Source: a bacterium (GTDB taxonomy: Bacteria > UBP6 > UBA1177). From it: 64,000 nt of DNA. The notes beneath the pieces were generated by a model. That model did no database searches, was not told the DNA's origin, and worked only from the letters and a program-made list of their open reading frames with translations. The first letter of the stretch is position 1. Each line of letters begins with the position of its first letter. Below are positions 1-64,000 of this stretch, one piece after another. A program made the translations under genes and the position numbers. The stretch spans positions 16,052-80,051 of the forward strand of contig JAGCXM010000005.1 of NCBI GenBank assembly GCA_017961325.1. The letters are read 5' to 3'.

Positions 1-1459
1 CAAGAAACTCACCCAGAACCTAATGTTCAATCTTCATGAGATTAGCGATGATTACAATGTGTTGGTGGCATTTGAAACCATGAATAACCGTGGTAAGAAG
101 CTGACGAATCTCGAGTTATTAAAGAACAGGTTAATCTATCTGACCACATTGTATGATAGTGATGTTTTTGACGAGATTGAGAAATCTTCTCTTCGCAAGA
201 AAATAAACGATGCTTGGAAAGAAGTTTATTATCGGCTCGGAAGGAATAAGACTATTCCGCTTTCTGATGATGATTTCCTGCGTGCACATTGGATTATATA
301 TTTCAGCTATTCCCGTAAACGTGGTGATGACTACATCAATTTTTTGCTGAACAAGTTCTCGCCCAAATGCATATTTGAAAAGAGACCGGTTTTGGTCGAG
401 TCCGAAGTCGAACCAGCAATTATAGATGACATTGCTGATGCCGAGGATTCCGAGGTCGCTGAAATGGAGGAGATGGAGACCATGGAAGTTTCCAAACTTC
501 AACCACAGGACATTGAGAATTATATCAACAGTCTCAAAGATATGGCTAAATATTGGTATGACACATTTTTTCCGTCTGAAAGCGCAAATCTAACGACAGA
601 TGAGAAAAAATACGTTGATAGTCTTAACCGTATCGGAATTGGTTACTTTAGACCGCTTGTTGCTGTAGTCATCAGTCGGCAGGATATTCTACCGGAAAGT
701 AGAGTGAAAATCTTTAAAGCTATCGAGCGTTTCATCTTTATTTCATTCCGTTTGGGCAACTTCAACGCCTCTTATAAAAGCAGCGATTTTTACCGAACTA
801 CTCGGCTGTTTTATTCAAAAGAAAAAGATATAGATGAACTCTGCAATGAAATTGATAACGGAATCATGAAATACCTTGAGGAGGCCAAGAACAACTTTGT
901 TATCAGAATCGGAAAATGTTTTTCCGTAGGCAAAGGGAGCGGCTATTACAACTGGAGTAGTCTAAGATACTTCTTCTATGAGTATGAGACATGGTTGGCG
1001 GAGAAACATAATATTGATCGCTTCTGCAGATGGTCAATGTTCACAAAATCCGAGAAAGATAAGGTTTCTATAGAGCATATTCTTCCGCAGACTTTGACAG
1101 ATTATTGGCGTAATATGTTTCGGCAATTTAGTGATTCTGAAATCAAGATGCTTTCTGGAGCCATTGGAAACCTTCTGCCATTGTCTAAGAGCATAAACTC
1201 TGCGTTGCAGAATGATAGTTTTGAGGACAAAAAACATTCTAAGACCTCAGGCCGACGTGGTTATGAAAATGGTTCTCATTCAGAGATAGAGGTATCCAAG
1301 CTGCAGGATTGGACTGCATCGGAGATATACAATCGAAGTGAAAGCCTCCTAAAGTTCATGCAGAAGCGTTGGAATTTTGAGTTTACTGAAGAACAAATGA
1401 CAAAGTTAATTGGTCTCTCTTTCGTCAAAAACAACTCTGCAATTTCTGAAAACAAATAG
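1..1459 (+). CDS. GmrSD-type (DUF262 + DUF1524 HNH) modification-dependent restriction endonuclease, 5'-truncated by window edge
   Basis: Frame is open from position 2. DUF262 motif AFETMNNRGKKLTNLELLKN; C-terminal HNH-like motifs SIEHILPQ and IGNLLPLSKSINSALQN. Confidence 0.88.
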   Translation, partial: KKLTQNLMFNLHEISDDYNVLVAFETMNNRGKKLTNLELLKNRLIYLTTLYDSDVFDEIEKSSLRKKINDAWKEVYYRLGRNKTIPLSDDDFLRAHWIIYFSYSRKRGDDYINFLLNKFSPKCIFEKRPVLVESEVEPAIIDDIADAEDSEVAEMEEMETMEVSKLQPQDIENYINSLKDMAKYWYDTFFPSESANLTTDEKKYVDSLNRIGIGYFRPLVAVVISRQDILPESRVKIFKAIERFIFISFRLGNFNASYKSSDFYRTTRLFYSKEKDIDELCNEIDNGIMKYLEEAKNNFVIRIGKCFSVGKGSGYYNWSSLRYFFYEYETWLAEKHNIDRFCRWSMFTKSEKDKVSIEHILPQTLTDYWRNMFRQFSDSEIKMLSGAIGNLLPLSKSINSALQNDSFEDKKHSKTSGRRGYENGSHSEIEVSKLQDWTASEIYNRSESLLKFMQKRWNFEFTEEQMTKLIGLSFVKNNSAISENK

Positions 1460-1562
1460 GCTGATAAAACAAGATTTTTTCCTCACTTGCTTGCCTGTAG
1501 AAAGAACAGCTATATACGGCATCTATTTCAACATATCGCTCTAAATTGAAATAAAACTCTAA

Positions 1563-1885
1563 ATTCCGGCGCGCAAAATGGCTGAAAACGGCGTAACGGT
1601 AGCTCTTGCGACCGACATGAACCCCGGAAGCTGCATGTGCGATTTTTGCCGCTAGCGGCAAGTCTGGGTGCTACTCAGCTCAAACTCAGCGTTGAAGAAT
1701 CGCTCAAAGGGATCACCATAAACGGTGCGAGATCGCTCAGAAGAGACAAAACCAAAGGTTCCATCGAAGCAGGCAAGGACGCAGATCTCGTCATCATGGA
1801 TTCGCCGAGCGTCGCATATCCGATATACCACTTCGCACACAACCACTGCGAAAAGGTTTTCGTCAAAGGAAAACGGATCCTCTGA
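1563..1885 (+). pseudogene. hutI: 3' remnant of imidazolonepropionase (HutI), frameshifted
   Basis: From 1563 reads IPARKMAENGVTVALATDMNPGSCMCDF, then shifts frame in the T5 run at 1643-1647 to LPLAASLG...TINGARSL...GSIEAGKDADLVI...VFVKG. In-frame TAA at 1560-1562; no N-terminal part present. Confidence 0.85.
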
Positions 1886-1973
1886 GATTTTTCTGTGCAT
1901 TTTCTAGTCATTTTTTGATTTTTTTTGGTTTTTCCCCTAAAATTACAAGCTTTTTTGATTTTTTGGAGGTGAC

Positions 1974-3584
1974 ATGATGAAAAAACTTTGCTTAATCTGC
2001 ATTATCTTTTCCATTTTTGTTTTTACAGGATGCGGTTCGGAAAAAAGGGCTGAAGATGAAAAACCTGACACTGCCGATTCATCATCAGACAAACCAGACA
2101 CAGATTCGAGTGATTCAGGGTCCACAGGCAAACCAGATACCGGAGATACTTCCGATACTACCGACCCCGCTGATACAACTGACACTGCTCCGGGCAGCAA
2201 TGCTTTTGATTTCAACAAGTCGTGCGAAGCTTCAGGCGGAACACCGACGGACGGCGTCTGTGTATGCAGCAAAACGATATGCGATGTCGGCGTTGTCTGC
2301 AACTTTGAAACAAAACAGTGCGCAAACGCAGGCGAAGCAGGCAGTGACTGCACGGTTGACACTCCTTCGACATGCACAAACTCAGGAATAGGAATCGGCA
2401 TCGTCAAAGAGTGCCAGAACGGTCACAAAGTCAATGTCAGCTGTCAGACGGTCTCATGCAGCGAAGCCGGCGACTCATGCGGCGAATGTCTGAATTCTCA
2501 GGGAACGACCTGCTCGAACAACCCGTCTTTCATCGGAGAAACAACTGAATGCAAAAACGGCAAAATAGTCAAAAAATCGTGTTCCGCATCGTGCAATCAG
2601 GGTGAATGCGGAAAATGCAAAAACTACGAGCAGTTCTGCGAGAACAAGCTCAGCGATAAAGGCGAAGAGATAGGCAGGATCCTTGAATGTCAGGAAGGAA
2701 AATCCGGCAAGCAGATTGCCGACTGCGTCAATGTTTCCTGCAGAACCGACCTTCCTGCATGCGGAGAATGTGTAAACGGCACAACCAAATGTTCCGAGGA
2801 CAACAACAATAACGCAATCATGTGGCGCTGCGTCGACGGCAAGTGGAAACGCTTAGTGAATAAATACGATCCGCTCGACATAGAAAACTTCAAGTGTCCC
2901 GCAGAATGCCGCATAGATGCACTTCCTGAACATAAAGACATAGGATGCAGAGAAAAAATCAGACTAGATCCTGATTTATGCCTGAGCTGTGATCCGTGCG
3001 TGGGAGTAGGCGATGATGATGATATTGAACATCCTGAGACTTGGAGTGATTACAATCCGTGCCACAGCAACGAGAGATGCGCACAGATTCTTGCTGAAGA
3101 AGACCCCGATTATCCGCCTTTCCGCGATTACGATACTTCTCTCAAGCTGATAGAACGCAACGCTTATACCAAAGCTGCAAATACCATGAAAGAAGTTTTC
3201 GGCTACAACTTCAATAATCATGAGTCAGTTTCAGACCCTTCGGATAGAGAGGAAAATTTCAAACTTGATCTTACAAACGGAAGGGCACATGTTTCGTGCA
3301 ATGCTGACAAAACTTATTACGGTGTCTGCCACAATTCGCTTCAGATCTGCATCAATGAACATTATCATACAATGGGCTACATTGTTCAGTGTGCAAACGG
3401 TGCACTGACCGACTACGACGGCAACGGCGACGGCATCGCATGTCACTGTGAAAATCTCGGCAACTCAAATGCATACGGCTGCTGCTATACACGGAGCAAC
3501 TGTTTCAAAAACACTTCGATTTTCACTGGTGAAGAATTGTGCAAAAAACCGAAAAAAGAGGATGATGGCAATTACGGTGATTGA
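1974..3584 (+). CDS. Cys-rich surface lipoprotein with D/T/S-rich stalk
   Basis: GGAGGT RBS; signal peptide with lipobox FTGC; D/T/S/P low-complexity linker; repeated SC-x(4-6)-CGEC-x-N-like modules. Confidence 0.85.
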   Translation: MMKKLCLICIIFSIFVFTGCGSEKRAEDEKPDTADSSSDKPDTDSSDSGSTGKPDTGDTSDTTDPADTTDTAPGSNAFDFNKSCEASGGTPTDGVCVCSKTICDVGVVCNFETKQCANAGEAGSDCTVDTPSTCTNSGIGIGIVKECQNGHKVNVSCQTVSCSEAGDSCGECLNSQGTTCSNNPSFIGETTECKNGKIVKKSCSASCNQGECGKCKNYEQFCENKLSDKGEEIGRILECQEGKSGKQIADCVNVSCRTDLPACGECVNGTTKCSEDNNNNAIMWRCVDGKWKRLVNKYDPLDIENFKCPAECRIDALPEHKDIGCREKIRLDPDLCLSCDPCVGVGDDDDIEHPETWSDYNPCHSNERCAQILAEEDPDYPPFRDYDTSLKLIERNAYTKAANTMKEVFGYNFNNHESVSDPSDREENFKLDLTNGRAHVSCNADKTYYGVCHNSLQICINEHYHTMGYIVQCANGALTDYDGNGDGIACHCENLGNSNAYGCCYTRSNCFKNTSIFTGEELCKKPKKEDDGNYGD

Positions 3585-3748
3585 CGGAAACAACCGTTTT
3601 TTCACAGAATGAAAACAGATTGGTTTTCCGCGCCGCAAGATACGGCGGAAAACGATCTTAAAGCCGCATCTGTCGATCACCTCGGGGCGATAGGCGATTT
3701 CGGCATAAAAAACTTGCCGAAAACGGATCGTCTGAGGATTATCTCATC

Positions 3749-3776
3749 TTGACATAGTTTTTTTCCGCTTTATCAT
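3749..3776 (+). promoter_or_regulatory. sigma70-like promoter of smpB operon (TTGACA-N16-TATCAT)
   Basis: Consensus -35 and near-consensus -10, 30 nt upstream of the smpB ATG. Confidence 0.6.
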
Positions 3777-3805
3777 ATTTGGTTTTTGATTTTTTGGTAA
3801 CTGAA

Positions 3806-4261
3806 ATGGACAGAATCGTATCGGTCGCAAAAAACAAAAAAGCTTTCAGAGCTTATGAAATCCTTGACAAACTGGAAGCGGGCATCGTTCTGCAGGGAAC
3901 GGAGATAAAATCGATCCGCGACGGCAATATTTCTTTCAGAGACAGCTTCATTGATATCGTAAACGGTGAAATGTGGCTCACGGGCTTTTATATCGCGCCT
4001 TACACCGCCGGAAGCATCTGGAATCACGCTTCCGACAGGCGCAGAAAACTGCTTCTCAACAGAAAAGAAATCAGAAAATGGGATGCTAAAGTGCGTGAAA
4101 AAGGCTTTACGGTAGTTCCGATCGAACTTTACATCAAAAACGGAAAGGCGAAAATACTGATCGGGCTTGCACGCGGCAAGACTTCATTCGACAGAAAGGA
4201 TGATCTGAAAGAACGGGAAATCAGAAAAGACAGCGAAAGATTTACTGAAAAATACAGATGA
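3806..4261 (+). CDS. smpB: SsrA-binding protein SmpB
   Basis: NKKAFRAYEILDKLEAGIVLQGTEIKSIR, RKLLLNRKEI, ARGK...DRKDDLKERE. Confidence 0.97.
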   Translation: MDRIVSVAKNKKAFRAYEILDKLEAGIVLQGTEIKSIRDGNISFRDSFIDIVNGEMWLTGFYIAPYTAGSIWNHASDRRRKLLLNRKEIRKWDAKVREKGFTVVPIELYIKNGKAKILIGLARGKTSFDRKDDLKEREIRKDSERFTEKYR

Positions 4262-4638
4262 ACACGCGTGAAACGGGAAATGAAGCCGAGACTTTCGCAG
4301 CGGACTGGCTTTTTAAAAAAGGCTGGGAAATTCTTGACCGGAATTTCTGCATGAAAGGAGGAGAGCTCGACATAATCGCAAAAAAGGGAGACATTCTCGC
4401 TTTCGTCGAAGTGAGAAGCTGGGAACGCCAGTTCTGGGACGGCGGAACCCCGCTTGAAACGATACACCCTGCAAAGATAAAACATATAATAAAAACAGCA
4501 CTTTATTATATTCAAAGCAGGAAAATCCGGATGCAGGACTTCAACATCCGATTCGATGTTGCAGGACTCATAAAAAAGGATGACGGCACTTTCGATATCA
4601 ACTATGTCGAAGCCGCTTTCGATGCAACGGGGTACTGA
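4258..4638 (+). CDS. yraN: YraN family (UPF0102) endonuclease-like protein
   Basis: G-x-EAETFAADWL, ILDRNF, GGELDIIA, LAFVEVR, IRFDV. Confidence 0.92.
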   Translation: MNTRETGNEAETFAADWLFKKGWEILDRNFCMKGGELDIIAKKGDILAFVEVRSWERQFWDGGTPLETIHPAKIKHIIKTALYYIQSRKIRMQDFNIRFDVAGLIKKDDGTFDINYVEAAFDATGY

Positions 4639-4639
4639 A

Positions 4640-5434
4640 ATGGCGGGAACTCTTTTTGTAACTGCGACTCCTATCGGAAACATGGGTGACATCACGTCCA
4701 GAGCGGTTTCCGTGCTCGAAAGCTGCGACATCGTGCTTGCCGAAGACAGCCGTGTTTCAGGGAATCTACTTAGCCGGCTCGGAATAAAAAAACCGATTTT
4801 TTCATACCACAAATTTACCGAAAAGAAGTTTCTTGAGCAGCATATCGAAGAGCTCAAAAGCGGAAAAAACATAGCTATCATCAGTGATGCCGGAACTCCT
4901 GCTGTGAGTGACCCCGGAAAATTTTTAGTCCGGGCGGCTCTTGACGAAAATATTCCGGTCGTGCCGGTTCCGGGTGCAAGTGCCGCGGTTTCGGCATTTT
5001 CATGCTGCGGAAGTATCGAAAACTCGTTCGTTTTTGCAGGTTTTCTCCCTTCAAAGGGGGCTGAAAGGGTCAGCGAATGCGAAAGATTCCTCTCTTTCGG
5101 ACTTCCTGTCGTTTTTTACGAAGCACCGACAAGAATAAAAGATCTGCTTGAAATGATTAAAGAAAAGTGTTCGAGAATAGTTGTCGGGCGCGAACTTACG
5201 AAGCAGTTCGAAGAAATTTTCGTCTATACCGGCGGTGAAATTAAGGAGAAAGGGGAATTCACGATAGTCGCAGAACCTCTGAAAAAAGAGGAAAAAGTTG
5301 CAGAAATCGATGAAGAACTGATCGATTTGATTGCAAAATCCGGAATTTCGGCTAAAACTGCCTGTGAAATTGCGGCGAAGGTTTATCCCGAGCTGAAGAA
5401 AAACGATTTGAAAAAGTTTTTTATGAATAAGTAA
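4640..5434 (+). CDS. rsmI: 16S rRNA (cytidine1402-2'-O)-methyltransferase
   Basis: LFVTATPIGNMGDITSRA, AEDSR, ISDAGTPAVSDPG, VFYEAPTR, RELTKQFEE, KGEF. Confidence 0.95.
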   Translation: MAGTLFVTATPIGNMGDITSRAVSVLESCDIVLAEDSRVSGNLLSRLGIKKPIFSYHKFTEKKFLEQHIEELKSGKNIAIISDAGTPAVSDPGKFLVRAALDENIPVVPVPGASAAVSAFSCCGSIENSFVFAGFLPSKGAERVSECERFLSFGLPVVFYEAPTRIKDLLEMIKEKCSRIVVGRELTKQFEEIFVYTGGEIKEKGEFTIVAEPLKKEEKVAEIDEELIDLIAKSGISAKTACEIAAKVYPELKKNDLKKFFMNK

Positions 5435-5447
5435 CTTATTGATTTGA

Positions 5448-6476
5448 TTGGAGATTCAATTGGAAGTCGTCCGCAGATTCAGAAATCACTACCTTCTTTA
5501 CTATTACCTGCTTTTCCTCTGCATTTTAGGTTCGTGCAATCTCAAAAATTCACATCAGGACCCGGAAGAGAGGGAAGGAGTCGAGGATATCGACGAAGAT
5601 TACGGCGAAAATGATGAGGATATTGCCGGATTCGATGCGGCAGAAACCGGAAACGACACCGATTTTGACGAAAAAAGCGATATGGAAGACAATGATCATG
5701 GCATTGCTGCAGATGACGATGTTTTTGCAGATGACTATTCCGGAAGGGATTTTCCCGATATGACCGGAACCTGGGTTAATCTTACGATTTTCAAAGGTTC
5801 GGCAAAGGTCCCTCTTCTTGGTTCAACCCTTCCTGCCTGGGCGGTAATGGTTTCAAAAGTCGACATATATTCGCAGGAAAACGGTACTTTGAAAGCGCAC
5901 ACTGAAATGTGCCGCCTTAAAGCTGGAACGGCAACTGATTTGGTTTATCCGTATTTGCCGGACAGCTATGCTGAAAGTCTCGGAAACGTGGATAAAACAT
6001 TTTATCTTTCGTACGGCGGAAACGGTGAAGTCAGATTCCGTCAGGACAAGTTGTGGGAAGTGCGCTCGTGTACGCTTAACGATCCTGAAAACGATTCTCT
6101 TCCGACCGACATCAACGACGAAAGGGTTTTTGATGCCGATAACTCAGGAATGAACGGACTTTATATGGGAATGGTCGGAAAAGCTAGCGGCAGAGCCGAA
6201 ATCGTGCAGAAGGTAAGTACTATACTTGACGGAGAGTTCAACGAAAACGGTGAAATTCACGGTATTACGACATGGTTCGAAGCCCAGAGCGTTCTTTGGA
6301 CAGATACTTTTCTGCTTGAAAACGGTGCACCTACTTCTCCGGCAGGTGCCGATCCGAATGAAAGCGTTTTTATTTTCAAGAGAATAGATTCTTCGTGGGA
6401 CTGCACGGCTGTAAAAGAAAACAGTGCCGCACTTTTCCCCGAACAGGCTGCACTTTATCCGAATGAATTTAAATAG
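5448..6476 (+). CDS. hypothetical lipoprotein with acidic stalk (start may be TTG at 5460)
   Basis: Hydrophobic segment ending LGSC; D/E-rich linker; DPENDSLPTDINDERVFDADNSG motif. Confidence 0.75.
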   Translation: MEIQLEVVRRFRNHYLLYYYLLFLCILGSCNLKNSHQDPEEREGVEDIDEDYGENDEDIAGFDAAETGNDTDFDEKSDMEDNDHGIAADDDVFADDYSGRDFPDMTGTWVNLTIFKGSAKVPLLGSTLPAWAVMVSKVDIYSQENGTLKAHTEMCRLKAGTATDLVYPYLPDSYAESLGNVDKTFYLSYGGNGEVRFRQDKLWEVRSCTLNDPENDSLPTDINDERVFDADNSGMNGLYMGMVGKASGRAEIVQKVSTILDGEFNENGEIHGITTWFEAQSVLWTDTFLLENGAPTSPAGADPNESVFIFKRIDSSWDCTAVKENSAALFPEQAALYPNEFK

Positions 6477-6485
6477 GAGGAAAAA

Positions 6486-7523
6486 ATGAGAGTTCTTATC
6501 ACCGGCGGCGCAGGTTTTTTCGCGCTTCACATGACAAAAAAATGTGTTGAAATGGGTTGTGACGTTACGCTTCTCGACATTGCCGAATACCATGCCGAGG
6601 ATTACGACAAATCGGTCAAACTTGTAAACGGAGACGTCCGCGATGAAAAGAAAATGGACGAACTCATTTCTCAGACAGACTGGGTCATCCACGCTGCGGC
6701 AGCTCTTCCTCTTGCAACGAGAAAGGAGATTTTCTCGACAAATGTTGACGGCAGCAGAAACGTTCTTTCGCTCTGCTACAAGCACAAGATAAAAAGAGTA
6801 GCCGTAATCTCATCTACTGCGGTTTACGGCGTTCCCGACCATCATCCGCTTTTTGAAACGGACAAACTTGAAGGTGTCGGCAACTACGGCGAAAGCAAGG
6901 TCGCACTTGAAGGGATCTGCAACGAATTCCGCGAAAAAGGGCTCTACATTTCGACGATCAGACCAAAAACCTTCATCGGAACTTACCGCCTCGGCGTTTT
7001 CCAGATCCTTTACAACTGGGTCGAGGAAGGACACAAGATCCCGCTCATCGGAAACGGCAAAAACAGATACCAGCTTCTTGAAGTCGACGATCTCTGCGAC
7101 GCGGTTTATCTCGCACTTTCGCACGAAGGCGACGACGCGAACGACATTTTCAACATCGGCGCGGTCAGCACGCTCACCGAAAACGAGTATGTCGGAGCAC
7201 TCTGCGAATATGCGAAAAGCGGTTCAAGAGTAATGCATACTCCGGTCTGGCTTGTAATTCCGGCACTCACGATTTTTGAAAAACTTCATCTTTCGCCGCT
7301 TTACAAGTGGGTCTACGGCACTGCTCACACAGACAGTTTCGTTTCCGTCGACAAGGCCCGTAAAGTTCTCGGCTGGGAACCGAAATACGACGAATCTCAG
7401 GCTCTGATAAGAAGCTATCAGTGGTATATCGACAATAAAGGTTCGATTGCGAAAGGAACCGGAACGACCCACAGAATCGCATGGGCGCAGGGCATTTTAG
7501 CACTTTTCAAAAAATTTCTTTAA
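6486..7523 (+). CDS. NAD-dependent epimerase/dehydratase (extended SDR)
   Basis: ITGGAGF Rossmann motif, SSTAVYG, catalytic YGESK; AGGAGG RBS. Confidence 0.93.
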   Translation: MRVLITGGAGFFALHMTKKCVEMGCDVTLLDIAEYHAEDYDKSVKLVNGDVRDEKKMDELISQTDWVIHAAAALPLATRKEIFSTNVDGSRNVLSLCYKHKIKRVAVISSTAVYGVPDHHPLFETDKLEGVGNYGESKVALEGICNEFREKGLYISTIRPKTFIGTYRLGVFQILYNWVEEGHKIPLIGNGKNRYQLLEVDDLCDAVYLALSHEGDDANDIFNIGAVSTLTENEYVGALCEYAKSGSRVMHTPVWLVIPALTIFEKLHLSPLYKWVYGTAHTDSFVSVDKARKVLGWEPKYDESQALIRSYQWYIDNKGSIAKGTGTTHRIAWAQGILALFKKFL

Positions 7524-7569
7524 TACGAATCAATTAAAAGGTTTTAATAAAATCAGGTGCTTTGTCGGT

Positions 7570-8391
7570 TTAGAGGCTTAAAGACTGTCTCGGTTTGTTA
7601 GGCCGCGGATTGTCATAAGTTGCAGTAAAATCGAAATTGACTTCGACTTCATCGTCGCTGTCGCCTTGCGGAAAAACGGTATCTTCAAGTTTTTCTATGG
7701 TGCAGTTCACAACGTATTTATCCGTGAAAGTATTGTTTCTGAGTTTGATGTCATAGACTTCGCCGTCGGGAGCAATCATGAATTTAAGAGTGAATTTGCC
7801 CTTCATTCTAGGGTTTTTAGCCTTCCGGGACTCGTAGCATTCGCGGAATTTCTTCATCTTTGCCAAAGACGCAATCGTTTTTGAACGCAAATTGTTTTTT
7901 GCAACTTTTGCCTTATTCTGCTTTGTCATTTGTTTCGGTTTGTCCTTGACGACTTTATACGAAAGCCGGTAATCGGCACTTCTAGGATTTCCTGGACGAA
8001 CTCCTATCGACTCGATCTCTTCTCCGACGCATTCTGCAATTTTAAGTGCTTCCTTTGATTGAAGTTCCCCTATCCGGATATCTTCAAAAAAACCGTCGTC
8101 GTCAATTTCAAGTTCAAAATCGATGTCGATGTCTTCCGCTCGGCCGATTTTGACCGTGTTCCGGTAACAGTCGATAAAATCAATGTCGAGAAGCCTCATT
8201 TTGCGAACGACTTCGGAATCTTTCGAATACCCGTAAAGATGAAGCATTTCGCCGCCTTCCATTTCTGCTGAACCGATTTCGGAATTAGTTACTCTTTTTT
8301 CCGATTTTGCCTTTTTGGAAGTGCCGCCGGACGAGCAGGAAAATGAAAAAACGACACAGAAAACTGACAGAACAATCAATAAACGTTTCAT
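7570..8391 (-). CDS. lipoprotein with two AgmX/PglI-type (TonB_C-like) C-terminal domains
   Basis: Lipobox SFSC; FRECYESRKAKNPRMKGKFTLKFMIAPDGEV...VVNCTIEKLEDTVFP, preceded by a similar FIDCYR...IAECV unit. Confidence 0.75.
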   Translation of the reverse strand: MKRLLIVLSVFCVVFSFSCSSGGTSKKAKSEKRVTNSEIGSAEMEGGEMLHLYGYSKDSEVVRKMRLLDIDFIDCYRNTVKIGRAEDIDIDFELEIDDDGFFEDIRIGELQSKEALKIAECVGEEIESIGVRPGNPRSADYRLSYKVVKDKPKQMTKQNKAKVAKNNLRSKTIASLAKMKKFRECYESRKAKNPRMKGKFTLKFMIAPDGEVYDIKLRNNTFTDKYVVNCTIEKLEDTVFPQGDSDDEVEVNFDFTATYDNPRPNKPRQSLSL

Positions 8392-9039
8392 TCAACCTCT
8401 GATTATTTTTACAAGTTCTCCTATAGATTCAAAAACCGGAGCTCCGGTATTTCTTAATATTTCCGCATTGTTATGGCCTCTGGAGACAAGTGCCGCATCG
8501 CAGCACAGAGCTTTTGCAGTTTCATAGTCGTGACAGGTGTCGCCTACAAAGAGAATCTCTCTTTCAGAATATCCCGATTTTTCGAGAATTTTCTTGCAGA
8601 GATGGGTTTTTCCTTCGGCGTAATAGTTTTCAATTCCTTCAATAAAACGGAAATATTGGGAAATCCTCAGCATTTCGACATGTCTGTTCAGCATTTCGTG
8701 TTCCATCGCCGAAAAAATCCCGAGTTCGATTCCGGATTTCCGGAGTTCTTCCAAAGTCGGAACGATATCCGGGAAAAGTTTTACCCTGTCAACGTTGGAA
8801 ATGTACAATTCCCCGAATTCTTTAGTGATTTCTTCCCATTCGTTGCTTACGTCCAAGCCTAACTCCCTGTAAAACGTAGAAACGGGAAATAAAAAATTTT
8901 CCCTGTAATATTCAAGGGTTATCGGTTTAATTCTTCTTTTTTCCAGAACACCGTTTATCGCATTGAGATTAAGCCAGACATCGTCGATCAGAGTGCCGTT
9001 CCAGTCGAAGATGATCATTTTTTTGTTGTCGTAGATCAT
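8392..9039 (-). CDS. HAD family hydrolase (phosphoglycolate phosphatase-like)
   Basis: IIFDWNGTL motif I; VGDTCHD motif IV. Confidence 0.92.
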   Translation of the reverse strand: MIYDNKKMIIFDWNGTLIDDVWLNLNAINGVLEKRRIKPITLEYYRENFLFPVSTFYRELGLDVSNEWEEITKEFGELYISNVDRVKLFPDIVPTLEELRKSGIELGIFSAMEHEMLNRHVEMLRISQYFRFIEGIENYYAEGKTHLCKKILEKSGYSEREILFVGDTCHDYETAKALCCDAALVSRGHNNAEILRNTGAPVFESIGELVKIIRG

Positions 9040-9042
9040 TCT

Positions 9043-9627
9043 TTACTCCACGGCATAGCTTATAAGCTCGGTAGTCGTCTGAGGATAAACCTTGTCTTCG
9101 CGGACGTCTTCAAGAACTGTGACTATTTTGACGATACCGACTTTCAATGCGAAATAATGGTATGTGTGCAGCACTTTTTTATCCGGCAGTTCCACGGACG
9201 AGTGAACTTTTATCGTTCCCTCGAAAGTTCCGGCGGGAACCGTAACGGTCTCGTCGACTCCTTCGGTTTTTCTGATTTCGCGCGTTTTCTGATTTACGAT
9301 CGTAATCCACGATTCCCTTTGGAGCGGGAACATCAAAAGATAACGTTCAGTGTCGCGGATTCCGTGTCTGTCGACCTTGAGTTTGCCGCCCTTGTTGTCA
9401 AGAAACCATTCGCCGTCAGTTCCGACGATGCTGATCTCGTTTTCGCCGCTCTGACCGAAATAGTTGACCTTGTATTTCCAGCTGTTGCCGACGGCAAGCG
9501 GGAAATAGCGCATAGCCGACTCTCTGTAATCGGAAAGATGGTAAGGCTTATCCTTTTTTTTGTCTGCGCTGCACGAAATCTGAACGACCGAAATAAACAC
9601 GATAAAAAGCAAAAGCAGTTTTTTCAT
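9043..9627 (-). CDS. hypothetical lipoprotein
   Basis: GAGG RBS; lipobox QISC; YFPLAVGNSWKY and ETVTVPAGTF motifs typical of beta-rich lipoproteins. Confidence 0.8.
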   Translation of the reverse strand: MKKLLLLFIVFISVVQISCSADKKKDKPYHLSDYRESAMRYFPLAVGNSWKYKVNYFGQSGENEISIVGTDGEWFLDNKGGKLKVDRHGIRDTERYLLMFPLQRESWITIVNQKTREIRKTEGVDETVTVPAGTFEGTIKVHSSVELPDKKVLHTYHYFALKVGIVKIVTVLEDVREDKVYPQTTTELISYAVE

Positions 9628-9663
9628 AACAACCTCTTTAAAGACCCAAATTTTTGACGAAAG

Positions 9664-9691
9664 ATTATAATGATTTGCAAAAAAAGAGCAA
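9664..9691 (-). promoter_or_regulatory. sigma70-like promoter (TTGCTC-N16-TATAAT)
   Basis: Perfect -10 upstream of the 9627 ATG. Confidence 0.55.
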
Positions 9692-9798
9692 TTTAATGTT
9701 GAATAGAGATTTCTGTGCAAAATTTCGGGTGATTTCCCTCCTTGACTCTGCATGTATAAAAAATAAACTAATCAGTTTTTAATTCTTCGGAGATACAC

Positions 9799-9957
9799 AT
9801 GTCCGGATGCTTAAAATTATTTTTGGTTTTCTTGGTTTTGCTCCTATTTGTTTCCTCTTCATACTCAAACGTGATTGGGAATGTTACTGTAAAGAAACAG
9901 GAATTTGTCCGTTGGAAGAATAAAAATTTCGGCAGAAGCCGAAGAAAACGATTATGA
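9799..9957 (+). CDS. candidate small hydrophobic protein (52 aa); an overlapping 38-aa ORF lies at 9807-9923
   Basis: Promoter TTGACT-N16-TAAACT at 9742-9769; GGAG 6 nt before the ATG; MSGCLKLFLVFLVLLLFVSSSYS...RSRRKRL. Confidence 0.4.
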   Translation: MSGCLKLFLVFLVLLLFVSSSYSNVIGNVTVKKQEFVRWKNKNFGRSRRKRL

Positions 9958-10014
9958 TTTAAGTGAAATAAATTTATTTTTTGGTTATTGTTCGCAAGGA
10001 GGTGATTTTTCACA

Positions 10015-12129
10015 ATGGCAAGATTCGTTGTCACAGAAAACGGAGGCTTTCTTGAAATCGAGCCTGAGGACTTAGGGCTGAGTTCCGACTTTTCGGAATA
10101 CGACTTTCCTGAACTCGACAGTTCCGAGCGGGAACGTTACAACGAGCTGAAATCGGTCATAAAAAGCATCGAAGAGCGTGTTACGCCGGTTTCAAAATTC
10201 AAAATCGGCGAAATCGAGCAGATTTATAAAAATCAGCTGAATCAGGCACAGGCCGATGCCGTTTTTGCAACGGAAGGTCCGGTTTTGGTTATTGCCGGAG
10301 CAGGAAGCGGAAAGACGCGGACGATTGTTTACCGGACAGCTTACATGCTGCAGAAGGGGATTTCCCCCGAATCGATTCTGCTTCTCACTTTTACGAGACG
10401 CGCCGCAGGAGAGATGACCGACCGCGTGAACAAGCTCATAGGTTCGGCACTCGCCGACAGGATCACGGCCGGAACATTCCACAGTTTTGCAAATCTTCAG
10501 CTCAGGAAATACGGGCGTTTCATCGGTATCATGCCGAATTTCACGATATGCGATACCGTCGATTCAGCCGATATGATGGACCTCATAAAAAACAAGCTCG
10601 ACATAAAGAAAAACGGCAAGACGATGCCTAAGAAAGGGACTATTGCAGAGATCATCAGCCGTTCGCGCAACCACCTCAAACCTATATCCGAAGTTATAGA
10701 AGGGTATTACTGCAAATATATTGATTTTATTGATGAAATAAACCAGATTGCAGAGCTCTACGCACAGTATAAGGCCGAAAGGAATCTACTTGATTATGAC
10801 GATCTCCTGGAAAAATTCATGCAGCTGCTCGAAAGTTCGCCCGAAGTTTTGGAAAAGCTGCAGAACCGCTACAGATACGTGATGGTTGACGAATATCAGG
10901 ATACAAATGTATTTCAGGGCAAGATCGCCGATCTCATTGCACAAAAAAGCCGTAACATTATGGTCGTCGGTGACGATTCGCAGAGCATTTACGCTTTCAG
11001 AGGAGCGAATTTCGAAAACATTCTCCGTTTTCCGCAGAAGTGGGAGGATGCGCGTCTTATCAAACTTTTCAGAAACTACCGTTCGGAAAGGGCTTTGCTT
11101 GACTACACCAATGAAATCATTAATAATTTTTATGTCTCATACGAAAAAGCGCTCGTCTCGAATATCGATCGGACATGCGTGAAACCGGTTGTCAGAAGGT
11201 TCGAATCAGCTGAAAAGGAGGGCGAATTCGTTGCTGATGAAATCGAAAAACTGCTTGAAAGCCGCATCAGACCTGAAGAGATCGCAGTGCTTTACCGTTC
11301 GAGTTTTCACGCGAATTTCATTCAGACCGCACTTTTGAAAAGAGGGATAGAGTTTGCCGTTTTCGGCGGAGTGAAATTTATGGAAAGGCGGCACATCAAG
11401 GACGTTCTGAGCTATCTCAAAGTCGTGCAGAACAGAAGCGATTCCGTTGCCCTCAACAGGATTTTCAAGCTCGTTCCCGGAGTCGGTGCTGCAACTGCCG
11501 CAAAAATTGCTGAAGGTTACGCTGCAGAAGGCGCCGGAGTTTTGAAAAAATACGCCAAAAAGAAATATTATGAAGATCTGGAAAAACTCTGCGATATGCT
11601 TGAATCGGCTTCAAACGATGAACTTAAAATAAGTGAAGTGCTTAAAATCGTTATGGATTTTTACAAGCCCGTTCTTGAGGAACTTGAAGAGGACAGCGAT
11701 GACAGAATGAAGGATTTTTCGGTTCTTGTCCAACTTGCCTCAGCTTATTCGGAACTTGAAAAATTCCTTGCAGATTTCGCACTCGATCCGCCCGATTCGC
11801 AGCTTAATTCCTCAAAAGTCGCGGCAAATCCGGCTGAAAACGGAAACAAGGTCGTTCTTTCGACGATTCACAGCGCGAAAGGGCTTGAATGGGACAGCGT
11901 TTTCGTGATAAATCTCTGCGAAGGAGCCTTCCCCGCTGAAAAATCGGTCACGAAAATCGACGATCTGGAAGAGGAACGGAGGCTTTTTTACGTCGCATGC
12001 TCTAGAGCGAAATCGAGGCTTTATCTCACTTATCCGCAGCAGAGAAACATGTACGGCAGATTCAATGCCGGTGTTTTGCCGAGCAGGTTTCTGGCGGAAA
12101 TCGGCAGGTCTTTTTACGAATTTTCCTAA
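10015..12129 (+). CDS. UvrD/PcrA family ATP-dependent DNA helicase
   Basis: AGAGSGKT, LLTFTRRAA, VDEYQD, VGDDSQSIYAFRGA, TIHSAKGLEW, EEERRLFYVA. Confidence 0.95.
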   Translation: MARFVVTENGGFLEIEPEDLGLSSDFSEYDFPELDSSERERYNELKSVIKSIEERVTPVSKFKIGEIEQIYKNQLNQAQADAVFATEGPVLVIAGAGSGKTRTIVYRTAYMLQKGISPESILLLTFTRRAAGEMTDRVNKLIGSALADRITAGTFHSFANLQLRKYGRFIGIMPNFTICDTVDSADMMDLIKNKLDIKKNGKTMPKKGTIAEIISRSRNHLKPISEVIEGYYCKYIDFIDEINQIAELYAQYKAERNLLDYDDLLEKFMQLLESSPEVLEKLQNRYRYVMVDEYQDTNVFQGKIADLIAQKSRNIMVVGDDSQSIYAFRGANFENILRFPQKWEDARLIKLFRNYRSERALLDYTNEIINNFYVSYEKALVSNIDRTCVKPVVRRFESAEKEGEFVADEIEKLLESRIRPEEIAVLYRSSFHANFIQTALLKRGIEFAVFGGVKFMERRHIKDVLSYLKVVQNRSDSVALNRIFKLVPGVGAATAAKIAEGYAAEGAGVLKKYAKKKYYEDLEKLCDMLESASNDELKISEVLKIVMDFYKPVLEELEEDSDDRMKDFSVLVQLASAYSELEKFLADFALDPPDSQLNSSKVAANPAENGNKVVLSTIHSAKGLEWDSVFVINLCEGAFPAEKSVTKIDDLEEERRLFYVACSRAKSRLYLTYPQQRNMYGRFNAGVLPSRFLAEIGRSFYEFS

Positions 12130-12212
12130 TTATCTTTATATTTTTAAAAAATTTGAGTATTTAATATTGCTGAGTAGTATGAAGCGTTTGTTTTTGAAGT
12201 GGTTTTTTTTGC

Positions 12213-13442
12213 ATGGTTTCTGCGGGATTGGAAAATAAGAATCTTCTTCTCATAGTTTCCGGCGGAATTGCGGCCTATAAATCGGTTTTTCTTCTGAGGA
12301 AACTTGTTAAATCCGGTGCTTCAGTTCAGGTTGTTGGAACTGCCAACTCATTGAATTTTATAGGAAAATCTACCTGGGAAGCGCTTTCCGGCAAAACTCC
12401 GCTATTCGATTCTTTCGAAACTTTCGATTCATCGAAAATAACCCACATCACGCTTGCTCAGGATGTTGACGCCGTTATCGTCGCGCCTGCTACGGCGAAT
12501 ATCATTGCAAAAGCATCATGCGGAATAGCGGACGATCTTGCTTCGACGATTCTTGCTGCGGCAACCGTGCCTGTTCTTTTCGCTCCGGCGATGAATACGG
12601 CCATGTTCGGGAACCCTGCAAATCTTGAAAATATCGAACGGCTGAAAAAACGGAAAAACGTTTTTTTCGCCGAGCCTGAAAGCGGTTGCCTTGCATGCGG
12701 AACGGTCGGAAAGGGGAGAATGGTCGAACCTGAGGAGATTATTTTCAAACTTGATGAAATTTTTTACCCGCTGAAACGAAGCGGCGTGAAATGGCTTGTT
12801 ACGGGCGGTGCGACACGGGAATATCTTGATCCGGTGAGGTTCGTTACGAACGGTTCTTCGGGAAAAACCGGTTTCGCAGTTTCGGAAGCTGCTTTCAAAA
12901 CCGGGGGGGATGTTACTTTCGTCGGCGTCAACGCAGAACCTTCGTTTAATCCGGGATATTCGGTCGTCAAAACGGTTACAGCTGCAGAAACGGCCGGAAC
13001 CGTTGAAAAATATGTGAAAAATGCCGATATTTTCGTTATGAGTGCTGCGATTGCCGACTATTCTCCGGAAAAAAGCGGACAGAAAATCAAAAAAGGGGAA
13101 GAATCACTTTCTGTAGAATTTTTCAGGACTTCGGACATTCTTGCCGAATCGGTGAAGTGGACGAAACCGGATGCAGTACGTATCGGTTTCGCAGCCGAGA
13201 CTGAAAATCTCGAAGAAAACGCGCGGAAAAAACTCGAAAGGAAAAATCTCGATTTCGTTGTAGCAAATCTTGTATCTTCGGAGTTCAATCCTTTCGGGGC
13301 GGATACCAACTCCGTCAGAATCGTTTTTGCAGACCGCATTGAAGAATTTGAAAACATAACAAAGACTCAACTTGCAGATATTATTGTAGAATATGCTCTG
13401 AAAACATATGAGGTGAAACACAATGAACGAAAGAACAGGTGA
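12213..13442 (+). CDS. coaBC: bifunctional phosphopantothenoylcysteine decarboxylase/ligase
   Basis: SGGIAAYK, APATANIIAK, APAMN, LACG..GKGRM, TREYLDPVRFVTNGSSGK, GFAAET. Confidence 0.96.
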   Translation: MVSAGLENKNLLLIVSGGIAAYKSVFLLRKLVKSGASVQVVGTANSLNFIGKSTWEALSGKTPLFDSFETFDSSKITHITLAQDVDAVIVAPATANIIAKASCGIADDLASTILAAATVPVLFAPAMNTAMFGNPANLENIERLKKRKNVFFAEPESGCLACGTVGKGRMVEPEEIIFKLDEIFYPLKRSGVKWLVTGGATREYLDPVRFVTNGSSGKTGFAVSEAAFKTGGDVTFVGVNAEPSFNPGYSVVKTVTAAETAGTVEKYVKNADIFVMSAAIADYSPEKSGQKIKKGEESLSVEFFRTSDILAESVKWTKPDAVRIGFAAETENLEENARKKLERKNLDFVVANLVSSEFNPFGADTNSVRIVFADRIEEFENITKTQLADIIVEYALKTYEVKHNERKNR

Positions 13443-13866
13443 CAGAAATCTCACTTCGACGCAGGAAGATTATCTTGAAGCGATACTTGAACTTACCGCT
13501 GAAAGAGCCGTCGCCAGAAATATGGAGCTTTCGAGCAAACTCGGCGTCCGCCGCGCAACAGTCACGAGAGCGTTGAAACTTCTGACGCAGAAAGGGCTTG
13601 TCAACCACGAGATGAACGGATATGTCACTTTAACCGAAGAAGGGAAGGTCATTGCGCAGGATATTCTTGCGAGACACGAGCTTTTCAAACATTTTTTCAG
13701 AGACATTCTCAATCTGGAAGAAGACGAAGCGGATGAAATCGCATGCAAAATCGAACATACGGTTTCGGGAAACGCTTTGAATAAGTTCAGACTTTTTATA
13801 AAACGTGCAGATGAATGCGAGGGCAAGTGCCCGAATTCATTGAAGTTAAAGAAAGAAGAGGCTTGA
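13423..13866 (+). CDS. DtxR/MntR family metal-dependent transcriptional regulator
   Basis: EDYLEAI, HTH region, LTEEG, RHE, ACKIEH. Confidence 0.92.
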   Translation: MNERTGDRNLTSTQEDYLEAILELTAERAVARNMELSSKLGVRRATVTRALKLLTQKGLVNHEMNGYVTLTEEGKVIAQDILARHELFKHFFRDILNLEEDEADEIACKIEHTVSGNALNKFRLFIKRADECEGKCPNSLKLKKEEA

Positions 13867-13867
13867 T

Positions 13868-14530
13868 TTGCTGGATAAGGATTTTCTGCCGGGCGACATC
13901 ATACTCATGAAAGGCGATTTTTCACCGTATTTTTTTCTGATAAAGCGCGGACGCGTTAAATTCGACAACGGAAAAGAGACTTTTTTCCTTTCGGAAGATG
14001 ATTTCTTCGGCGAGGAAGGATGTTTCTTAGGAAAATCTGCAGATTTTACTTCTGCGGTCTGTGAAGAAACCCTGCTCCAGCTTATGGAAAAAGACGAGGC
14101 TGAACAATTCATTAATGAAAACGGACAGTTGGCGTTTAAACTCTTTGTTAAAAATGCCGCTAAGACATATGAATCGGAAGAACCTTTGACGCCGCAGAGT
14201 CCGCAGCACATCAGACTTGTTGCCGGAATTCTGCCCTATGTCCTTGAAAAAAACGGTGAAAAGCCTGAGTTTGCAGCTGAAATAGATTTCGAAACGCTGG
14301 CGTCACAGCTCGAACTTTCAAACGACAAGCTCTTGAATCTGTTCGAACTTTCAAAAGAATTCGGCTATGCGGCGTTCTCAGACGGGCAGATTTTTTCATG
14401 CGGCAGGGACAAACTGGTTTCCCTTTTGAAAGATTACGACCGTAAGGAGGTTTTTGCCGGAATCGGAGGAGAGACGGGGCTCGGAACTTTCTCCTGTTTT
14501 AACATTTTAGACGATAAGACAAATATATAA
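13868..14530 (+). CDS. cyclic-nucleotide-binding domain (Crp/Fnr-like) protein, degenerate
   Basis: F..GDII..KGD..YFFLIKRGRVK, DFFGE; C-terminal HTH-like ETLASQLEL; TTG start. Confidence 0.65.
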   Translation: MLDKDFLPGDIILMKGDFSPYFFLIKRGRVKFDNGKETFFLSEDDFFGEEGCFLGKSADFTSAVCEETLLQLMEKDEAEQFINENGQLAFKLFVKNAAKTYESEEPLTPQSPQHIRLVAGILPYVLEKNGEKPEFAAEIDFETLASQLELSNDKLLNLFELSKEFGYAAFSDGQIFSCGRDKLVSLLKDYDRKEVFAGIGGETGLGTFSCFNILDDKTNI

Positions 14531-14549
14531 ACAATTCAGAGGTGTTGAA

Positions 14550-17500
14550 ATGAAAATTGTATGTTCAAAATGTAACACAAGCTACCAGATAGACGATTCA
14601 CGGATTCCCGAAAAGGGGCTTCTGGTGAAATGTTCGGCTTGTCAGAACAAATTCAGAGTTTTTCTTGAAAAGGAAGACGAAGGGGATTCGAAGGATCCGG
14701 ATCTTCTTGAATCTGAAAAAAGCGAACCGAAGGAATCGACCGAATCCGGCATCAAGGAAGAGTCTGTTCAGGAAGAGATTCAGGAAAAACCGGTTGATTT
14801 CAGTGCCGGCAGCGAAGCTCAGTTAGATAAAAAAGAGGAAAAATCCGATATCGATTTTTCAAATGACCGCTTTGATTCCGATGACGAACTTTTTGCCGAC
14901 GATGCTTCCAGTAATTCTAATGAAAAACTTGATTTCGACGATCTGTTTTCTGATGCTCCTGCTTCCTCCGGAACTTCAGCGAAAACTTCCGGCAACAGTG
15001 CGAAAAACCTTTTTGATGACGATGAAGGCGATGATTTGTTCAGCGATCTTTCGGATGACATAAAGAAAAAGAAGAATGATGCCGAAGACTTTTTGAAAGA
15101 ACTTTTTGATGGAAATCCGGAGCCGTCGGTTGCATCTCAGACTGTTTTTTTTAAAAACAGAAAAACAGGCAAAATAACGGGTCCGGTCGAAGAATCTCAG
15201 GTAGACCGGCTTATGATGAGCGGCGAAATTTCGGAGGACGACGACATCAGCTATGACGGCGTTAACTGGGACAGTGATTCCGCTAAAGGAGCGGAAAAAT
15301 CTGATTTCGAAGATGAAAAAATAGACGATAATTTCGGCAGCGTTCTGTTTGAAGAGGGAACGATGATTCACAAAGGCGATGCCGAAGAGATAGATTTGAG
15401 CGGTTCGGACGAAGGTGACAATGTCGATCATGTCTACATTCCGGATGAATTCAGCGAATCCGGTGCAGGAAAACATAAAAAGGCGGCGAAGAAGGGCAAA
15501 GGTCGCGGCAATTCGATTCTTTTTTATGCCGGAACGACAGTTGCAACTATCGCGATTCTTGCGATTATCGGCGGCGGAGCCTACTATTTTTACGCAAAAC
15601 GCAGCAATTCTGCGGATATTCTCGACAACATCAGCGAGCAGATTGCGGTAAATACGGGAACTTTGGCCGATGTCCGCGAAGCTTTGGACAAAGATACGCC
15701 GGAAGACTACATGAACAGTATCGGAATCCTGAAACAGTACATAAAACCTGATGATTCCGCTCCTAGTGCGGTCGGTCTTGACGGCCAGGTCAAGATGAAT
15801 CTTCTGATTTCATACAACAGAAGGATTGAATCTTCGGCTTCGATAGACGACAAAATCACGACCGCTATGAAAAAGGCGGCCGGAAATGCCGATCTCATCA
15901 AGGCAAAGGCACTTTATCTCTACGATCAGAAACAATACGACGAAGCGGCGGCTCTTCTGCAGCCTCTCATCGACAAGAGCGATCAGGAGGTTTTCTATAT
16001 TTTAGGTTTGATTGCAAGCGGAAAACAGGATCTTGAAAAGGCGGAGAACTTCTTCAATACCGGTTTCATTCAGGGCGGCGGAAAAAGCGTTAAAATCATG
16101 TATGCTCTGGCAAATATGAAGTTCCAGAACGGCGATACGCAGTCTGCGATGGCTTTCATCAACAGAATCATTTCCGAAGCGCCGAATTACATGAAGGCTT
16201 ATCTTCTGAAGTCGAGAATTTTGATGAACGGCGACATTGAAGAAGCAGACAGATTTTTGAAAGGAGTCGATACAAACATCGTCGCTAAGGCGGAAGACTT
16301 CCAAAAAGCTGAATATTATCAGATGCTTGCATCTATAGCAAACAGGCGCGGATTTATGAAGGACGCGATAAAATATTATGAAAAAGCGGTTGAAATCAAC
16401 CAGAACGATACCGATGCCATAACGAAAATCGCCGATTTCTACGTTCAGATTTCAGATTCGACGAAGGCGATGGAATATTACGACATGGCTTTGAAGCTTG
16501 ATCCGAAATATTCTGCGGCGATCATCGGAAAAACCGAAGTTTATGTTCTTCTTTCCCAAAAGGAAAAGATTTATCTCGAACTTGCAAAACTTGACCTTAA
16601 AACTCTGACCAATCCGCAGCTTCTGGCGCGCGTTGCGAAAATTTATTCCAACATCGGTGATAAGACAAAGGCGCTGGAATTCTACGATCTGGCGATAAAG
16701 TCTGATTCGTCCTATCTTGAGTCTTATATAGCCAAGTCTCAGATTTTACTGATGGATTTCAATAAGGTTAAAGAACTTGATCAGATTCTGGTCGTTCTTG
16801 AAAAATTGGGGAAGGACCGTTACCCGTATCATTTGATTAAGGCTATTATCGACCACAAAAACGCTGATTACAAGAGTGCGGCGGAACATTTTAGACTTGC
16901 GGAAGAGAAAAATTCCGCAGGTGACGAAAGAGTCTACTTCTTTTACGGTGAATTTTTGAAGGATCAGCAGAGGTATGCCGAAGCGTCGGCCATGCTTTAC
17001 CGCGCATACAAAGTCGATCCGGAGAATTACGATTATATGCAGTCGTATGTCGACAGCCTTGAAAAGGAGGGAAAATGGAAAAACATTATTTCGCTGCTTG
17101 AATCTAAAACTTTTATTGAAAAGAGAAAATACAGAAGCTATTCGTCTCTTGCAAATGCCTATTTCCACGTCAAAGAATACGATAAGGCCGTTGCAAGCAT
17201 CGATCATGCTCTTGAACTCAGCTCGCAGAACAGTTCCAATTACTATTTGAAAGCGAAAATTCTCTATACGATGGGGCGTTATGCCGACGCTGAAAAAGAG
17301 ATTGACACCGCTGTCGTTCTCGATATGAAAAATTTCGACAACTATATGCTTTATGCGAGAATTCTTTCGAAACGCGGCGATTTCAAGGGAGCAGTCGAGA
17401 AAATCGAAGCTGCGGAAAAACTTGATCCGCATGATCAGGATCTTCTGCTTATGAAAGGCGTCATCTACAAAAATCTGGATGATTACAGGAACGCATTGAA

Positions 17501-18194
17501 GTATTTCAACAGAGTCACTAACAAGTCACTGAAAAAAGAGGCCTATCTTGAAATCGGAGAAAGCTATCTCCAGCTGGGCAGACGAAAAGAGGCTTTGGAA
17601 TATTTAAGGAAAGCTGAAAGGTCCGGCAACCGTGCCGCTGAAAAACACATCGCCAGCATTCTTTACGAAAACGGTAAAACCGATCAGGCGATAAGTTATT
17701 TCAAGAAAGTTCTCCGTCATAACAAAAACGACGTCGAGGTTATGAGACAGCTTGGCTACATTTATAAAGAACGCGAAGAGTTGACGAAAGCGCTTTCCTA
17801 CTTCAAGCTTTATCTCAAAAAGGTATCCGATTACAACGAAAGAAAGATGATAGAAAACGAGGTCTATTACATTCAGCAGAATCTTCCGCAGGGAAAAACT
17901 GTAAAAGGTGCGGCGCCGGAAGATCCGGAGAAAAACGAACCGTCGGATGTAAATTCGGATAAAAACGAATCTGATGATTTAAATTCGGAGAAAGATGAAT
18001 CGGCAGATGTAAATTCGGAGGCGAAAGAGCTTTACGAAGAAGGGCTGAATTTGAAGGACGGAGACCCTGAGGAGGCGAAGAGCTTTTTTCAGGAAGTTCT
18101 GAAAATCGCTCCGAAAAACAGCGAATACTACCAGAAAGCCCTTAAAGCTCTGAACCAGCTTGATGAAAAACAGGAAAAATCCGGGGAAAAATAA
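14550..18194 (+). CDS. zinc-ribbon (MJ0042-type) / GYF-like / transmembrane / multi-TPR protein
   Basis: CSKC...IPEKGLLVKCSAC; acidic linker; TGPVEESQVDRLMMSGEI..DDISYDGVNW; one TM helix; long TPR array. Confidence 0.85.
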   Translation: MKIVCSKCNTSYQIDDSRIPEKGLLVKCSACQNKFRVFLEKEDEGDSKDPDLLESEKSEPKESTESGIKEESVQEEIQEKPVDFSAGSEAQLDKKEEKSDIDFSNDRFDSDDELFADDASSNSNEKLDFDDLFSDAPASSGTSAKTSGNSAKNLFDDDEGDDLFSDLSDDIKKKKNDAEDFLKELFDGNPEPSVASQTVFFKNRKTGKITGPVEESQVDRLMMSGEISEDDDISYDGVNWDSDSAKGAEKSDFEDEKIDDNFGSVLFEEGTMIHKGDAEEIDLSGSDEGDNVDHVYIPDEFSESGAGKHKKAAKKGKGRGNSILFYAGTTVATIAILAIIGGGAYYFYAKRSNSADILDNISEQIAVNTGTLADVREALDKDTPEDYMNSIGILKQYIKPDDSAPSAVGLDGQVKMNLLISYNRRIESSASIDDKITTAMKKAAGNADLIKAKALYLYDQKQYDEAAALLQPLIDKSDQEVFYILGLIASGKQDLEKAENFFNTGFIQGGGKSVKIMYALANMKFQNGDTQSAMAFINRIISEAPNYMKAYLLKSRILMNGDIEEADRFLKGVDTNIVAKAEDFQKAEYYQMLASIANRRGFMKDAIKYYEKAVEINQNDTDAITKIADFYVQISDSTKAMEYYDMALKLDPKYSAAIIGKTEVYVLLSQKEKIYLELAKLDLKTLTNPQLLARVAKIYSNIGDKTKALEFYDLAIKSDSSYLESYIAKSQILLMDFNKVKELDQILVVLEKLGKDRYPYHLIKAIIDHKNADYKSAAEHFRLAEEKNSAGDERVYFFYGEFLKDQQRYAEASAMLYRAYKVDPENYDYMQSYVDSLEKEGKWKNIISLLESKTFIEKRKYRSYSSLANAYFHVKEYDKAVASIDHALELSSQNSSNYYLKAKILYTMGRYADAEKEIDTAVVLDMKNFDNYMLYARILSKRGDFKGAVEKIEAAEKLDPHDQDLLLMKGVIYKNLDDYRNALKYFNRVTNKSLKKEAYLEIGESYLQLGRRKEALEYLRKAERSGNRAAEKHIASILYENGKTDQAISYFKKVLRHNKNDVEVMRQLGYIYKEREELTKALSYFKLYLKKVSDYNERKMIENEVYYIQQNLPQGKTVKGAAPEDPEKNEPSDVNSDKNESDDLNSEKDESADVNSEAKELYEEGLNLKDGDPEEAKSFFQEVLKIAPKNSEYYQKALKALNQLDEKQEKSGEK
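17946..18020 (+). repeat. in-frame 30-bp degenerate tandem repeat (DVNSDKNESD/DLNSEKDESA/DVNSE)
   Basis: gat(g/t)taaattcgga recurs at 17946, 17976 and 18006. Confidence 0.8.
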
Positions 18195-18682
18195 TGTCAA
18201 AATCGGCGATTTATCCCGGAAGTTTCGATCCTTTCACGCTCGGACATCTCGATATCGTCCAGCGGGCTTTGAAAATTTTTGACAAAATCTACATTGCAAT
18301 CGGTGAAAACCGAAGCAAAACGAACCTTTTTACTCCGAAGGAACGCAAGCTGCAGATTGAGGAGATTTTTCAGGATAATCCGGCGATAACGGTGGTGATT
18401 TTCGATGATCTGCTTGTCGATTTCGCGCGCCAGGTCAATGTTTTTACGGTAATAAGAGGGCTGCGTGCCGTGTCGGATTTCGAGTATGAATTTCTTATGG
18501 CTTCGACGAACCGCGCGATGGAGCAGGAAATAGAGTCGGTCTTTTTTATGACTTCCGACAGGTATTCTTTTCTTTCGTCAAGCATCGTGAAGGAAGTTGC
18601 GTCGAAAAACACTTCCTATCTTTCGCATTTCGTCACTCCCAATGTCGAAAAAGCCCTGTGCGGGAAATTCCGTCTGATGTAA
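18194..18682 (+). CDS. coaD: pantetheine-phosphate adenylyltransferase
   Basis: AIYPGSFDPFTLGHLDI, IRGLRAVSDFEYE, LSSSIVKEVA. Confidence 0.97.
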   Translation: MSKSAIYPGSFDPFTLGHLDIVQRALKIFDKIYIAIGENRSKTNLFTPKERKLQIEEIFQDNPAITVVIFDDLLVDFARQVNVFTVIRGLRAVSDFEYEFLMASTNRAMEQEIESVFFMTSDRYSFLSSSIVKEVASKNTSYLSHFVTPNVEKALCGKFRLM

Positions 18683-18702
18683 TTTGAGTTTCCGGAGTCT
18701 TA

Positions 18703-20211
18703 ATGAACAGTGACAACAAACAGATACTTTCGTTTTTGGTTTTTGCTTTCGTCGTTCTCCTGCTTGTCTTGATCGTAATCTTTTCCGGTAAAAACAGGGA
18801 ATCCGCAGAAAAAACTTTACCTGCACCATCCCAGGAAAAAACGAAACCAGCCGTAGAGACGTTCCATGAAACGTCTCTACAACATCAAACAGCCGCGGAA
18901 ATGAAGGAAAACGAGGAGACCGTAGGCGAAACAATACCTGAATCGGCTCCTGCGCCTCAGAAAGAAAGCGAAGACATTGAATCTGCCGAAATTGCAGGCG
19001 GAGTCGATGTCGAAGTTGCGAAGGACAAGGATTCTACCGTCGATCAGGAAGGCTTTCTTCACGGCAAAATCCTGCCGAAAAAGGGAATGGAAGAGGCGCT
19101 GCTCAAAGTTCCCGGACTTCAGCTCAAGCACGCGATGGAAATAAGCAACGCTATAAGATACGACGTCGATCTGACGCAGATAAAAGCCGGCGAGGATTTC
19201 AAAGTTAAATTTGACAAGGACGGAAACGTCGAAGAGTTCGTTTACTATCCAGATATCGTAACTTTCCATGTTTTAAAGCGCGATCCAACCGAAAAAAAGC
19301 TGAAATACACCGCAAAAATTCTGCCGACCGAGCGCAGATTCAGGATAATCGAAGGAACCATCGACTCAACTCTCAACGAATCGCTTGTCAGGAGGGAGGA
19401 CGTCACCCGGAATATCCGCGCCGTCACGGTCGGAATTCTCGAATGTATCGTCAGTTTCAGTACCGATGCGAGAAAGGGGGACGAATACAGGATTCTTGTC
19501 GAAGACAGATACTATAAAGGTGAAATGGTGCCTGGTTCGAAGGTGCTTTATGCTTCATACCGCGGAAAGCAGGCCGGTTTCAGTGAGGCTTTCCGTTACG
19601 AGGACGAAGATCCGAAATCGGCTTTCAACGCTCACTATACGGACAAAGGAAAGGCGCTTATTCCGAGCGCGATGAGGCTTCCGCTGGATACGATACGCAT
19701 CACGAGTCCGTTCGGCGTCCGCCGTCATCCGATAACCGGAAAAATGACGCAGCATCACGGCGTTGATTACGGCGCCCCTGTCGGGACGCCAGTTTATGCC
19801 GTTGCTCCCGGCAAGGTAATCGAAGTCAAGCAGACTCCGCTCGGCGGCAAGCAGGTGACGATAAATCATGCGGACAATACGAAAACCTACTATCTTCACC
19901 TGAACAGCTTCAATGTCAGTGTCGGAACGGCGGTTTCGGCGCGTCAGAGAATCGCTTCGGTCGGTAACACCGGAAGAAGCACCGGCCCGCATCTGCATTT
20001 CGGCATAAAAAGTCCGCAGGGAAGCTGGCTGAATCCTCTTAAAATCAAGATGATCGCGACTCCCCAGCTCGATGCAAAAAGGATGCCGCGTTTCAAAACC
20101 CAGATGAAGGAGATTGTTACTCTTCTCGACAACACGGCACAGTATCAGGAGTGGATAAAAAAATACGACGAAGGGCCGCAGCCCGGTGATTTTTATAAGC
20201 AGTACAATTAA
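18703..20211 (+). CDS. membrane-anchored M23 family peptidoglycan endopeptidase (MepM-like)
   Basis: N-terminal TM; ITSPFGVRRHPI, HHGVDY, STGPHLHF zinc motifs. Confidence 0.92.
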   Translation: MNSDNKQILSFLVFAFVVLLLVLIVIFSGKNRESAEKTLPAPSQEKTKPAVETFHETSLQHQTAAEMKENEETVGETIPESAPAPQKESEDIESAEIAGGVDVEVAKDKDSTVDQEGFLHGKILPKKGMEEALLKVPGLQLKHAMEISNAIRYDVDLTQIKAGEDFKVKFDKDGNVEEFVYYPDIVTFHVLKRDPTEKKLKYTAKILPTERRFRIIEGTIDSTLNESLVRREDVTRNIRAVTVGILECIVSFSTDARKGDEYRILVEDRYYKGEMVPGSKVLYASYRGKQAGFSEAFRYEDEDPKSAFNAHYTDKGKALIPSAMRLPLDTIRITSPFGVRRHPITGKMTQHHGVDYGAPVGTPVYAVAPGKVIEVKQTPLGGKQVTINHADNTKTYYLHLNSFNVSVGTAVSARQRIASVGNTGRSTGPHLHFGIKSPQGSWLNPLKIKMIATPQLDAKRMPRFKTQMKEIVTLLDNTAQYQEWIKKYDEGPQPGDFYKQYN

Positions 20212-21137
20212 AGAAGAATATCTATCTTGCTTTCGCTGCGTTTCTTTTTGATCCAGGTCTGGAACATTTTTTCGACGTTTTGCTGATAGTAGATGTTTTT
20301 CAGCATTTCATAAGCTTCGCTGTATGTCGGCGGATCGTGTTTTTCGGCTTTTTCAAGCATGACGATATGCCATCCGTAACGCGTTCTGAAAGGTTCGCTG
20401 ACTTCGCCTTCCTTCATTACAGCAAGTCTTTCTGAAAATTCCGGAACCATGTCGTGTGCCGAAAAAGTTCCCAAAGAACCGCCGTTGGGAGCCGAACCGT
20501 CCTGCGAATAGGTTTTTGCCGCCTTTGCGAATGTCATTTTTCCGCTTGTGACTTCTTTGTAAATTGCAGTTACGGCATCTTTGACTTCGGCATCTTTGCT
20601 CTCGTCTGACTGGAGAATGATGTGGGAAGCCGTGAAATAAAGTTCCGGTTCGCGGCTGAACTCTTTTTCGTAAATGTCGTGCAAAGCCCTTTCGTCCACA
20701 TCCATTGTGACGATTATCTTTTTTTTCAGTTTCAGAAGCAGAAGCTGCTCGCGCAGAACCTCGTTGCGGTAGGTGTCAAACGACATCCGGTTCTTTGCAA
20801 GTTCACTGTTGAACTGTTCGCGCGTCATTTTATTCTGCGCAAGAACCGACTGCACGGCAGATTCGAGCTCTTCGTCCGTAACCTGAATGTCCAGATTTTT
20901 CGCTTCCTGCTTCGCGATTGCGTTGTTTATCAGCTGGTCGATCAGTTTGTCCTTCCTAGAAAGTACAGCCTGAGTGCTGACGCTTTCGGGATCGTCGAAA
21001 CGCAGCAGTTTTTTGCAGTCGTAAATAGTGTAAACTTTTCCGTTTACGCGGACAACGGTTTTGTTGACAAGCTGTTCTTCTGCAAATAAAGAGAAAAAAG
21101 ATAATAAAATAAATAAGATGACGAATCTGAATTTCAT
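20208..21137 (-). CDS. surA: SurA-like periplasmic chaperone/parvulin PPIase
   Basis: Signal peptide; SurA N-domain; ASHIIL, YSQDGSAPNGGSLG, MVPEF, TRYGWHI. Confidence 0.85.
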   Translation of the reverse strand: MKFRFVILFILLSFFSLFAEEQLVNKTVVRVNGKVYTIYDCKKLLRFDDPESVSTQAVLSRKDKLIDQLINNAIAKQEAKNLDIQVTDEELESAVQSVLAQNKMTREQFNSELAKNRMSFDTYRNEVLREQLLLLKLKKKIIVTMDVDERALHDIYEKEFSREPELYFTASHIILQSDESKDAEVKDAVTAIYKEVTSGKMTFAKAAKTYSQDGSAPNGGSLGTFSAHDMVPEFSERLAVMKEGEVSEPFRTRYGWHIVMLEKAEKHDPPTYSEAYEMLKNIYYQQNVEKMFQTWIKKKRSESKIDILL

Positions 21138-21141
21138 GAAG

Positions 21142-22248
21142 CTACTGTTTTTTCTCTTTCGGTTTAAGTTGAAGTTTTATGCTGTTTTCGTCATTTTTAA
21201 GTTCTTTCTGCTGTTGTTTCAGCTGTTCGAGCTGCTCTTTCGTAAGCAGGGGTTTCTGGAGCTTTCTCGCCTGCTGCTGATTTTTGTCAAAACTTTCGGA
21301 AGCGTCCTTTGCCTGCTGCGAAACCGAGAACTCTATGGCCATAGCCGAATCCTTGTCGAATTTGTAGCCGAGTTCCTTTTTGATTTCCTCAACGGTGTTT
21401 TCATAACCGCTTTTTCTCTTTTCGGTTTTGAGTGTGTTTTCGATGGAGTTCTTAACATCTTCAAAAGTTTTTTCGACTTTGTCTTTTTTGCCGGTCAGTT
21501 TGATGATGTGGAAGCCGAATTGCGATTCAACCGGATCGCTGATGTCGCCGACTTCTTTAAGAGCGAAAGCGCCGTCACTGAACTCTTTGACCATTTTGCC
21601 TCCTTCTTCGGTTCTTTCAAAGTAACCGAGGTCGCCGCCTCTTTTCTTGGAACCTTCGTCTTCGCTGTATTTTTCGGCAAGTTTAGCGAAACTTCCCATG
21701 TCTTTTGCCGATTTTCTTGCCTCTTCAGCAACTTTTTCAGCAAGTTTTTTAGCAGCTTCCTTGTCCTTATTTTCGTCTACCTTGATAAGAATGTGGCTTG
21801 CTTTGACCTTTTCCGGCGTGTTGAAGGTATCTTTCTTCTCTTCGTAGTATTTTTTCATTTCGTCTTCGGTAATCTTGAGGGATTCTTCGATTTTGACTTT
21901 CAGTTTCGTGCCGCTGTAGTATCTCGCAATCGTGTTTTTGAGCTGGGAAAGAAGTACAGGATCATCAAGCGCGCCGTCGAGAATCGCTTTTCTTGCGATA
22001 AGTTCGCCTTCGATGATTTTTGTAATAAGCTCTTCCTTTCTTTCCGGCGTATTGTAACGGCTTTTAAGATAATCGTTGAGATTGTCGATATAGTTTTTGA
22101 TGTATTTGTCGCTGAGACGGACTCCGCCGAACTCTGCAATCGTTTTGCTGCCGCCGTCATTCGGATAAAGCACGTTCGCGGATTTTTCGCAAGAACATGA
22201 AATACACATAAGAATTGTGCCGAGCACAACTAAAAGCATTTTTTTCAT
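21142..22248 (-). CDS. PrsA/PpiC-type peptidylprolyl isomerase lipoprotein
   Basis: GGAGG RBS; lipobox CISC; KASHILI, YSED.GSKKRGGDLG, MVKEF, SQFGFHII. Confidence 0.9.
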   Translation of the reverse strand: MKKMLLVVLGTILMCISCSCEKSANVLYPNDGGSKTIAEFGGVRLSDKYIKNYIDNLNDYLKSRYNTPERKEELITKIIEGELIARKAILDGALDDPVLLSQLKNTIARYYSGTKLKVKIEESLKITEDEMKKYYEEKKDTFNTPEKVKASHILIKVDENKDKEAAKKLAEKVAEEARKSAKDMGSFAKLAEKYSEDEGSKKRGGDLGYFERTEEGGKMVKEFSDGAFALKEVGDISDPVESQFGFHIIKLTGKKDKVEKTFEDVKNSIENTLKTEKRKSGYENTVEEIKKELGYKFDKDSAMAIEFSVSQQAKDASESFDKNQQQARKLQKPLLTKEQLEQLKQQQKELKNDENSIKLQLKPKEKKQ

Positions 22249-22420
22249 AACTTCCTCCAATATAAAATTAACAACTTTCCGAATCCGGAAAAAACGCAGT
22301 ATTAAAACCAAATATTGATTTAAGTCAAGAGCAGCTTTGCTTCCCGACTTTCATTTTTGTTGATTTTTTATGGTTTTTGCGTAGAATTTTCCGTCTTTTG
22401 TGATGATAAAGGGGGCTTTT

Positions 22421-24079
22421 ATGAAAATTGTTCGTTTTTTGGTCGTTTCAGTTATTTTGGCGGCTTGTTTTCTTTTATCTTCCTGCAGCGGCTGCAGTAA
22501 GGAAAAATTCTCCTGCTTGAATTGCCCGATCGGTACGACATGCGATATTGAAAAGAAAATGTGTATCGAAGAGATATCCAATAATGAAAACGGAGATGAC
22601 TCTACTGAAAGTTGGACGGATGGCGACTGTAATCCAGGCGAAATACAGGTTTGTGACTATAACGGTCCGGACGGAACGGAAGGCGTCGGTCCGTGCAGAG
22701 CGCCGATAAGAATCTGCAAGGAAGACGGAACCTGGGGAATATGCGAAGACGGATACGAACCTGTTCATGAAAGGGGCGAAGAACTCTGCGCCAACGGAAT
22801 CGACGACGACTGCAACGGAGTCGTTGATGACGGTGTTGATATTGACGGCGACGGCTACGGTGAATGTGCCGACTGCTGTGAATCAGAGTTCGTCTGTAAA
22901 GGTTTCGATCCTTCGATGATACATCCCGGAGCTTACGAAATGATCGGTGATGAAATTGACAACAACTGCGACGGACAGATCGATGAACCTACTTCGTGCG
23001 ACGCTGAGGAAGAACCGCTTGCAGTCGGTGATTATAAAGGAAATGCGGTAAAACTTGCCCGCGCGATTGGAATCTGCGGAGACCAGCTTGTTTCGGCAGA
23101 GATTTCGCTTGCTGGAAAACCGGTAGTGGAACACATCGCCGATGATTTTTGCGTATCCGAGATAATAAACAATCCCGACATATTGGAATCGAGAAAAATG
23201 GATGAACTGGAGAAACATAAATTCGACAGAATGAGCCGGGGTATGCCGTATTACAACGATGAATACCAGACTTTTGCAGCTGAGCCGGGATTCGGCACAA
23301 AAATTGTTCCGCTTGAAGGTTCAAAGATAGCAATCCTTTCGACAGGTCACTGGAAAAATCCGACAAAAGATGTCGATTGCGCGACACTTGAACAGGGTGA
23401 TATGAAAACCGCGAGTACGGTTCCCGAAGACTGGATAAATATGATGCCTGACTGTACGATTCCGAAATCGCCTTCGTGCGGCGGAACGGTTGTTGAAGAC
23501 GGTCTCAAGAATCAGTGTGACGGAAAGGATATCCCGTCGGTTCAGGATCCTGTCATGCTCACGCTTAAAGTAAAAGTTCCGGAAAATGCGCGTGCTTTTG
23601 AGTTCAACCTATTCTTCTTTTCGAAAGAATACCCGGGAACGGTTTGCGACGATAGAAAGTTCAACGACTTTTTTGTTGCACTGCTTGATTCGGAATACAA
23701 TGAAAATCCTGATGACGAATTCAGGAATCCTTACGACAAAAACCTCGCAAAAGACGAAAAAGGCAATTTCGTAGGTGTCGATCTTGCTCCGGACGGGCTT
23801 TTTCAGGTGTGTGACCCGGACGACGAAAAATCGGAATATGCATCCAGCTGCGTACAGGGCAAGGAGCTTCTTCTTGGAACACATTTCAAAGGCGGTACCG
23901 GCTGGCTCACGACCCGCGGAAATGTAATTGAGGGTGAAATTATCACTTTGAGATTCGCAATCTGGGAATACGGAACGGTCACTTACGGTCCGGACCATTC
24001 ATTCGATTCTACGGTTCTTCTTGACGGCTTCAGGTGGCTGCCCAAACCTGCAAAAGCAGGAACATCCGGCCGGCAGTAG
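22421..24079 (+). CDS. choice-of-anchor L-like surface lipoprotein with MopE-type Cys/Asp repeats, paralog 1
   Basis: Lipobox LSSC; ELCANGIDDDCNG repeats; FFSKEYP..C...FNDFFVALLDS, GGTGWLTTRG, FDSTVLLDGFRW. Confidence 0.8.
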   Translation: MKIVRFLVVSVILAACFLLSSCSGCSKEKFSCLNCPIGTTCDIEKKMCIEEISNNENGDDSTESWTDGDCNPGEIQVCDYNGPDGTEGVGPCRAPIRICKEDGTWGICEDGYEPVHERGEELCANGIDDDCNGVVDDGVDIDGDGYGECADCCESEFVCKGFDPSMIHPGAYEMIGDEIDNNCDGQIDEPTSCDAEEEPLAVGDYKGNAVKLARAIGICGDQLVSAEISLAGKPVVEHIADDFCVSEIINNPDILESRKMDELEKHKFDRMSRGMPYYNDEYQTFAAEPGFGTKIVPLEGSKIAILSTGHWKNPTKDVDCATLEQGDMKTASTVPEDWINMMPDCTIPKSPSCGGTVVEDGLKNQCDGKDIPSVQDPVMLTLKVKVPENARAFEFNLFFFSKEYPGTVCDDRKFNDFFVALLDSEYNENPDDEFRNPYDKNLAKDEKGNFVGVDLAPDGLFQVCDPDDEKSEYASSCVQGKELLLGTHFKGGTGWLTTRGNVIEGEIITLRFAIWEYGTVTYGPDHSFDSTVLLDGFRWLPKPAKAGTSGRQ

Positions 24080-24128
24080 TCAGAATGACATTCGATGATT
24101 AGTAAGATATTTTGTTTCGGAGGCTAAG

Positions 24129-25871
24129 ATGAAGTATTGGCATTTATTTCTTGTTTTGTTTGTCTGTGCCTTTTGTTTTGTTTCGTGCGGCGGCGAAGAA
24201 TCTTCTGCTCCAGCAGCAGGAAAAGTTTGTTCGTCAAACAATGATTGCCCGATAGGTTACTCTTGCGACACTCAGACAGGAAACTGCTATCAGGGCAGCA
24301 GCAATCAGAGTGATTCCGGAGATTCAGGAAACGGAGGCAGCTCTGACTCAGGCTCCGGTGACAATTCCGATTCAGGCTCCGGTGACAATTCCGATTCAGG
24401 TGACGGCGGTGATTCAGGCAGGCAGGACGGTGACGAAGATCCGATAACCGGAAAATGCGAACCCGGCAAAAAGCAGACCTGCGGCTATGAAGGCCCTGAC
24501 GGAACAGAAAATGTCGGCCCGTGCAAGGCAGCTGTAAGAACCTGCAAAGAAGACGGAACATGGGGAAAATGCGAAGACGGATACGAGCCTGTTACCGAAA
24601 TAGGCGAACTCTGCGGCAACGGAATCGATGATGACTGCAACGGCGTTGTCGACGACGGAACCGATATTGACGGCGACGGTCACGGTGCATGCACAGACTG
24701 CTGCGAATCGGCTTCAAATTGCAACGGTTACGATCCTGCAACGATACATCCCGGTGCTTATGAAATGATGGGTGATGAAATTGACAACAACTGCAACGGC
24801 GAAGTAGATGAAGCCACTTCATGCGACGGCGAAGATTCGCCCCTTGTACTTGATGATTACGCAGGCAACGCGGTAAAACTCGCCCACGCAATGGGAATCT
24901 GCGGCGACCAGCTTGTTTCTGCCGAAATTTCGCTCGCGGGACCCGCCGCAACTGAACAAATTGCGGATGAACAATGCGTAAGCATAGGAACCGGAAACAG
25001 AGGTCCACGACAAAGTCTTCCCTTGCCGTATTACACCAGCGAATATCAGACTTTTGCAGCAGAACCGAAATTCGGGAACAATGTTCTTCCGAAAGAAGGT
25101 TCGAAAATGGCGATTCTCTCAACCGGGGCTTGGAATCATCCGACACAGAATGCAACTTGCGCAAAACTTGATTACGGTGACATGAAAACGGCAAGCAAAA
25201 TTCCCGAAGACTGGATAAACATGATGAAAGACTGCGTAGTTCCGAAATCACCGACATGCAATGACAATAAACCTATCGAAACAGGTCTTTCCAATCAGTG
25301 TGTAGGAAAAGAGATTCCCACGGTTCAAGATCCGATCATGCTCACACTCAAAGTGAAAGCGCCGATGAACGCAAGAGCATTTGAGTTCAATCTTTTCTTT
25401 TTTTCGGCTGAATATCCGAACATGGTGTGCAATGACCTTAATTATAATGATTTCTTCATTGCGTTACTTGATTCAGAAAATAATGAGAAATATCCTAATG
25501 ACGAGCAGAATCCCTATGACAAAAATCTGGCAATAAATGAAAACGGTAACTTTGTCGGAGTTGATCTTGCTCCTGACGGGCTTTTTACGGTTTGCGGCAC
25601 AAACGGAAGCTATTCTTCATTCTGTAAAGACGGAACAACACTGCTTGCCGGAACTGGTTTCGACAATCTTCCACGTTATAACGGGGGCGGAACGAACTGG
25701 CTCACGACACGCGGAAACGTCGTTCCAGGCGAAATCATAACGTTGAGACTTGCGCTTTGGGAACAGGGAGAAGTTAATTACGGTTCGGATCATTCTTATG
25801 ATTCTACGGTTCTTCTCGACGGCTTCAGATGGCTTCCGAATCCTGCAAAAGCGGGAACAGGTCAGCAGTAA
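24129..25871 (+). CDS. choice-of-anchor L-like surface lipoprotein, paralog 2
   Basis: GGAGG RBS; lipobox FVSC; same architecture as paralog 1. Confidence 0.8.
   Translation: MKYWHLFLVLFVCAFCFVSCGGEESSAPAAGKVCSSNNDCPIGYSCDTQTGNCYQGSSNQSDSGDSGNGGSSDSGSGDNSDSGSGDNSDSGDGGDSGRQDGDEDPITGKCEPGKKQTCGYEGPDGTENVGPCKAAVRTCKEDGTWGKCEDGYEPVTEIGELCGNGIDDDCNGVVDDGTDIDGDGHGACTDCCESASNCNGYDPATIHPGAYEMMGDEIDNNCNGEVDEATSCDGEDSPLVLDDYAGNAVKLAHAMGICGDQLVSAEISLAGPAATEQIADEQCVSIGTGNRGPRQSLPLPYYTSEYQTFAAEPKFGNNVLPKEGSKMAILSTGAWNHPTQNATCAKLDYGDMKTASKIPEDWINMMKDCVVPKSPTCNDNKPIETGLSNQCVGKEIPTVQDPIMLTLKVKAPMNARAFEFNLFFFSAEYPNMVCNDLNYNDFFIALLDSENNEKYPNDEQNPYDKNLAINENGNFVGVDLAPDGLFTVCGTNGSYSSFCKDGTTLLAGTGFDNLPRYNGGGTNWLTTRGNVVPGEIITLRLALWEQGEVNYGSDHSYDSTVLLDGFRWLPNPAKAGTGQQ
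24348..24400 (+). repeat. 24-bp exact tandem duplication (SGSGDNSD x2)
   Basis: tcaggctccggtgacaattccgat occurs twice, plus a partial third copy. Confidence 0.9.
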
Positions 25872-25947
25872 TAAAAAAGCAACCCTCTTGATTCTCTGAC
25901 AAAAATTCATAAAATATACTGTTTTTATTCGTTATTTGGAGGCTGAT

Positions 25948-27489
25948 ATGAAATCTGTGCGTTTACTCCTTATTCTGTCGCTTTGTGCGTTTTCTTTCGT
26001 TTCGTGCATGGAAGATGACGACGAATTTGAATCGTCTGCACCGCAGCGATGTGAATCAAATTACGACTGCCGGCTCGGTTGGGTATGCGACACAACACAA
26101 AAAATCTGCGTTAACGATACAGACAATTCTGAAGAAGGCGGCAATTCTGATGAAAGTGATTCCGGAGATAAGGGAAATTCCGGCGAAAACGGCGGAGAAG
26201 ACGGCGGTGAAAGTGGGGGCGACGGCGGAAATTCAGGTCAGCAGACCGGTGACGGTGATCCGATAACCGGAAACTGCGAACCGGGTAAAACGCAGACCTG
26301 CGGCTATGAAGGCCCGGACGGAACTGAAGGCATCGGTCCGTGCAAGGCGGCTGTAAGAACCTGTCAGGATGACGGAACTTGGGGAAAATGCGAAGGCGGA
26401 TACGAGCCCGTTTCAGAAATAGGAGAACTCTGCGGCAACGGAATCGATGATGACTGTAACGGTATAATTGATGATGGCACGGATTTTGACGGTGACGGTC
26501 ACGGTGCATGTACCGACTGCTGTGAGACGACGAAACAATGCCCAGATCCGAAGTCGGCATATGATAACAGTATTCCTGACCATCTCTGCGAATACGGAGA
26601 AGAAATGGTATACGGTTGTGATACCAATATCAATGTTTCATCAAATGAACCGATTGATTATGCAAAAGCAATCGGTATCTGTAAGACGACGACCGAAGAT
26701 TCTGATGAATGGGGACTTATCAGGGCGACAATATCTGCTCCGAACGGCAGTGCAACAGTTCATGCCGGCAGCAACGGTCTGCTTGCCAAACTTGGTAATG
26801 TCATAAAACCTAAAGCCGGCAGTCTTATGCTCGGACTTAGTTCAGGGACGGTTTCAGATCCTTTCGTCTCAAATTATTCGGGTGCGACAAGCGGTGCCCC
26901 GTCTGACTGGCTGGCAGCAAACGGCGGTCAATTCCCTTCGGCAGCTTCGTGTTCTTCATCCGGCAGAACAGGATCAGTAAATGATGCCGTAATGCTCGAA
27001 ATGAGGATAAGGGTTCCGAAAACGGCGAAATCGTTCAGTTTCAACATCTATTTTTTGACCATAGAATATCCAAGTTGGATATGCTCAAAGTATAATGATT
27101 TCTTTATTGCACTGCTTGATTCAGGCTACACAAGCAGCGACCCGACTTTGCAGAATCCTGCCGACAAAAATTTGGCAATGGATGAAAAAGGAAATCCTGT
27201 CGGAGTAAACCTCGCTGCCGGCGGTCTTTTTACGCAATGCTCTTCGGTTTACGCGTATCCCGCTACACAGGAATCGTGTGTCGGAACGGAAGAACTGAAG
27301 GGAACAGGATTTGACTCAAACGGCGGAACCGGCTGGCTCACGACGCGCGGAAACGTTGTCGGAGGCGAAATCATTACTCTGAGACTTGCTATCTGGGATC
27401 TCGGAGATCATGCTCTGGATTCACTTGTCTTGATAGATAATTTCAAATGGGATGTCGTAGAATACACACCCGGAACCGGACAATACTAA
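25948..27489 (+). CDS. choice-of-anchor L-like surface lipoprotein, paralog 3
   Basis: Own promoter TTGATT-N16-TAAAAT (25888-25915); GGAGG RBS; lipobox FVSC; EYPSWICSKYNDFFIALLDS, GGTGWLTTRG, LDSLVLIDNFKW. Confidence 0.8.
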   Translation: MKSVRLLLILSLCAFSFVSCMEDDDEFESSAPQRCESNYDCRLGWVCDTTQKICVNDTDNSEEGGNSDESDSGDKGNSGENGGEDGGESGGDGGNSGQQTGDGDPITGNCEPGKTQTCGYEGPDGTEGIGPCKAAVRTCQDDGTWGKCEGGYEPVSEIGELCGNGIDDDCNGIIDDGTDFDGDGHGACTDCCETTKQCPDPKSAYDNSIPDHLCEYGEEMVYGCDTNINVSSNEPIDYAKAIGICKTTTEDSDEWGLIRATISAPNGSATVHAGSNGLLAKLGNVIKPKAGSLMLGLSSGTVSDPFVSNYSGATSGAPSDWLAANGGQFPSAASCSSSGRTGSVNDAVMLEMRIRVPKTAKSFSFNIYFLTIEYPSWICSKYNDFFIALLDSGYTSSDPTLQNPADKNLAMDEKGNPVGVNLAAGGLFTQCSSVYAYPATQESCVGTEELKGTGFDSNGGTGWLTTRGNVVGGEIITLRLAIWDLGDHALDSLVLIDNFKWDVVEYTPGTGQY

Positions 27490-27588
27490 ATATTACCTAA
27501 AAAAAATTGCATTTTATCTAAAATTTATAAAATGATGCGCTTGTGTCATGTTGAAAAGTTTTCTAACTTGATTTTTTTGGAGGATGTT

Positions 27589-27828
27589 ATGAGAGAATTT
27601 GTTGAATTTATTGTGAAGAGAATTGTCGATTCACCGGACTCAGTCGATGTCAGCTACATCGAAGGCAAAAGCACGGCGATAATCGAACTCAGAGTCGCTT
27701 CCGAAGATGTCGGTAAAATCATCGGAAAAAGCGGTCGTACCGCAAACGCGCTCCGTACGCTCGTCAGCGCGGTTGCAAGCCGTCAGAATCAGAAAGTCGT
27801 ATTGGAAATCATAGAAGAGAACAAGTAA
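27589..27828 (+). CDS. khpA: KH domain RNA-binding protein KhpA
   Basis: IVDSPDSVDV, ELRVASEDVGKIIGKSGRTANALRT, LEI. Confidence 0.93.
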   Translation: MREFVEFIVKRIVDSPDSVDVSYIEGKSTAIIELRVASEDVGKIIGKSGRTANALRTLVSAVASRQNQKVVLEIIEENK

Positions 27829-29492
27829 TGTCCCCAAAAAGAAAAGTACGCGCATCAGAACTTACAGCAAGCAGAAACAACAACTCTCAATGGCGTTACC
27901 TCATCCTCCTCATAATAATCGGCGGACTTTTTCTTTACTTCATGATCAAATGGACAAGCGACAAGGAATACGACAGATTCGCTCTTGCTAAGCAGTATTC
28001 CGAATATTACAAGGATTTTTTTGTCGAAAAACCGCTTACATACACGGTTTTTGAGGAAAACAAACTTGTGATAAGGGCCATCAATCTTGGTTCCGAATTT
28101 TGGAACAACGAGTTCCCGGCAATGATCCGGCAGTCTGAAAACGAAGTCAACGAAATGCTGAGCGTTGCAAAACTGATTAACGAGAGTCATTCTCAGAACG
28201 GCGAATCGGTAAAGGAAGAGCAGAATCTTTCGTCATTCCCTGCACTTTACGAACTTCTTGAAACTGGTAAAAAAATGTCCGAAATTTCATACTACAATCT
28301 GGCATCGGGTGAAATTTCGGAGTTCTGGGAAAGGCAGTATCGGAATTTTAAAAAGAAATCAACGGCTTATGCTAAAGCTGAAGTCGTTTTGAACTATCTT
28401 TTCGATAATCCGATGCTGTCCCCGACAGAGATTCAGAACAGAAAGAAACTTCTCGACACTTTAACGAAGGAAAAAACCGATTCCGCTTCTTCAATCGACG
28501 ATCTGGCAAACCAGATTTACGCGATGAGCGACAAAACTTTCGCCGGAATGCTGAAAGATGCCCTTTCAAAGCCTTCTTCAATTTCCGAAAATGAGAAAAA
28601 AGCGCTTCTGCTCAACATTCTGGGCAATATGAAAGTTCATTCGACAATCGACAAAACACCGGATTTCGAGAGCGTCAAGGCGTTCATTCCGTATGCAGAC
28701 CCGAAAAAAATAGAACTGAACGGCGACAGGAAAAGCGTCCGGATAACGAGTCCGAACGTAAGTGTCGACATCAATTTTTTCAAAGAGGCCCTTTTCCTGA
28801 AAAAGTTGAAGGAAAAACTGCCGAAAGTCAAATTCAACTACCTGATTTTCCTGGGCGACCGTCACGGAATGTGGAAACTTCCGAAAGAATATGTCCGCTG
28901 GTCGGTTTCTATCGACGATCCGTTTTCAGTCACCGACAAAATCCGCGGCGCGGTCAAGCTCATGCCTGAGGAAGGTTATTTCGTCATTACGCGGCGCAAT
29001 GAAGACATGATAATGACGCGTCTTGAGGATGTTAGCGAAAAAATCAGGAAAGACCTTGATGCCATTAAGGAATACGACGCTAAAAACGCCTATCTCATCC
29101 AGCTGAGAAAGGATTATCCCGGCAAACTTTACTTCTTCGACCCGATCAAAAAGACGATGTTCCGCAAATACGATACTCCGGTAGACTGGCGGACGGCTTT
29201 GCAGGTTGAAAACAATCTGGCTGCTCTCGTAATCGACGAAGAGGATCCGGTTAGGGCGAGAATGCTTTCCTATTCGCTTTTCATCTCGGACGACGCGCGG
29301 TTAGCTGATCACGAAAAAGGTTTTTCCGATACGGTTTTCGCTGTTCTGAAAAGCGATTCGACCGTATTCGTGCCGCAGAAATTCAAAGAGCTTTTTATGA
29401 CTCCCGAAGATGTGAAGGAAGCCAGAATCAAAGCCGACTACAAGGCGAGAGGGCTTAATCCCGACGGTACTGTTCCGACCAAAAAGAAATGA
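27828..29492 (+). CDS. hypothetical membrane-anchored protein
   Basis: 554-aa ORF with a single N-terminal TM, translationally coupled on both sides. Confidence 0.8.
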   Translation: MSPKRKVRASELTASRNNNSQWRYLILLIIIGGLFLYFMIKWTSDKEYDRFALAKQYSEYYKDFFVEKPLTYTVFEENKLVIRAINLGSEFWNNEFPAMIRQSENEVNEMLSVAKLINESHSQNGESVKEEQNLSSFPALYELLETGKKMSEISYYNLASGEISEFWERQYRNFKKKSTAYAKAEVVLNYLFDNPMLSPTEIQNRKKLLDTLTKEKTDSASSIDDLANQIYAMSDKTFAGMLKDALSKPSSISENEKKALLLNILGNMKVHSTIDKTPDFESVKAFIPYADPKKIELNGDRKSVRITSPNVSVDINFFKEALFLKKLKEKLPKVKFNYLIFLGDRHGMWKLPKEYVRWSVSIDDPFSVTDKIRGAVKLMPEEGYFVITRRNEDMIMTRLEDVSEKIRKDLDAIKEYDAKNAYLIQLRKDYPGKLYFFDPIKKTMFRKYDTPVDWRTALQVENNLAALVIDEEDPVRARMLSYSLFISDDARLADHEKGFSDTVFAVLKSDSTVFVPQKFKELFMTPEDVKEARIKADYKARGLNPDGTVPTKKK

Positions 29493-30727
29493 ACGATTCC
29501 GCTTATATTCCGCTCTATTCGGTTCTGCGTCCGCAGACTTTTGACGATGTGGTCGGTCAGCAGAATGTTATTAAGCTGTTGAAATCATTCTTAAAATCAG
29601 GTTTTTTGCCGTCGATGGTCTTTTACGGTCCGCCCGGAACGGGTAAAACTACCGTCGCAAGAATAACGGCTGAACTTTACAAAGCGAAACTTTACAAATT
29701 TTCGGCAGTTACAGACAGTTCGGCCGATATAAAAAAGACGATATACAAAGACCGCGAATCGGTTTTTATAAACAAACAGATTGTTTTTATTGACGAAATT
29801 CACCGTTTCAACAAGGCTCAGCAGGATATTTTCCTGCCGATGATTGAAAACGAAGGAATAGTTTTTATCGGTGCGACAACAGAAAATCCGTCGTTTTACG
29901 TCAACAATGCGCTGCTTTCCAGAGCCAGAAGCGTTCGTTTTTCCAAAATTTCTGTCCTGGACATCGTAAAAGTGCTGCACAGGGCAACAGACTATCTGAA
30001 AACGGAAATTGAAGAAGAACTCCTTGAAATTATTGCGAAAGAGGCAGACGGAGACGTCAGGATCGCAGTTTCGATACTTGAAAGCGCATACCATCTGAGC
30101 GATAAAAGCATAATTTCCCGCGAAAATGTGATGGAGATGATTGAGAATCCGGCACAATACGACAAAACGGGTGATTTTCACTACCGGACGATCTCTGCTT
30201 TCATCAAAAGTCTCCGCGGGAGCGACCCCGATGCCGCGCTGTACTATCTTGTCAAAATGATTGAATCTGGGGATAACCCCTTGTTTTTATTGCGTAGAAT
30301 GATAATTTTTGCTTCCGAAGACGTCGGAAATGCCGATCCGAGGGCTCTTGAACTTGCCGTCGCTGCACTTCACGCGTTTCAGGCTGTGGGATATCCCGAA
30401 GGAAAGATAATTTTAGCGCATATCGTCAACTATCTTGCTACCGCTCCAAAAAGTAACGCAAGCTATATGGGGCTTCACGCTGCCGAAGATTTTTTCAAGG
30501 AAAATCCGTCACTTGAAATTCCGAAACATCTCATAAACGATTCTTCTTTTGCTCCCGGCGAAGAGAAGGGGGACTACAAATATCCTCACGATTACGAAAA
30601 TCACTGGGTCGATCAGCGTTATTTCCCCGGCGACGGCGAGCCACCTCTATTCTACAAAATGAAGAACATCGGCTACGAAGCAAAAATCAAGGATTACTGG
30701 GAAAAAATCAAGGAGGTAAAACAATGA
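29489..30727 (+). CDS. rarA: replication-associated recombination protein A
   Basis: GPPGTGKTT, IDEIHRFNKAQQD, GATTENPSF, ISAFIKSLRGSDPDAA, ASEDVGNADP, PKSN. Confidence 0.96.
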   Translation: MNDSAYIPLYSVLRPQTFDDVVGQQNVIKLLKSFLKSGFLPSMVFYGPPGTGKTTVARITAELYKAKLYKFSAVTDSSADIKKTIYKDRESVFINKQIVFIDEIHRFNKAQQDIFLPMIENEGIVFIGATTENPSFYVNNALLSRARSVRFSKISVLDIVKVLHRATDYLKTEIEEELLEIIAKEADGDVRIAVSILESAYHLSDKSIISRENVMEMIENPAQYDKTGDFHYRTISAFIKSLRGSDPDAALYYLVKMIESGDNPLFLLRRMIIFASEDVGNADPRALELAVAALHAFQAVGYPEGKIILAHIVNYLATAPKSNASYMGLHAAEDFFKENPSLEIPKHLINDSSFAPGEEKGDYKYPHDYENHWVDQRYFPGDGEPPLFYKMKNIGYEAKIKDYWEKIKEVKQ

Positions 30728-31461
30728 AAAAGTTTTGCTCAATTTCAGTTTTCTTCTTAGTTTTTCTGTCTGTTATGGCAGTTTATGCCGACTGCGTAGT
30801 CTTTCTTGACCGCGACGGCGACGGTTTCGGCAGTGAAAAAACTGTTTTTGACTACGACTGTCCCGATGATACGCCGATGGGTTATGCCAAAAAAGGCGGC
30901 GACTGCAACGATTCCAACCGCTATATTAATCCGAAAGCCGAGGAACTCTGCAACGGAATTGACGACAACTGCGACGGAATCGTCGATCCGCAGAATGTCA
31001 GAGACTGCAACAGATACTACAAGGATCTTGATTACGACGGCTTCGGAACCGACGAATACCGCTGTCTGTGCATTTCCGAAGGCGATTTCCGCGCTCTTGA
31101 ACGCGGCGACTGCAACGATTCGAATCCGAAGGTCCATCCCGAAGCGCGTGAAGTATGCAACGATTTGGACGACAACTGCAACGGCGAAGCGGATGAAGGT
31201 GAAAATATCACAAACTGCCGTCCGTTCTACCGCGATTCCGACGGCGACGGTTTCGGAATCGGCGATGACAGCAAGTGTTTATGCAAGCCTACCGGTCTTT
31301 TCAGGGCAGACAGGACGGGCGACTGCAACGACAACAATTCTGAAATCTATCCCGGCGCCTACGAATATTTCGACCGTTTGGACAACAACTGCAACGGCGT
31401 AATCGACGAAAATCCCGGACATTTCCCCGCTCCGCCGAGAAAACATAGGAAATCACGGTAA
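30724..31461 (+). CDS. secreted protein made of MopE-type putative metal-binding repeats
   Basis: Signal peptide; three units of D-x-D-x-DGFG...DCND-x-N..(I/V)-x-P-x-A-x-E...D(D)NC-x-G..D. Confidence 0.85.
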   Translation: MKKFCSISVFFLVFLSVMAVYADCVVFLDRDGDGFGSEKTVFDYDCPDDTPMGYAKKGGDCNDSNRYINPKAEELCNGIDDNCDGIVDPQNVRDCNRYYKDLDYDGFGTDEYRCLCISEGDFRALERGDCNDSNPKVHPEAREVCNDLDDNCNGEADEGENITNCRPFYRDSDGDGFGIGDDSKCLCKPTGLFRADRTGDCNDNNSEIYPGAYEYFDRLDNNCNGVIDENPGHFPAPPRKHRKSR

Positions 31462-31470
31462 TAGCTGAAC

Positions 31471-32826
31471 TCAGTTCAGTTCACTGACAAGATTTTTTAT
31501 CCACTTTTTTGAAATGTAGCGCTTGAATCCCCAGATGAATTTTATCGCCTCTTCCGACTTGCCTAGAACGAGAACCCAGTAAAGCGGCAGTTCGAAAAAG
31601 ACGGCTCCGGCAAACGAGAGCGGAACCGCAATTATCCAGAGTGCGCCGACATCGATGAGAAATGCCGCCTTCGTATCGCCTCCGCTGCGCAGGATGCCGA
31701 CAATATTGAGATTGTTGAACGCGACTACCGGCAGGAAGAATATCCAGACGAGGGTGCTTTTGTAGGCGAGATCGTAAACACTCTGCGATATGTTGTAAAC
31801 GGAAAGTATCGGATTAGTGAAGAGAAAAACGAGAAGTGAAAGAAAAATACCGGTCGATATCGAAAGTTTGACGAGTCTTACCGAGGTGCACCAAACTTTT
31901 TCAGAATCGATGCATGCCCCGATATCGTGCCCTAAAACTACGCCGCCGGCGTTGCCGATACCTATGAAAGCGGCGAAGAAGAGCTGCGTCACGCTGTCTG
32001 AAATGTTTATGGCTGCGACCGATTCGGTTCCTAGTTTCGCGTAAATCCAGTTGAGCGCCAGAATTCCGAAAGCCCACGTCGTTTCGTTGAAGAAAACTGG
32101 CATCGCCGTCTTGAACAGCTGATTTAGAAGGTCTTTTTTAGCACTGAAAAGCTCGCTGAATCTGGCTGCCGCCGCAAGATTTTTAATGTATGTGTAGGCA
32201 AGCGTAAGGACAAGTTCGGCTATTCGCGCAATGAGTGTCGCCGCCGCTGCGCCGCGAATGCCCATTTCGGGAAAACCGAGATGCCCGAAAATAAGAAGCC
32301 AGTTGAAAAAAACGTTTATAATCAATGATATAACGCATGAATAGACGGGAAGACGCGGACTGTCGGTGCAGCGGAGAACTACCTGAAAAATAAATGAAAC
32401 CGCGGTAAAAACATAGCTGAAGGAGACGATTTCCAGATATTCGCAGGCCAGAGAGATGACTTCCGGATCTTCAGAAAAAAGTCCGACAAGCTCTTTCGGA
32501 AAGAGGCTGGCCCCGATAAGCGCCGCAAGTGAAACGGCTACTCCGAAAACGAGAGTGACTCCCATGACGCGCCGCAGATTTAGAAGGTCTTTTTTGCCGT
32601 AAAACTGCGAAACGAAAATCTGTCCGCCGCTTCCCATTCCGAAAAGAAAGAGAATCAAGAGAAACATCAGATGGTTGCTTATCCCCAAAGCGGCGATCGC
32701 TTCTTCACCGAGCTGTCCGACCATGAAGACATCCGCCATGTTTATCGCGGAAATCATCAGGTTGTGTATCGCAATCGGAACCGCTATTCCGAGAACCCGT
32801 CTGTAAAAACCGTCACTTCGAGACAT
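31471..32826 (-). CDS. MATE family efflux transporter
   Basis: IAVPIA...NMADVFMVGQLGEEAIAA, PEMGIRGAAAATLIAR, ILRSGGDT; multiple TM helices. Confidence 0.94.
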   Translation of the reverse strand: MSRSDGFYRRVLGIAVPIAIHNLMISAINMADVFMVGQLGEEAIAALGISNHLMFLLILFLFGMGSGGQIFVSQFYGKKDLLNLRRVMGVTLVFGVAVSLAALIGASLFPKELVGLFSEDPEVISLACEYLEIVSFSYVFTAVSFIFQVVLRCTDSPRLPVYSCVISLIINVFFNWLLIFGHLGFPEMGIRGAAAATLIARIAELVLTLAYTYIKNLAAAARFSELFSAKKDLLNQLFKTAMPVFFNETTWAFGILALNWIYAKLGTESVAAINISDSVTQLFFAAFIGIGNAGGVVLGHDIGACIDSEKVWCTSVRLVKLSISTGIFLSLLVFLFTNPILSVYNISQSVYDLAYKSTLVWIFFLPVVAFNNLNIVGILRSGGDTKAAFLIDVGALWIIAVPLSFAGAVFFELPLYWVLVLGKSEEAIKFIWGFKRYISKKWIKNLVSELN

Positions 32827-33019
32827 CGCATATCCGTCAAAACAGTTCGCAGGATGTTAGCACAAGATAATTTTCAAAAACAGAAAAAACGCCAGGTTAA
32901 TTATTCTTTAATAAAATCAGATGTTTATCATTTTTTTAAAATTTTTATCAGAAAAACCGGCACTTTATGTTACTAAATAGATGTTGTCTTTGTTTTTTAA
33001 CTTTGCAAAGGAGAGATCT

Positions 33020-36000
33020 ATGAGAAAATCAGCGATTTTGTTGTTAATTACCGCATTTATTGCAGTTTTTATCTGTTCATGCAGCAATTCCGGTTCAGGT
33101 TCGGAAATCATAAATCCTTTTGAAAACGAAGGAGACCGAATCGTAAAAGTCGGAAATCTGGAAGTAAATGAAAGTAAGATTTTCATCTTCTACAAATCCG
33201 GTAAATTTTTTCTGAATATACCGGTCAAACTTGACAAAGGCAGCGATCCTATAGCTGCAACCTGTTCGGTAAGCACGGAAGGGCTTGACGGAATGCCGAA
33301 AGAAGACTCGGAAAAGCAGCAGAAAGAACAAATCAGCGACAAAACCGAAACGCTCGCAATAGATCTCGGCGCAGATTATCTGCCCGACATTGAAGAACTG
33401 ACAAATCTCATTTTGAAATATTCGATAAAATGGAACAGCCACAATCTCAGCGGCAAAGTTTCAATGTTCAGAATCTCACCGAAAATGAGAACGTTCATAA
33501 TCGGAAACAAAGAGGTTGTCAGCGGAGGAACCTCGATTTTCAGGATTTTTGTAAGTGACGTTCTTTCGGGAGAGCCGATAGCAAGCGGTTCGCCTCTCAT
33601 GAATAAAGAGATAACGGTCGAGTTTTTCAGCGGAGACGAGCTAGTCGGTAAAGTTTCGGCAAAAACAGACAAGGGCGGAATGGCAGAAATTCCCGTTTCT
33701 CTCGATGATTCCGTTACAGGAAATATTACGATGGTCGCAACAACCGAAACCGTTTACGGGAAGCGTACTCTTTCGGCAAATCTGGTCTCAGCGACACAGG
33801 AAAGTTACAACAAAACGCTGCTTACAACCGACAAACCCCTCTATCAGCCGGGACAGACTATACACATACGCTCGCTTTCACTTGGACTTCCTGACAAAAA
33901 ACCGATGGATAATACCGATATAACGTTTGAACTCAGCGATCCGAAAGGAAACAAGGTGTTCAAAAAAACGGGCAAAACCAGCAGATACGGCATATTTTCG
34001 GCCGATTTCAAGCTTGCGAACCTTGTAAGTCTCGGAAATTATCAGCTCTCGGCATTGATAGACGGCGTAATCGCAGCGCAGAAAACACTCACGGTTGAAA
34101 AGTACGTCCTTCCGAAGTTCGGAATCGAATTTTCGGCTGACAAAGGTTTTTATCTGCCGGGCGAAACGATGGAAGGTGAAATTGTTTCAAACTATTTCTA
34201 CGGGAAACCGGTAAGCAATGGCATAATTCACATCGAGGCAAAGACCTCAGATGTTTCGGAAACGACTTTTCAGACGATTGACGCAACTCTTTCGCAGGAC
34301 GGCAAATACACATTTTCGATAAAACTGCCGAATTATTTTACAGGCAGCACACTTGAGCAGGGAAATGCCAAAGTGAAACTCGAAATAACCGTTACGGACA
34401 CGGCTGACCATGCACAGTCTGTCGTCAAATATCTGACTGTCGCACAGTCTCCGGTCATAGCTACACTCGTTCCGGCAGCCGGCAAGATGCTTCCGGGAAC
34501 GGAACAAACGATGTATCTCATCCTTACAGATCCTCAGGGGAATCCTGTTTCGGGCAAAGCCGCGATAAAAGCTAGTGGTGAATCCGTCGAACAGAACGTT
34601 GACGAAAGCGGTTTTGCGGAATTTAAAATGGTTCTTCCCGAAGACGGCAAGGTTACTGTCGGAATCAAGTATGACGGAAAAACTTACGAAAGCGTAAAAT
34701 ATTTTAAAAATGACGGAAACGCCGAATTCATCTTCCTTTCGACCGATTCACCGATTTACGATGCCGGAGAAGATGTTGAAGTGAGTGTTTTCACAGGTTT
34801 CGACCCGAATGCGGAACAGCCTTCGATGCTTCCAGACAGAGCTTATCTGGATGTTGTTGTCGAAGACCAGATAAGGCTTACCAAAGTGGTTGAACTGAAA
34901 GAAGGAAAGGGAAAAATATCGCTTCCGCTTGATGAAACGATGCACGGAGTCGTAGAGTTTCTTGCATACTATCTCACGAAAGAAGGCAACATCATCCGCT
35001 CGTCAAAAGCGGTTTACGTCCGAAAGGCAAGCTCGCTTTCAGTTGAATTTTCAACAGATAAAGAGGAATACAAGCCGAGAGAGACAGCAAAAGCGCGTTT
35101 CACCGTTAAAGATGTCGAAGGAAAACCGGCACCGGCTGCACTAGGAGTCGCAATGGTTGATGAAGCCGTTTTCCATGTCATGGATTTCGTTCCCGGAATG
35201 GAAGCGACATATTTCAACATCGAAAGTGCGATTATGGAATCGAATTTTGTGATTTACGGAACAAGTTATCAGGACATCGTTTCAAGCAGTAAAGATGAAG
35301 AACTTGAAGAAGAAACCGAAAAGAGGGTGAGCGCTTTCTTTGCTGACAATGCAGGAAATCTGCAGCATGACATAGCAAAGGAAGACTACTCGCAGTATGA
35401 ATCAAAGCACAATTCTGCGGCCAGAAGTGCCGTAGGAAACAAAGTCTCAGGAGCACTTTCGGATACAGATTGGAACTACTGCGAAGACATCAATGAAATC
35501 AATGAAAAACTCAAAAAGATTTTCGCAAAATCTGAAAATGCCGACCCGTGGGGCAACGTGATGAATGCCTCGGCCAAACAAGATCATTGGGGTACTTATG
35601 CCGTGATTGCCTCGGCAGGTCCCGATGAAACAGCTGAAACGGAGGATGATATTAAGATAGAAGTTACATTGTGTGAGGAATATTGGGATGAAGACGCTGA
35701 TGCCGAAGCCGGAAACTGGGATGGAGGTGACACAGGTTCAGAAGCTGGCTATGACGGTGATGATACAGGTGAGGCCGGAAACAGCGGCAAAAAAATAAAG
35801 GTCAGAGAATGGTTTCCGGAGACTCTCTACTACAATCCTCAGCTTATCACCGACGATTCCGGAAAAGCCGAAGTCGAAATACAGATGGCAGATTCCATAA
35901 CGTCATGGCGCGTCACGGCTCTTGCAAACACTCTTGGCGGTGCAATCGGAAGTTCGCTTGACAGCATAAGGGTTTTTCAGGACTTCTTTGTAGATATCGA

Positions 36001-37897
36001 CTTCCCTGTTTCTCTGACCCAGAATGACGAAATTTCCGTTCCTGTCGGAATTTACAACTATCTCAATGTTGAACAGAACATAACTTTAGAAGCGGAAAGC
36101 GACGACTGGTTTGAAATGACAGGTGACTCGGCGATAAACGTTACCGTCCCGGCAAACTCGGTAACATCGGCGTATTTCCCGATAAAAGTGCTGAAAATAG
36201 GAACGCACAGCATGACGATTTTCGCCCACGGCTCGCAGATGTCTGACGCTATAAAGCGCACAGTCACCGTCAAACCCGACGGAATAATGGAGGACAAGTC
36301 TGAAAGCGCAGTATTCAGCGGCAACAAAACGATAAAACTTACGATTCCCGAAAACGCAATTCCCGACAGCGCGGAACTTTTCGTAAAAATCTATCCCGGT
36401 TTCATGAGTCAGGCTGTCGAAGGGCTCGATTCGATACTTCAGCTGCCTTACGGCTGTTTCGAGCAGACTTCTTCGACGACTTATCCGAACGTTTTAGTTC
36501 TTCAATACATGATTGCGGCTGACACGCTGACTCCCGAAATCGAACTTAAAGCAAGGGATTACATAACTCAGGGCTATCAGAGACTGCTCACCTACGAAGT
36601 TCAGGGCGGCGGTTTTGAATGGTTCGGCGATTCGCCAGCGCACCTCACGCTTACGGCTTACGGACTTCTCGAATTCAACGACATGAGCAAAGTCCACACG
36701 ATTGATCCAAACCTCATTGACAGAACTGCCGCATGGATCGCGCAGCAGCAGAAATCCGACGGCTCGTTCGTCACCGAGAACGGATACATGGACGGAGCAA
36801 TCAACAATTTCCTCGCATCAGCTCTCAGAACGACGGCTTACGCGGCCTGGGCTCTTGCTGAGACCGACAAAGAACTTTCGGCAAGGCAGAAGGCTGTTCA
36901 ATACATCGAATCGCATCTTTCGGAAGCCGACGACATCTATTCAAAAGCGATGGCCGCGATCGCGCTTATTAAAAACGGCGGTACTGCGACAAAAATCGAA
37001 CAGCTCGTAAACGAAATCCTGGAAGCTAAACAGGAAGACGCCGAGGGCAGTATTTACTGGAATCAGACTCTGAGCACAGAGACATACACTTCCGGAGAAG
37101 GGGCAAAGCTCGAAACAACGGCTCTGGTCGGTTCGCTTCTCGTCTACAAAGGCGGATACGCCAACATTACTGACCGCATTCTCAAATGGATCGTCAAGCA
37201 GAAAGACTCTTTCGGCAACTGGTCAACGACACAGGGAACTATCCGCGCACTCAAATTCATGGTCGAATCAATGTATGCTTCCGCAGCACCGGATACAAAT
37301 GCGACTCTGAAAATTTCCGCAAACGGTTCGCCTGAAACCACAATAAAAGTAACGCCTGATGACTCCGACGTAATGCGCCTGATCGACTTCAAAGAACATC
37401 TGGTTTACGGAGAAAACACGATCGAAATAAAATCAAATTCAGATTCCAACATGCTTTATCAGGCAACTGCGACCTGGTATGTGCCGGGATCCAGCGCAGT
37501 TTCGACAGGTCCGCTCACGATAGACGTGACCTACGACAAAACGAACCTTGCCGTAAACGATACTGTAAAGGCGGCCGTGACTATCAAAAATGTCAGTGAA
37601 GAAAAAGTGAACATGGTTCTTGCAAGCGTAGGTATAGCACCCGGATTTACGCTGATTCCGGCACTGCTTGACGCAGCCGTCGAAAACGGAACCCCGCTCA
37701 GAAAATACGAATCGACTCCGCGCCAGATCATCCTTTATCTCAACTATATCGAAGCGAACTCGACTCAGACTTACCAGTTCGAACTTGTGGCCGATTATCC
37801 GATCAAAGGAGCGACCGGCGAATCATCAGTACATCCCTACTACAATCCTGAAGAAAACTACAACGATCTTTCACAGGAAATCGTGATCAGTGAATGA
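33020..37897 (+). CDS. alpha-2-macroglobulin family thioester lipoprotein
   Basis: Lipobox ICSC; MG-domain motifs TDKPLYQPGQ and YVLPKF; VREWFPET, DSITSWR; thioester PYGCFEQ; GYQRLL, WSTTQGT. Confidence 0.93.
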   Translation: MRKSAILLLITAFIAVFICSCSNSGSGSEIINPFENEGDRIVKVGNLEVNESKIFIFYKSGKFFLNIPVKLDKGSDPIAATCSVSTEGLDGMPKEDSEKQQKEQISDKTETLAIDLGADYLPDIEELTNLILKYSIKWNSHNLSGKVSMFRISPKMRTFIIGNKEVVSGGTSIFRIFVSDVLSGEPIASGSPLMNKEITVEFFSGDELVGKVSAKTDKGGMAEIPVSLDDSVTGNITMVATTETVYGKRTLSANLVSATQESYNKTLLTTDKPLYQPGQTIHIRSLSLGLPDKKPMDNTDITFELSDPKGNKVFKKTGKTSRYGIFSADFKLANLVSLGNYQLSALIDGVIAAQKTLTVEKYVLPKFGIEFSADKGFYLPGETMEGEIVSNYFYGKPVSNGIIHIEAKTSDVSETTFQTIDATLSQDGKYTFSIKLPNYFTGSTLEQGNAKVKLEITVTDTADHAQSVVKYLTVAQSPVIATLVPAAGKMLPGTEQTMYLILTDPQGNPVSGKAAIKASGESVEQNVDESGFAEFKMVLPEDGKVTVGIKYDGKTYESVKYFKNDGNAEFIFLSTDSPIYDAGEDVEVSVFTGFDPNAEQPSMLPDRAYLDVVVEDQIRLTKVVELKEGKGKISLPLDETMHGVVEFLAYYLTKEGNIIRSSKAVYVRKASSLSVEFSTDKEEYKPRETAKARFTVKDVEGKPAPAALGVAMVDEAVFHVMDFVPGMEATYFNIESAIMESNFVIYGTSYQDIVSSSKDEELEEETEKRVSAFFADNAGNLQHDIAKEDYSQYESKHNSAARSAVGNKVSGALSDTDWNYCEDINEINEKLKKIFAKSENADPWGNVMNASAKQDHWGTYAVIASAGPDETAETEDDIKIEVTLCEEYWDEDADAEAGNWDGGDTGSEAGYDGDDTGEAGNSGKKIKVREWFPETLYYNPQLITDDSGKAEVEIQMADSITSWRVTALANTLGGAIGSSLDSIRVFQDFFVDIDFPVSLTQNDEISVPVGIYNYLNVEQNITLEAESDDWFEMTGDSAINVTVPANSVTSAYFPIKVLKIGTHSMTIFAHGSQMSDAIKRTVTVKPDGIMEDKSESAVFSGNKTIKLTIPENAIPDSAELFVKIYPGFMSQAVEGLDSILQLPYGCFEQTSSTTYPNVLVLQYMIAADTLTPEIELKARDYITQGYQRLLTYEVQGGGFEWFGDSPAHLTLTAYGLLEFNDMSKVHTIDPNLIDRTAAWIAQQQKSDGSFVTENGYMDGAINNFLASALRTTAYAAWALAETDKELSARQKAVQYIESHLSEADDIYSKAMAAIALIKNGGTATKIEQLVNEILEAKQEDAEGSIYWNQTLSTETYTSGEGAKLETTALVGSLLVYKGGYANITDRILKWIVKQKDSFGNWSTTQGTIRALKFMVESMYASAAPDTNATLKISANGSPETTIKVTPDDSDVMRLIDFKEHLVYGENTIEIKSNSDSNMLYQATATWYVPGSSAVSTGPLTIDVTYDKTNLAVNDTVKAAVTIKNVSEEKVNMVLASVGIAPGFTLIPALLDAAVENGTPLRKYESTPRQIILYLNYIEANSTQTYQFELVADYPIKGATGESSVHPYYNPEENYNDLSQEIVISE

Positions 37898-37900
37898 TTT

Positions 37901-38377
37901 CTAGACCGTAACGTCAACCTGTCCCGACTCTTCGACACTTTTTTTGTCCCACTCGATTTTCGAACAGCAGCCCTCTTTTTTGAGCTGTCTGAGGAGGATG
38001 TCGATCGCGTTTCTGAGAACGGGAGAATTTTTCGAATGGAGTCCTTTGCCTGTGACGATACGGATCTTGTAGATTCTGCCGCTTTTCATGGCGCGGACAT
38101 TGGTTTCGACAACTTTTTCTGCCTCGTCCTGCGTCAGTCCGTGGAGATCTATCTGAAATTCGGGAAGAACATTTTCGCTTCGCGGTCTGAAGAATTCTTT
38201 CTGTTCTTCCGCGCTTGATTCCTTTTCGCGTTTGTGGATCTCGAAATCGATGTCGGAATATTCTTCGAGAAGGTCGGCGAAACTTTCGGTTTTCTGATCC
38301 TTTTTTGTATCTTTGCCGGCAAAAATTTCGGCAAAATTCATCGAATCATCGTTATTTTTATTGAATTTTTTACTCAT
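37901..38377 (-). CDS. Smr/MutS2 C-terminal domain protein
   Basis: IDLHGLTQDEA, IVTGKGLHS..PVLR. Confidence 0.9.
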   Translation of the reverse strand: MSKKFNKNNDDSMNFAEIFAGKDTKKDQKTESFADLLEEYSDIDFEIHKREKESSAEEQKEFFRPRSENVLPEFQIDLHGLTQDEAEKVVETNVRAMKSGRIYKIRIVTGKGLHSKNSPVLRNAIDILLRQLKKEGCCSKIEWDKKSVEESGQVDVTV

Positions 38378-38379
38378 TT

Positions 38380-39213
38380 TTACAACCTCTTGCCCAAATG
38401 CAGCCTTTCCGAAAGTATATCAAAAAAACTCCTTTCCGGGTTTGAAACGACGCTCAGGCAGCGTTCGTTTCTGCGGACAAGCACAACGTCGTTTTCGCAG
38501 ACTTCGATCGTGTTTTTTCCGTCGCAGGTAAGAAATCCGAGAGTACATTCCTTCAAAGTCGCCTTCACCGTTCCCGCCGCAGGAAGGACGATCGGACGGT
38601 GCGTAAGGGCGTGCGGCGCAATTGCGTTGATTACGAAAGATTCATCTGCCGGATAAATAATCGGACCGTTGCACGAAAGATTGTATGCGGTGGAACCGGT
38701 CGGAGTCGCAACGATAAGTCCATCGCACTTGTACTGCGGCATCTCTTCGCTGTCGTATTCGATTCCGAAGCAGAGCATCGGTGAAATGTTTATGTCGCGT
38801 ATGACCGTTACTTCGTTGAGGGCGGTGAAGGTCGCGATTTCGCTGCCGTTTCTGATGAGTCTGACATCCATCATCATTCGCTGTTTCACGTCAAATTGCC
38901 CGCTCAGAAGATTTTCGATCATTGTATCTTCGTCGGGATTTATTTCCGCCAGAAAGCCGAGCTGTCCGACATTTATTCCCGCAATCGGAACGTTTCTTTC
39001 AAAGGCGAGTGTCGCTCCGGCAAGGAATGTGCCGTCTCCGCCGATCGTGATTATCAAATCGGATCCGTTTATCTCTTCAATGTTTTCAATAATTTGAACA
39101 CCGAATTTTTTGCTTTTTTCGGTTATGGAATTTCTGATTCTGTGCTGCTCGGGCAGCTTTCTTCCGTCGTTTCTGAAAAAAAGGAAAACTTTTGAAATTT
39201 TATCGGAGATCAT
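38380..39213 (-). CDS. nadK: NAD(+) kinase
   Basis: GGDGTFL, GINVGQLGFL, ALNE, DGLIVATPTGSTAYNLS, PHALTHRP. Confidence 0.95.
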   Translation of the reverse strand: MISDKISKVFLFFRNDGRKLPEQHRIRNSITEKSKKFGVQIIENIEEINGSDLIITIGGDGTFLAGATLAFERNVPIAGINVGQLGFLAEINPDEDTMIENLLSGQFDVKQRMMMDVRLIRNGSEIATFTALNEVTVIRDINISPMLCFGIEYDSEEMPQYKCDGLIVATPTGSTAYNLSCNGPIIYPADESFVINAIAPHALTHRPIVLPAAGTVKATLKECTLGFLTCDGKNTIEVCENDVVLVRRNERCLSVVSNPERSFFDILSERLHLGKRL

Positions 39214-39919
39214 CTTTTTTTATCCTGTATTTCTGCCCGCATCTCGGACACTCGATACTTAAAACAGATTCGGTTTCAAAGAGAAAATCTACGTCCTTTT
39301 TAGACATTCTGGTAAAAATATCGGCGATTTTGCTTTTTGTGCAGCCGCATTTGAATTTAAGTTCAACCTCTTTAATCTGTTCGTCCTTTTCGTCAAAATC
39401 TTCCGGAAGCGTGTCTCTTATGCCGAAGGTTTCTCCGTTTTCGTAAATTTCAAGACCGTTTTGCGACTCTTCGGCAAAAAATTTTGTAAAAAGCGTGTTC
39501 AGAATCTTATCGCTCGGAACATTTTCTCCACAGTCGACCGTCGTCGTGCTTTCCATTCCCGAAACGCCAGAAACCATCTGAACCGTCATGCGCGGATTTT
39601 TTTCGAAAGGCGAAGGATTCCAAGAATGGGTTCTTGCGACGAAAACGTTGTATTCGGAATCAACGCAGCAGAAAAGTCTGCGTTTCTGCAGAGGCATTGA
39701 AACGTTCCAGGCGAAACTCCAGTCAGGAGGCATAAGCGGAAGATAGGCTGCCGCCATTGAAATCAGCTTTTTCAAATTCGGAAAACACTCTTTCGGAACT
39801 GCTTCAACTGGGTTCTGGACATAAAAATCGAGATAAAGACCCATAAAATCGACTGAATTGACCTCGGAAAACGATATTTCCCCCTCTTTTTCGCCGAATT
39901 TAACAGTTGCAGACGTCAT
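39200..39919 (-). CDS. Hsp33 (HslO)-like redox chaperone, short divergent form
   Basis: C-terminal zinc centre FKCGC...IECPRCG. Confidence 0.65.
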   Translation of the reverse strand: MTSATVKFGEKEGEISFSEVNSVDFMGLYLDFYVQNPVEAVPKECFPNLKKLISMAAAYLPLMPPDWSFAWNVSMPLQKRRLFCCVDSEYNVFVARTHSWNPSPFEKNPRMTVQMVSGVSGMESTTTVDCGENVPSDKILNTLFTKFFAEESQNGLEIYENGETFGIRDTLPEDFDEKDEQIKEVELKFKCGCTKSKIADIFTRMSKKDVDFLFETESVLSIECPRCGQKYRIKKDDLR

Positions 39920-39921
39920 TT

Positions 39922-41319
39922 TTACCTCTTTTTCAGAACCATTCTGATGTAGCGGTTGTCAGAAGTCGGGACGAATTCAAGTCCGCCGATCATATCGTCT
40001 TTCCTGAATTCGATGATGTACTGTTTGTTAAGTTCGAGCTGCAGGGAGGCAGGAGTTTTTTTGCCGGTATCTTCGCCGTTTACGAAAATCTGTGCGCCTC
40101 CGGGTTCTGAAAAAACTGTCACCATGTCAACTTTTACATCAGGATCGATAAAAAGAAACTTCAGAATCATTCCTATTATGAAAATACCTCCGGCGATCCC
40201 CGCCGCAAAAGAGGTTTTTGAAATTATGGATTTGCGTTGTTGACGCTTTTTTTCTTCATTTTCCTTTTTCTTTTTCTCCTCTTCGACCCGCTTTTTCGAT
40301 TTAATGTCAATATCTTCCAACTCACCGATATTGTTGAATAATTCATCCATCAAATACTCGGTTTGCGCCTGTTCGATGATTTTTGTCATCTTGATGAAGT
40401 GCGAAGGAAAGAGTTTTTTGACCAAGGCGGGAAGCATTTCGCCGTTCGGATCGAATTCAAGCGAATTGTAGATACGGAGCAGATCTTCGCGCATATCCAT
40501 CGCCGTGGCATAGCGGTCGTTCGGATCTTTTTCCAAAGCCTTCATCACGATTTCGGCAAGTTTCGGATCGATGTCGGGCATAAGCTCGTCTATAGGCTCG
40601 ATTTCATCGTTCATAATGGCGTTCATTATAGCCATATCGCTGTCGAGTTGTTTGTAGAGAGTCTGTCCCGTCAGCATTTCGTAAAGAATTATGCCGACTG
40701 AAAAAATATCGCTCCGTCTGTCAACGGCGGTACCGCTGCACTGTTCTGGCGAAAGATAGGCATATGTCCCCTGAATACCGCTGTCGTTCCTCAGTTTTCT
40801 GGTGTAATTCGCATTTGCAATGCCGAAATCGACGACTTTTATCTTTCCTTCATATGAAATCAGGATGTTATTCGGATTCATATCGAGGTGTACGATGTTC
40901 AGAAAAGTGCCGTTTCTGTCCTGAGCGTTATGAGCGTGATCCAGACCGCACAGAACCGCTGAAATTATCTCGATGATTAGATTCAGAGGCAGTTTCTGTT
41001 TTTTTTCACCCAATTTTTCAAGAATTGCTCCCAGATTCTGCCCGAAAACATACTCCATCGCAATGAAGTACTGTTCTTCATATTTCCCGAAATCGTAGAT
41101 TTTTACGATGTTTTCGTGACTTATGTTGCAGATTATCCTCGCTTCGGCAAGAAACATTTTTAAGAGAGTCGGATTGTTGCTGTATTTTTTCAACACCTTT
41201 TTGATTGCGATCGGCATTGAATTTATGGGCGAATTTACATGCTTGGCAAGATAAATCTCAGCCATTCCGCCTGTCGCGATTTTTGAAAGCAGCTGATAGT
41301 TGTCAAATTTTTCGAGCAT
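39922..41319 (-). CDS. membrane Ser/Thr protein kinase with C-terminal PEGA domain
   Basis: IATGGMAEIY, AIKK, HLDMNPNNIL, DFGIA, YLSPEQ, DRRSDIFS; TM; SEPGGAQIFVNG..TP. Confidence 0.92.
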   Translation of the reverse strand: MLEKFDNYQLLSKIATGGMAEIYLAKHVNSPINSMPIAIKKVLKKYSNNPTLLKMFLAEARIICNISHENIVKIYDFGKYEEQYFIAMEYVFGQNLGAILEKLGEKKQKLPLNLIIEIISAVLCGLDHAHNAQDRNGTFLNIVHLDMNPNNILISYEGKIKVVDFGIANANYTRKLRNDSGIQGTYAYLSPEQCSGTAVDRRSDIFSVGIILYEMLTGQTLYKQLDSDMAIMNAIMNDEIEPIDELMPDIDPKLAEIVMKALEKDPNDRYATAMDMREDLLRIYNSLEFDPNGEMLPALVKKLFPSHFIKMTKIIEQAQTEYLMDELFNNIGELEDIDIKSKKRVEEEKKKKENEEKKRQQRKSIISKTSFAAGIAGGIFIIGMILKFLFIDPDVKVDMVTVFSEPGGAQIFVNGEDTGKKTPASLQLELNKQYIIEFRKDDMIGGLEFVPTSDNRYIRMVLKKR

Positions 41320-41415
41320 GGGCGCCTCCGAAGAACAAACTATAGAAAAATAAATATTTTTAGGAAATTTTCAACAAATTATTTGAATTTTGTGGTGAAT
41401 TTTAAGATTCAGAAG

Positions 41416-43152
41416 TTATTTTTCAGTTTTGATGCAGAGTTCCCTGAGCTGTTTTTCGGTGACCGGAGCAGGAGCCTGCGTCATGAGACATGTTGCACTC
41501 GTCGTTTTCGGGAATGCGATGACGTCTCTGATTGCGTCGGTGTTGTTGAGGAGCATCATCAGCCTGTCAAAGCCGAGTGCCAGACCGCCGTGCGGCGGAG
41601 CACCGAATTCGAGAGCTTCGACGAGGTATCCGAAATTCTCCTTTGCCTCTTCGTCGCTGATTCCTAAGAACTTGAAAACTTCCTTCTGCTTGTCGGTGTT
41701 GTGGATCCTTATGCTGCCGCCGCCCGCCTCGTAGCCGTTGATGACGATATCGTAAGCGCGGGAATTTATCGTGCCGAGGTCGTCGCCGCGTTTTGCCGCT
41801 TCAAAATCGAAATCGGTGAAGGCGTGATGTTTCGCAACCCATTCTCCCGTCTCTTCATCAACTTCGAATGCCGGGAAGTTGGTGATCCATACGAATTCGT
41901 AGGAGTTTTTGTCGTAAAGTTCGTATTCCGCAGCAAGTCTCTTTCTGAGGTTTCCGAGAGCCGTAAGAGCAACGCCGGTTTTATCCGCAACGATGAAAAT
42001 GATTCCGTTTTCAGAAATGATTTCAGAGATTTGCGCCTTCTCATTATCGTTGAAGAACTTCATAAGCGGAGAATCGAGCTCTCCGTTTTCCTTTTTTATC
42101 CATGCCAGGGCCTTCGCACCGTCGCCCTGAACGTCCTTTTCGATCTTTTTGATCTGGTTTTTCGAAAGTTCCGTCGCATGACCTTCGAGAACGACACCTT
42201 TTACGACCATTTTCGGGTCGTTTGCGGCATTTTTGAAAGCGGCGAATTCCGAATTTGCAAATATCGGATCAAGCGTTCTGAGTTCCATGCCGAACCTGAG
42301 GTCGGGCTTGTCGCTTCCGTATTTGTCCATCGCCTCGTTGAACGACATTTTTCTGAAAGGACGCTTGATGTCGAGGTTTTTGGTCTCCTTGAAAATTTTG
42401 CAGAGAAGCCCTTCGGTGACGCCCATGACGTCTTCCTCTTCGACGAAGCTCATCTCGAAGTCGATCTGCGTGAATTCAGGCTGTCTGTCGGCGCGCAGAG
42501 CCTCGTCCCTGAAGCACTTCGCAACCTGATAGTATTTGTCCATTCCGGCAACCATGAGAATCTGCTTGAAGACCTGCGGCGACTGCGGCAGAGCGTAGAA
42601 GGATCCAGGCCAGAGCCTGCTCGGAACAAGGAAATCTCTTGCACCGCCCGGGCTGCTCTTGATGAGGAAGGGAGTTTCGACTTCGACGAAATCAAGCGAA
42701 TCAAAGTATGCGTGAACGAGTGCGCTCACTTTTGAACGAGAAATAAGGTTTTTCTGTATGTTCGATTTCCTGATGTCTATGTAGCGGTATTTCAGCTTGA
42801 TCGTGTCTGATGCATCCTTTCTGAAATCGAAGGGAAGCGGCTTCGACGGGTTGAGAAGGGTGATTTTTTCAGCCTCGACTTCAATCGCGCCGGTCGGATA
42901 TTTGTCAGTTCTGTTTTCTTTTCGGTCGATGACCGTTCCGCTTACCGAAATGACCGATTCAAGCGTCAGTTTTTTTGCTGATTCAGCAAGTTCCGGATCG
43001 CTTACGAAAACCTGAGTCATTCCGTAACGGTCTGAAAGTATTAAGAAAACCATAGGTCCCATTTCTCTTTTCTGGGTAAGCCATCCCGAAATGACGACAT
43101 GCTCTCCCAGATTGTCGAGACTGAGCTCTCCGCAAGTGTGCGTGCGCAGCAT
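41416..43152 (-). CDS. aspS: aspartate--tRNA ligase
   Basis: [64 protein letters not shown]. Confidence 0.97.
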
Positions 43153-43307
43153 TTTAACCTCCGAAAAACAATAAACTTAAAAAGCGGCTAATTATTCTCT
43201 CTAAATTTTTTAAATCAAGAAAATCGGTATTTCTTATGAAAGCGAAACGGACAAAAATTAAGGAAATATCCGGAAATTAAGCCGTAGAAACGTGTCAGAA
43301 AACGTCT

Positions 43308-44345
43308 CTAAAGCTGGTCGATAACTTTAATCTTTGAATCGGTGTTTTCGATCTTGCTGTCGAGTTTTTCGCGCAGCTGGTCATCCATTTTGAGAATTGC
43401 CAGTGCCTCTACATCGTCAGGAACGTATTTCAGAACCTTGTAATAATATATGTTGCGGTAAATGAGATTGTTCTGTTTTGCATAAATATTTGCAATGATT
43501 TTGAATACTTTTACGCAGTTGTCTATGTCGTTCATCTGTTTGTATACGAACGCCTGACGCTTCAGGTAGTTGACATTTTCCGGATCTTTCGCAATCAGTT
43601 TCTTGAGCAGAACCATGACGCTGTCGTACTGCCCTATTTCGATTCTCGCCTCGATAAGTTCGCTGAGAATGACAAGATCGTCTTTTTTCAGGGAGTACAG
43701 CATCATAAGGCACGCTTCAAGGTCGCGTGTGTTGCTTATTTCACCTTTCTGATGTCTTGCACGGATCGACATAAGGATCTTTTCGGCTTCGTCGGTTATG
43801 TTTTCGTGAATCAGAATGCTCGAGAGATTCAACAGATCACGAACCGTCGCCTTGTTCATTTCGTTTATCGTGTGAAAAAGATAAATCGCGGTCATCCTGT
43901 CGTTTTTCTTGATGTAATAGTTGACGGCTGCACGGTATTTGTCGGCTGCGTCAGAAAATTTTCCCATTCTGATGTCGATGTCGGCACTGAATTTGTTGAG
44001 AAGCCCGTTGTCCGGTGCGGCATTCAGGCCCATATTGATATAACTTGAGGCGAGCTGATAGTTTTTTGCATCCATCTCACGCTGTGCCAGGCCCAGGTAG
44101 ACTTCGACGGCTTTGTCGATTTTGTTTTTATAGCGGTAAAGTTCGGCAAGCTGGATGTAATTTTCGACTTTTTCTGGATTTTTTTTGATTTCGGCAAGAA
44201 GTTTTGTCGCTTTTGCGTCGCTCAGAAGATCGGAAACGTCGGTGTTGGCCATTTTCTCGATATCTTTCAGAGTTTCGTTGGAAAAAATATTGCCGAGATC
44301 CTTTTTCAGGAAATTGAGTATTTTGTCGAAAACGCCTTTTGCCAT
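43308..44345 (-). CDS. cytoplasmic TPR protein
   Basis: Helical TPR-like repeats (LAELY..KNKIDKAV, KKLIAKDPENV); promoter TTGACA-N16-TATCCT. Confidence 0.75.
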   Translation of the reverse strand: MAKGVFDKILNFLKKDLGNIFSNETLKDIEKMANTDVSDLLSDAKATKLLAEIKKNPEKVENYIQLAELYRYKNKIDKAVEVYLGLAQREMDAKNYQLASSYINMGLNAAPDNGLLNKFSADIDIRMGKFSDAADKYRAAVNYYIKKNDRMTAIYLFHTINEMNKATVRDLLNLSSILIHENITDEAEKILMSIRARHQKGEISNTRDLEACLMMLYSLKKDDLVILSELIEARIEIGQYDSVMVLLKKLIAKDPENVNYLKRQAFVYKQMNDIDNCVKVFKIIANIYAKQNNLIYRNIYYYKVLKYVPDDVEALAILKMDDQLREKLDSKIENTDSKIKVIDQL

Positions 44346-44402
44346 AAGACCTCGCAAAAAAAACGAAATAGGATAGTCATTTTGAAAAAATTGTCAAAAA
44401 AG

Positions 44403-45164
44403 TCAGAGTTCGTCAAATTCGTCTTTTTCGTCTGCGGCTGGCGGCGCAAAAAGAGAATCATCCAGAACAGCTTTTGAATTTATGGAGCTGTTTTCAAAAA
44501 TGAAAGCATTTTTCCCGTTGGCGACACCTGTCCAGCGCAGGCCGTTTTTGAGAGTAGGGCGGTTTTTTTTGGGTGTACCTGTTCTTTTTTTCTTTTTGCC
44601 GGTCGTAACAAGTGTCGTTTCAGAAACGATGTACAGATCTCCGCTTATTATTTCAACAACCCTTCCTTTTGAAATTTTGTAGTAGATTCCGTTTTTTCTG
44701 CACAGTTTCGAACCGATTCCGATTGCGGCGCACTCGCCTTCGAACTTGAATCTTCCCCCCAGCATTACAGAAAAGACATCACCGTCGACCGGTGCGTTGA
44801 AAAGCTGCTTCGAAATCTCGCGCCACGGTGCACTGTCCCAGACTCCTTCGTGAAAAATGTAGGAGTTTTCGCCGTTTATCACGACAGTCGCAACTGAAAT
44901 GTTGAAAGGTCCCGTGATTATCATCCGCCATTTTTCAGGTGATGCCGAAAGAATCTGGTAGTCGCCCGAAAATTTGCCTTTATACTGCTCGACATCGACC
45001 CACATCGTGACATCGCCCTCGGCGGAAAAAGCCTGATTCTGCGGATTCATCTCGAAAGTTTCGCTTTTCCAGTTATAATTTCCGTTTTCATCCACGGTTT
45101 TATGCGGAACTGTCGAACAGGAAAAGAGAAGAAGCGCCGTCAGAAGAAGAAAAAATTTTTTCAT
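44403..45164 (-). CDS. hypothetical lipoprotein (possibly LolB/DUF4292-like)
   Basis: Lipobox LFSC; WRMIITGPFNISVA segment resembles LolB-like lipoproteins. Confidence 0.65.
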   Translation of the reverse strand: MKKFFLLLTALLLFSCSTVPHKTVDENGNYNWKSETFEMNPQNQAFSAEGDVTMWVDVEQYKGKFSGDYQILSASPEKWRMIITGPFNISVATVVINGENSYIFHEGVWDSAPWREISKQLFNAPVDGDVFSVMLGGRFKFEGECAAIGIGSKLCRKNGIYYKISKGRVVEIISGDLYIVSETTLVTTGKKKKRTGTPKKNRPTLKNGLRWTGVANGKNAFIFENSSINSKAVLDDSLFAPPAADEKDEFDEL

Positions 45165-45177
45165 GACGGAATCCCTG

Positions 45178-45555
45178 CTATTTTACGGCTACGCACTCTA
45201 TTTCGACCATTGCGCCGAGCGGCAGTCTGACAACCTGAAATGCGGCTCTTGCTGGACATTCGGAAACAAAGAATTTCGCGTAAACTTCGTTCATTTCCTT
45301 GAAATCGTTCATGTCGCTGAGCAGAACCGTCGTTTTTACCACGTTTTCATAGGAACAGCCGGCGGTTCTCAGAATTTCGCCGATGTTTTTAAGTGCCTGT
45401 TCCGTCTGTTCCCTGATTCCGCCTTCGACGAATCTGCCTGTTTTTACGTCAATCGGAAGCTGACCAGAAACATAAATCGTGCCGTTTGCCTCGACTGCCT
45501 GACTGTAGGGACCGATTGCTGCCGGAGCGTTAGGTGAACTGATTATTTTTTTCAT
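45178..45555 (-). CDS. ridA: RidA family enamine/imine deaminase
   Basis: [39 protein letters not shown]. Confidence 0.95.
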
Positions 45556-45566
45556 TTTCTCCCTCC

Positions 45567-45630
45567 ACCTCACCTCTCAATCCCCTCTCCACTGTGGAGA
45601 GGGGAAGACGGTTTTCCGTCGGGGTGAGGT
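45567..45630. repeat. REP-like GC-rich branched palindromic element
   Basis: Outer IR acctcacc/ggtgaggt encloses tcccctctcca-ctg-tggagagggga and gacgg-tttt-ccgtc. Confidence 0.75.
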
Positions 45631-45743
45631 CAAACCGCCGCATTGTATTCAATTTTTATAAAATTGCGAGAGAAGAGGCATAAAAAATTTGTCTTTTCAT
45701 CCGTTGTTCTTAATATGCCGGGACTTTTGATAATGGAGATACC

Positions 45744-47579
45744 ATGAAAAAATCTGTATTTCTTCTATGTGCATTTTTTTTGATTCACAACCTTTTTGCA
45801 GTTGAGAATACTGCGCTTCTTCAGGCTGACGAGACGCAGAAAACCTACGAAAGAAAGGCTGTCATGGGCTTCGGCGATATAGGTTTCATGCAGGATTCCG
45901 TTAAAGTTCCGATGCGCTACTGCGACATCGACGAAGAGGGCAGGGGAAGATGTATTCCCTGGTCATTTTCGGTGAATTATCCGCTTGACCGGAACGAAAA
46001 ACTCAAGGCTGCGAAGATTTTTTACCAGTGGACGATTACGAACCGCTTCGACAAGATAATTCTGGGTGAAAACGAAGCCTACATGTCTACAAAAAACGGC
46101 GAAGTCAGGCTCGGTTTAGGCGGAAAAATCCCCGTTTTTCATTCGGGAACGACCGATAGTGTGTCTTTCAGGCGCAAACTTGAACATTATCTCAATTCCG
46201 ACGTGAAGACCGTTTTCGGTAACCTGCTGGACGCTTCAGTTGAGCAGAGATATTCTGAACTTTCCGGGAAAGAGCAGGAGACGTTCATGGCGACAAAGGC
46301 GAAAGAACTTGGGCTTTCAGCTGATTTCGTTAAAAAATTACTTAATTCATCATACATTTTTGCGGCTCATGTTTCTCCTATCGGCGGTTCAGGAAAAGTT
46401 GTCCGCTCGAAACACAAATCCGCCGTAACCGGCTTGCCGTATTACTCTTTCGATGTCGAAATCGAACTTGCGGTAAATGTCGTATTTATGATTTATCACT
46501 ATAATTTTGAAACGAAACGTTTCGAGCATTACGGTGATATCGTCGGGCACTCAGGCTCAATTTCTGGCTCCACCGATACCGCGTTTCAGATAATACCGAC
46601 TCCGGCGCAGGTTATGGCTGTTTTCAACGATGTTTTCCGCACCGCGATAAAGGCTGCTTCGATAAATGCCAACTATCAGCTGAAACAGGACGACAACTTC
46701 GCGATTTTCATGCCGGTAAAAAATACTGACGGCAAAAAAATCGAAAGCGAGTTCGGAGTTATGGAGGATATCAGAATCGACCATCCTTTTTCGATTTTTG
46801 AAACGGTTGACGGCAAAACCAGGCGAAAAGGTTTTGCCCGTGCCCGCAAAGTCGCACTCAACTGCAAGGATTGTGCTGAACCGACGATTATCAAAGTGAC
46901 GAACGGCAATTCCGAGGAGGGCGACCAGCTCCGCGAATATCCGTGGACGGGACTTTATTTTAATCTGGGTTTGGAAGATAACGGTTTGCGGATAAACGGA
47001 GTGAAGACTGAGGAGAGGGATTGGAAAGAAGATGCGGGACATATTTTTATCAGTCCGGGTCTGCATTTGGGAGTGGATGTCGATTTAGGTTATGTGTTGA
47101 ACAGATCTGCTTTAAGCGAATTCTATTTTAGAGCCTTTTTAGATTTGAATTTAGGTCTGACGCAGGACTACGACCCGGCTGAAGGTGGTTCTGATTTAGG
47201 AGAATTTCTTGCTTGGTTCGGCGGCGGTGTCGGCATTGCTAAAAGGTTTTACACCGATTCTGCCGGATTTTTCATCGCTCCGGCTATTGATGCGGCGTAC
47301 CACGGCACGCTGAACGACGACTGGGATTTCCAGCGTTTCGTCATTACGCCGCAGCTGCACTTCGGGTTCAGCGCGACACCGAGCTTTGACTTCATCATCA
47401 AGGCGGGCTGGAATATCGGATTTCTCACAAAGGCGGAATACGAGGATTCGCGTGATGTTTCAAGCAGATATTCAAGTTTCGTCCACGGTCTTTATGCATC
47501 GCTCGACTTCAACTTCCATCTTCCGATAGTGAGCGCGATGGCGAGAATGTATACGCCGTCTTCAAATGTGTGCAGATAA
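45744..47579 (+). CDS. hypothetical exported protein, C-terminal half outer-membrane beta-barrel-like
   Basis: Signal peptide; alternating aromatic/hydrophobic beta strands in the C-terminal ~200 aa; GGAG RBS. Confidence 0.7.
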   Translation: MKKSVFLLCAFFLIHNLFAVENTALLQADETQKTYERKAVMGFGDIGFMQDSVKVPMRYCDIDEEGRGRCIPWSFSVNYPLDRNEKLKAAKIFYQWTITNRFDKIILGENEAYMSTKNGEVRLGLGGKIPVFHSGTTDSVSFRRKLEHYLNSDVKTVFGNLLDASVEQRYSELSGKEQETFMATKAKELGLSADFVKKLLNSSYIFAAHVSPIGGSGKVVRSKHKSAVTGLPYYSFDVEIELAVNVVFMIYHYNFETKRFEHYGDIVGHSGSISGSTDTAFQIIPTPAQVMAVFNDVFRTAIKAASINANYQLKQDDNFAIFMPVKNTDGKKIESEFGVMEDIRIDHPFSIFETVDGKTRRKGFARARKVALNCKDCAEPTIIKVTNGNSEEGDQLREYPWTGLYFNLGLEDNGLRINGVKTEERDWKEDAGHIFISPGLHLGVDVDLGYVLNRSALSEFYFRAFLDLNLGLTQDYDPAEGGSDLGEFLAWFGGGVGIAKRFYTDSAGFFIAPAIDAAYHGTLNDDWDFQRFVITPQLHFGFSATPSFDFIIKAGWNIGFLTKAEYEDSRDVSSRYSSFVHGLYASLDFNFHLPIVSAMARMYTPSSNVCR

Positions 47580-48137
47580 TCAGTAGAGCCTGTGGTTTTT
47601 TATGTATTCGTAAATTCCTGCCGGAAGCAGGTTCTCGGGATTTTCGCCGTTTTGTATCATCGTTTTTATAGTTGTGCTTGAAATGTCGGGCAGGTAAAAA
47701 TCTGCGCTGCCGTTTTTGCCTCTGCCGATGACGACTACTTCTCTGCACAATTCTTCTATCTTACCGAAATCCTTCCATTTTTCACGCACATTCCAGTTGT
47801 CGGAGCCGATGAGGAGCGAAAAATCGTTCCCGGGGAACCGTTTTTTCAGATATTCAATCAGGTCGACAGTGTAGACAGTTTCAAGCCCGGTTTCCCTTTC
47901 GGTTTCGAGGACTCTTGCCCGGTTTCCGAATGGTTCAGCCATGATACGGCACATTTCAAGCCTTGTTTCGAAGTCTGACGGATGAAAGCCGAAAGGATGC
48001 GAAAAACTCGGAATTATCCAGACTTCATCGAAACCGTATTTTTCAAGTGCAAGAAAGATGCAGAGCTGGTGCCCGAGGTGCGGCGGATCGAACTTGCCGC
48101 CGAAAATAGCAATGTTTTTAAGTGTTTTATCTTTCAT
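47580..48137 (-). CDS. nadD: nicotinate-nucleotide adenylyltransferase
   Basis: FGGKFDPPHLGH, YTVD, LIGSD..WKD, ISSTTI. Confidence 0.92.
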   Translation of the reverse strand: MKDKTLKNIAIFGGKFDPPHLGHQLCIFLALEKYGFDEVWIIPSFSHPFGFHPSDFETRLEMCRIMAEPFGNRARVLETERETGLETVYTVDLIEYLKKRFPGNDFSLLIGSDNWNVREKWKDFGKIEELCREVVVIGRGKNGSADFYLPDISSTTIKTMIQNGENPENLLPAGIYEYIKNHRLY

Positions 48138-49218
48138 TTTTTCCGTAAACTATTTTTCTTACCGCCTCTTTTACTTCGATTTCGACACCGGGATCCCTTA
48201 AAATCAGCGTGAGCAGGGGTTTGAGGTCGGGAATTTCGTCTGCAAAGTTTCCGATTGCCGGAACAAAGGCGAGTTTCGATTCCGTTATTTTCCGGTATTT
48301 CCCGGCATTTTCCGTTTTAAGAAGCGGAATAATCACGTCTTTTACTGGTTTTCCGTCGGTAAAGCAGATAAGCTGCGAAAAAAGTTCCTTGTGTGCTATC
48401 GGAATTTCGTGAAAATCGTAAAAGGCGCTTTCAATAACCGCTTTTCTGATGAAATATGGCGAATTTTTTACAAACAGATTCCTGAAGCCGTTGTCGCGCC
48501 GTTTCAGCGAAAGTGCCTCTTTCATTGTCGAAAGTGCACGGAACCTGTCGTGTTCGCGCGGTGAAAGCATGAATATGAGCAGAAAGTTGAATGACGGGTG
48601 TATTCCCATCGCGTCGAGAATCTTCTGCGTATATCCGGCACCGTCGATCTGATAGAGAATTATGTGTATCCAGCGCTCGATGTGGTCGCGCGAAACGAAG
48701 CTGAGTTCCGGCAGAGTCGAAAGGTAGAACGCCAGAAAATTGCTGTCTGCATGCTCGATGAAACTGTGAATGTCCTTTTCGGCGACTTTTATCAGCTGTT
48801 TGTGGATGTTGTCAGAAAATTTCATTTCGAAAAGGCGGTATTTTCTGAAGATGAAGCTGACGAGTTCCATCAGCCTTCCGGTGTCGTTACCTAGAATGTC
48901 GGAAAATGTCTCGCGAAGTTCGGTGTTGTTGTAAGTTATTGATTTCGTAAACAAATCATTGATGTTCTGTTTCAGAATCCTGTTGGCATGTTCGAAACAG
49001 AAGCCGATTTCCTTGCCGTTTGCCGCAGCACTTTTGAGGAAAATGTAGATCGACGCTATGTCGAACATCCTGTTTGATTCGATAAGATTTTCAATCAGCG
49101 CGTTTAAAGCGGGCAGAACATTCTCTTTGTCTTCCGAAGAAGCCAGAAGTTCTTCAAGATGTTCGATGCAGTTTTTAAGCGGTCTGTCTTTGAAAAGATT
49201 TCTGCTGCTGTCCATCAT
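48127..49218 (-). CDS. hypothetical alpha-helical protein
   Basis: 363-aa ORF overlapping both neighbours in the dapF-nadD operon. Confidence 0.7.
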   Translation of the reverse strand: MMDSSRNLFKDRPLKNCIEHLEELLASSEDKENVLPALNALIENLIESNRMFDIASIYIFLKSAAANGKEIGFCFEHANRILKQNINDLFTKSITYNNTELRETFSDILGNDTGRLMELVSFIFRKYRLFEMKFSDNIHKQLIKVAEKDIHSFIEHADSNFLAFYLSTLPELSFVSRDHIERWIHIILYQIDGAGYTQKILDAMGIHPSFNFLLIFMLSPREHDRFRALSTMKEALSLKRRDNGFRNLFVKNSPYFIRKAVIESAFYDFHEIPIAHKELFSQLICFTDGKPVKDVIIPLLKTENAGKYRKITESKLAFVPAIGNFADEIPDLKPLLTLILRDPGVEIEVKEAVRKIVYGKNER

Positions 49219-50018
49219 CCTTCGAATGTGCCGGAAAAAATTCTGAGCGGAACTCCGGAAATGAAAGTCTGACCTTCATCGTTTATCGTATAGTCAATGT
49301 CTCCGCCGGGATATTTGACTGTAAATGTCTGATTTTTTTGAATTTTTCCTATTTTTAAAAGCGTGTTCACTACTGCCGCTCCGCCGGTTCCGCAGGCAAG
49401 AGTTCTTCCTGCGCCGCGCTCGAAGACTTCGACTTTCGCACAGTTTTTAACAGGGTCGATACTGGTCACGAGTTCCACATTCGTTTCGTAGCCGAGTTCA
49501 CGCAGTTTCCAAAGCTCTTCAACGTCAGTATTCGTGCCGTTTCCGGCAATGTAGACCAGATGCGGATTGCCGGTCGAAACGCCTGTTCTGATGAAGTCGC
49601 ATCCGCCGATTTTCACTGTTTTTGTTTCGTCGATGATTTTTGCCTTTCCGAGCAAGGCACTGATTTTGCAGGAGTTCTCCGCTTTTTCGCAGCGTGCTTC
49701 AAGCAGACCGTTTCCGGTTTCGATTTTCAGCGGATTGAAGGAAAAACCGCAGTCGGTGATGAGATAAAGCGCGAAACAGCGTATCCCGTTGCCGCACATT
49801 TCGGCTAGTGATCCGTCGCTGTTGAAAATCGTCATTTTCGCATGTGCGTTTTTGTTTTCAGGCTCTGAATGGAGCAGAATTCCGTCCGCACCGATTCCGA
49901 ATCTGCGGTCGCATAGCCTGACGATGTTTTCTTTAGTCAGTTCTAAGCCGCAAAGATCGCTTTCACGAATGATTACAAAATCGTTGCCTGCTGCGACATA
50001 TTTGAAGAACTTGAACAT
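49215..50018 (-). CDS. dapF: diaminopimelate epimerase
   Basis: GNDF, LCDRRFGIGADG, NSDGSLAEMCGNGIRC, GNPH, ERGAGRTLACGTG. Confidence 0.95.
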   Translation of the reverse strand: MFKFFKYVAAGNDFVIIRESDLCGLELTKENIVRLCDRRFGIGADGILLHSEPENKNAHAKMTIFNSDGSLAEMCGNGIRCFALYLITDCGFSFNPLKIETGNGLLEARCEKAENSCKISALLGKAKIIDETKTVKIGGCDFIRTGVSTGNPHLVYIAGNGTNTDVEELWKLRELGYETNVELVTSIDPVKNCAKVEVFERGAGRTLACGTGGAAVVNTLLKIGKIQKNQTFTVKYPGGDIDYTINDEGQTFISGVPLRIFSGTFEG

Positions 50019-50024
50019 TTACGG

Positions 50025-50519
50025 TTACTTATCCTCGATTGCCTTGCGGCTTTCCTTGAATCTGAAAACGACGAATTTGCTGCCGAAGAAGTTGGTGAAC
50101 ATTCCTGCCGCGATACCGCCGAGGTTTGCAAGATCGGGGGTTATGTTGTTGAAAATGAGCAGAAAAGTATAGAAAGCGTATCTCGGAATGAGCGAGAAAA
50201 GGCTGACTGCGAAGAATTTGCCGAAAAGTTTAAGTGATGCCCTGTGATTTTCAGTTTCTTTGCCGAATGTCCAGAAGTGGTTTATGAGGTAATTCTGAAT
50301 TACGGCCGCAAGATAGCCGAAAACCGGGAGAATGAAAAGAAGAATCGTGTCAACCGTTGTCCTGTCCTTGCCTGCGTTTACATTCAGAAGCCACAGAAAA
50401 ACGTGATAGATAACGGCGTCGGTGATGACTCCGAGGCTTCCCGTGAAGCAGAAACGCATAAACTGAAATTTTGTCAAAGCGTCAAAAACACCTTTTAAAT
50501 TCTTAAAAAATTCTTTCAT
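50025..50519 (-). CDS. GtrA family membrane protein
   Basis: QFMRFCFTG, NYLINHFWTF, TNFFGSKFVVF; 4 TM helices. Confidence 0.85.
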   Translation of the reverse strand: MKEFFKNLKGVFDALTKFQFMRFCFTGSLGVITDAVIYHVFLWLLNVNAGKDRTTVDTILLFILPVFGYLAAVIQNYLINHFWTFGKETENHRASLKLFGKFFAVSLFSLIPRYAFYTFLLIFNNITPDLANLGGIAAGMFTNFFGSKFVVFRFKESRKAIEDK

Positions 50520-51292
50520 TTGTCTCTCCTTTTCAAAAGATATGCAGACCATTCGTTTTCGTCGGTTTTTGCGACAAGTTCAAAGTCGCCGAGCCCCATC
50601 CTTTCCATGAAAACGGGCGATTCGCTCGTCAGAACGCCTGAAAGTATGAGCCATTTTGAAGTGAGGCGTTTGAGGTCGTCCGAAAGAAAGTAGAGGACAG
50701 AGGAAATTATGTTTGCAATTACGAGGTCGTATTTTCCCGTAAACTTGTAAAGCGGTTCGCCGCTCAGTTCGATGCCGGAAACATTGTTGAGTCCGATGTT
50801 TTCAGCGGCGTTTTCAAGTGCGTCGGGGTCATTGTCTATGGCAGTTGCCCTGATTCCGTTTTTAAGTTTCCCGGCCGCTATCGCAAGTATTCCCGAACCG
50901 GTGCCTACATCAAGTAATGTGCCGATTCCATTATCTTTTTTAAGCAGCTCTTCGACGAATCCGAGGGCTAGTTTCGTTGTTTCGTGGTGACCTGTTCCGA
51001 AGCCGCGCGCAGGGTTTATGATGATGTCGCCTTCCTCCTTTTTCCACGGCGGAACGACGGTGAGGGAGCCGATTTTGACCGGAACGAAATACTCACGCCA
51101 GAGCTCCTTCCAGTCGCCGTCGGAAATCACCGAAACATTGTATTCCTGCAGCTGATTTTTAACGCTTTCGGTCTTCTCGAAATAGAGAATTACTGCGTTT
51201 TCCTTTTCCTCGCTTCCCAAAAAACCGTCGATTCCGAGGAATTTGTCGGTCGGACAATCCTTCGGAAGAGCTATCTGATACCACTGATTCAT
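50516..51292 (-). CDS. prmA: ribosomal protein L11 methyltransferase
   Basis: DWKELWREYF.P, INPARGFGTGHHETT, LDVGTGSGILAI, DND, ANII, LSG. Confidence 0.93.
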   Translation of the reverse strand: MNQWYQIALPKDCPTDKFLGIDGFLGSEEKENAVILYFEKTESVKNQLQEYNVSVISDGDWKELWREYFVPVKIGSLTVVPPWKKEEGDIIINPARGFGTGHHETTKLALGFVEELLKKDNGIGTLLDVGTGSGILAIAAGKLKNGIRATAIDNDPDALENAAENIGLNNVSGIELSGEPLYKFTGKYDLVIANIISSVLYFLSDDLKRLTSKWLILSGVLTSESPVFMERMGLGDFELVAKTDENEWSAYLLKRRDK

Positions 51293-51463
51293 AATATCCT
51301 CCGCAAAAAAGCACAAAAGAATAGTCCCGGCAGAGAAAAATGCAATGAAAAATTGAAAATCGGAAAAGTATCCGTTCTGCCGCGAAAAAATGGCCCCTTT
51401 ATTTGACTGTTAAAAATTTTTAAGTATAGAAAATCAGTTTTTTTGATGTTTGCGGAGATTGAA

Positions 51464-53047
51464 ATGAGAGTTTTTATTGTTTATTCCGTGCTGATTGCTT
51501 TTTCGTTCCTTTCCTTAACTCCAGCAGGAGTATCGTTAGCCGAACTTCGTGCCGATGACGATTTGGATCTTGATGAACTGGATTTGAACGAGGATGAAGA
51601 CGAAGAAGAAGACGAATCTTATAAAAAGAAAGCAAAAAGAAGCAGATCCTCGGAAGACGACGAGGAGGACGAGGAGGAATCTGCAAAAGACGAGGAAAAG
51701 GATTCGGAAGATGAAGAAGACGAGGAAGAAGATACTGCTTTTTCCAGAAAGTCGGCTAAATCGGAGGAAGCCGAGGAACCGGAGGAACCAGAGGATGATG
51801 CTTATATGCCGACAGGCAAAAAAATAGCCGCTTTCTATTTTTTCGAAGATTCCCATACGCTCAAAAGTGTTTCGCATGTTGCTGCTGAAACGGCAAAACA
51901 GCTCGAAGCGTCGGAAGATTACGATTATGTCGGAACTGAGGCTTTGCTGTTTTCCCTTTCATCCTCTTCCGACATGAAAAAGGCAAAAAGGGATTTCAAT
52001 GAAGGTGTGGCGCTTTATAACGACGACAATCCTGAAGACGCTGTCGATAAATTTAAGTCGGCACTTAAATACATCGAGAACAATATGGATAAGATTCCGG
52101 ATATGAAGTTTTTGAGCGAAGTTATATTTTATCTCGGAGCAAGTTACAAGCTGAGTGACGAGGATAAAGAGGCTGAATCTTATTTTTCGGACTATATTTC
52201 GATAAATCCGGACGCAAAACCGGATGAATCGAAGTTCTCGCGCGAAGTTGTTTCGGCGTTCAACAACGTTAAAAAAAATCATGGCAAGGCTTTCAAGGGT
52301 TCGATCAGGGTTTCAAGCAATCCTGACGGCGCGCTTGTTCTGATTGACGGAAAAATTGCAGGAATCACTCCAATTATCCTGCGCGGAATAAACAGCGGGA
52401 AACACTATTACCGTATTCATAAGAACGGTTATCGCGATGCAGCCGGAACCGTGGTCGTAAGCGGCGGCAGGACAGCTTCGATAAGCGAAACAGTTACGAA
52501 ATATTCTCAGGCTGCCCCGATGTTCGAAGCCGAAAGAGAGATGAAATCTGAATTCGGGCAGGTTTCAATGCTGAGCAAATCAATTGAAATTGCTAAGGAT
52601 TTGGAACTTGACAATATTCTTGTCATCAATGCAAAGCTTGGTGCCGACGAAAGGCTTAACTATACAGGATACATGGTTGATGTGAGAAAGAGGGAATATA
52701 AAAAGTCTGAGGCGGTTTTTGATGTTCCGGAAAAGGGATCTGCTGCAAGGTCTGCTTCCTTAAAGGAATTCAACAAGGCTTTGATCGAAGATCCTTATGA
52801 ATACAAATCTATTTCGGATGCTTTTGCCGCCGAGGTCAGTCTTCTTGTCTCCGACAGTGATAATGCCGATGCGGCGAAAGATAAAAAAAGAGGAAAGCCG
52901 GTTTACAAGGAGTGGTGGCTTTGGACCGTAGTCGGTGTTGTTGTTCTTGCCGGAGCCGGTGTCGGAACTTATTTTGCGCTGACTGCAGACAAAAGCGGCA
53001 GTGACGGCGGTGACGGGGCAACGTTAAAGATCAATTTTAATAAGTAG
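51464..53047 (+). CDS. PEGA domain protein with acidic N-terminus, TPR and C-terminal TM
   Basis: Signal peptide; D/E tract; SNPDGALVLIDG..GITP (PEGA); PVYKEWWLWTVVGVVV C-terminal anchor. Confidence 0.85.
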   Translation: MRVFIVYSVLIAFSFLSLTPAGVSLAELRADDDLDLDELDLNEDEDEEEDESYKKKAKRSRSSEDDEEDEEESAKDEEKDSEDEEDEEEDTAFSRKSAKSEEAEEPEEPEDDAYMPTGKKIAAFYFFEDSHTLKSVSHVAAETAKQLEASEDYDYVGTEALLFSLSSSSDMKKAKRDFNEGVALYNDDNPEDAVDKFKSALKYIENNMDKIPDMKFLSEVIFYLGASYKLSDEDKEAESYFSDYISINPDAKPDESKFSREVVSAFNNVKKNHGKAFKGSIRVSSNPDGALVLIDGKIAGITPIILRGINSGKHYYRIHKNGYRDAAGTVVVSGGRTASISETVTKYSQAAPMFEAEREMKSEFGQVSMLSKSIEIAKDLELDNILVINAKLGADERLNYTGYMVDVRKREYKKSEAVFDVPEKGSAARSASLKEFNKALIEDPYEYKSISDAFAAEVSLLVSDSDNADAAKDKKRGKPVYKEWWLWTVVGVVVLAGAGVGTYFALTADKSGSDGGDGATLKINFNK

Positions 53048-53056
53048 GGGGAAGAA

Positions 53057-53245
53057 ATGAGCGAAAAAAATGAAGCAAAACAGATCGAAATCGATACCAG
53101 AACACTCGAAAGAAAGCTCAAAAGCGGTGAAATTACTGAAGAAGAATACAAAAAATATCTCGACGGCCTTGAAGAATGCTCTGATTACGACACAATTGAC
53201 GAAAACGCTCTCATCAAAGAAGCCGGCATAAAAAGAAACTACTAG
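53057..53245 (+). CDS. small conserved hypothetical protein
   Basis: GGGGG RBS; DTRTLERKLKSGEITEEEYKKYL resembles a small deltaproteobacterial family (from memory). Confidence 0.75.
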   Translation: MSEKNEAKQIEIDTRTLERKLKSGEITEEEYKKYLDGLEECSDYDTIDENALIKEAGIKRNY

Positions 53246-53252
53246 GTGAAAA

Positions 53253-53531
53253 ATGGATAAAGAAACGAATTCCGAACTTTCGTCAATAGTCAGTCCGTCG
53301 TTTGAAAGCCTTGTTTCATCTGTTTATTCGGCTGTTCTCCTGAATCTTGGCGAAATCAAAGTCAAAGGCGTCGGCGGAATGAACGAAAATATCGAAATTG
53401 CCAAGTTCAACATCGGACTTCTCAAAATGCTTGAAGAAAAAACGAAGGGAAACCTTACCGACGAGGAGAATTCCTATCTTCAGGGCGTAATTTTAAATTC
53501 TGTGGAAAAACTGCGTGAACATTCGCTCTGA
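53253..53531 (+). CDS. DUF1844 family protein
   Basis: F..LV.S....LLNLG, AKFNIGLLKMLEEKTKGNLTDEE. Confidence 0.85.
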   Translation: MDKETNSELSSIVSPSFESLVSSVYSAVLLNLGEIKVKGVGGMNENIEIAKFNIGLLKMLEEKTKGNLTDEENSYLQGVILNSVEKLREHSL

Positions 53532-54315
53532 CAGGCTTTCGCAAGTTATCGAAATAGCTGAAAAAGCCGGCATTATAGCAAAAAGGTTTTTTTGTTCCCA
53601 CGAGCTTAAAAAATCGTTCAAATCTAAGTGTGATTTGGTTTCTGAAGCTGACCTGACTATCGAGAAAATGCTTATTGAATCGCTAAAAACTGTAGATGAT
53701 ATTGAGTTTTTAAGCGAAGAGTTCAATCCGGGGACCAGTCTTGCCGCACCCTGCTGGATAGTGGATCCGATTGACGGAACGACGAATTTCGTTGCCGGAA
53801 TAGCCCCTTTTGCAATTTCAATCGCCCGTTACGACGGATGCGGCGTAGATCTGGCGGTCTGTTTTCTTCCCGTGACAAATGAAATGTTTTCAGCTGAAAA
53901 GGGCAGGGGGGCCTTTTTGAACGGTGAAAGAATTTCGGTAAACCGGGATGATGACCCGATAAACTGCGTCGGTGCAACTGGTTTTGCCGACATAACCCAG
54001 CACGGCGGCACAGGAACCTTGCCTGTTTTCTGCAGCATGGTCCAGAAAACCCGTGCAATGAGAAGACTGGGCTCCGCCGTGACCGATCTGGTCTATACTG
54101 CGTGCGGCAAATTTGCCTTTTTTTATGAAGCAGGCCTCTCTCCGTGGGATGTCGCTGCCGGCTCTTTGATTGTAAAGGAGGCCGGCGGAATCGTTACCGA
54201 CTTTTCAGGCGGAAACGACTATATTCTGGGAAAAACGATCATAGCTTCAAATCCCGCAATGCATGATTTCGTAAAAACCGAAATAGCAGATTCGCTTCAG
54301 CGGACAAAAATATGA
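53515..54315 (+). CDS. suhB: inositol monophosphatase family protein
   Basis: DLVSEAD, LSEE, WIVDPIDGTTNF, RRLGSA, PWDVAAG. Confidence 0.92.
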   Translation: MNIRSDRLSQVIEIAEKAGIIAKRFFCSHELKKSFKSKCDLVSEADLTIEKMLIESLKTVDDIEFLSEEFNPGTSLAAPCWIVDPIDGTTNFVAGIAPFAISIARYDGCGVDLAVCFLPVTNEMFSAEKGRGAFLNGERISVNRDDDPINCVGATGFADITQHGGTGTLPVFCSMVQKTRAMRRLGSAVTDLVYTACGKFAFFYEAGLSPWDVAAGSLIVKEAGGIVTDFSGGNDYILGKTIIASNPAMHDFVKTEIADSLQRTKI

Positions 54316-55559
54316 GAAACGGTCTTTTCTTACTTTTAGTGCTGATTTTATTGGTGTTTTCCGCAGGATGCGAGGCTTCGCTTCCTGATCTGCCCGAAAT
54401 GGAAGAATCGATGGATGTCGATATTTTTGAAATCGGAGACGAAGATGAAGTCAAAGATGCGGAGGCAAATCAGGATGAAGACGCCGTCGAAGATGAAGAT
54501 TCGGCGGAACCTCAAATAAAGGCCTCTCACGTTATTGTGGCTGAGGTCGGCGGATACGATGTGCCGATGAGCGGGAAAGTTTTTTATGCCGAGAACGAAA
54601 ATCTTAATGATTTCAGGGAAGTTCCGGTAGAAAACGGTATGGGAAGTCCGACCGGCGCAGATCTCAACCTTGCAGTGTGGCAGGGTGGTTTCGTTTCTAT
54701 CGGAAGGCATGATTCGTCGTCTCTTTATTTTTTCGGCAACGATTTTGAATTCAATAAGGAAATCAAAATAAAATCAGATATTTACATAAACATGCAGGAT
54801 GTCGTATACAATTCCTTCAAGGATGAGTTCATAATTTCGGCGCTTAGTTCGAATAAACTGATTCTTTTGAAAAATGATTTTGTTAACGCCGATATTTCCG
54901 AGCTTGAACTCAGCAAGAATGAACTTGCAAGCCCTGCGAAAATGCGGATTATAGGCGGCAGACTTTTTGTCGCGCTGCAGAATCTGGATGAACGCAATTT
55001 GCCGGACAAAGGTGAAGTTGCTGTCGTAAACCTTGAAGATTATTCGGTAAAACTGGTAAGTCTTCCTAAAAAGAATCCTACAGGAAAGATAGAGTACAAT
55101 GCAGCTTTTGATACAAAACATATTTATTTCGTTGCGACCGGCGAATGGCAGAAACGGGACGGCGCACTTCTTCAAATGGATTTGGAAACATATGAAACGA
55201 AGGTGGTTTTGAGTGAATCCGAAGAAGAAAACAACATCCTTGACGGTGATTTCGTCGACGTGACGATAGCCGATAACGGCGAATTTTACATCATTTTTTC
55301 GAACAATTCGTCAAAATGGGAGAATAATCTGCTTAAATATCTTCCGGGTGACGGCATAGTTTCAAAAATCGACTCGAATATAAACGCTTTTGCTGCGAAT
55401 CCGATAGATTTCAGTCCGATGACCGGAAGAATTTATTATTTTGTCGATATCGGATCTGATACGTATTTGAAATGTTTTGATACAAAAACTGCTGAATCTG
55501 AAACGGTTCTTCTGGATTCCGGACCTGCGGCTCTGCGGGTAAAACTTGAAATTGAGTGA
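54312..55559 (+). CDS. beta-propeller-like lipoprotein (YncE/DUF5074-like) with acidic stalk
   Basis: Lipobox SAGC; acidic linker; RLFVALQNLD...VAVVNL...LPKKNP blade-like motifs. Confidence 0.6.
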   Translation: MRNGLFLLLVLILLVFSAGCEASLPDLPEMEESMDVDIFEIGDEDEVKDAEANQDEDAVEDEDSAEPQIKASHVIVAEVGGYDVPMSGKVFYAENENLNDFREVPVENGMGSPTGADLNLAVWQGGFVSIGRHDSSSLYFFGNDFEFNKEIKIKSDIYINMQDVVYNSFKDEFIISALSSNKLILLKNDFVNADISELELSKNELASPAKMRIIGGRLFVALQNLDERNLPDKGEVAVVNLEDYSVKLVSLPKKNPTGKIEYNAAFDTKHIYFVATGEWQKRDGALLQMDLETYETKVVLSESEEENNILDGDFVDVTIADNGEFYIIFSNNSSKWENNLLKYLPGDGIVSKIDSNINAFAANPIDFSPMTGRIYYFVDIGSDTYLKCFDTKTAESETVLLDSGPAALRVKLEIE

Positions 55560-55691
55560 AAAGTTTTACATCAATTTAATAAAATTTGACATTTTTATAT
55601 TATTTTAATACCTTTCACGCCAAGTTCATTCGGCGGTTGTTCGAATGTTTATATATATTTTTCCCGGAGGAGCCGTAAGGTTTTTATATAA

Positions 55692-56249
55692 TTGGAAAAA
55701 TCTGATTTGCGCAGAAATGTTCTGTCACTCAGGAAAAAGCTGGGTGCTGCAGAACTTGAAATATCAAGTAAAAAAATCGTGAACAGCTTGATTTCATTGG
55801 ATGTTTTCAAGAGATCAAACGTCGTTGCACTCTATGTTCCGATAAAAAACGAAGTCGATCTTATGAGCCTTTTCCCGGAAAAAGGAAAGCGTTTCGTTTT
55901 TCCGCGGGTCGAAAACGGAACGAAAAAGCTCTCTTTTTACGAAGCTTCATCTTCAGACGACTTTGAAAAAGGAAGTTTCAACATTCCTGAACCTAAAACG
56001 ACTCTCAACAAGGTTGACGTTGAAAATATTGATCTTTTTCTTGTTCCCGGTGTCGCTTTTTCGGAAAAATGCGAAAGAATCGGTTACGGCGGCGGTTTTT
56101 ACGACGCCACGCTTAAATATAAAAGCAAAAATGCACGGACTCTTGGTGTCGCTTTTGATTTTCAGATCGTGGATTCTGGCTTTTCGGAGCCTTTTGACGA
56201 ACGGCTTGACGCAGTTGCGACGGATGAGAGGATTATTATAAACAGTTAA
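55692..56249 (+). CDS. ygfA: 5-formyltetrahydrofolate cyclo-ligase
   Basis: KSDLR, NEVD, IPEP, LVPGVAF, RIGYGGGFYD. Confidence 0.93.
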   Translation: MEKSDLRRNVLSLRKKLGAAELEISSKKIVNSLISLDVFKRSNVVALYVPIKNEVDLMSLFPEKGKRFVFPRVENGTKKLSFYEASSSDDFEKGSFNIPEPKTTLNKVDVENIDLFLVPGVAFSEKCERIGYGGGFYDATLKYKSKNARTLGVAFDFQIVDSGFSEPFDERLDAVATDERIIINS

Positions 56250-56263
56250 ACAAGGAGAACAAA

Positions 56264-57817
56264 ATGCTTAATTCAATAATTTTTCTTATTATTGGAATTT
56301 TGCTCGGTGCCGCACTTTGGGCGATGTCAAGATCGCTAGTTTTCAAAGAGAAAATGGAAAAAGCCCAGAAAGAACTCAGCAACGCGAAAGATGATGCCGC
56401 AAAGGTTGTGAAGGAAGCGGAAATCAAAGCTCAGGAGATCATTCTCGAAGGCAAAAAAGAGACTGAAAATTCAAAGAACGAACTTCTGAAGGAGTTCAAG
56501 GAACGCGAAAAAAGGCTCAACAAGCGCGAAGAACAGCTTACACAGCGCGACGAACTCAACATCGTCAAGGAGAAGGAACTGAAAGCTATCGAGAAAAAGC
56601 AGAAGGATGACGAGATTTTCCTCGACAACCAGCGCGTCCAGCTTGACGAAAAACTTGCCGAAGCCAACAGCGAGCTTGAAAGAATCGCAGGAATGACTCA
56701 GGAAGAGGCGAAGGAAGTACTGATTCAGAAAATCGAAGACGAAGCGAAACACGATGCCGCGAAAAAGATCAAAGCCATTGAAGACGCGATGGTCGAAGAC
56801 GCCGAAAAGAAGAGCAAGGAGATTCTTTCGACCGCCATCCAGCGCTATGCAGGCGAATATGTCGTTGAAAATACCGTCACGACAGTCAGCCTTCCGAATG
56901 ACGAGATGAAAGGCAGAATCATCGGCCGCGAAGGAAGAAACATCCGCGCCATTGAGTCGATTACCGGCGTTGATCTCATCATTGACGATACTCCCGAAGC
57001 AGTCGTAATCAGCAATTTCAACCCGATAAGAAGGCAGATTGCCTCTCTTACGCTTCAGAAACTCATCGCCGACGGCAGAATCCATCCCGGCAGAATCGAA
57101 GAAGTTTTCGATGCCTGCACGAAAGAGGTCTGGAAAGCGATCAAAGAGGCCGGCGATCAGGCTGTTTTCGACCTCGGAATCCACAAACTCCATCCCGAAC
57201 TCGTTCTTCTTGTCGGTCGTCTGAGATACAGAACAAGCTACGGTCAGAACGTCTGGAAACACTCCGTTGAGGCAGCTTTCCTTGCAGGTGAGATCGCGGC
57301 TGAGCTCGGTTGCAGCGCAAACAGCATCAAAAACGCGAAACGTGCCGGACTTCTTCACGATATAGGCAAGGCTGTTGACCACGAAATCGAGGGAAGCCAT
57401 GCTTCAATAGGCGCGAAACTTGCAGAAAAATACGGCGAGCAGCACAGAATCGTCGCTGCGATCGCGGCTCACCACGGCGAAGTCAAGCCCGAAACAGTTC
57501 TCGACTTCATCGTTTCAGCGGCCGACGCCCTGAGCGGCGCAAGGCCCGGCGCAAGAAGAGAAATGGCCGAGGCTTACGTCCAGAGACTTACCGACCTTGA
57601 AAATATTGCGAACTCCTTCAACGGCGTTGACAAATCGTTCGCGATCCAGGCAGGAAGAGAACTCCGCGTCATGGTTGACACCGCGAAAGTCAACGATGAA
57701 GACGCTTACACGCTGGCAAACGACATCGCGAAGAAAATCGAAACCGACCTTTCATATCCGGGTCAGATAAAAGTCATCGTTATCAGAGAAACAAGAGTTA
57801 TAGCTACCGCGCAGTAA
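56264..57817 (+). CDS. rny: ribonuclease Y
   Basis: TM + coiled coil; KH motif MKGRIIGREGRNIR; RTSYGQNV..HS, LLHDIGKA (HD); ARPGAR, YPGQIKV. Confidence 0.97.
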   Translation: MLNSIIFLIIGILLGAALWAMSRSLVFKEKMEKAQKELSNAKDDAAKVVKEAEIKAQEIILEGKKETENSKNELLKEFKEREKRLNKREEQLTQRDELNIVKEKELKAIEKKQKDDEIFLDNQRVQLDEKLAEANSELERIAGMTQEEAKEVLIQKIEDEAKHDAAKKIKAIEDAMVEDAEKKSKEILSTAIQRYAGEYVVENTVTTVSLPNDEMKGRIIGREGRNIRAIESITGVDLIIDDTPEAVVISNFNPIRRQIASLTLQKLIADGRIHPGRIEEVFDACTKEVWKAIKEAGDQAVFDLGIHKLHPELVLLVGRLRYRTSYGQNVWKHSVEAAFLAGEIAAELGCSANSIKNAKRAGLLHDIGKAVDHEIEGSHASIGAKLAEKYGEQHRIVAAIAAHHGEVKPETVLDFIVSAADALSGARPGARREMAEAYVQRLTDLENIANSFNGVDKSFAIQAGRELRVMVDTAKVNDEDAYTLANDIAKKIETDLSYPGQIKVIVIRETRVIATAQ

Positions 57818-57818
57818 A

Positions 57819-58604
57819 ATGACTTTCAGAATCCTCGCTTTAGGCGACATCGTCGGCAGACACGCAAGGAATTTCGTTAAAGAGCAGCTTCCTAAAATTA
57901 TTGAAGAAAATTCAGTGGATTTCGTCATTGCAAACGGCGAAAACACCTCCGGCGGAATGGGACTTCTTGAAAAGCATGCGACTCTTCTGCATTCTTGCGG
58001 AGTAGACGTCATCACTTCGGGAAACCACATCTGGAACAGAAACGAGATCTATTCATTCATCGACAGAATGCCTTACGTTCTGCGCCCGGCAAACTATCCT
58101 GACGATCTTCCGGGAAAAGGTTCAGTCGTCGTAACACACGAAAAAACGGGGATGAAAGTCGGCGTTCTCAATCTTTTGGGAACGGTTTTCATGCCGCCGA
58201 TAGACTCTCCTTTCAAAAAAGCGCTGACCGAAATCGAAAAACTGCGTTCGGACGGTGCAGACATAATAGTTCTCGACTTTCACGCCGAAGCAACTGCCGA
58301 AAAAGAGGCTTTCGGTTTCTATCTTTCCGATAAAATCGAACTTTTCTTCGGTACCCACACCCACGTCCAGACTTCCGACGAGAAAATAATCAGCGAAAAA
58401 ATGGGCTACATCACCGATCTCGGCCGCTGCGGTTCATTCTTCTCAGTCATCGGTTTCAACGAAAAAGAGAGCATCACAGGCTATCTCTCGAACATCCCTC
58501 AGCATTTCGTTCCGGCGAAAAACGATATCAGAATCGAAGGGATCGTTGCCGATTTCGAACTGAATCCGAGCCGCTGCGTCGGCATAAAAAGGATAAGAGT
58601 CTGA
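57819..58604 (+). CDS. ymdB: YmdB/TIGR00282 metallophosphoesterase
   Basis: GDIVG, NGEN, TSGNHIW, RPANYP, DFHAEAT.EK, GTHTHVQT. Confidence 0.94.
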   Translation: MTFRILALGDIVGRHARNFVKEQLPKIIEENSVDFVIANGENTSGGMGLLEKHATLLHSCGVDVITSGNHIWNRNEIYSFIDRMPYVLRPANYPDDLPGKGSVVVTHEKTGMKVGVLNLLGTVFMPPIDSPFKKALTEIEKLRSDGADIIVLDFHAEATAEKEAFGFYLSDKIELFFGTHTHVQTSDEKIISEKMGYITDLGRCGSFFSVIGFNEKESITGYLSNIPQHFVPAKNDIRIEGIVADFELNPSRCVGIKRIRV

Positions 58605-58629
58605 ATTTATTGCCTTAATTGGGTAACAG

Positions 58630-58659
58630 GAATACGGCGCATTCCGCGCCGACTTATTC
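58630..58659. terminator. hairpin between convergent genes (putative terminator)
   Basis: cggcgc-attcc-gcgccg flanked by gaata/tattc. Confidence 0.5.
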
Positions 58660-60560
58660 TAATTCATCCAGTTTTTGACGTCGTTGAAGAATTTTTCAGG
58701 CTGATTTACCGAAACGCTGTGGGAGCTTTCGGGATAGAACGGGAAGGTTACGGTCGCAGACTGCCCGTCCTTGAAATGAACGGTGAACGATTCTTCACCG
58801 GTCTCAACGCTTGAAACGCTGTTGAACTTTTTAGCAGCTTCGGGAGTTGCTTCCGCATAAAGAATAATGTCTTCTTCCGCCTTGGTGATGAAAGTTTTTG
58901 CGGTTCTTATGTTTTCGAGGAACATTTCGCCGTTGACATCATCGTAAGGATCGACTGAAGCATTGTAAAATGTTGAAAGTACAGTGTCGTTGGTATCGAC
59001 ATAGTATTCATCGTAACTCGGAAGAGTACCGAAAACGCTCTCCAGGTCGCCGCTTGAAAGCGGATGCACGTTGCGCTGCTCAATGCGTGCATTCAAAATG
59101 ATCTTTATGCTTTCGGGAACATTTTCGAGTTTGTCCAAGTCTGCAATGTTTCTGGAATATCCGTTTCCGCTCGCGTATCTGAAAGCACCGGTTCTGTTTG
59201 CCGCGTAAAGGGCGTCGATTTTGGCCGGATCATTCATTATGAACTGTTTGAACATCGTGAACTGAAGCATTTTCGCGATTCCGTAGTCGGTGTAGTCGAA
59301 AAGCCAGTTGTATTCTCTGCGGTAGGAATAGATGTCGCGTCCGGCGTTTCGTACGTAATTTACCGCTCTGTTGTATTTGTCGCAGTTCCACGAAGAACCG
59401 CAGGGCGTATATTTTTTGCCTGTTTCCTGCTGAATTTCATAAAGCGGGCTGCCGCTTTTTTCAAGGACTTCACCGACTGCATCAAGCTGCTGCTGCCCCA
59501 TGGCGAGCGGCTGGATCATGATCTGTCTGCCGAACTGTTTTGCAACCGCTTCTTTCGATGGCATTCCGCTGACCGACTGATCGATTCCCTGAAAGTGGGC
59601 GGCAATCTCGTTGAAAAGCGCCTGATCGTAGAAAACCCTGTTTTTCTGAGCATAGTCGGCTACATTAAGCAGAATGTTGAGCACCGCAGTCGTTCTTGTT
59701 CCGCCGTAGCTCTCGCCTGCAAGGATAACAGGATTCGACTTTATCTGCGGATGGGCTTCCAGAAAGCGGAGAATTACGCGGATGAAGTCCGCCGCATCTA
59801 CGAAAACGTTGAAATTCGCGGTCGAGAAATAGTTGGAACGGGCACTTCTGTTGGAAGGATTGTCAACTATGCCGTAGGAAAATCCCGTTTGTCTCGCATC
59901 GATGTAAAGAAGGTTGCCGAGCTTGTTCCAGTTCCACTGGTTGTCAGCAACACCTTCACCGGCGAATGCCTGATCCGCCGTTTTTTTGGAAGTGTTGTAA
60001 AGAAAAATAAGCGAAGAAGAGGAACCTGGACCGCCGTTGTACAGAACGAAAAGCGGTTTACTCTCAGGATTTTCGTCCGCAGGCTGGAAGTCGTACCACA
60101 TTTTAGCCCGGCCGCTGTTTGTGCTGCTGTTGCTGAGAGTATAGCTGTTTTCCTCCAGATCGATGAAACCCGATTCATAGTCGAGACCTTCGACAATAAC
60201 GACGGGATCGTCATCCGGTGCGGTATCAGCGTCATTGTTGTTGTCGTCAATCTCTTCCGAATCATTGTCATGTGTCTGAGTGTCAGACGTGTCGTCATCA
60301 GTTTTAGCATCTTCATCATTTGAATCGGCATCATCGGCAGGATCAGATGAATCTCCGTCGTTTATTACAGTGTCGGTAAAATCATCGTCACTGTGCGTTT
60401 TGTCGTCATCACTCTGCGTGGTCGTGTCAGTTTCGTCAGAATCATCAATGAAATCAGCATCTTCATTCGTGCTGCCATGATTGACCATTTTTGAACCGTT
60501 ATCACATGAAACAAGGAAAAATGCACATGAAAAAGCTAAGACGACAAAAAATTTCTTCAT
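58659..60560 (-). CDS. S10 family serine carboxypeptidase lipoprotein
   Basis: Lipobox LVSC; D/T stalk; YNGGPGSSS, LLYIDA.QTGFSY, nucleophile AGESYGG, C-terminal SSH. Confidence 0.88.
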   Translation of the reverse strand: MKKFFVVLAFSCAFFLVSCDNGSKMVNHGSTNEDADFIDDSDETDTTTQSDDDKTHSDDDFTDTVINDGDSSDPADDADSNDEDAKTDDDTSDTQTHDNDSEEIDDNNNDADTAPDDDPVVIVEGLDYESGFIDLEENSYTLSNSSTNSGRAKMWYDFQPADENPESKPLFVLYNGGPGSSSSLIFLYNTSKKTADQAFAGEGVADNQWNWNKLGNLLYIDARQTGFSYGIVDNPSNRSARSNYFSTANFNVFVDAADFIRVILRFLEAHPQIKSNPVILAGESYGGTRTTAVLNILLNVADYAQKNRVFYDQALFNEIAAHFQGIDQSVSGMPSKEAVAKQFGRQIMIQPLAMGQQQLDAVGEVLEKSGSPLYEIQQETGKKYTPCGSSWNCDKYNRAVNYVRNAGRDIYSYRREYNWLFDYTDYGIAKMLQFTMFKQFIMNDPAKIDALYAANRTGAFRYASGNGYSRNIADLDKLENVPESIKIILNARIEQRNVHPLSSGDLESVFGTLPSYDEYYVDTNDTVLSTFYNASVDPYDDVNGEMFLENIRTAKTFITKAEEDIILYAEATPEAAKKFNSVSSVETGEESFTVHFKDGQSATVTFPFYPESSHSVSVNQPEKFFNDVKNWMN

Positions 60561-60677
60561 TTTTATCTCCTGAAAAAAACTACATACTCACAAATCTGAA
60601 TTAGCAGAAAACGGGAGATTTTAAGTGCTTTTGGGAAAAGGGCAAGATTTTAGCTGATAATATGTAGGCTTTGATTC

Positions 60678-62210
60678 CTACTTTTCCGGTTTCATCGTCG
60701 GGAAAAGAATGACGTCGCGGATGCTCGGCGAATTGGTCAAAAGCATGACAAGTCTGTCGATGCCGATTCCCTGTCCTGCTGCCGGCGGCATTCCGTATTC
60801 AAGAGCGCGGATGTAGTCGCTGTCCATGTCGATCGTTTCGTCGTCGCCTGCTTTCTTAGCTTCGACCTGAGCTGCGAATGAGTCATACTGCTGTTTCGGG
60901 TCGTTGAGTTCGCTGAACGCGTTGGAAAGCTCTCTTCCTGCTACGAAAAGTTCGAATCTGTCGGTGTATTCCTGATTTTCGTCGTTTCTGCGGGCGAGCG
61001 GGCTCACTTCGGTCGGATATTTCGTGATGAAAGTGGGCTGAATGAGGTTTCCTTCGACGAAATTGTCAAAGAATTCCATGATGATTTTGTAGCGTGACAT
61101 TCCTTCAAGCGCTGCCTTGTCGAGACCGTTTTTAACGCCGATCTCAATGAGTTTTTCTCTGTCTTTGAGATCTTCTTCGGTGCAGACGCCTGATTTTACT
61201 ATACTTTCTTCGACCGTCATTCTGTTCCACGGAGCTTTGAAATCGATCTTCATGCCGTCGTATTCGACTTCTGTCGTTCCGTTTATCTCGACGCAGAGCC
61301 TGCTTATCATCTCCTGGGTGAAGCGGATCTGGTCTTCGTAAGTCGCATACGGCCAGTAGAACTCCATCATCGTGAATTCGGGATTGTGCTTGAGGTCCAT
61401 TCCCTCATTCCTGAAGCTGCGGTTGATCTCGTAAACTTTTCCCAATCCGCCGACAAGAAGCCTTTTGAGGTAGCACTCGGGAGCTATTCTCATGTAAAGC
61501 GGGATGTCGAGCGCGTTGTGGTGGGTGATGAAAGGTTTTGCAGCAGCGCCGCTTACCAAGGGGTGCATCATCGGAGTCTCGACTTCCATGAAACCCGCGT
61601 TGTTCATGTAGTTTCTGATGAAATTGATGATTTTCACTCTCTTTTTGAAAGTCTCTCTGACATCGTCATTCATAATGAGGTCAAGGTAACGCTGCCTGTA
61701 GCGGAGCTCTTTATCGGTAAGTCCGTGAAATTTCTCGGGAAGCGGTCTGATATTTTTTGTGAGGAGCTCAGTTTTGTGAGCCAAGATCGAGTATTCGCCT
61801 GTTCTCGTAACGAAAACTTCGCCTTTTACCCAGACTATATCGCCGACATCGAACGCCTTTTTGAATTTCGCGAAGTCTTCACCAAGAAAATCTTTCGCAA
61901 AAAGTATCTGTATCGAACCTGTCTCGTCCTTGAGGTTTGCAAAAGCAAGTTTTCCCATGATGCGCAGGAACATGATCCTGCCTGCAACTGCGAATTCAAG
62001 CGGCTTTCCGGTCTGCTCAAGCTCTTCTTTGGTCTGTGTCTTGCAGTATTCGATTACCTTTTCAACAGTGGAATCGGGAGCGAAAGTGTTCGCATAAGGA
62101 TGGATCCCTTCAGCTCTCAGTGTATTTACTTTCTCTTTTTTGCGGGCGATGATCTCGTTTTCGTCCATCTGCGGAACCGTTTTCTGTTCCTGTGCTTTGT
62201 TTTCAGCCAT
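60678..62210 (-). CDS. lysS: lysine--tRNA ligase (class II)
   Basis: LPEKFHGLTDKELRYRQRYLDL, FRNEG..HNPEFTMME, SPLAR, ALEYGMPPAAG.GIGIDR. Confidence 0.97.
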   Translation of the reverse strand: MAENKAQEQKTVPQMDENEIIARKKEKVNTLRAEGIHPYANTFAPDSTVEKVIEYCKTQTKEELEQTGKPLEFAVAGRIMFLRIMGKLAFANLKDETGSIQILFAKDFLGEDFAKFKKAFDVGDIVWVKGEVFVTRTGEYSILAHKTELLTKNIRPLPEKFHGLTDKELRYRQRYLDLIMNDDVRETFKKRVKIINFIRNYMNNAGFMEVETPMMHPLVSGAAAKPFITHHNALDIPLYMRIAPECYLKRLLVGGLGKVYEINRSFRNEGMDLKHNPEFTMMEFYWPYATYEDQIRFTQEMISRLCVEINGTTEVEYDGMKIDFKAPWNRMTVEESIVKSGVCTEEDLKDREKLIEIGVKNGLDKAALEGMSRYKIIMEFFDNFVEGNLIQPTFITKYPTEVSPLARRNDENQEYTDRFELFVAGRELSNAFSELNDPKQQYDSFAAQVEAKKAGDDETIDMDSDYIRALEYGMPPAAGQGIGIDRLVMLLTNSPSIRDVILFPTMKPEK

Positions 62211-62250
62211 TTTTTCCTCCATTAAGCCTCTGCTCTTCAAAAGCCGCGGC

Positions 62251-62278
62251 ATTTTAAGGATTTTTAGAAAAAATGCAA
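62251..62278 (-). promoter_or_regulatory. sigma70-like promoter of lysS (TTGCAT-N16-TAAAAT)
   Basis: Directly upstream of the lysS RBS. Confidence 0.55.
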
Positions 62279-62318
62279 GAGTTCAGGCTATCAGTTTTCG
62301 AGTTAAATTCGTGGGTTT

Positions 62319-62732
62319 TCAAAGTTTTTTCAGAGCTTCACCAATACTGATTGCCGGAATTTTAGAGTTTTTGAAATCTTTGAGATTTTCGGTAACGATG
62401 TAATCAAGATCAGCATTCTCAGCACATTTCATCTGTAATCCGTCTTCGAGATCGAAAAATGCCGGATCGTTAAGAACTTCAAAAAAATCTTCCTGATCTT
62501 CAGCAATTACTTGAAAGTTTGAAACTATCAAAAGTAAAAACTCTCTTCTGTCTGCAACCGAAAAAAACTTTCTCGTGATATAAAAAATATCTGTCAGCGA
62601 GTGTGCGGAAACAAAACCGTTAAGTTTTTTGGCAAGACACTTTTTTACAAGCAGCGAAGCTTTCTCGTGAAACGGATTATTCGGCGTGAGATAATAAAGA
62701 ATAATATTCGTATCAACAAAGATATTCTTCAT
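62319..62732 (-). CDS. PIN domain (VapC-like) toxin
   Basis: IFVDTNIIL, DIFYI, DLEDGLQ, IVTENLKDF. Confidence 0.9.
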   Translation of the reverse strand: MKNIFVDTNIILYYLTPNNPFHEKASLLVKKCLAKKLNGFVSAHSLTDIFYITRKFFSVADRREFLLLIVSNFQVIAEDQEDFFEVLNDPAFFDLEDGLQMKCAENADLDYIVTENLKDFKNSKIPAISIGEALKKL

Positions 62733-62971
62733 ACCCCATACCTCTCGTCAAGGTATTCAAGATATTCCTGCCGTGCATCGATCTGTTTGTCACTTTTGAT
62801 GCAACCATTGAATTTTTCGAACAACCTCATCGTTTCTTCTTTAGACATTCCGCCTTTTTCTTCATGCTTGTTTTCATTCATGTTTCCGAGCGAAACAACT
62901 AAATTGTAGATTATCGTCTGCTGCTCTGTAGTTAGTGCACTCAACGCTTTTTCGAAAACCTCGAAGCTCAT
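62729..62971 (-). CDS. putative antitoxin
   Basis: Small ORF with GGAGGTG RBS, overlapping the PIN start (ATGA); ends EYLEYLDERYG. Confidence 0.75.
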   Translation of the reverse strand: MSFEVFEKALSALTTEQQTIIYNLVVSLGNMNENKHEEKGGMSKEETMRLFEKFNGCIKSDKQIDARQEYLEYLDERYGV

Positions 62972-63097
62972 TTTCACCTCCATTCCGTAAAAACCAGTAT
63001 ATTATAGTCAAATTTTGGAAAAATGCGAGAGGAAATTATAGAAATTGATGATGCGAATTTACCACAGCACTGCGATGAGTCCGGTGAACATCGAATT

Positions 63098-64000
63098 TTA
63101 TTCAGCGTTTCTGACGCAACGATAATAGAACTTAATATTTATTACTGAAATTACATTATTGATGTCTGTTATCTGACCTTTACTGAAGTCCACGACATAA
63201 TTATGTTCATTATCAGGTTGTTTGGAAATTGAATAAAGCCACTTGTTGTCTCCCAGTTTACTGTATTTACCATTAAGATCTTGATCGCAACCATTACAAC
63301 TCTCATCTCTGCATTCATCCCAAGACAAACACTCGTTGTTAACACCGCAGGTCCCGCCTGTTTTGGTACTGTCACAATTTTGAATCAATGTTCTAAGTTC
63401 ACCAATTGTCGGCAATCTCCAATCATTGAAACCCCCATCAGTCACTGTGCTACATGCTGAAGTCTCATTAAAAACTGTCGACTTTTCCTGAAAAGACGAC
63501 CACATTAACGGATCGTTATCCATATTATAAAGACAGGCTGAATTATTGCTCCAGACATAATTTTCTTCACATTTAAACCGACATTGATTGGTGCTTGGAT
63601 CTTCATTGTATGAACCTTCATTTAGCGGAATCCAAGTACTGAGATAGTCATCCCATTTCTGAATTATTTCAGAAACACTGTTCCACTCTGCGTTGTTTGG
63701 TAAACCAACACATGCAACAGTTTGAGTTTGAACTGTTCCGCAATTATTGCCGTTCCAATAGTAATCCTGATTACATTCACATCGATAGGTATTGCCAAAA
63801 ACAATACAAATTTCAGGCGAATTTGTGATATTAAGACAAGGGTTCGGTTCGCATGGATTTGGCAATTCTGTATCCGCGTCATTGTCTGGAATTGAATCAC
63901 TCGAATCGTTGTCAGAATCTGTTACATTTTCATCATCACCGGAATCAGACAAATCCGCATCATTAATAGAATCATCATCGGATGTTGAGTCAGAAACGTC
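63098..64000 (-). CDS. DUF1566 (Lcl C-terminal, C-type-lectin-like) protein with EGF-like module and acidic stalk, 5'-truncated
   Basis: Frame is open to the window edge; NPCEPNPC...YRCEC; LMWS, GGFNDWRLPTIGELRTL, VDF..G, YRCVR. Confidence 0.88.
   Translation of the reverse strand, partial: DVSDSTSDDDSINDADLSDSGDDENVTDSDNDSSDSIPDNDADTELPNPCEPNPCLNITNSPEICIVFGNTYRCECNQDYYWNGNNCGTVQTQTVACVGLPNNAEWNSVSEIIQKWDDYLSTWIPLNEGSYNEDPSTNQCRFKCEENYVWSNNSACLYNMDNDPLMWSSFQEKSTVFNETSACSTVTDGGFNDWRLPTIGELRTLIQNCDSTKTGGTCGVNNECLSWDECRDESCNGCDQDLNGKYSKLGDNKWLYSISKQPDNEHNYVVDFSKGQITDINNVISVINIKFYYRCVRNAE

What the first reader, a model, noticed from the sequence alone, without database searches (positions are those of the whole stretch)
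3749..63028. Housekeeping promoters consistently use a 16-bp -35/-10 spacer
Seen in sequence: in most intergenic gaps that precede a gene start I find a TTG-led (twice TCG-led) hexamer exactly 16 nt from a TATAAT-like hexamer. Plus strand (first base of each hexamer): 3749/3771 TTGACA-TATCAT; 9742/9764 TTGACT-TAAACT; 22360/22382 TTGATT-TAGAAT; 25888/25910 TTGATT-TAAAAT; 45689/45711 TTGTCT-TAATAT; 51403/51425 TTGACT-TATAGA. Minus strand: 9691/9669 TTGCTC-TATAAT; 22328/22306 TTGACT-TTTAAT; 41374/41352 TTGAAA-TATTTT; 43218/43196 TTGATT-AATAAT; 44397/44375 TTGACA-TATCCT; 45669/45647 TCGCAA-TACAAT; 51345/51323 TTGCAT-TATTCT; 60645/60623 TTGCCC-TAAAAT; 62278/62256 TTGCAT-TAAAAT; 63028/63006 TCGCAT-TATAAT. 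Exceptions: two at 17 (1915/1938, 55586/55609) and one at 15 (27507/27528). Established: the E. coli sigma70/B. subtilis SigA optimum is 17. Inference: this lineage's primary sigma/RNAP has a shifted promoter geometry, for example altered sigma region 3-4 or beta-flap spacing. Caveat: sites were picked by hand in AT-rich DNA.
Basis: partly seen in the sequence, partly recalled or inferred. Interest (0 to 1): 0.75.

Follow-up and report, generated by a model that had tools for sequence, protein, structure and literature searches.

The report
Housekeeping promoters with fixed 16-bp spacer
In this uncultured rumen bacterium and its whole genus the ordinary gene promoters are built to one rigid plan with 16 instead of the textbook 17 bases between their two recognition boxes, which makes the lineage a natural test case for how RNA polymerase measures a promoter.

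Summary
Annotation-free counts over the 2.35-Mb genome give one sharp peak at spacer 16, found only between genes, with 15, 17 and 18 near background. It is not made by repeats.

All 15 genomes of the genus use 16 only. Other genera of the order use 16 more than 17. A sister family prefers 17, which also shows that the count can detect 17. Published surveys report 17 as the mode in every genome or phylum tested.

Sigma regions 2-4 and the beta flap align to E. coli without gaps, and their key helices are identical.

A new lead is a rare Tyr-to-His change in the beta' zipper, which touches spacer DNA. It is found in all 35 genomes examined in the 16-preferring order and not in the 17-preferring family. 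No transcript data could be obtained.

Verdict: a new variant of the sigma70 promoter.

The parts
1915..1959 (+). Promoter before the 536-aa ORF at 1974. TTGATT-17-TAAAAT, then G and a T-run.
   Evidence: This is one of the few 17-bp cases that carries the full downstream element.
3749..3792 (+). smpB promoter. TTGACA-16-TATCAT, then G and TTTTT.
9648..9691 (-). Promoter of the minus-strand operon 9753-7570. TTGCTC-16-TATAAT, with G at offset 6 and no T-run.
9742..9785 (+). Promoter of the PcrA/UvrD-type helicase gene. TTGACT-16-TAAACT, then G and TTTTT. It lies back to back with the 9691 promoter.
TTGAGT-16-TAGTAT, then G and a T-rich run.
22285..22328 (-). Promoter of the peptidyl-prolyl isomerase operon. 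TTGACT-16-TTTAAT, then G and TTTTTT.
22360..22403 (+). Promoter of the 559-aa ORF. TTGATT-16-TAGAAT, then G and TCTTTT. It is divergent from the 22328 promoter.
25888..25931 (+). Promoter of the 517-aa choice-of-anchor-L protein gene. TTGATT-16-TAAAAT, then G and TTTTT.
27507..27549 (+). Promoter of the KH-domain protein operon. TTGCAT-15-TAAAAT. This is the single 15-bp case.
41331..41374 (-). Promoter of the Ser/Thr kinase operon. TTGAAA-16-TATTTT. The -10 box is weak.
43175..43218 (-). aspS promoter. TTGATT-16-AATAAT, then G and CTTTTT.
44354..44397 (-). Promoter of the 349-aa ORF. TTGACA-16-TATCCT, then G and TTTTTTTT.
45626..45669 (-). RidA-family gene promoter. TCGCAA-16-TACAAT, then G and GTTTG.
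   Evidence: TCG at the -35 place is enriched genome-wide, 23 seen among 348 sites.
45689..45732 (+). Promoter of the 611-aa ORF. TTGTCT-16-TAATAT. It is divergent from the 45669 promoter.
51302..51345 (-). prmA operon promoter. TTGCAT-16-TATTCT, then G and CTTTTTT.
51403..51446 (+). Promoter of the 534-aa ORF. TTGACT-16-TATAGA, then G and TTTTTTT. The G lies at offset 7.
55586..55630 (+). Doubtful site before the 5-formyl-THF cyclo-ligase and RNase Y genes. TTGACA-17-TACCTT, with no G or T-run element.
60602..60645 (-). Promoter of the 633-aa ORF. TTGCCC-16-TAAAAT, then G and TTTTC.
62235..62278 (-). lysS promoter. TTGCAT-16-TAAAAT, then G and GCTTTT.
62985..63028 (-). Promoter of the two small ORFs 62983-62319. 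TCGCAT-16-TATAAT, then G and GTTTTT.

Best explanation
These are real promoters of the single primary sigma factor (RpoD). In this genus they are built to one rigid plan:
- an A/T-rich stretch;
- a -35 box TTG(A/C)(C/A)(T/A);
- exactly 16 bp of spacer;
- a -10 box TAnAAT;
- a 5-nt, C-rich discriminator ending in C;
- a G that is most likely the start base;
- a run of five or more T;
- then a Shine-Dalgarno word and the start codon, about 20-40 nt from the start base.

Shown here: the architecture, its restriction to intergenic DNA in front of protein and tRNA genes, its presence in every genome of the genus, and the graded 16-versus-17 preference across the phylum.

Inferred: the transcription machinery of this lineage works best at 16 bp, so its spacer optimum is shifted by one base and, in this genus, narrowed. 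The shift does not sit in sigma's DNA-reading parts or in the beta flap. The best candidate is the core enzyme's contact with the spacer. The conserved beta' zipper tyrosine (E. coli Y47) is histidine throughout the 16-preferring order.
For: Sites verified.

Spacer counts in this genome:
- A genome-wide peak at 16 only.
- It lies between genes, not in coding DNA.
- A scan with position-weight matrices for the two hexamers, with no prior on spacer length, over 951 upstream regions: 270 pass, with 175 at 16, 23 at 17, 13 at 15 and 15 at 18. Shuffled regions give 2-9 per spacer.
- Reversed-pattern control: 115 real matches against 2.
- The sites are not repeats.

- Downstream of 185 intergenic sites: G 70% at offset 6, C 52% at offset 5, T 71-81% at offsets 8-11.
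- ORF starts follow within about 60 nt for most of 137 strict sites.
- tRNA and tmRNA promoters: 14 have 16 as the sole best spacer and 3 more tie 16 with 17, out of 22 with a TTG[AC]-type box.

Sigma factors: one group-1 sigma with canonical recognition helices, plus only an RpoH-like sigma.

Phylogenetic gradient, TTGACN-N(s)-TANAAT as real/control counts:
- Genus, 15 genomes: s=16 781/57, s=17 101/77.
- Other genera of the family, 8 genomes: 517/114 and 231/144.
- Other families of the order, 13 genomes: 545/72 and 361/96.
- Sister family, 3 genomes: 106/88 and 199/112.

Zipper:
- NHRT in 35 of 35 genomes of the order examined, this genome included; NYRT in 2 of 2 genomes of the sister family.
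- Tyr in 135 and His in 2 of the 137 representatives that matched my anchor pattern, out of the 150 best. One more His was seen among the rest.
- This Tyr-Arg pair is reported to contact spacer DNA and to be needed for zipper function (PMC3173786, passages read).
Against: - No transcript 5' ends could be obtained, so the start base and promoter activity are inferred.
- Sigma regions 2-4, the flap tip and the rest of the zipper and zinc-finger region look like those of E. coli. E. coli prefers 17.
- The zipper change is one event on one branch, so its link to the spacer is a single coincidence in statistical terms.
- Within the order the 16:17 ratio varies from about 30:1 to about 1.7:1 with the same histidine. 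The histidine therefore cannot explain the genus-level strictness.
- Pattern counts see mainly strong, near-consensus promoters. Weak promoters may use other spacers.
Confidence: 0.45

Rival explanations
1. The enzyme's optimum is still 17 bp. The 16-bp spacer is kept by selection because a slightly mis-spaced promoter with a G+C-rich discriminator forms short-lived open complexes. Nearly all genes would then respond to growth rate, ppGpp or the level of the starting nucleotide, as the E. coli rRNA P1 promoters do.
For: - The discriminator is C-rich and ends in C-G.
- tRNA promoters use the same plan, often with CCGCCG discriminators.
- Sigma, the flap and most of beta' are E. coli-like.
- The 16-bp spacer and G+C-rich discriminator of E. 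coli rrnB P1 are established knowledge, recalled here and not checked in a call.
- A 2025 survey argues that discriminator diversity in Gracilicutes serves growth-rate control (PMC12641261, abstract).
Against: - If 17 were optimal, some strong constitutive promoters should use it. In 15 genomes, near-consensus promoters at 17 are at control level (101 against 77), while 16 gives 781 against 57.
- The presumed start lies 6 nt after the -10 box, not 9 as in rrnB P1.
- The rule covers all kinds of genes in the window.
Confidence: 0.25
2. The enzyme is unchanged, but the DNA of these cells is on average more tightly twisted, through less negative supercoiling or a different ionic milieu or set of nucleoid proteins. 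Sixteen base pairs then bring the two boxes into the register that 17 give in E. coli.
For: - This is physical reasoning: one base pair equals about 34 degrees of twist.
- Spacer length is known to set supercoiling sensitivity (PMC8695583, title and passages).
- No change was found in the parts of sigma and the flap that set the geometry.
Against: - gyrA is present and scores above the family cut-off, so ordinary negative supercoiling is expected.
- This reading does not explain why tolerance is so narrow in one genus, or why sister genera in similar habitats differ.
- It cannot be tested with sequence alone.
Confidence: 0.15
3. The pattern is an artefact of picking hexamers by hand in A+T-rich intergenic DNA.
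For: - Several listed -10 boxes are weak matches, such as TATAGA, TATTTT and TACCTT.
- A generic promoter scanner finds only slightly more sites than in shuffles: 33 against a mean of 25.4.
Against: - Annotation-free and shuffle-controlled counts all peak at 16 only.
- 16 of 19 listed sites carry an independent downstream element, against a 7.7% background.
Confidence: 0.02
4. The sites are copies of a dispersed repeat or mobile element, or are read by another sigma factor.
For: In one relative (G005), the apparent excess of 17-bp promoters is largely two or three multi-copy families with near-identical spacers. Repeats can therefore mimic such a signal.
Against: - In this genome 267 sites make 266 clusters at 75% identity.
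- Spacer sequences differ between sites.
- Besides RpoD, the RpoD-family model (TIGR02393) found only an RpoH-like protein and a small fragment-like protein with region 4 alone; sigma-54 and ECF-type sigmas were not searched.
- The boxes match what the RpoD recognition helices read.
Confidence: 0.03

Closest known systems
Canonical sigma70/SigA housekeeping promoters (E. coli, B. subtilis and 49 species with mapped transcript starts, PMC12641261)
   Same: - The same two boxes in the same register: TTGACA-like and TATAAT-like.
- A pyrimidine-purine step at the presumed start.
- T- and A-tracts inside the spacer.
- A T-tract at the start of the transcript, reported as frequent in Gracilicutes.
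- A 5' leader of 20-49 nt.
- A primary sigma with identical recognition helices.
   Different: - The mode of the spacer is 16, not 17, and in this genus 15, 17 and 18 are practically unused. Published surveys differ. One finds 17 predominant across 49 species (PMC12641261, sections 17 and 19 read). Another finds a median of 17 in each of 49 genomes, and no phylum out of 67 below the equal-use line for 17 (bioRxiv 10.64898/2026.09.23.753901, passages read; its supplementary tables were not seen).
- The presumed start is 6 nt rather than 7 nt after the -10 box.
- The T-run is nearly universal and fixed in place.
E. coli rRNA P1 and other stable-RNA promoters (recalled knowledge, not checked in a call)
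   Same: A 16-bp spacer with near-consensus boxes and a G+C-rich discriminator. The tRNA promoters here look the same.
   Different: - Here the plan is used for ordinary protein genes across the genome.
- The start is close to the -10 box.
- No kinetic data exist.
The -33/-7 promoters of Bacteroidota and Chlorobiota
   Same: - Counted from the presumed start G, the TTG here lies at -33 and the -10 box at -11 to -6. That is the geometry for which those promoters are named.
- A Flavobacterium optimum of 19 bp between TTTG and TAnnTTTG would equal 16 bp in hexamer terms. The figure 19 is recalled and the paper is not held. A preprint quotes TTG-N17-23-TANNTTTG and describes a TA(A/T/C)(A/T/C)(A/T)T box for Chlorobaculum (10.1101/172254, passages).
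   Different: - The -10 box here is TAnAAT, not TAnnTTTG.
- The sigma factor is a long (705 aa) proteobacterial-type RpoD with a canonical region 4.2. It is not the short, divergent sigma of Bacteroidota.
The beta' zipper and Z-element contact with the promoter spacer (Yuzenkova et al. 2011, PMC3173786)
   Same: The zipper loop is present and otherwise conserved. The arginine partner is kept.
   Different: The 'highly conserved' tyrosine is histidine in all 35 genomes examined in the order. No functional data exist for that change.

Membership tests
Sigma70 (group 1, RpoD)-dependent -35/-10 promoters | A -35 hexamer resembling TTGACA. | tested here: met
   With TTG fixed, the next three positions read A/C, C/A and T/A. 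60 TTGACN-N16-TANAAT sites against 4 in the reversed control.
Sigma70 (group 1, RpoD)-dependent -35/-10 promoters | A -10 hexamer resembling TATAAT. | tested here: met
   TAnAAT and TAnnnT words are tied to TTG at one fixed distance. There is no TG extension: 12 of 138 and 24 of 348 sites.
Sigma70 (group 1, RpoD)-dependent -35/-10 promoters | A spacer of 17 +/- 1 bp with 17 as the mode. | tested here: not met
   The mode is 16. Spacers 15, 17 and 18 are at or near control level in all 15 genomes of the genus. This is why I file it as a variant.
Sigma70 (group 1, RpoD)-dependent -35/-10 promoters | Transcription starts at a purine about 7 nt after the -10 box. | not testable with these tools
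   No RNA run was listed. The conserved C-G at offsets 5-6 fits a pyrimidine-purine start step.
Sigma70 (group 1, RpoD)-dependent -35/-10 promoters | The host encodes a primary sigma with conserved regions 2.4 and 4.2. | tested here: met
   The RpoD-family model scores 349.6 bits (cut-off 354) on a 705-aa ORF. It aligns without gaps to solved RpoD chains.
Sigma70 (group 1, RpoD)-dependent -35/-10 promoters | The sites lie in front of genes and point towards them. | tested here: met
   The peak is in intergenic DNA only. ORF starts follow 133 of 137 strict sites within 250 nt, most within 60 nt. tRNA genes show the same.
Bacteroidota-type -33/-7 promoters | A -7 box TAnnTTTG. | tested here: not met
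   Positions 4-6 of the box are A-A-T by construction of the search. With TAnnnT as anchor, the letters after the box are not TG.
Bacteroidota-type -33/-7 promoters | A divergent, short primary sigma factor. | tested here: not met
   RpoD is 705 aa. Its best solved relatives are proteobacterial RpoD chains.
rrnB P1-type, kinetically tuned promoters | A 16-bp spacer plus a G+C-rich discriminator. | tested here: met
   Spacer of 16. C rises to 52% and G to 70% at the last two discriminator positions.
rrnB P1-type, kinetically tuned promoters | A short-lived open complex sensitive to the starting nucleotide and to ppGpp. | not testable with these tools
   This needs biochemistry.

The most novel reading that the evidence does not exclude
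An order of an uncultured candidate phylum has re-tuned the geometry of sigma70-type promoter recognition through the core enzyme rather than through sigma. A rare histidine in place of the conserved beta' zipper tyrosine, which touches the spacer, moved the optimum from 17 to 16 bp. One rumen genus then lost all tolerance for other lengths and fixed a C-G start plus U-tract leader on nearly every transcript. This would be the first natural case of a lineage-wide shift of the -35/-10 spacer optimum with a candidate cause in RNA polymerase core.
Probability: 0.25. Interest if true: 0.8.

Novelty: new variant of a known kind. Interest (0 to 1): 0.6.

Why it matters
The 17-bp spacer is treated as a near-universal constant of bacterial promoters. 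It is built into promoter predictors and into the design of genetic tools. Two recent cross-phylum surveys found no exception.

A genus in which 16 bp is essentially the only length used, set in a phylum that shows intermediate states and a 17-bp outgroup, offers three things:
- a natural series for asking what sets the ruler between sigma regions 2 and 4;
- a concrete, testable residue (beta' zipper Tyr to His);
- a practical rule for predicting and building promoters for these uncultured rumen bacteria.

The fixed C-G start and U-tract also raise the question of what a uniform 5' end does for transcription or RNA fate.

Tried and rejected
- RNA evidence: no RNA holder was listed for window 43100-53099, so no reads were laid.
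- Conservation of orthologous promoters: the RidA region was sought in 15 genomes of the genus. Synteny breaks at the intergenic region, and the upstream sequences have turned over, some without a TTG box. No test of spacing conservation was possible.
- A hexamer-only weight matrix had low power in the window: 6 of 24 upstream regions passed. I relied on genome-wide counts instead.
- The generic promoter and terminator scanner was uninformative. Rfam found no RNA family in the window.
- 'No gyrase' as a cause was rejected, because gyrA is present.
- Sigma differences as a cause: compared across 9 relatives, nothing stood out.
- G005 first looked like a 17-preferring exception that carries the histidine. 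Its listed matches are dominated by two or three multi-copy families, so I do not count it as an exception.
- The three other beta' clusters that carry histidine have no names, so the link could not be tested in independent lineages.
- The paper giving the Flavobacterium 19-bp optimum is not held.
- Searches of earlier findings gave nothing on promoters.
- Literature searches for a lineage with a 16-bp mode and for this lineage found none. These were word searches of an open-access library, so they are not proof of absence.
- An E. coli positive control was not run, because too little sequence could be fetched for this count. The 17-preferring sister family serves as control. So do published word-pair counts that equal 17 bp in Petrotoga and Clostridium kluyveri (PMC5217627).
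Full report
WHAT WAS CLAIMED AND WHAT IS THERE.
All 19 are at the stated coordinates, with the stated letters and spacings.

The window (45% G+C) carries ordinary housekeeping genes. Among them are smpB, rsmI, a PcrA/UvrD helicase, coaBC, coaD, aspS, lysS, RNase Y, dapF, prmA, nadD and NAD kinase. It lies on contig 32 of a 2.35-Mb, 48-contig genome rated 97.9% complete.

The closest RpoD genes in public genomes belong to rumen and gut metagenome-assembled genomes. They are titled UBP6_UBA1177, 'Spirochaetales bacterium' or 'Sumerlaeota bacterium'. The organism is therefore an uncultured member of a candidate phylum. The genome library holds 39 species genomes of that phylum.

IS IT MORE THAN CHANCE?
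Yes, by every control I could devise.
- Without any annotation, TTGNNN-N(s)-TANAAT over both strands of the genome gives 270 matches at s=16. The spacers that share the coding-frame phase give 123 (s=13) and 143 (s=19). Spacers 15, 17 and 18 give 79, 82 and 84.
- Splitting by a simple ORF mask puts the peak entirely in intergenic DNA. There, 185 of 1036 TANAAT words have TTG at s=16, against 16, 30 and 14 at 15, 17 and 18. Inside ORFs the count at 16 (82) is below its phase neighbours.
- I scanned 951 upstream regions with position-weight matrices for the two hexamers and no prior on spacer length. At the 95th percentile of shuffled regions, 270 passed: 175 at 16, 23 at 17, 13 at 15 and 15 at 18. 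Shuffled regions gave 2-9 per spacer.
- The search tool's own control, the pattern read backwards, gave 2 matches against 115.
- The 267 sites at s=16 form 266 clusters at 75% identity over a 78-nt context, so they are independent sites and not a repeat family.
- In the window alone, a mechanical scan gives 17 sites at s=16 and 1-2 at the other lengths. The exception is 7 at s=19, two of which are the same sites read three bases upstream.

A THIRD ELEMENT THAT VALIDATES THE SITES.
- Five and six bases after the -10 box stand C (52%) and G (70%).
- From the eighth base on there is a run of T, 71-81% at four successive positions, among 185 intergenic sites.
- I anchored on this element alone (TAnnnT-N5-G-N-TTTT, 486 sites) and asked where TTG lies upstream. 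The answer was 138 at s=16, 21 at 17, 8 at 15 and 9 at 18, with a background of 3-15.
Only 7.7% of the window's non-ORF positions do.
- The T-run starts 7-9 nt after the -10 box in 98 of 174 intergenic sites.
- An SD-like word and a start codon follow so that the leader is 20-39 nt long in 93 of 174 sites.
- About half of the tRNA promoters, read by eye, carry the T-run too. It is therefore not only a translation signal.
- Among tRNA and tmRNA genes with a TTG[AC]-type box within 90 nt, 14 of 22 have 16 as the single best spacer. Three tie 16 with 17, two have 17 and one has 15. The remaining two are poor matches.

HOW FAR DOES THE RULE REACH?
The full motif occurs 36-108 times in each of the 15 genomes of the genus, and 1-10 times in each of the other 24 genomes of the phylum. 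I then counted TTGACN-N(s)-TANAAT for s=15 to 18 in all 39 genomes and summed the counts. Figures are real matches / reversed-pattern control.
- Genus (15 genomes): s=15 59/61, s=16 781/57, s=17 101/77, s=18 76/78.
- Other genera of the family (8 genomes): 83/111, 517/114, 231/144, 70/122.
- Other five families of the order (13 genomes): 71/71, 545/72, 361/96, 90/76.
- Sister family outside the order (3 genomes): 56/48, 106/88, 199/112, 66/45.

So the outgroup prefers the textbook 17, which also shows that the method can see 17. The order prefers 16 but uses 17. The genus uses 16 alone. Nobody uses 15.

One genome of the order, G005, seemed to prefer 17. Its listed matches are dominated by two or three multi-copy families with nearly identical spacers and a TG-extended -10 box. 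That excess is therefore not independent evidence.

Related genomes are not independent samples. The gradient is a description, not a statistical test.

In 400-kb samples of two relatives the T-rich start of the transcript is present, but it is looser in position.

COMPARISON WITH PRINT.
- A 2025 study of 49 species with mapped transcript starts reports spacers of mostly 16-18 bp with 17 predominant across species. It also reports a pyrimidine-purine-pyrimidine 'start' element centred 7 bp after the -10 box, and a 5' T-tract in the initial transcribed region as frequent in Gracilicutes (PMC12641261, sections 17-19 read). Its model was trained on E. coli and favours 17.
- A 2026 preprint reports a median of 17 in every one of 49 genomes. 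Among 67 phyla with enough calls, none is significantly below the equal-use line for 17 (10.64898/2026.09.23.753901, passages read; supplementary tables not seen).
- An unsupervised word-pair study found TTGAC(N)18TATAAT in Petrotoga and TTGAC(N)19ATAAT in Clostridium kluyveri. Both equal 17 bp (PMC5217627, passages).
- Word searches for a lineage with a 16-bp mode and for this lineage found nothing.

The start step and the T-tract are thus known features, here in an extreme form. The 16-bp mode and its strictness are not described in what I could search.

WHAT CAUSES IT?
I tested both at sequence level.
- RpoD (705 aa) is the only group-1 sigma that the RpoD-family model found. The model's other two matches are an RpoH-like protein and a small protein with only a region-4-like end.
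- RpoD residues 429-692 align to E. coli sigma70 residues 337-600, which is equal length. The printed alignments to three other proteobacterial RpoD chains show no gap across regions 2-4. The -35-reading helix is the same as in those chains.
- Regions 2-4 show no indels in 7 of the 8 primary RpoD copies of relatives compared; G001 shows one insertion. G004 and G005 differ only by a few conservative changes.
- The beta flap aligns without an indel, and its tip helix is the same as in the aligned proteobacterial chains.

These two proposals are therefore not supported.

Looking further, the N-terminal 195 residues of beta' align to E. coli with a single one-residue gap near the end. There is one notable change in the zipper loop, where E. 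coli has N-Y-R-T and this genome has N-H-R-T.
- All 35 genomes examined in the order, this one included, have the histidine. Both genomes examined in the 17-preferring sister family have the tyrosine.
- Of the 150 best cluster representatives from a 1.84-billion-protein library, 137 matched my anchor pattern. Of these, 135 have tyrosine and 2 have histidine. One more histidine was seen among the 13 others.
- Yuzenkova et al. showed that this tyrosine-arginine pair (Y34/R35 in Thermus, Y47/R48 in E. coli) is 'highly conserved'. It lies within contact distance of spacer DNA near -21 and is responsible for the zipper's function in promoter use (PMC3173786, passages).

This is a lead, not a demonstration. 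It is one substitution on one branch, and it does not explain why the genus is stricter than its relatives.

ALTERNATIVES.
- The enzyme could be unchanged and 16 bp selected for short-lived open complexes, as at E. coli rRNA P1 promoters (recalled knowledge). The C/G-rich end of the discriminator fits this. The complete lack of 17-bp near-consensus promoters in 15 genomes speaks against it.
- The DNA could be more tightly twisted in vivo. gyrA is present, and nothing else bears on this reading.

I rate a shifted optimum of the machinery at 0.45, kinetic selection at 0.25, DNA twist at 0.15, and artefact, repeat or another sigma together at 0.05. The remainder is unassigned.

WHAT WAS NOT POSSIBLE.
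- No RNA run was listed for this DNA, so the start base, promoter activity and the role of the T-run remain inferences.
- Orthologous promoter comparison failed because of promoter turnover and broken synteny.
- The three other histidine-bearing beta' lineages are unnamed, and their genomes were out of reach.

VERDICT.
The rule is a lineage property, but the named structural causes were not found.
- This is a new variant of the sigma70 promoter, with a testable candidate cause.

Noticed in passing
window 45575-45610 (minus strand, leader of the RidA-family gene); also genome contig C26 near 38650: A G+C-rich hairpin, CCCCTCTCC-loop-GGAGAGGGG, sits between the RidA promoter and the start codon. 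The 40-nt stretch around it finds many short matches of 83-93% identity scattered over genomes of the genus, 17 places in one genome. It looks like a small dispersed repeat.
   Followed up: partly
window 9648-9785, 22285-22403, 45626-45732, 51302-51446: Four pairs of promoters stand back to back on opposite strands. Their -35 boxes are 14-52 bp apart. They drive divergent genes.
   Followed up: no
G005 (relative, another family of the order), many contigs; listed: Two or three multi-copy promoter families have nearly identical 17-bp spacers, a TG-extended -10 box (TGATATAAT), a T-run and an SD word. They recur a dozen times each, often near contig ends. This may be a mobile or paralogous cassette.
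   Followed up: no
genome contigs C47:36649-37332 and C13:50760-50879: The RpoD-family model finds few sigma proteins besides RpoD: one RpoH-like protein of 299 aa, and a 149-aa protein with only a region-4.2-like end.
   Followed up: partly
genome-wide; in the window, the -35 places at 45669 and 63028: TCG in place of TTG at the -35 position is a real minor variant. Among 348 anchored sites without TTG at spacer 16, TCG is the second commonest word at that place (23 sites). Base composition predicts about 5.
   Followed up: partly
tRNA genes genome-wide: In about ten tRNA promoters the TTG lies 41-45 nt before the mature 5' end. The tRNA leaders removed by RNase P would then be only about 8-12 nt long.
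   Followed up: no
L113-L128 (RidA region in the genus): The gene downstream of the RidA promoter region in this genome lies on different contigs in the other species of the genus. Gene order breaks exactly at this divergent promoter region.
   Followed up: no
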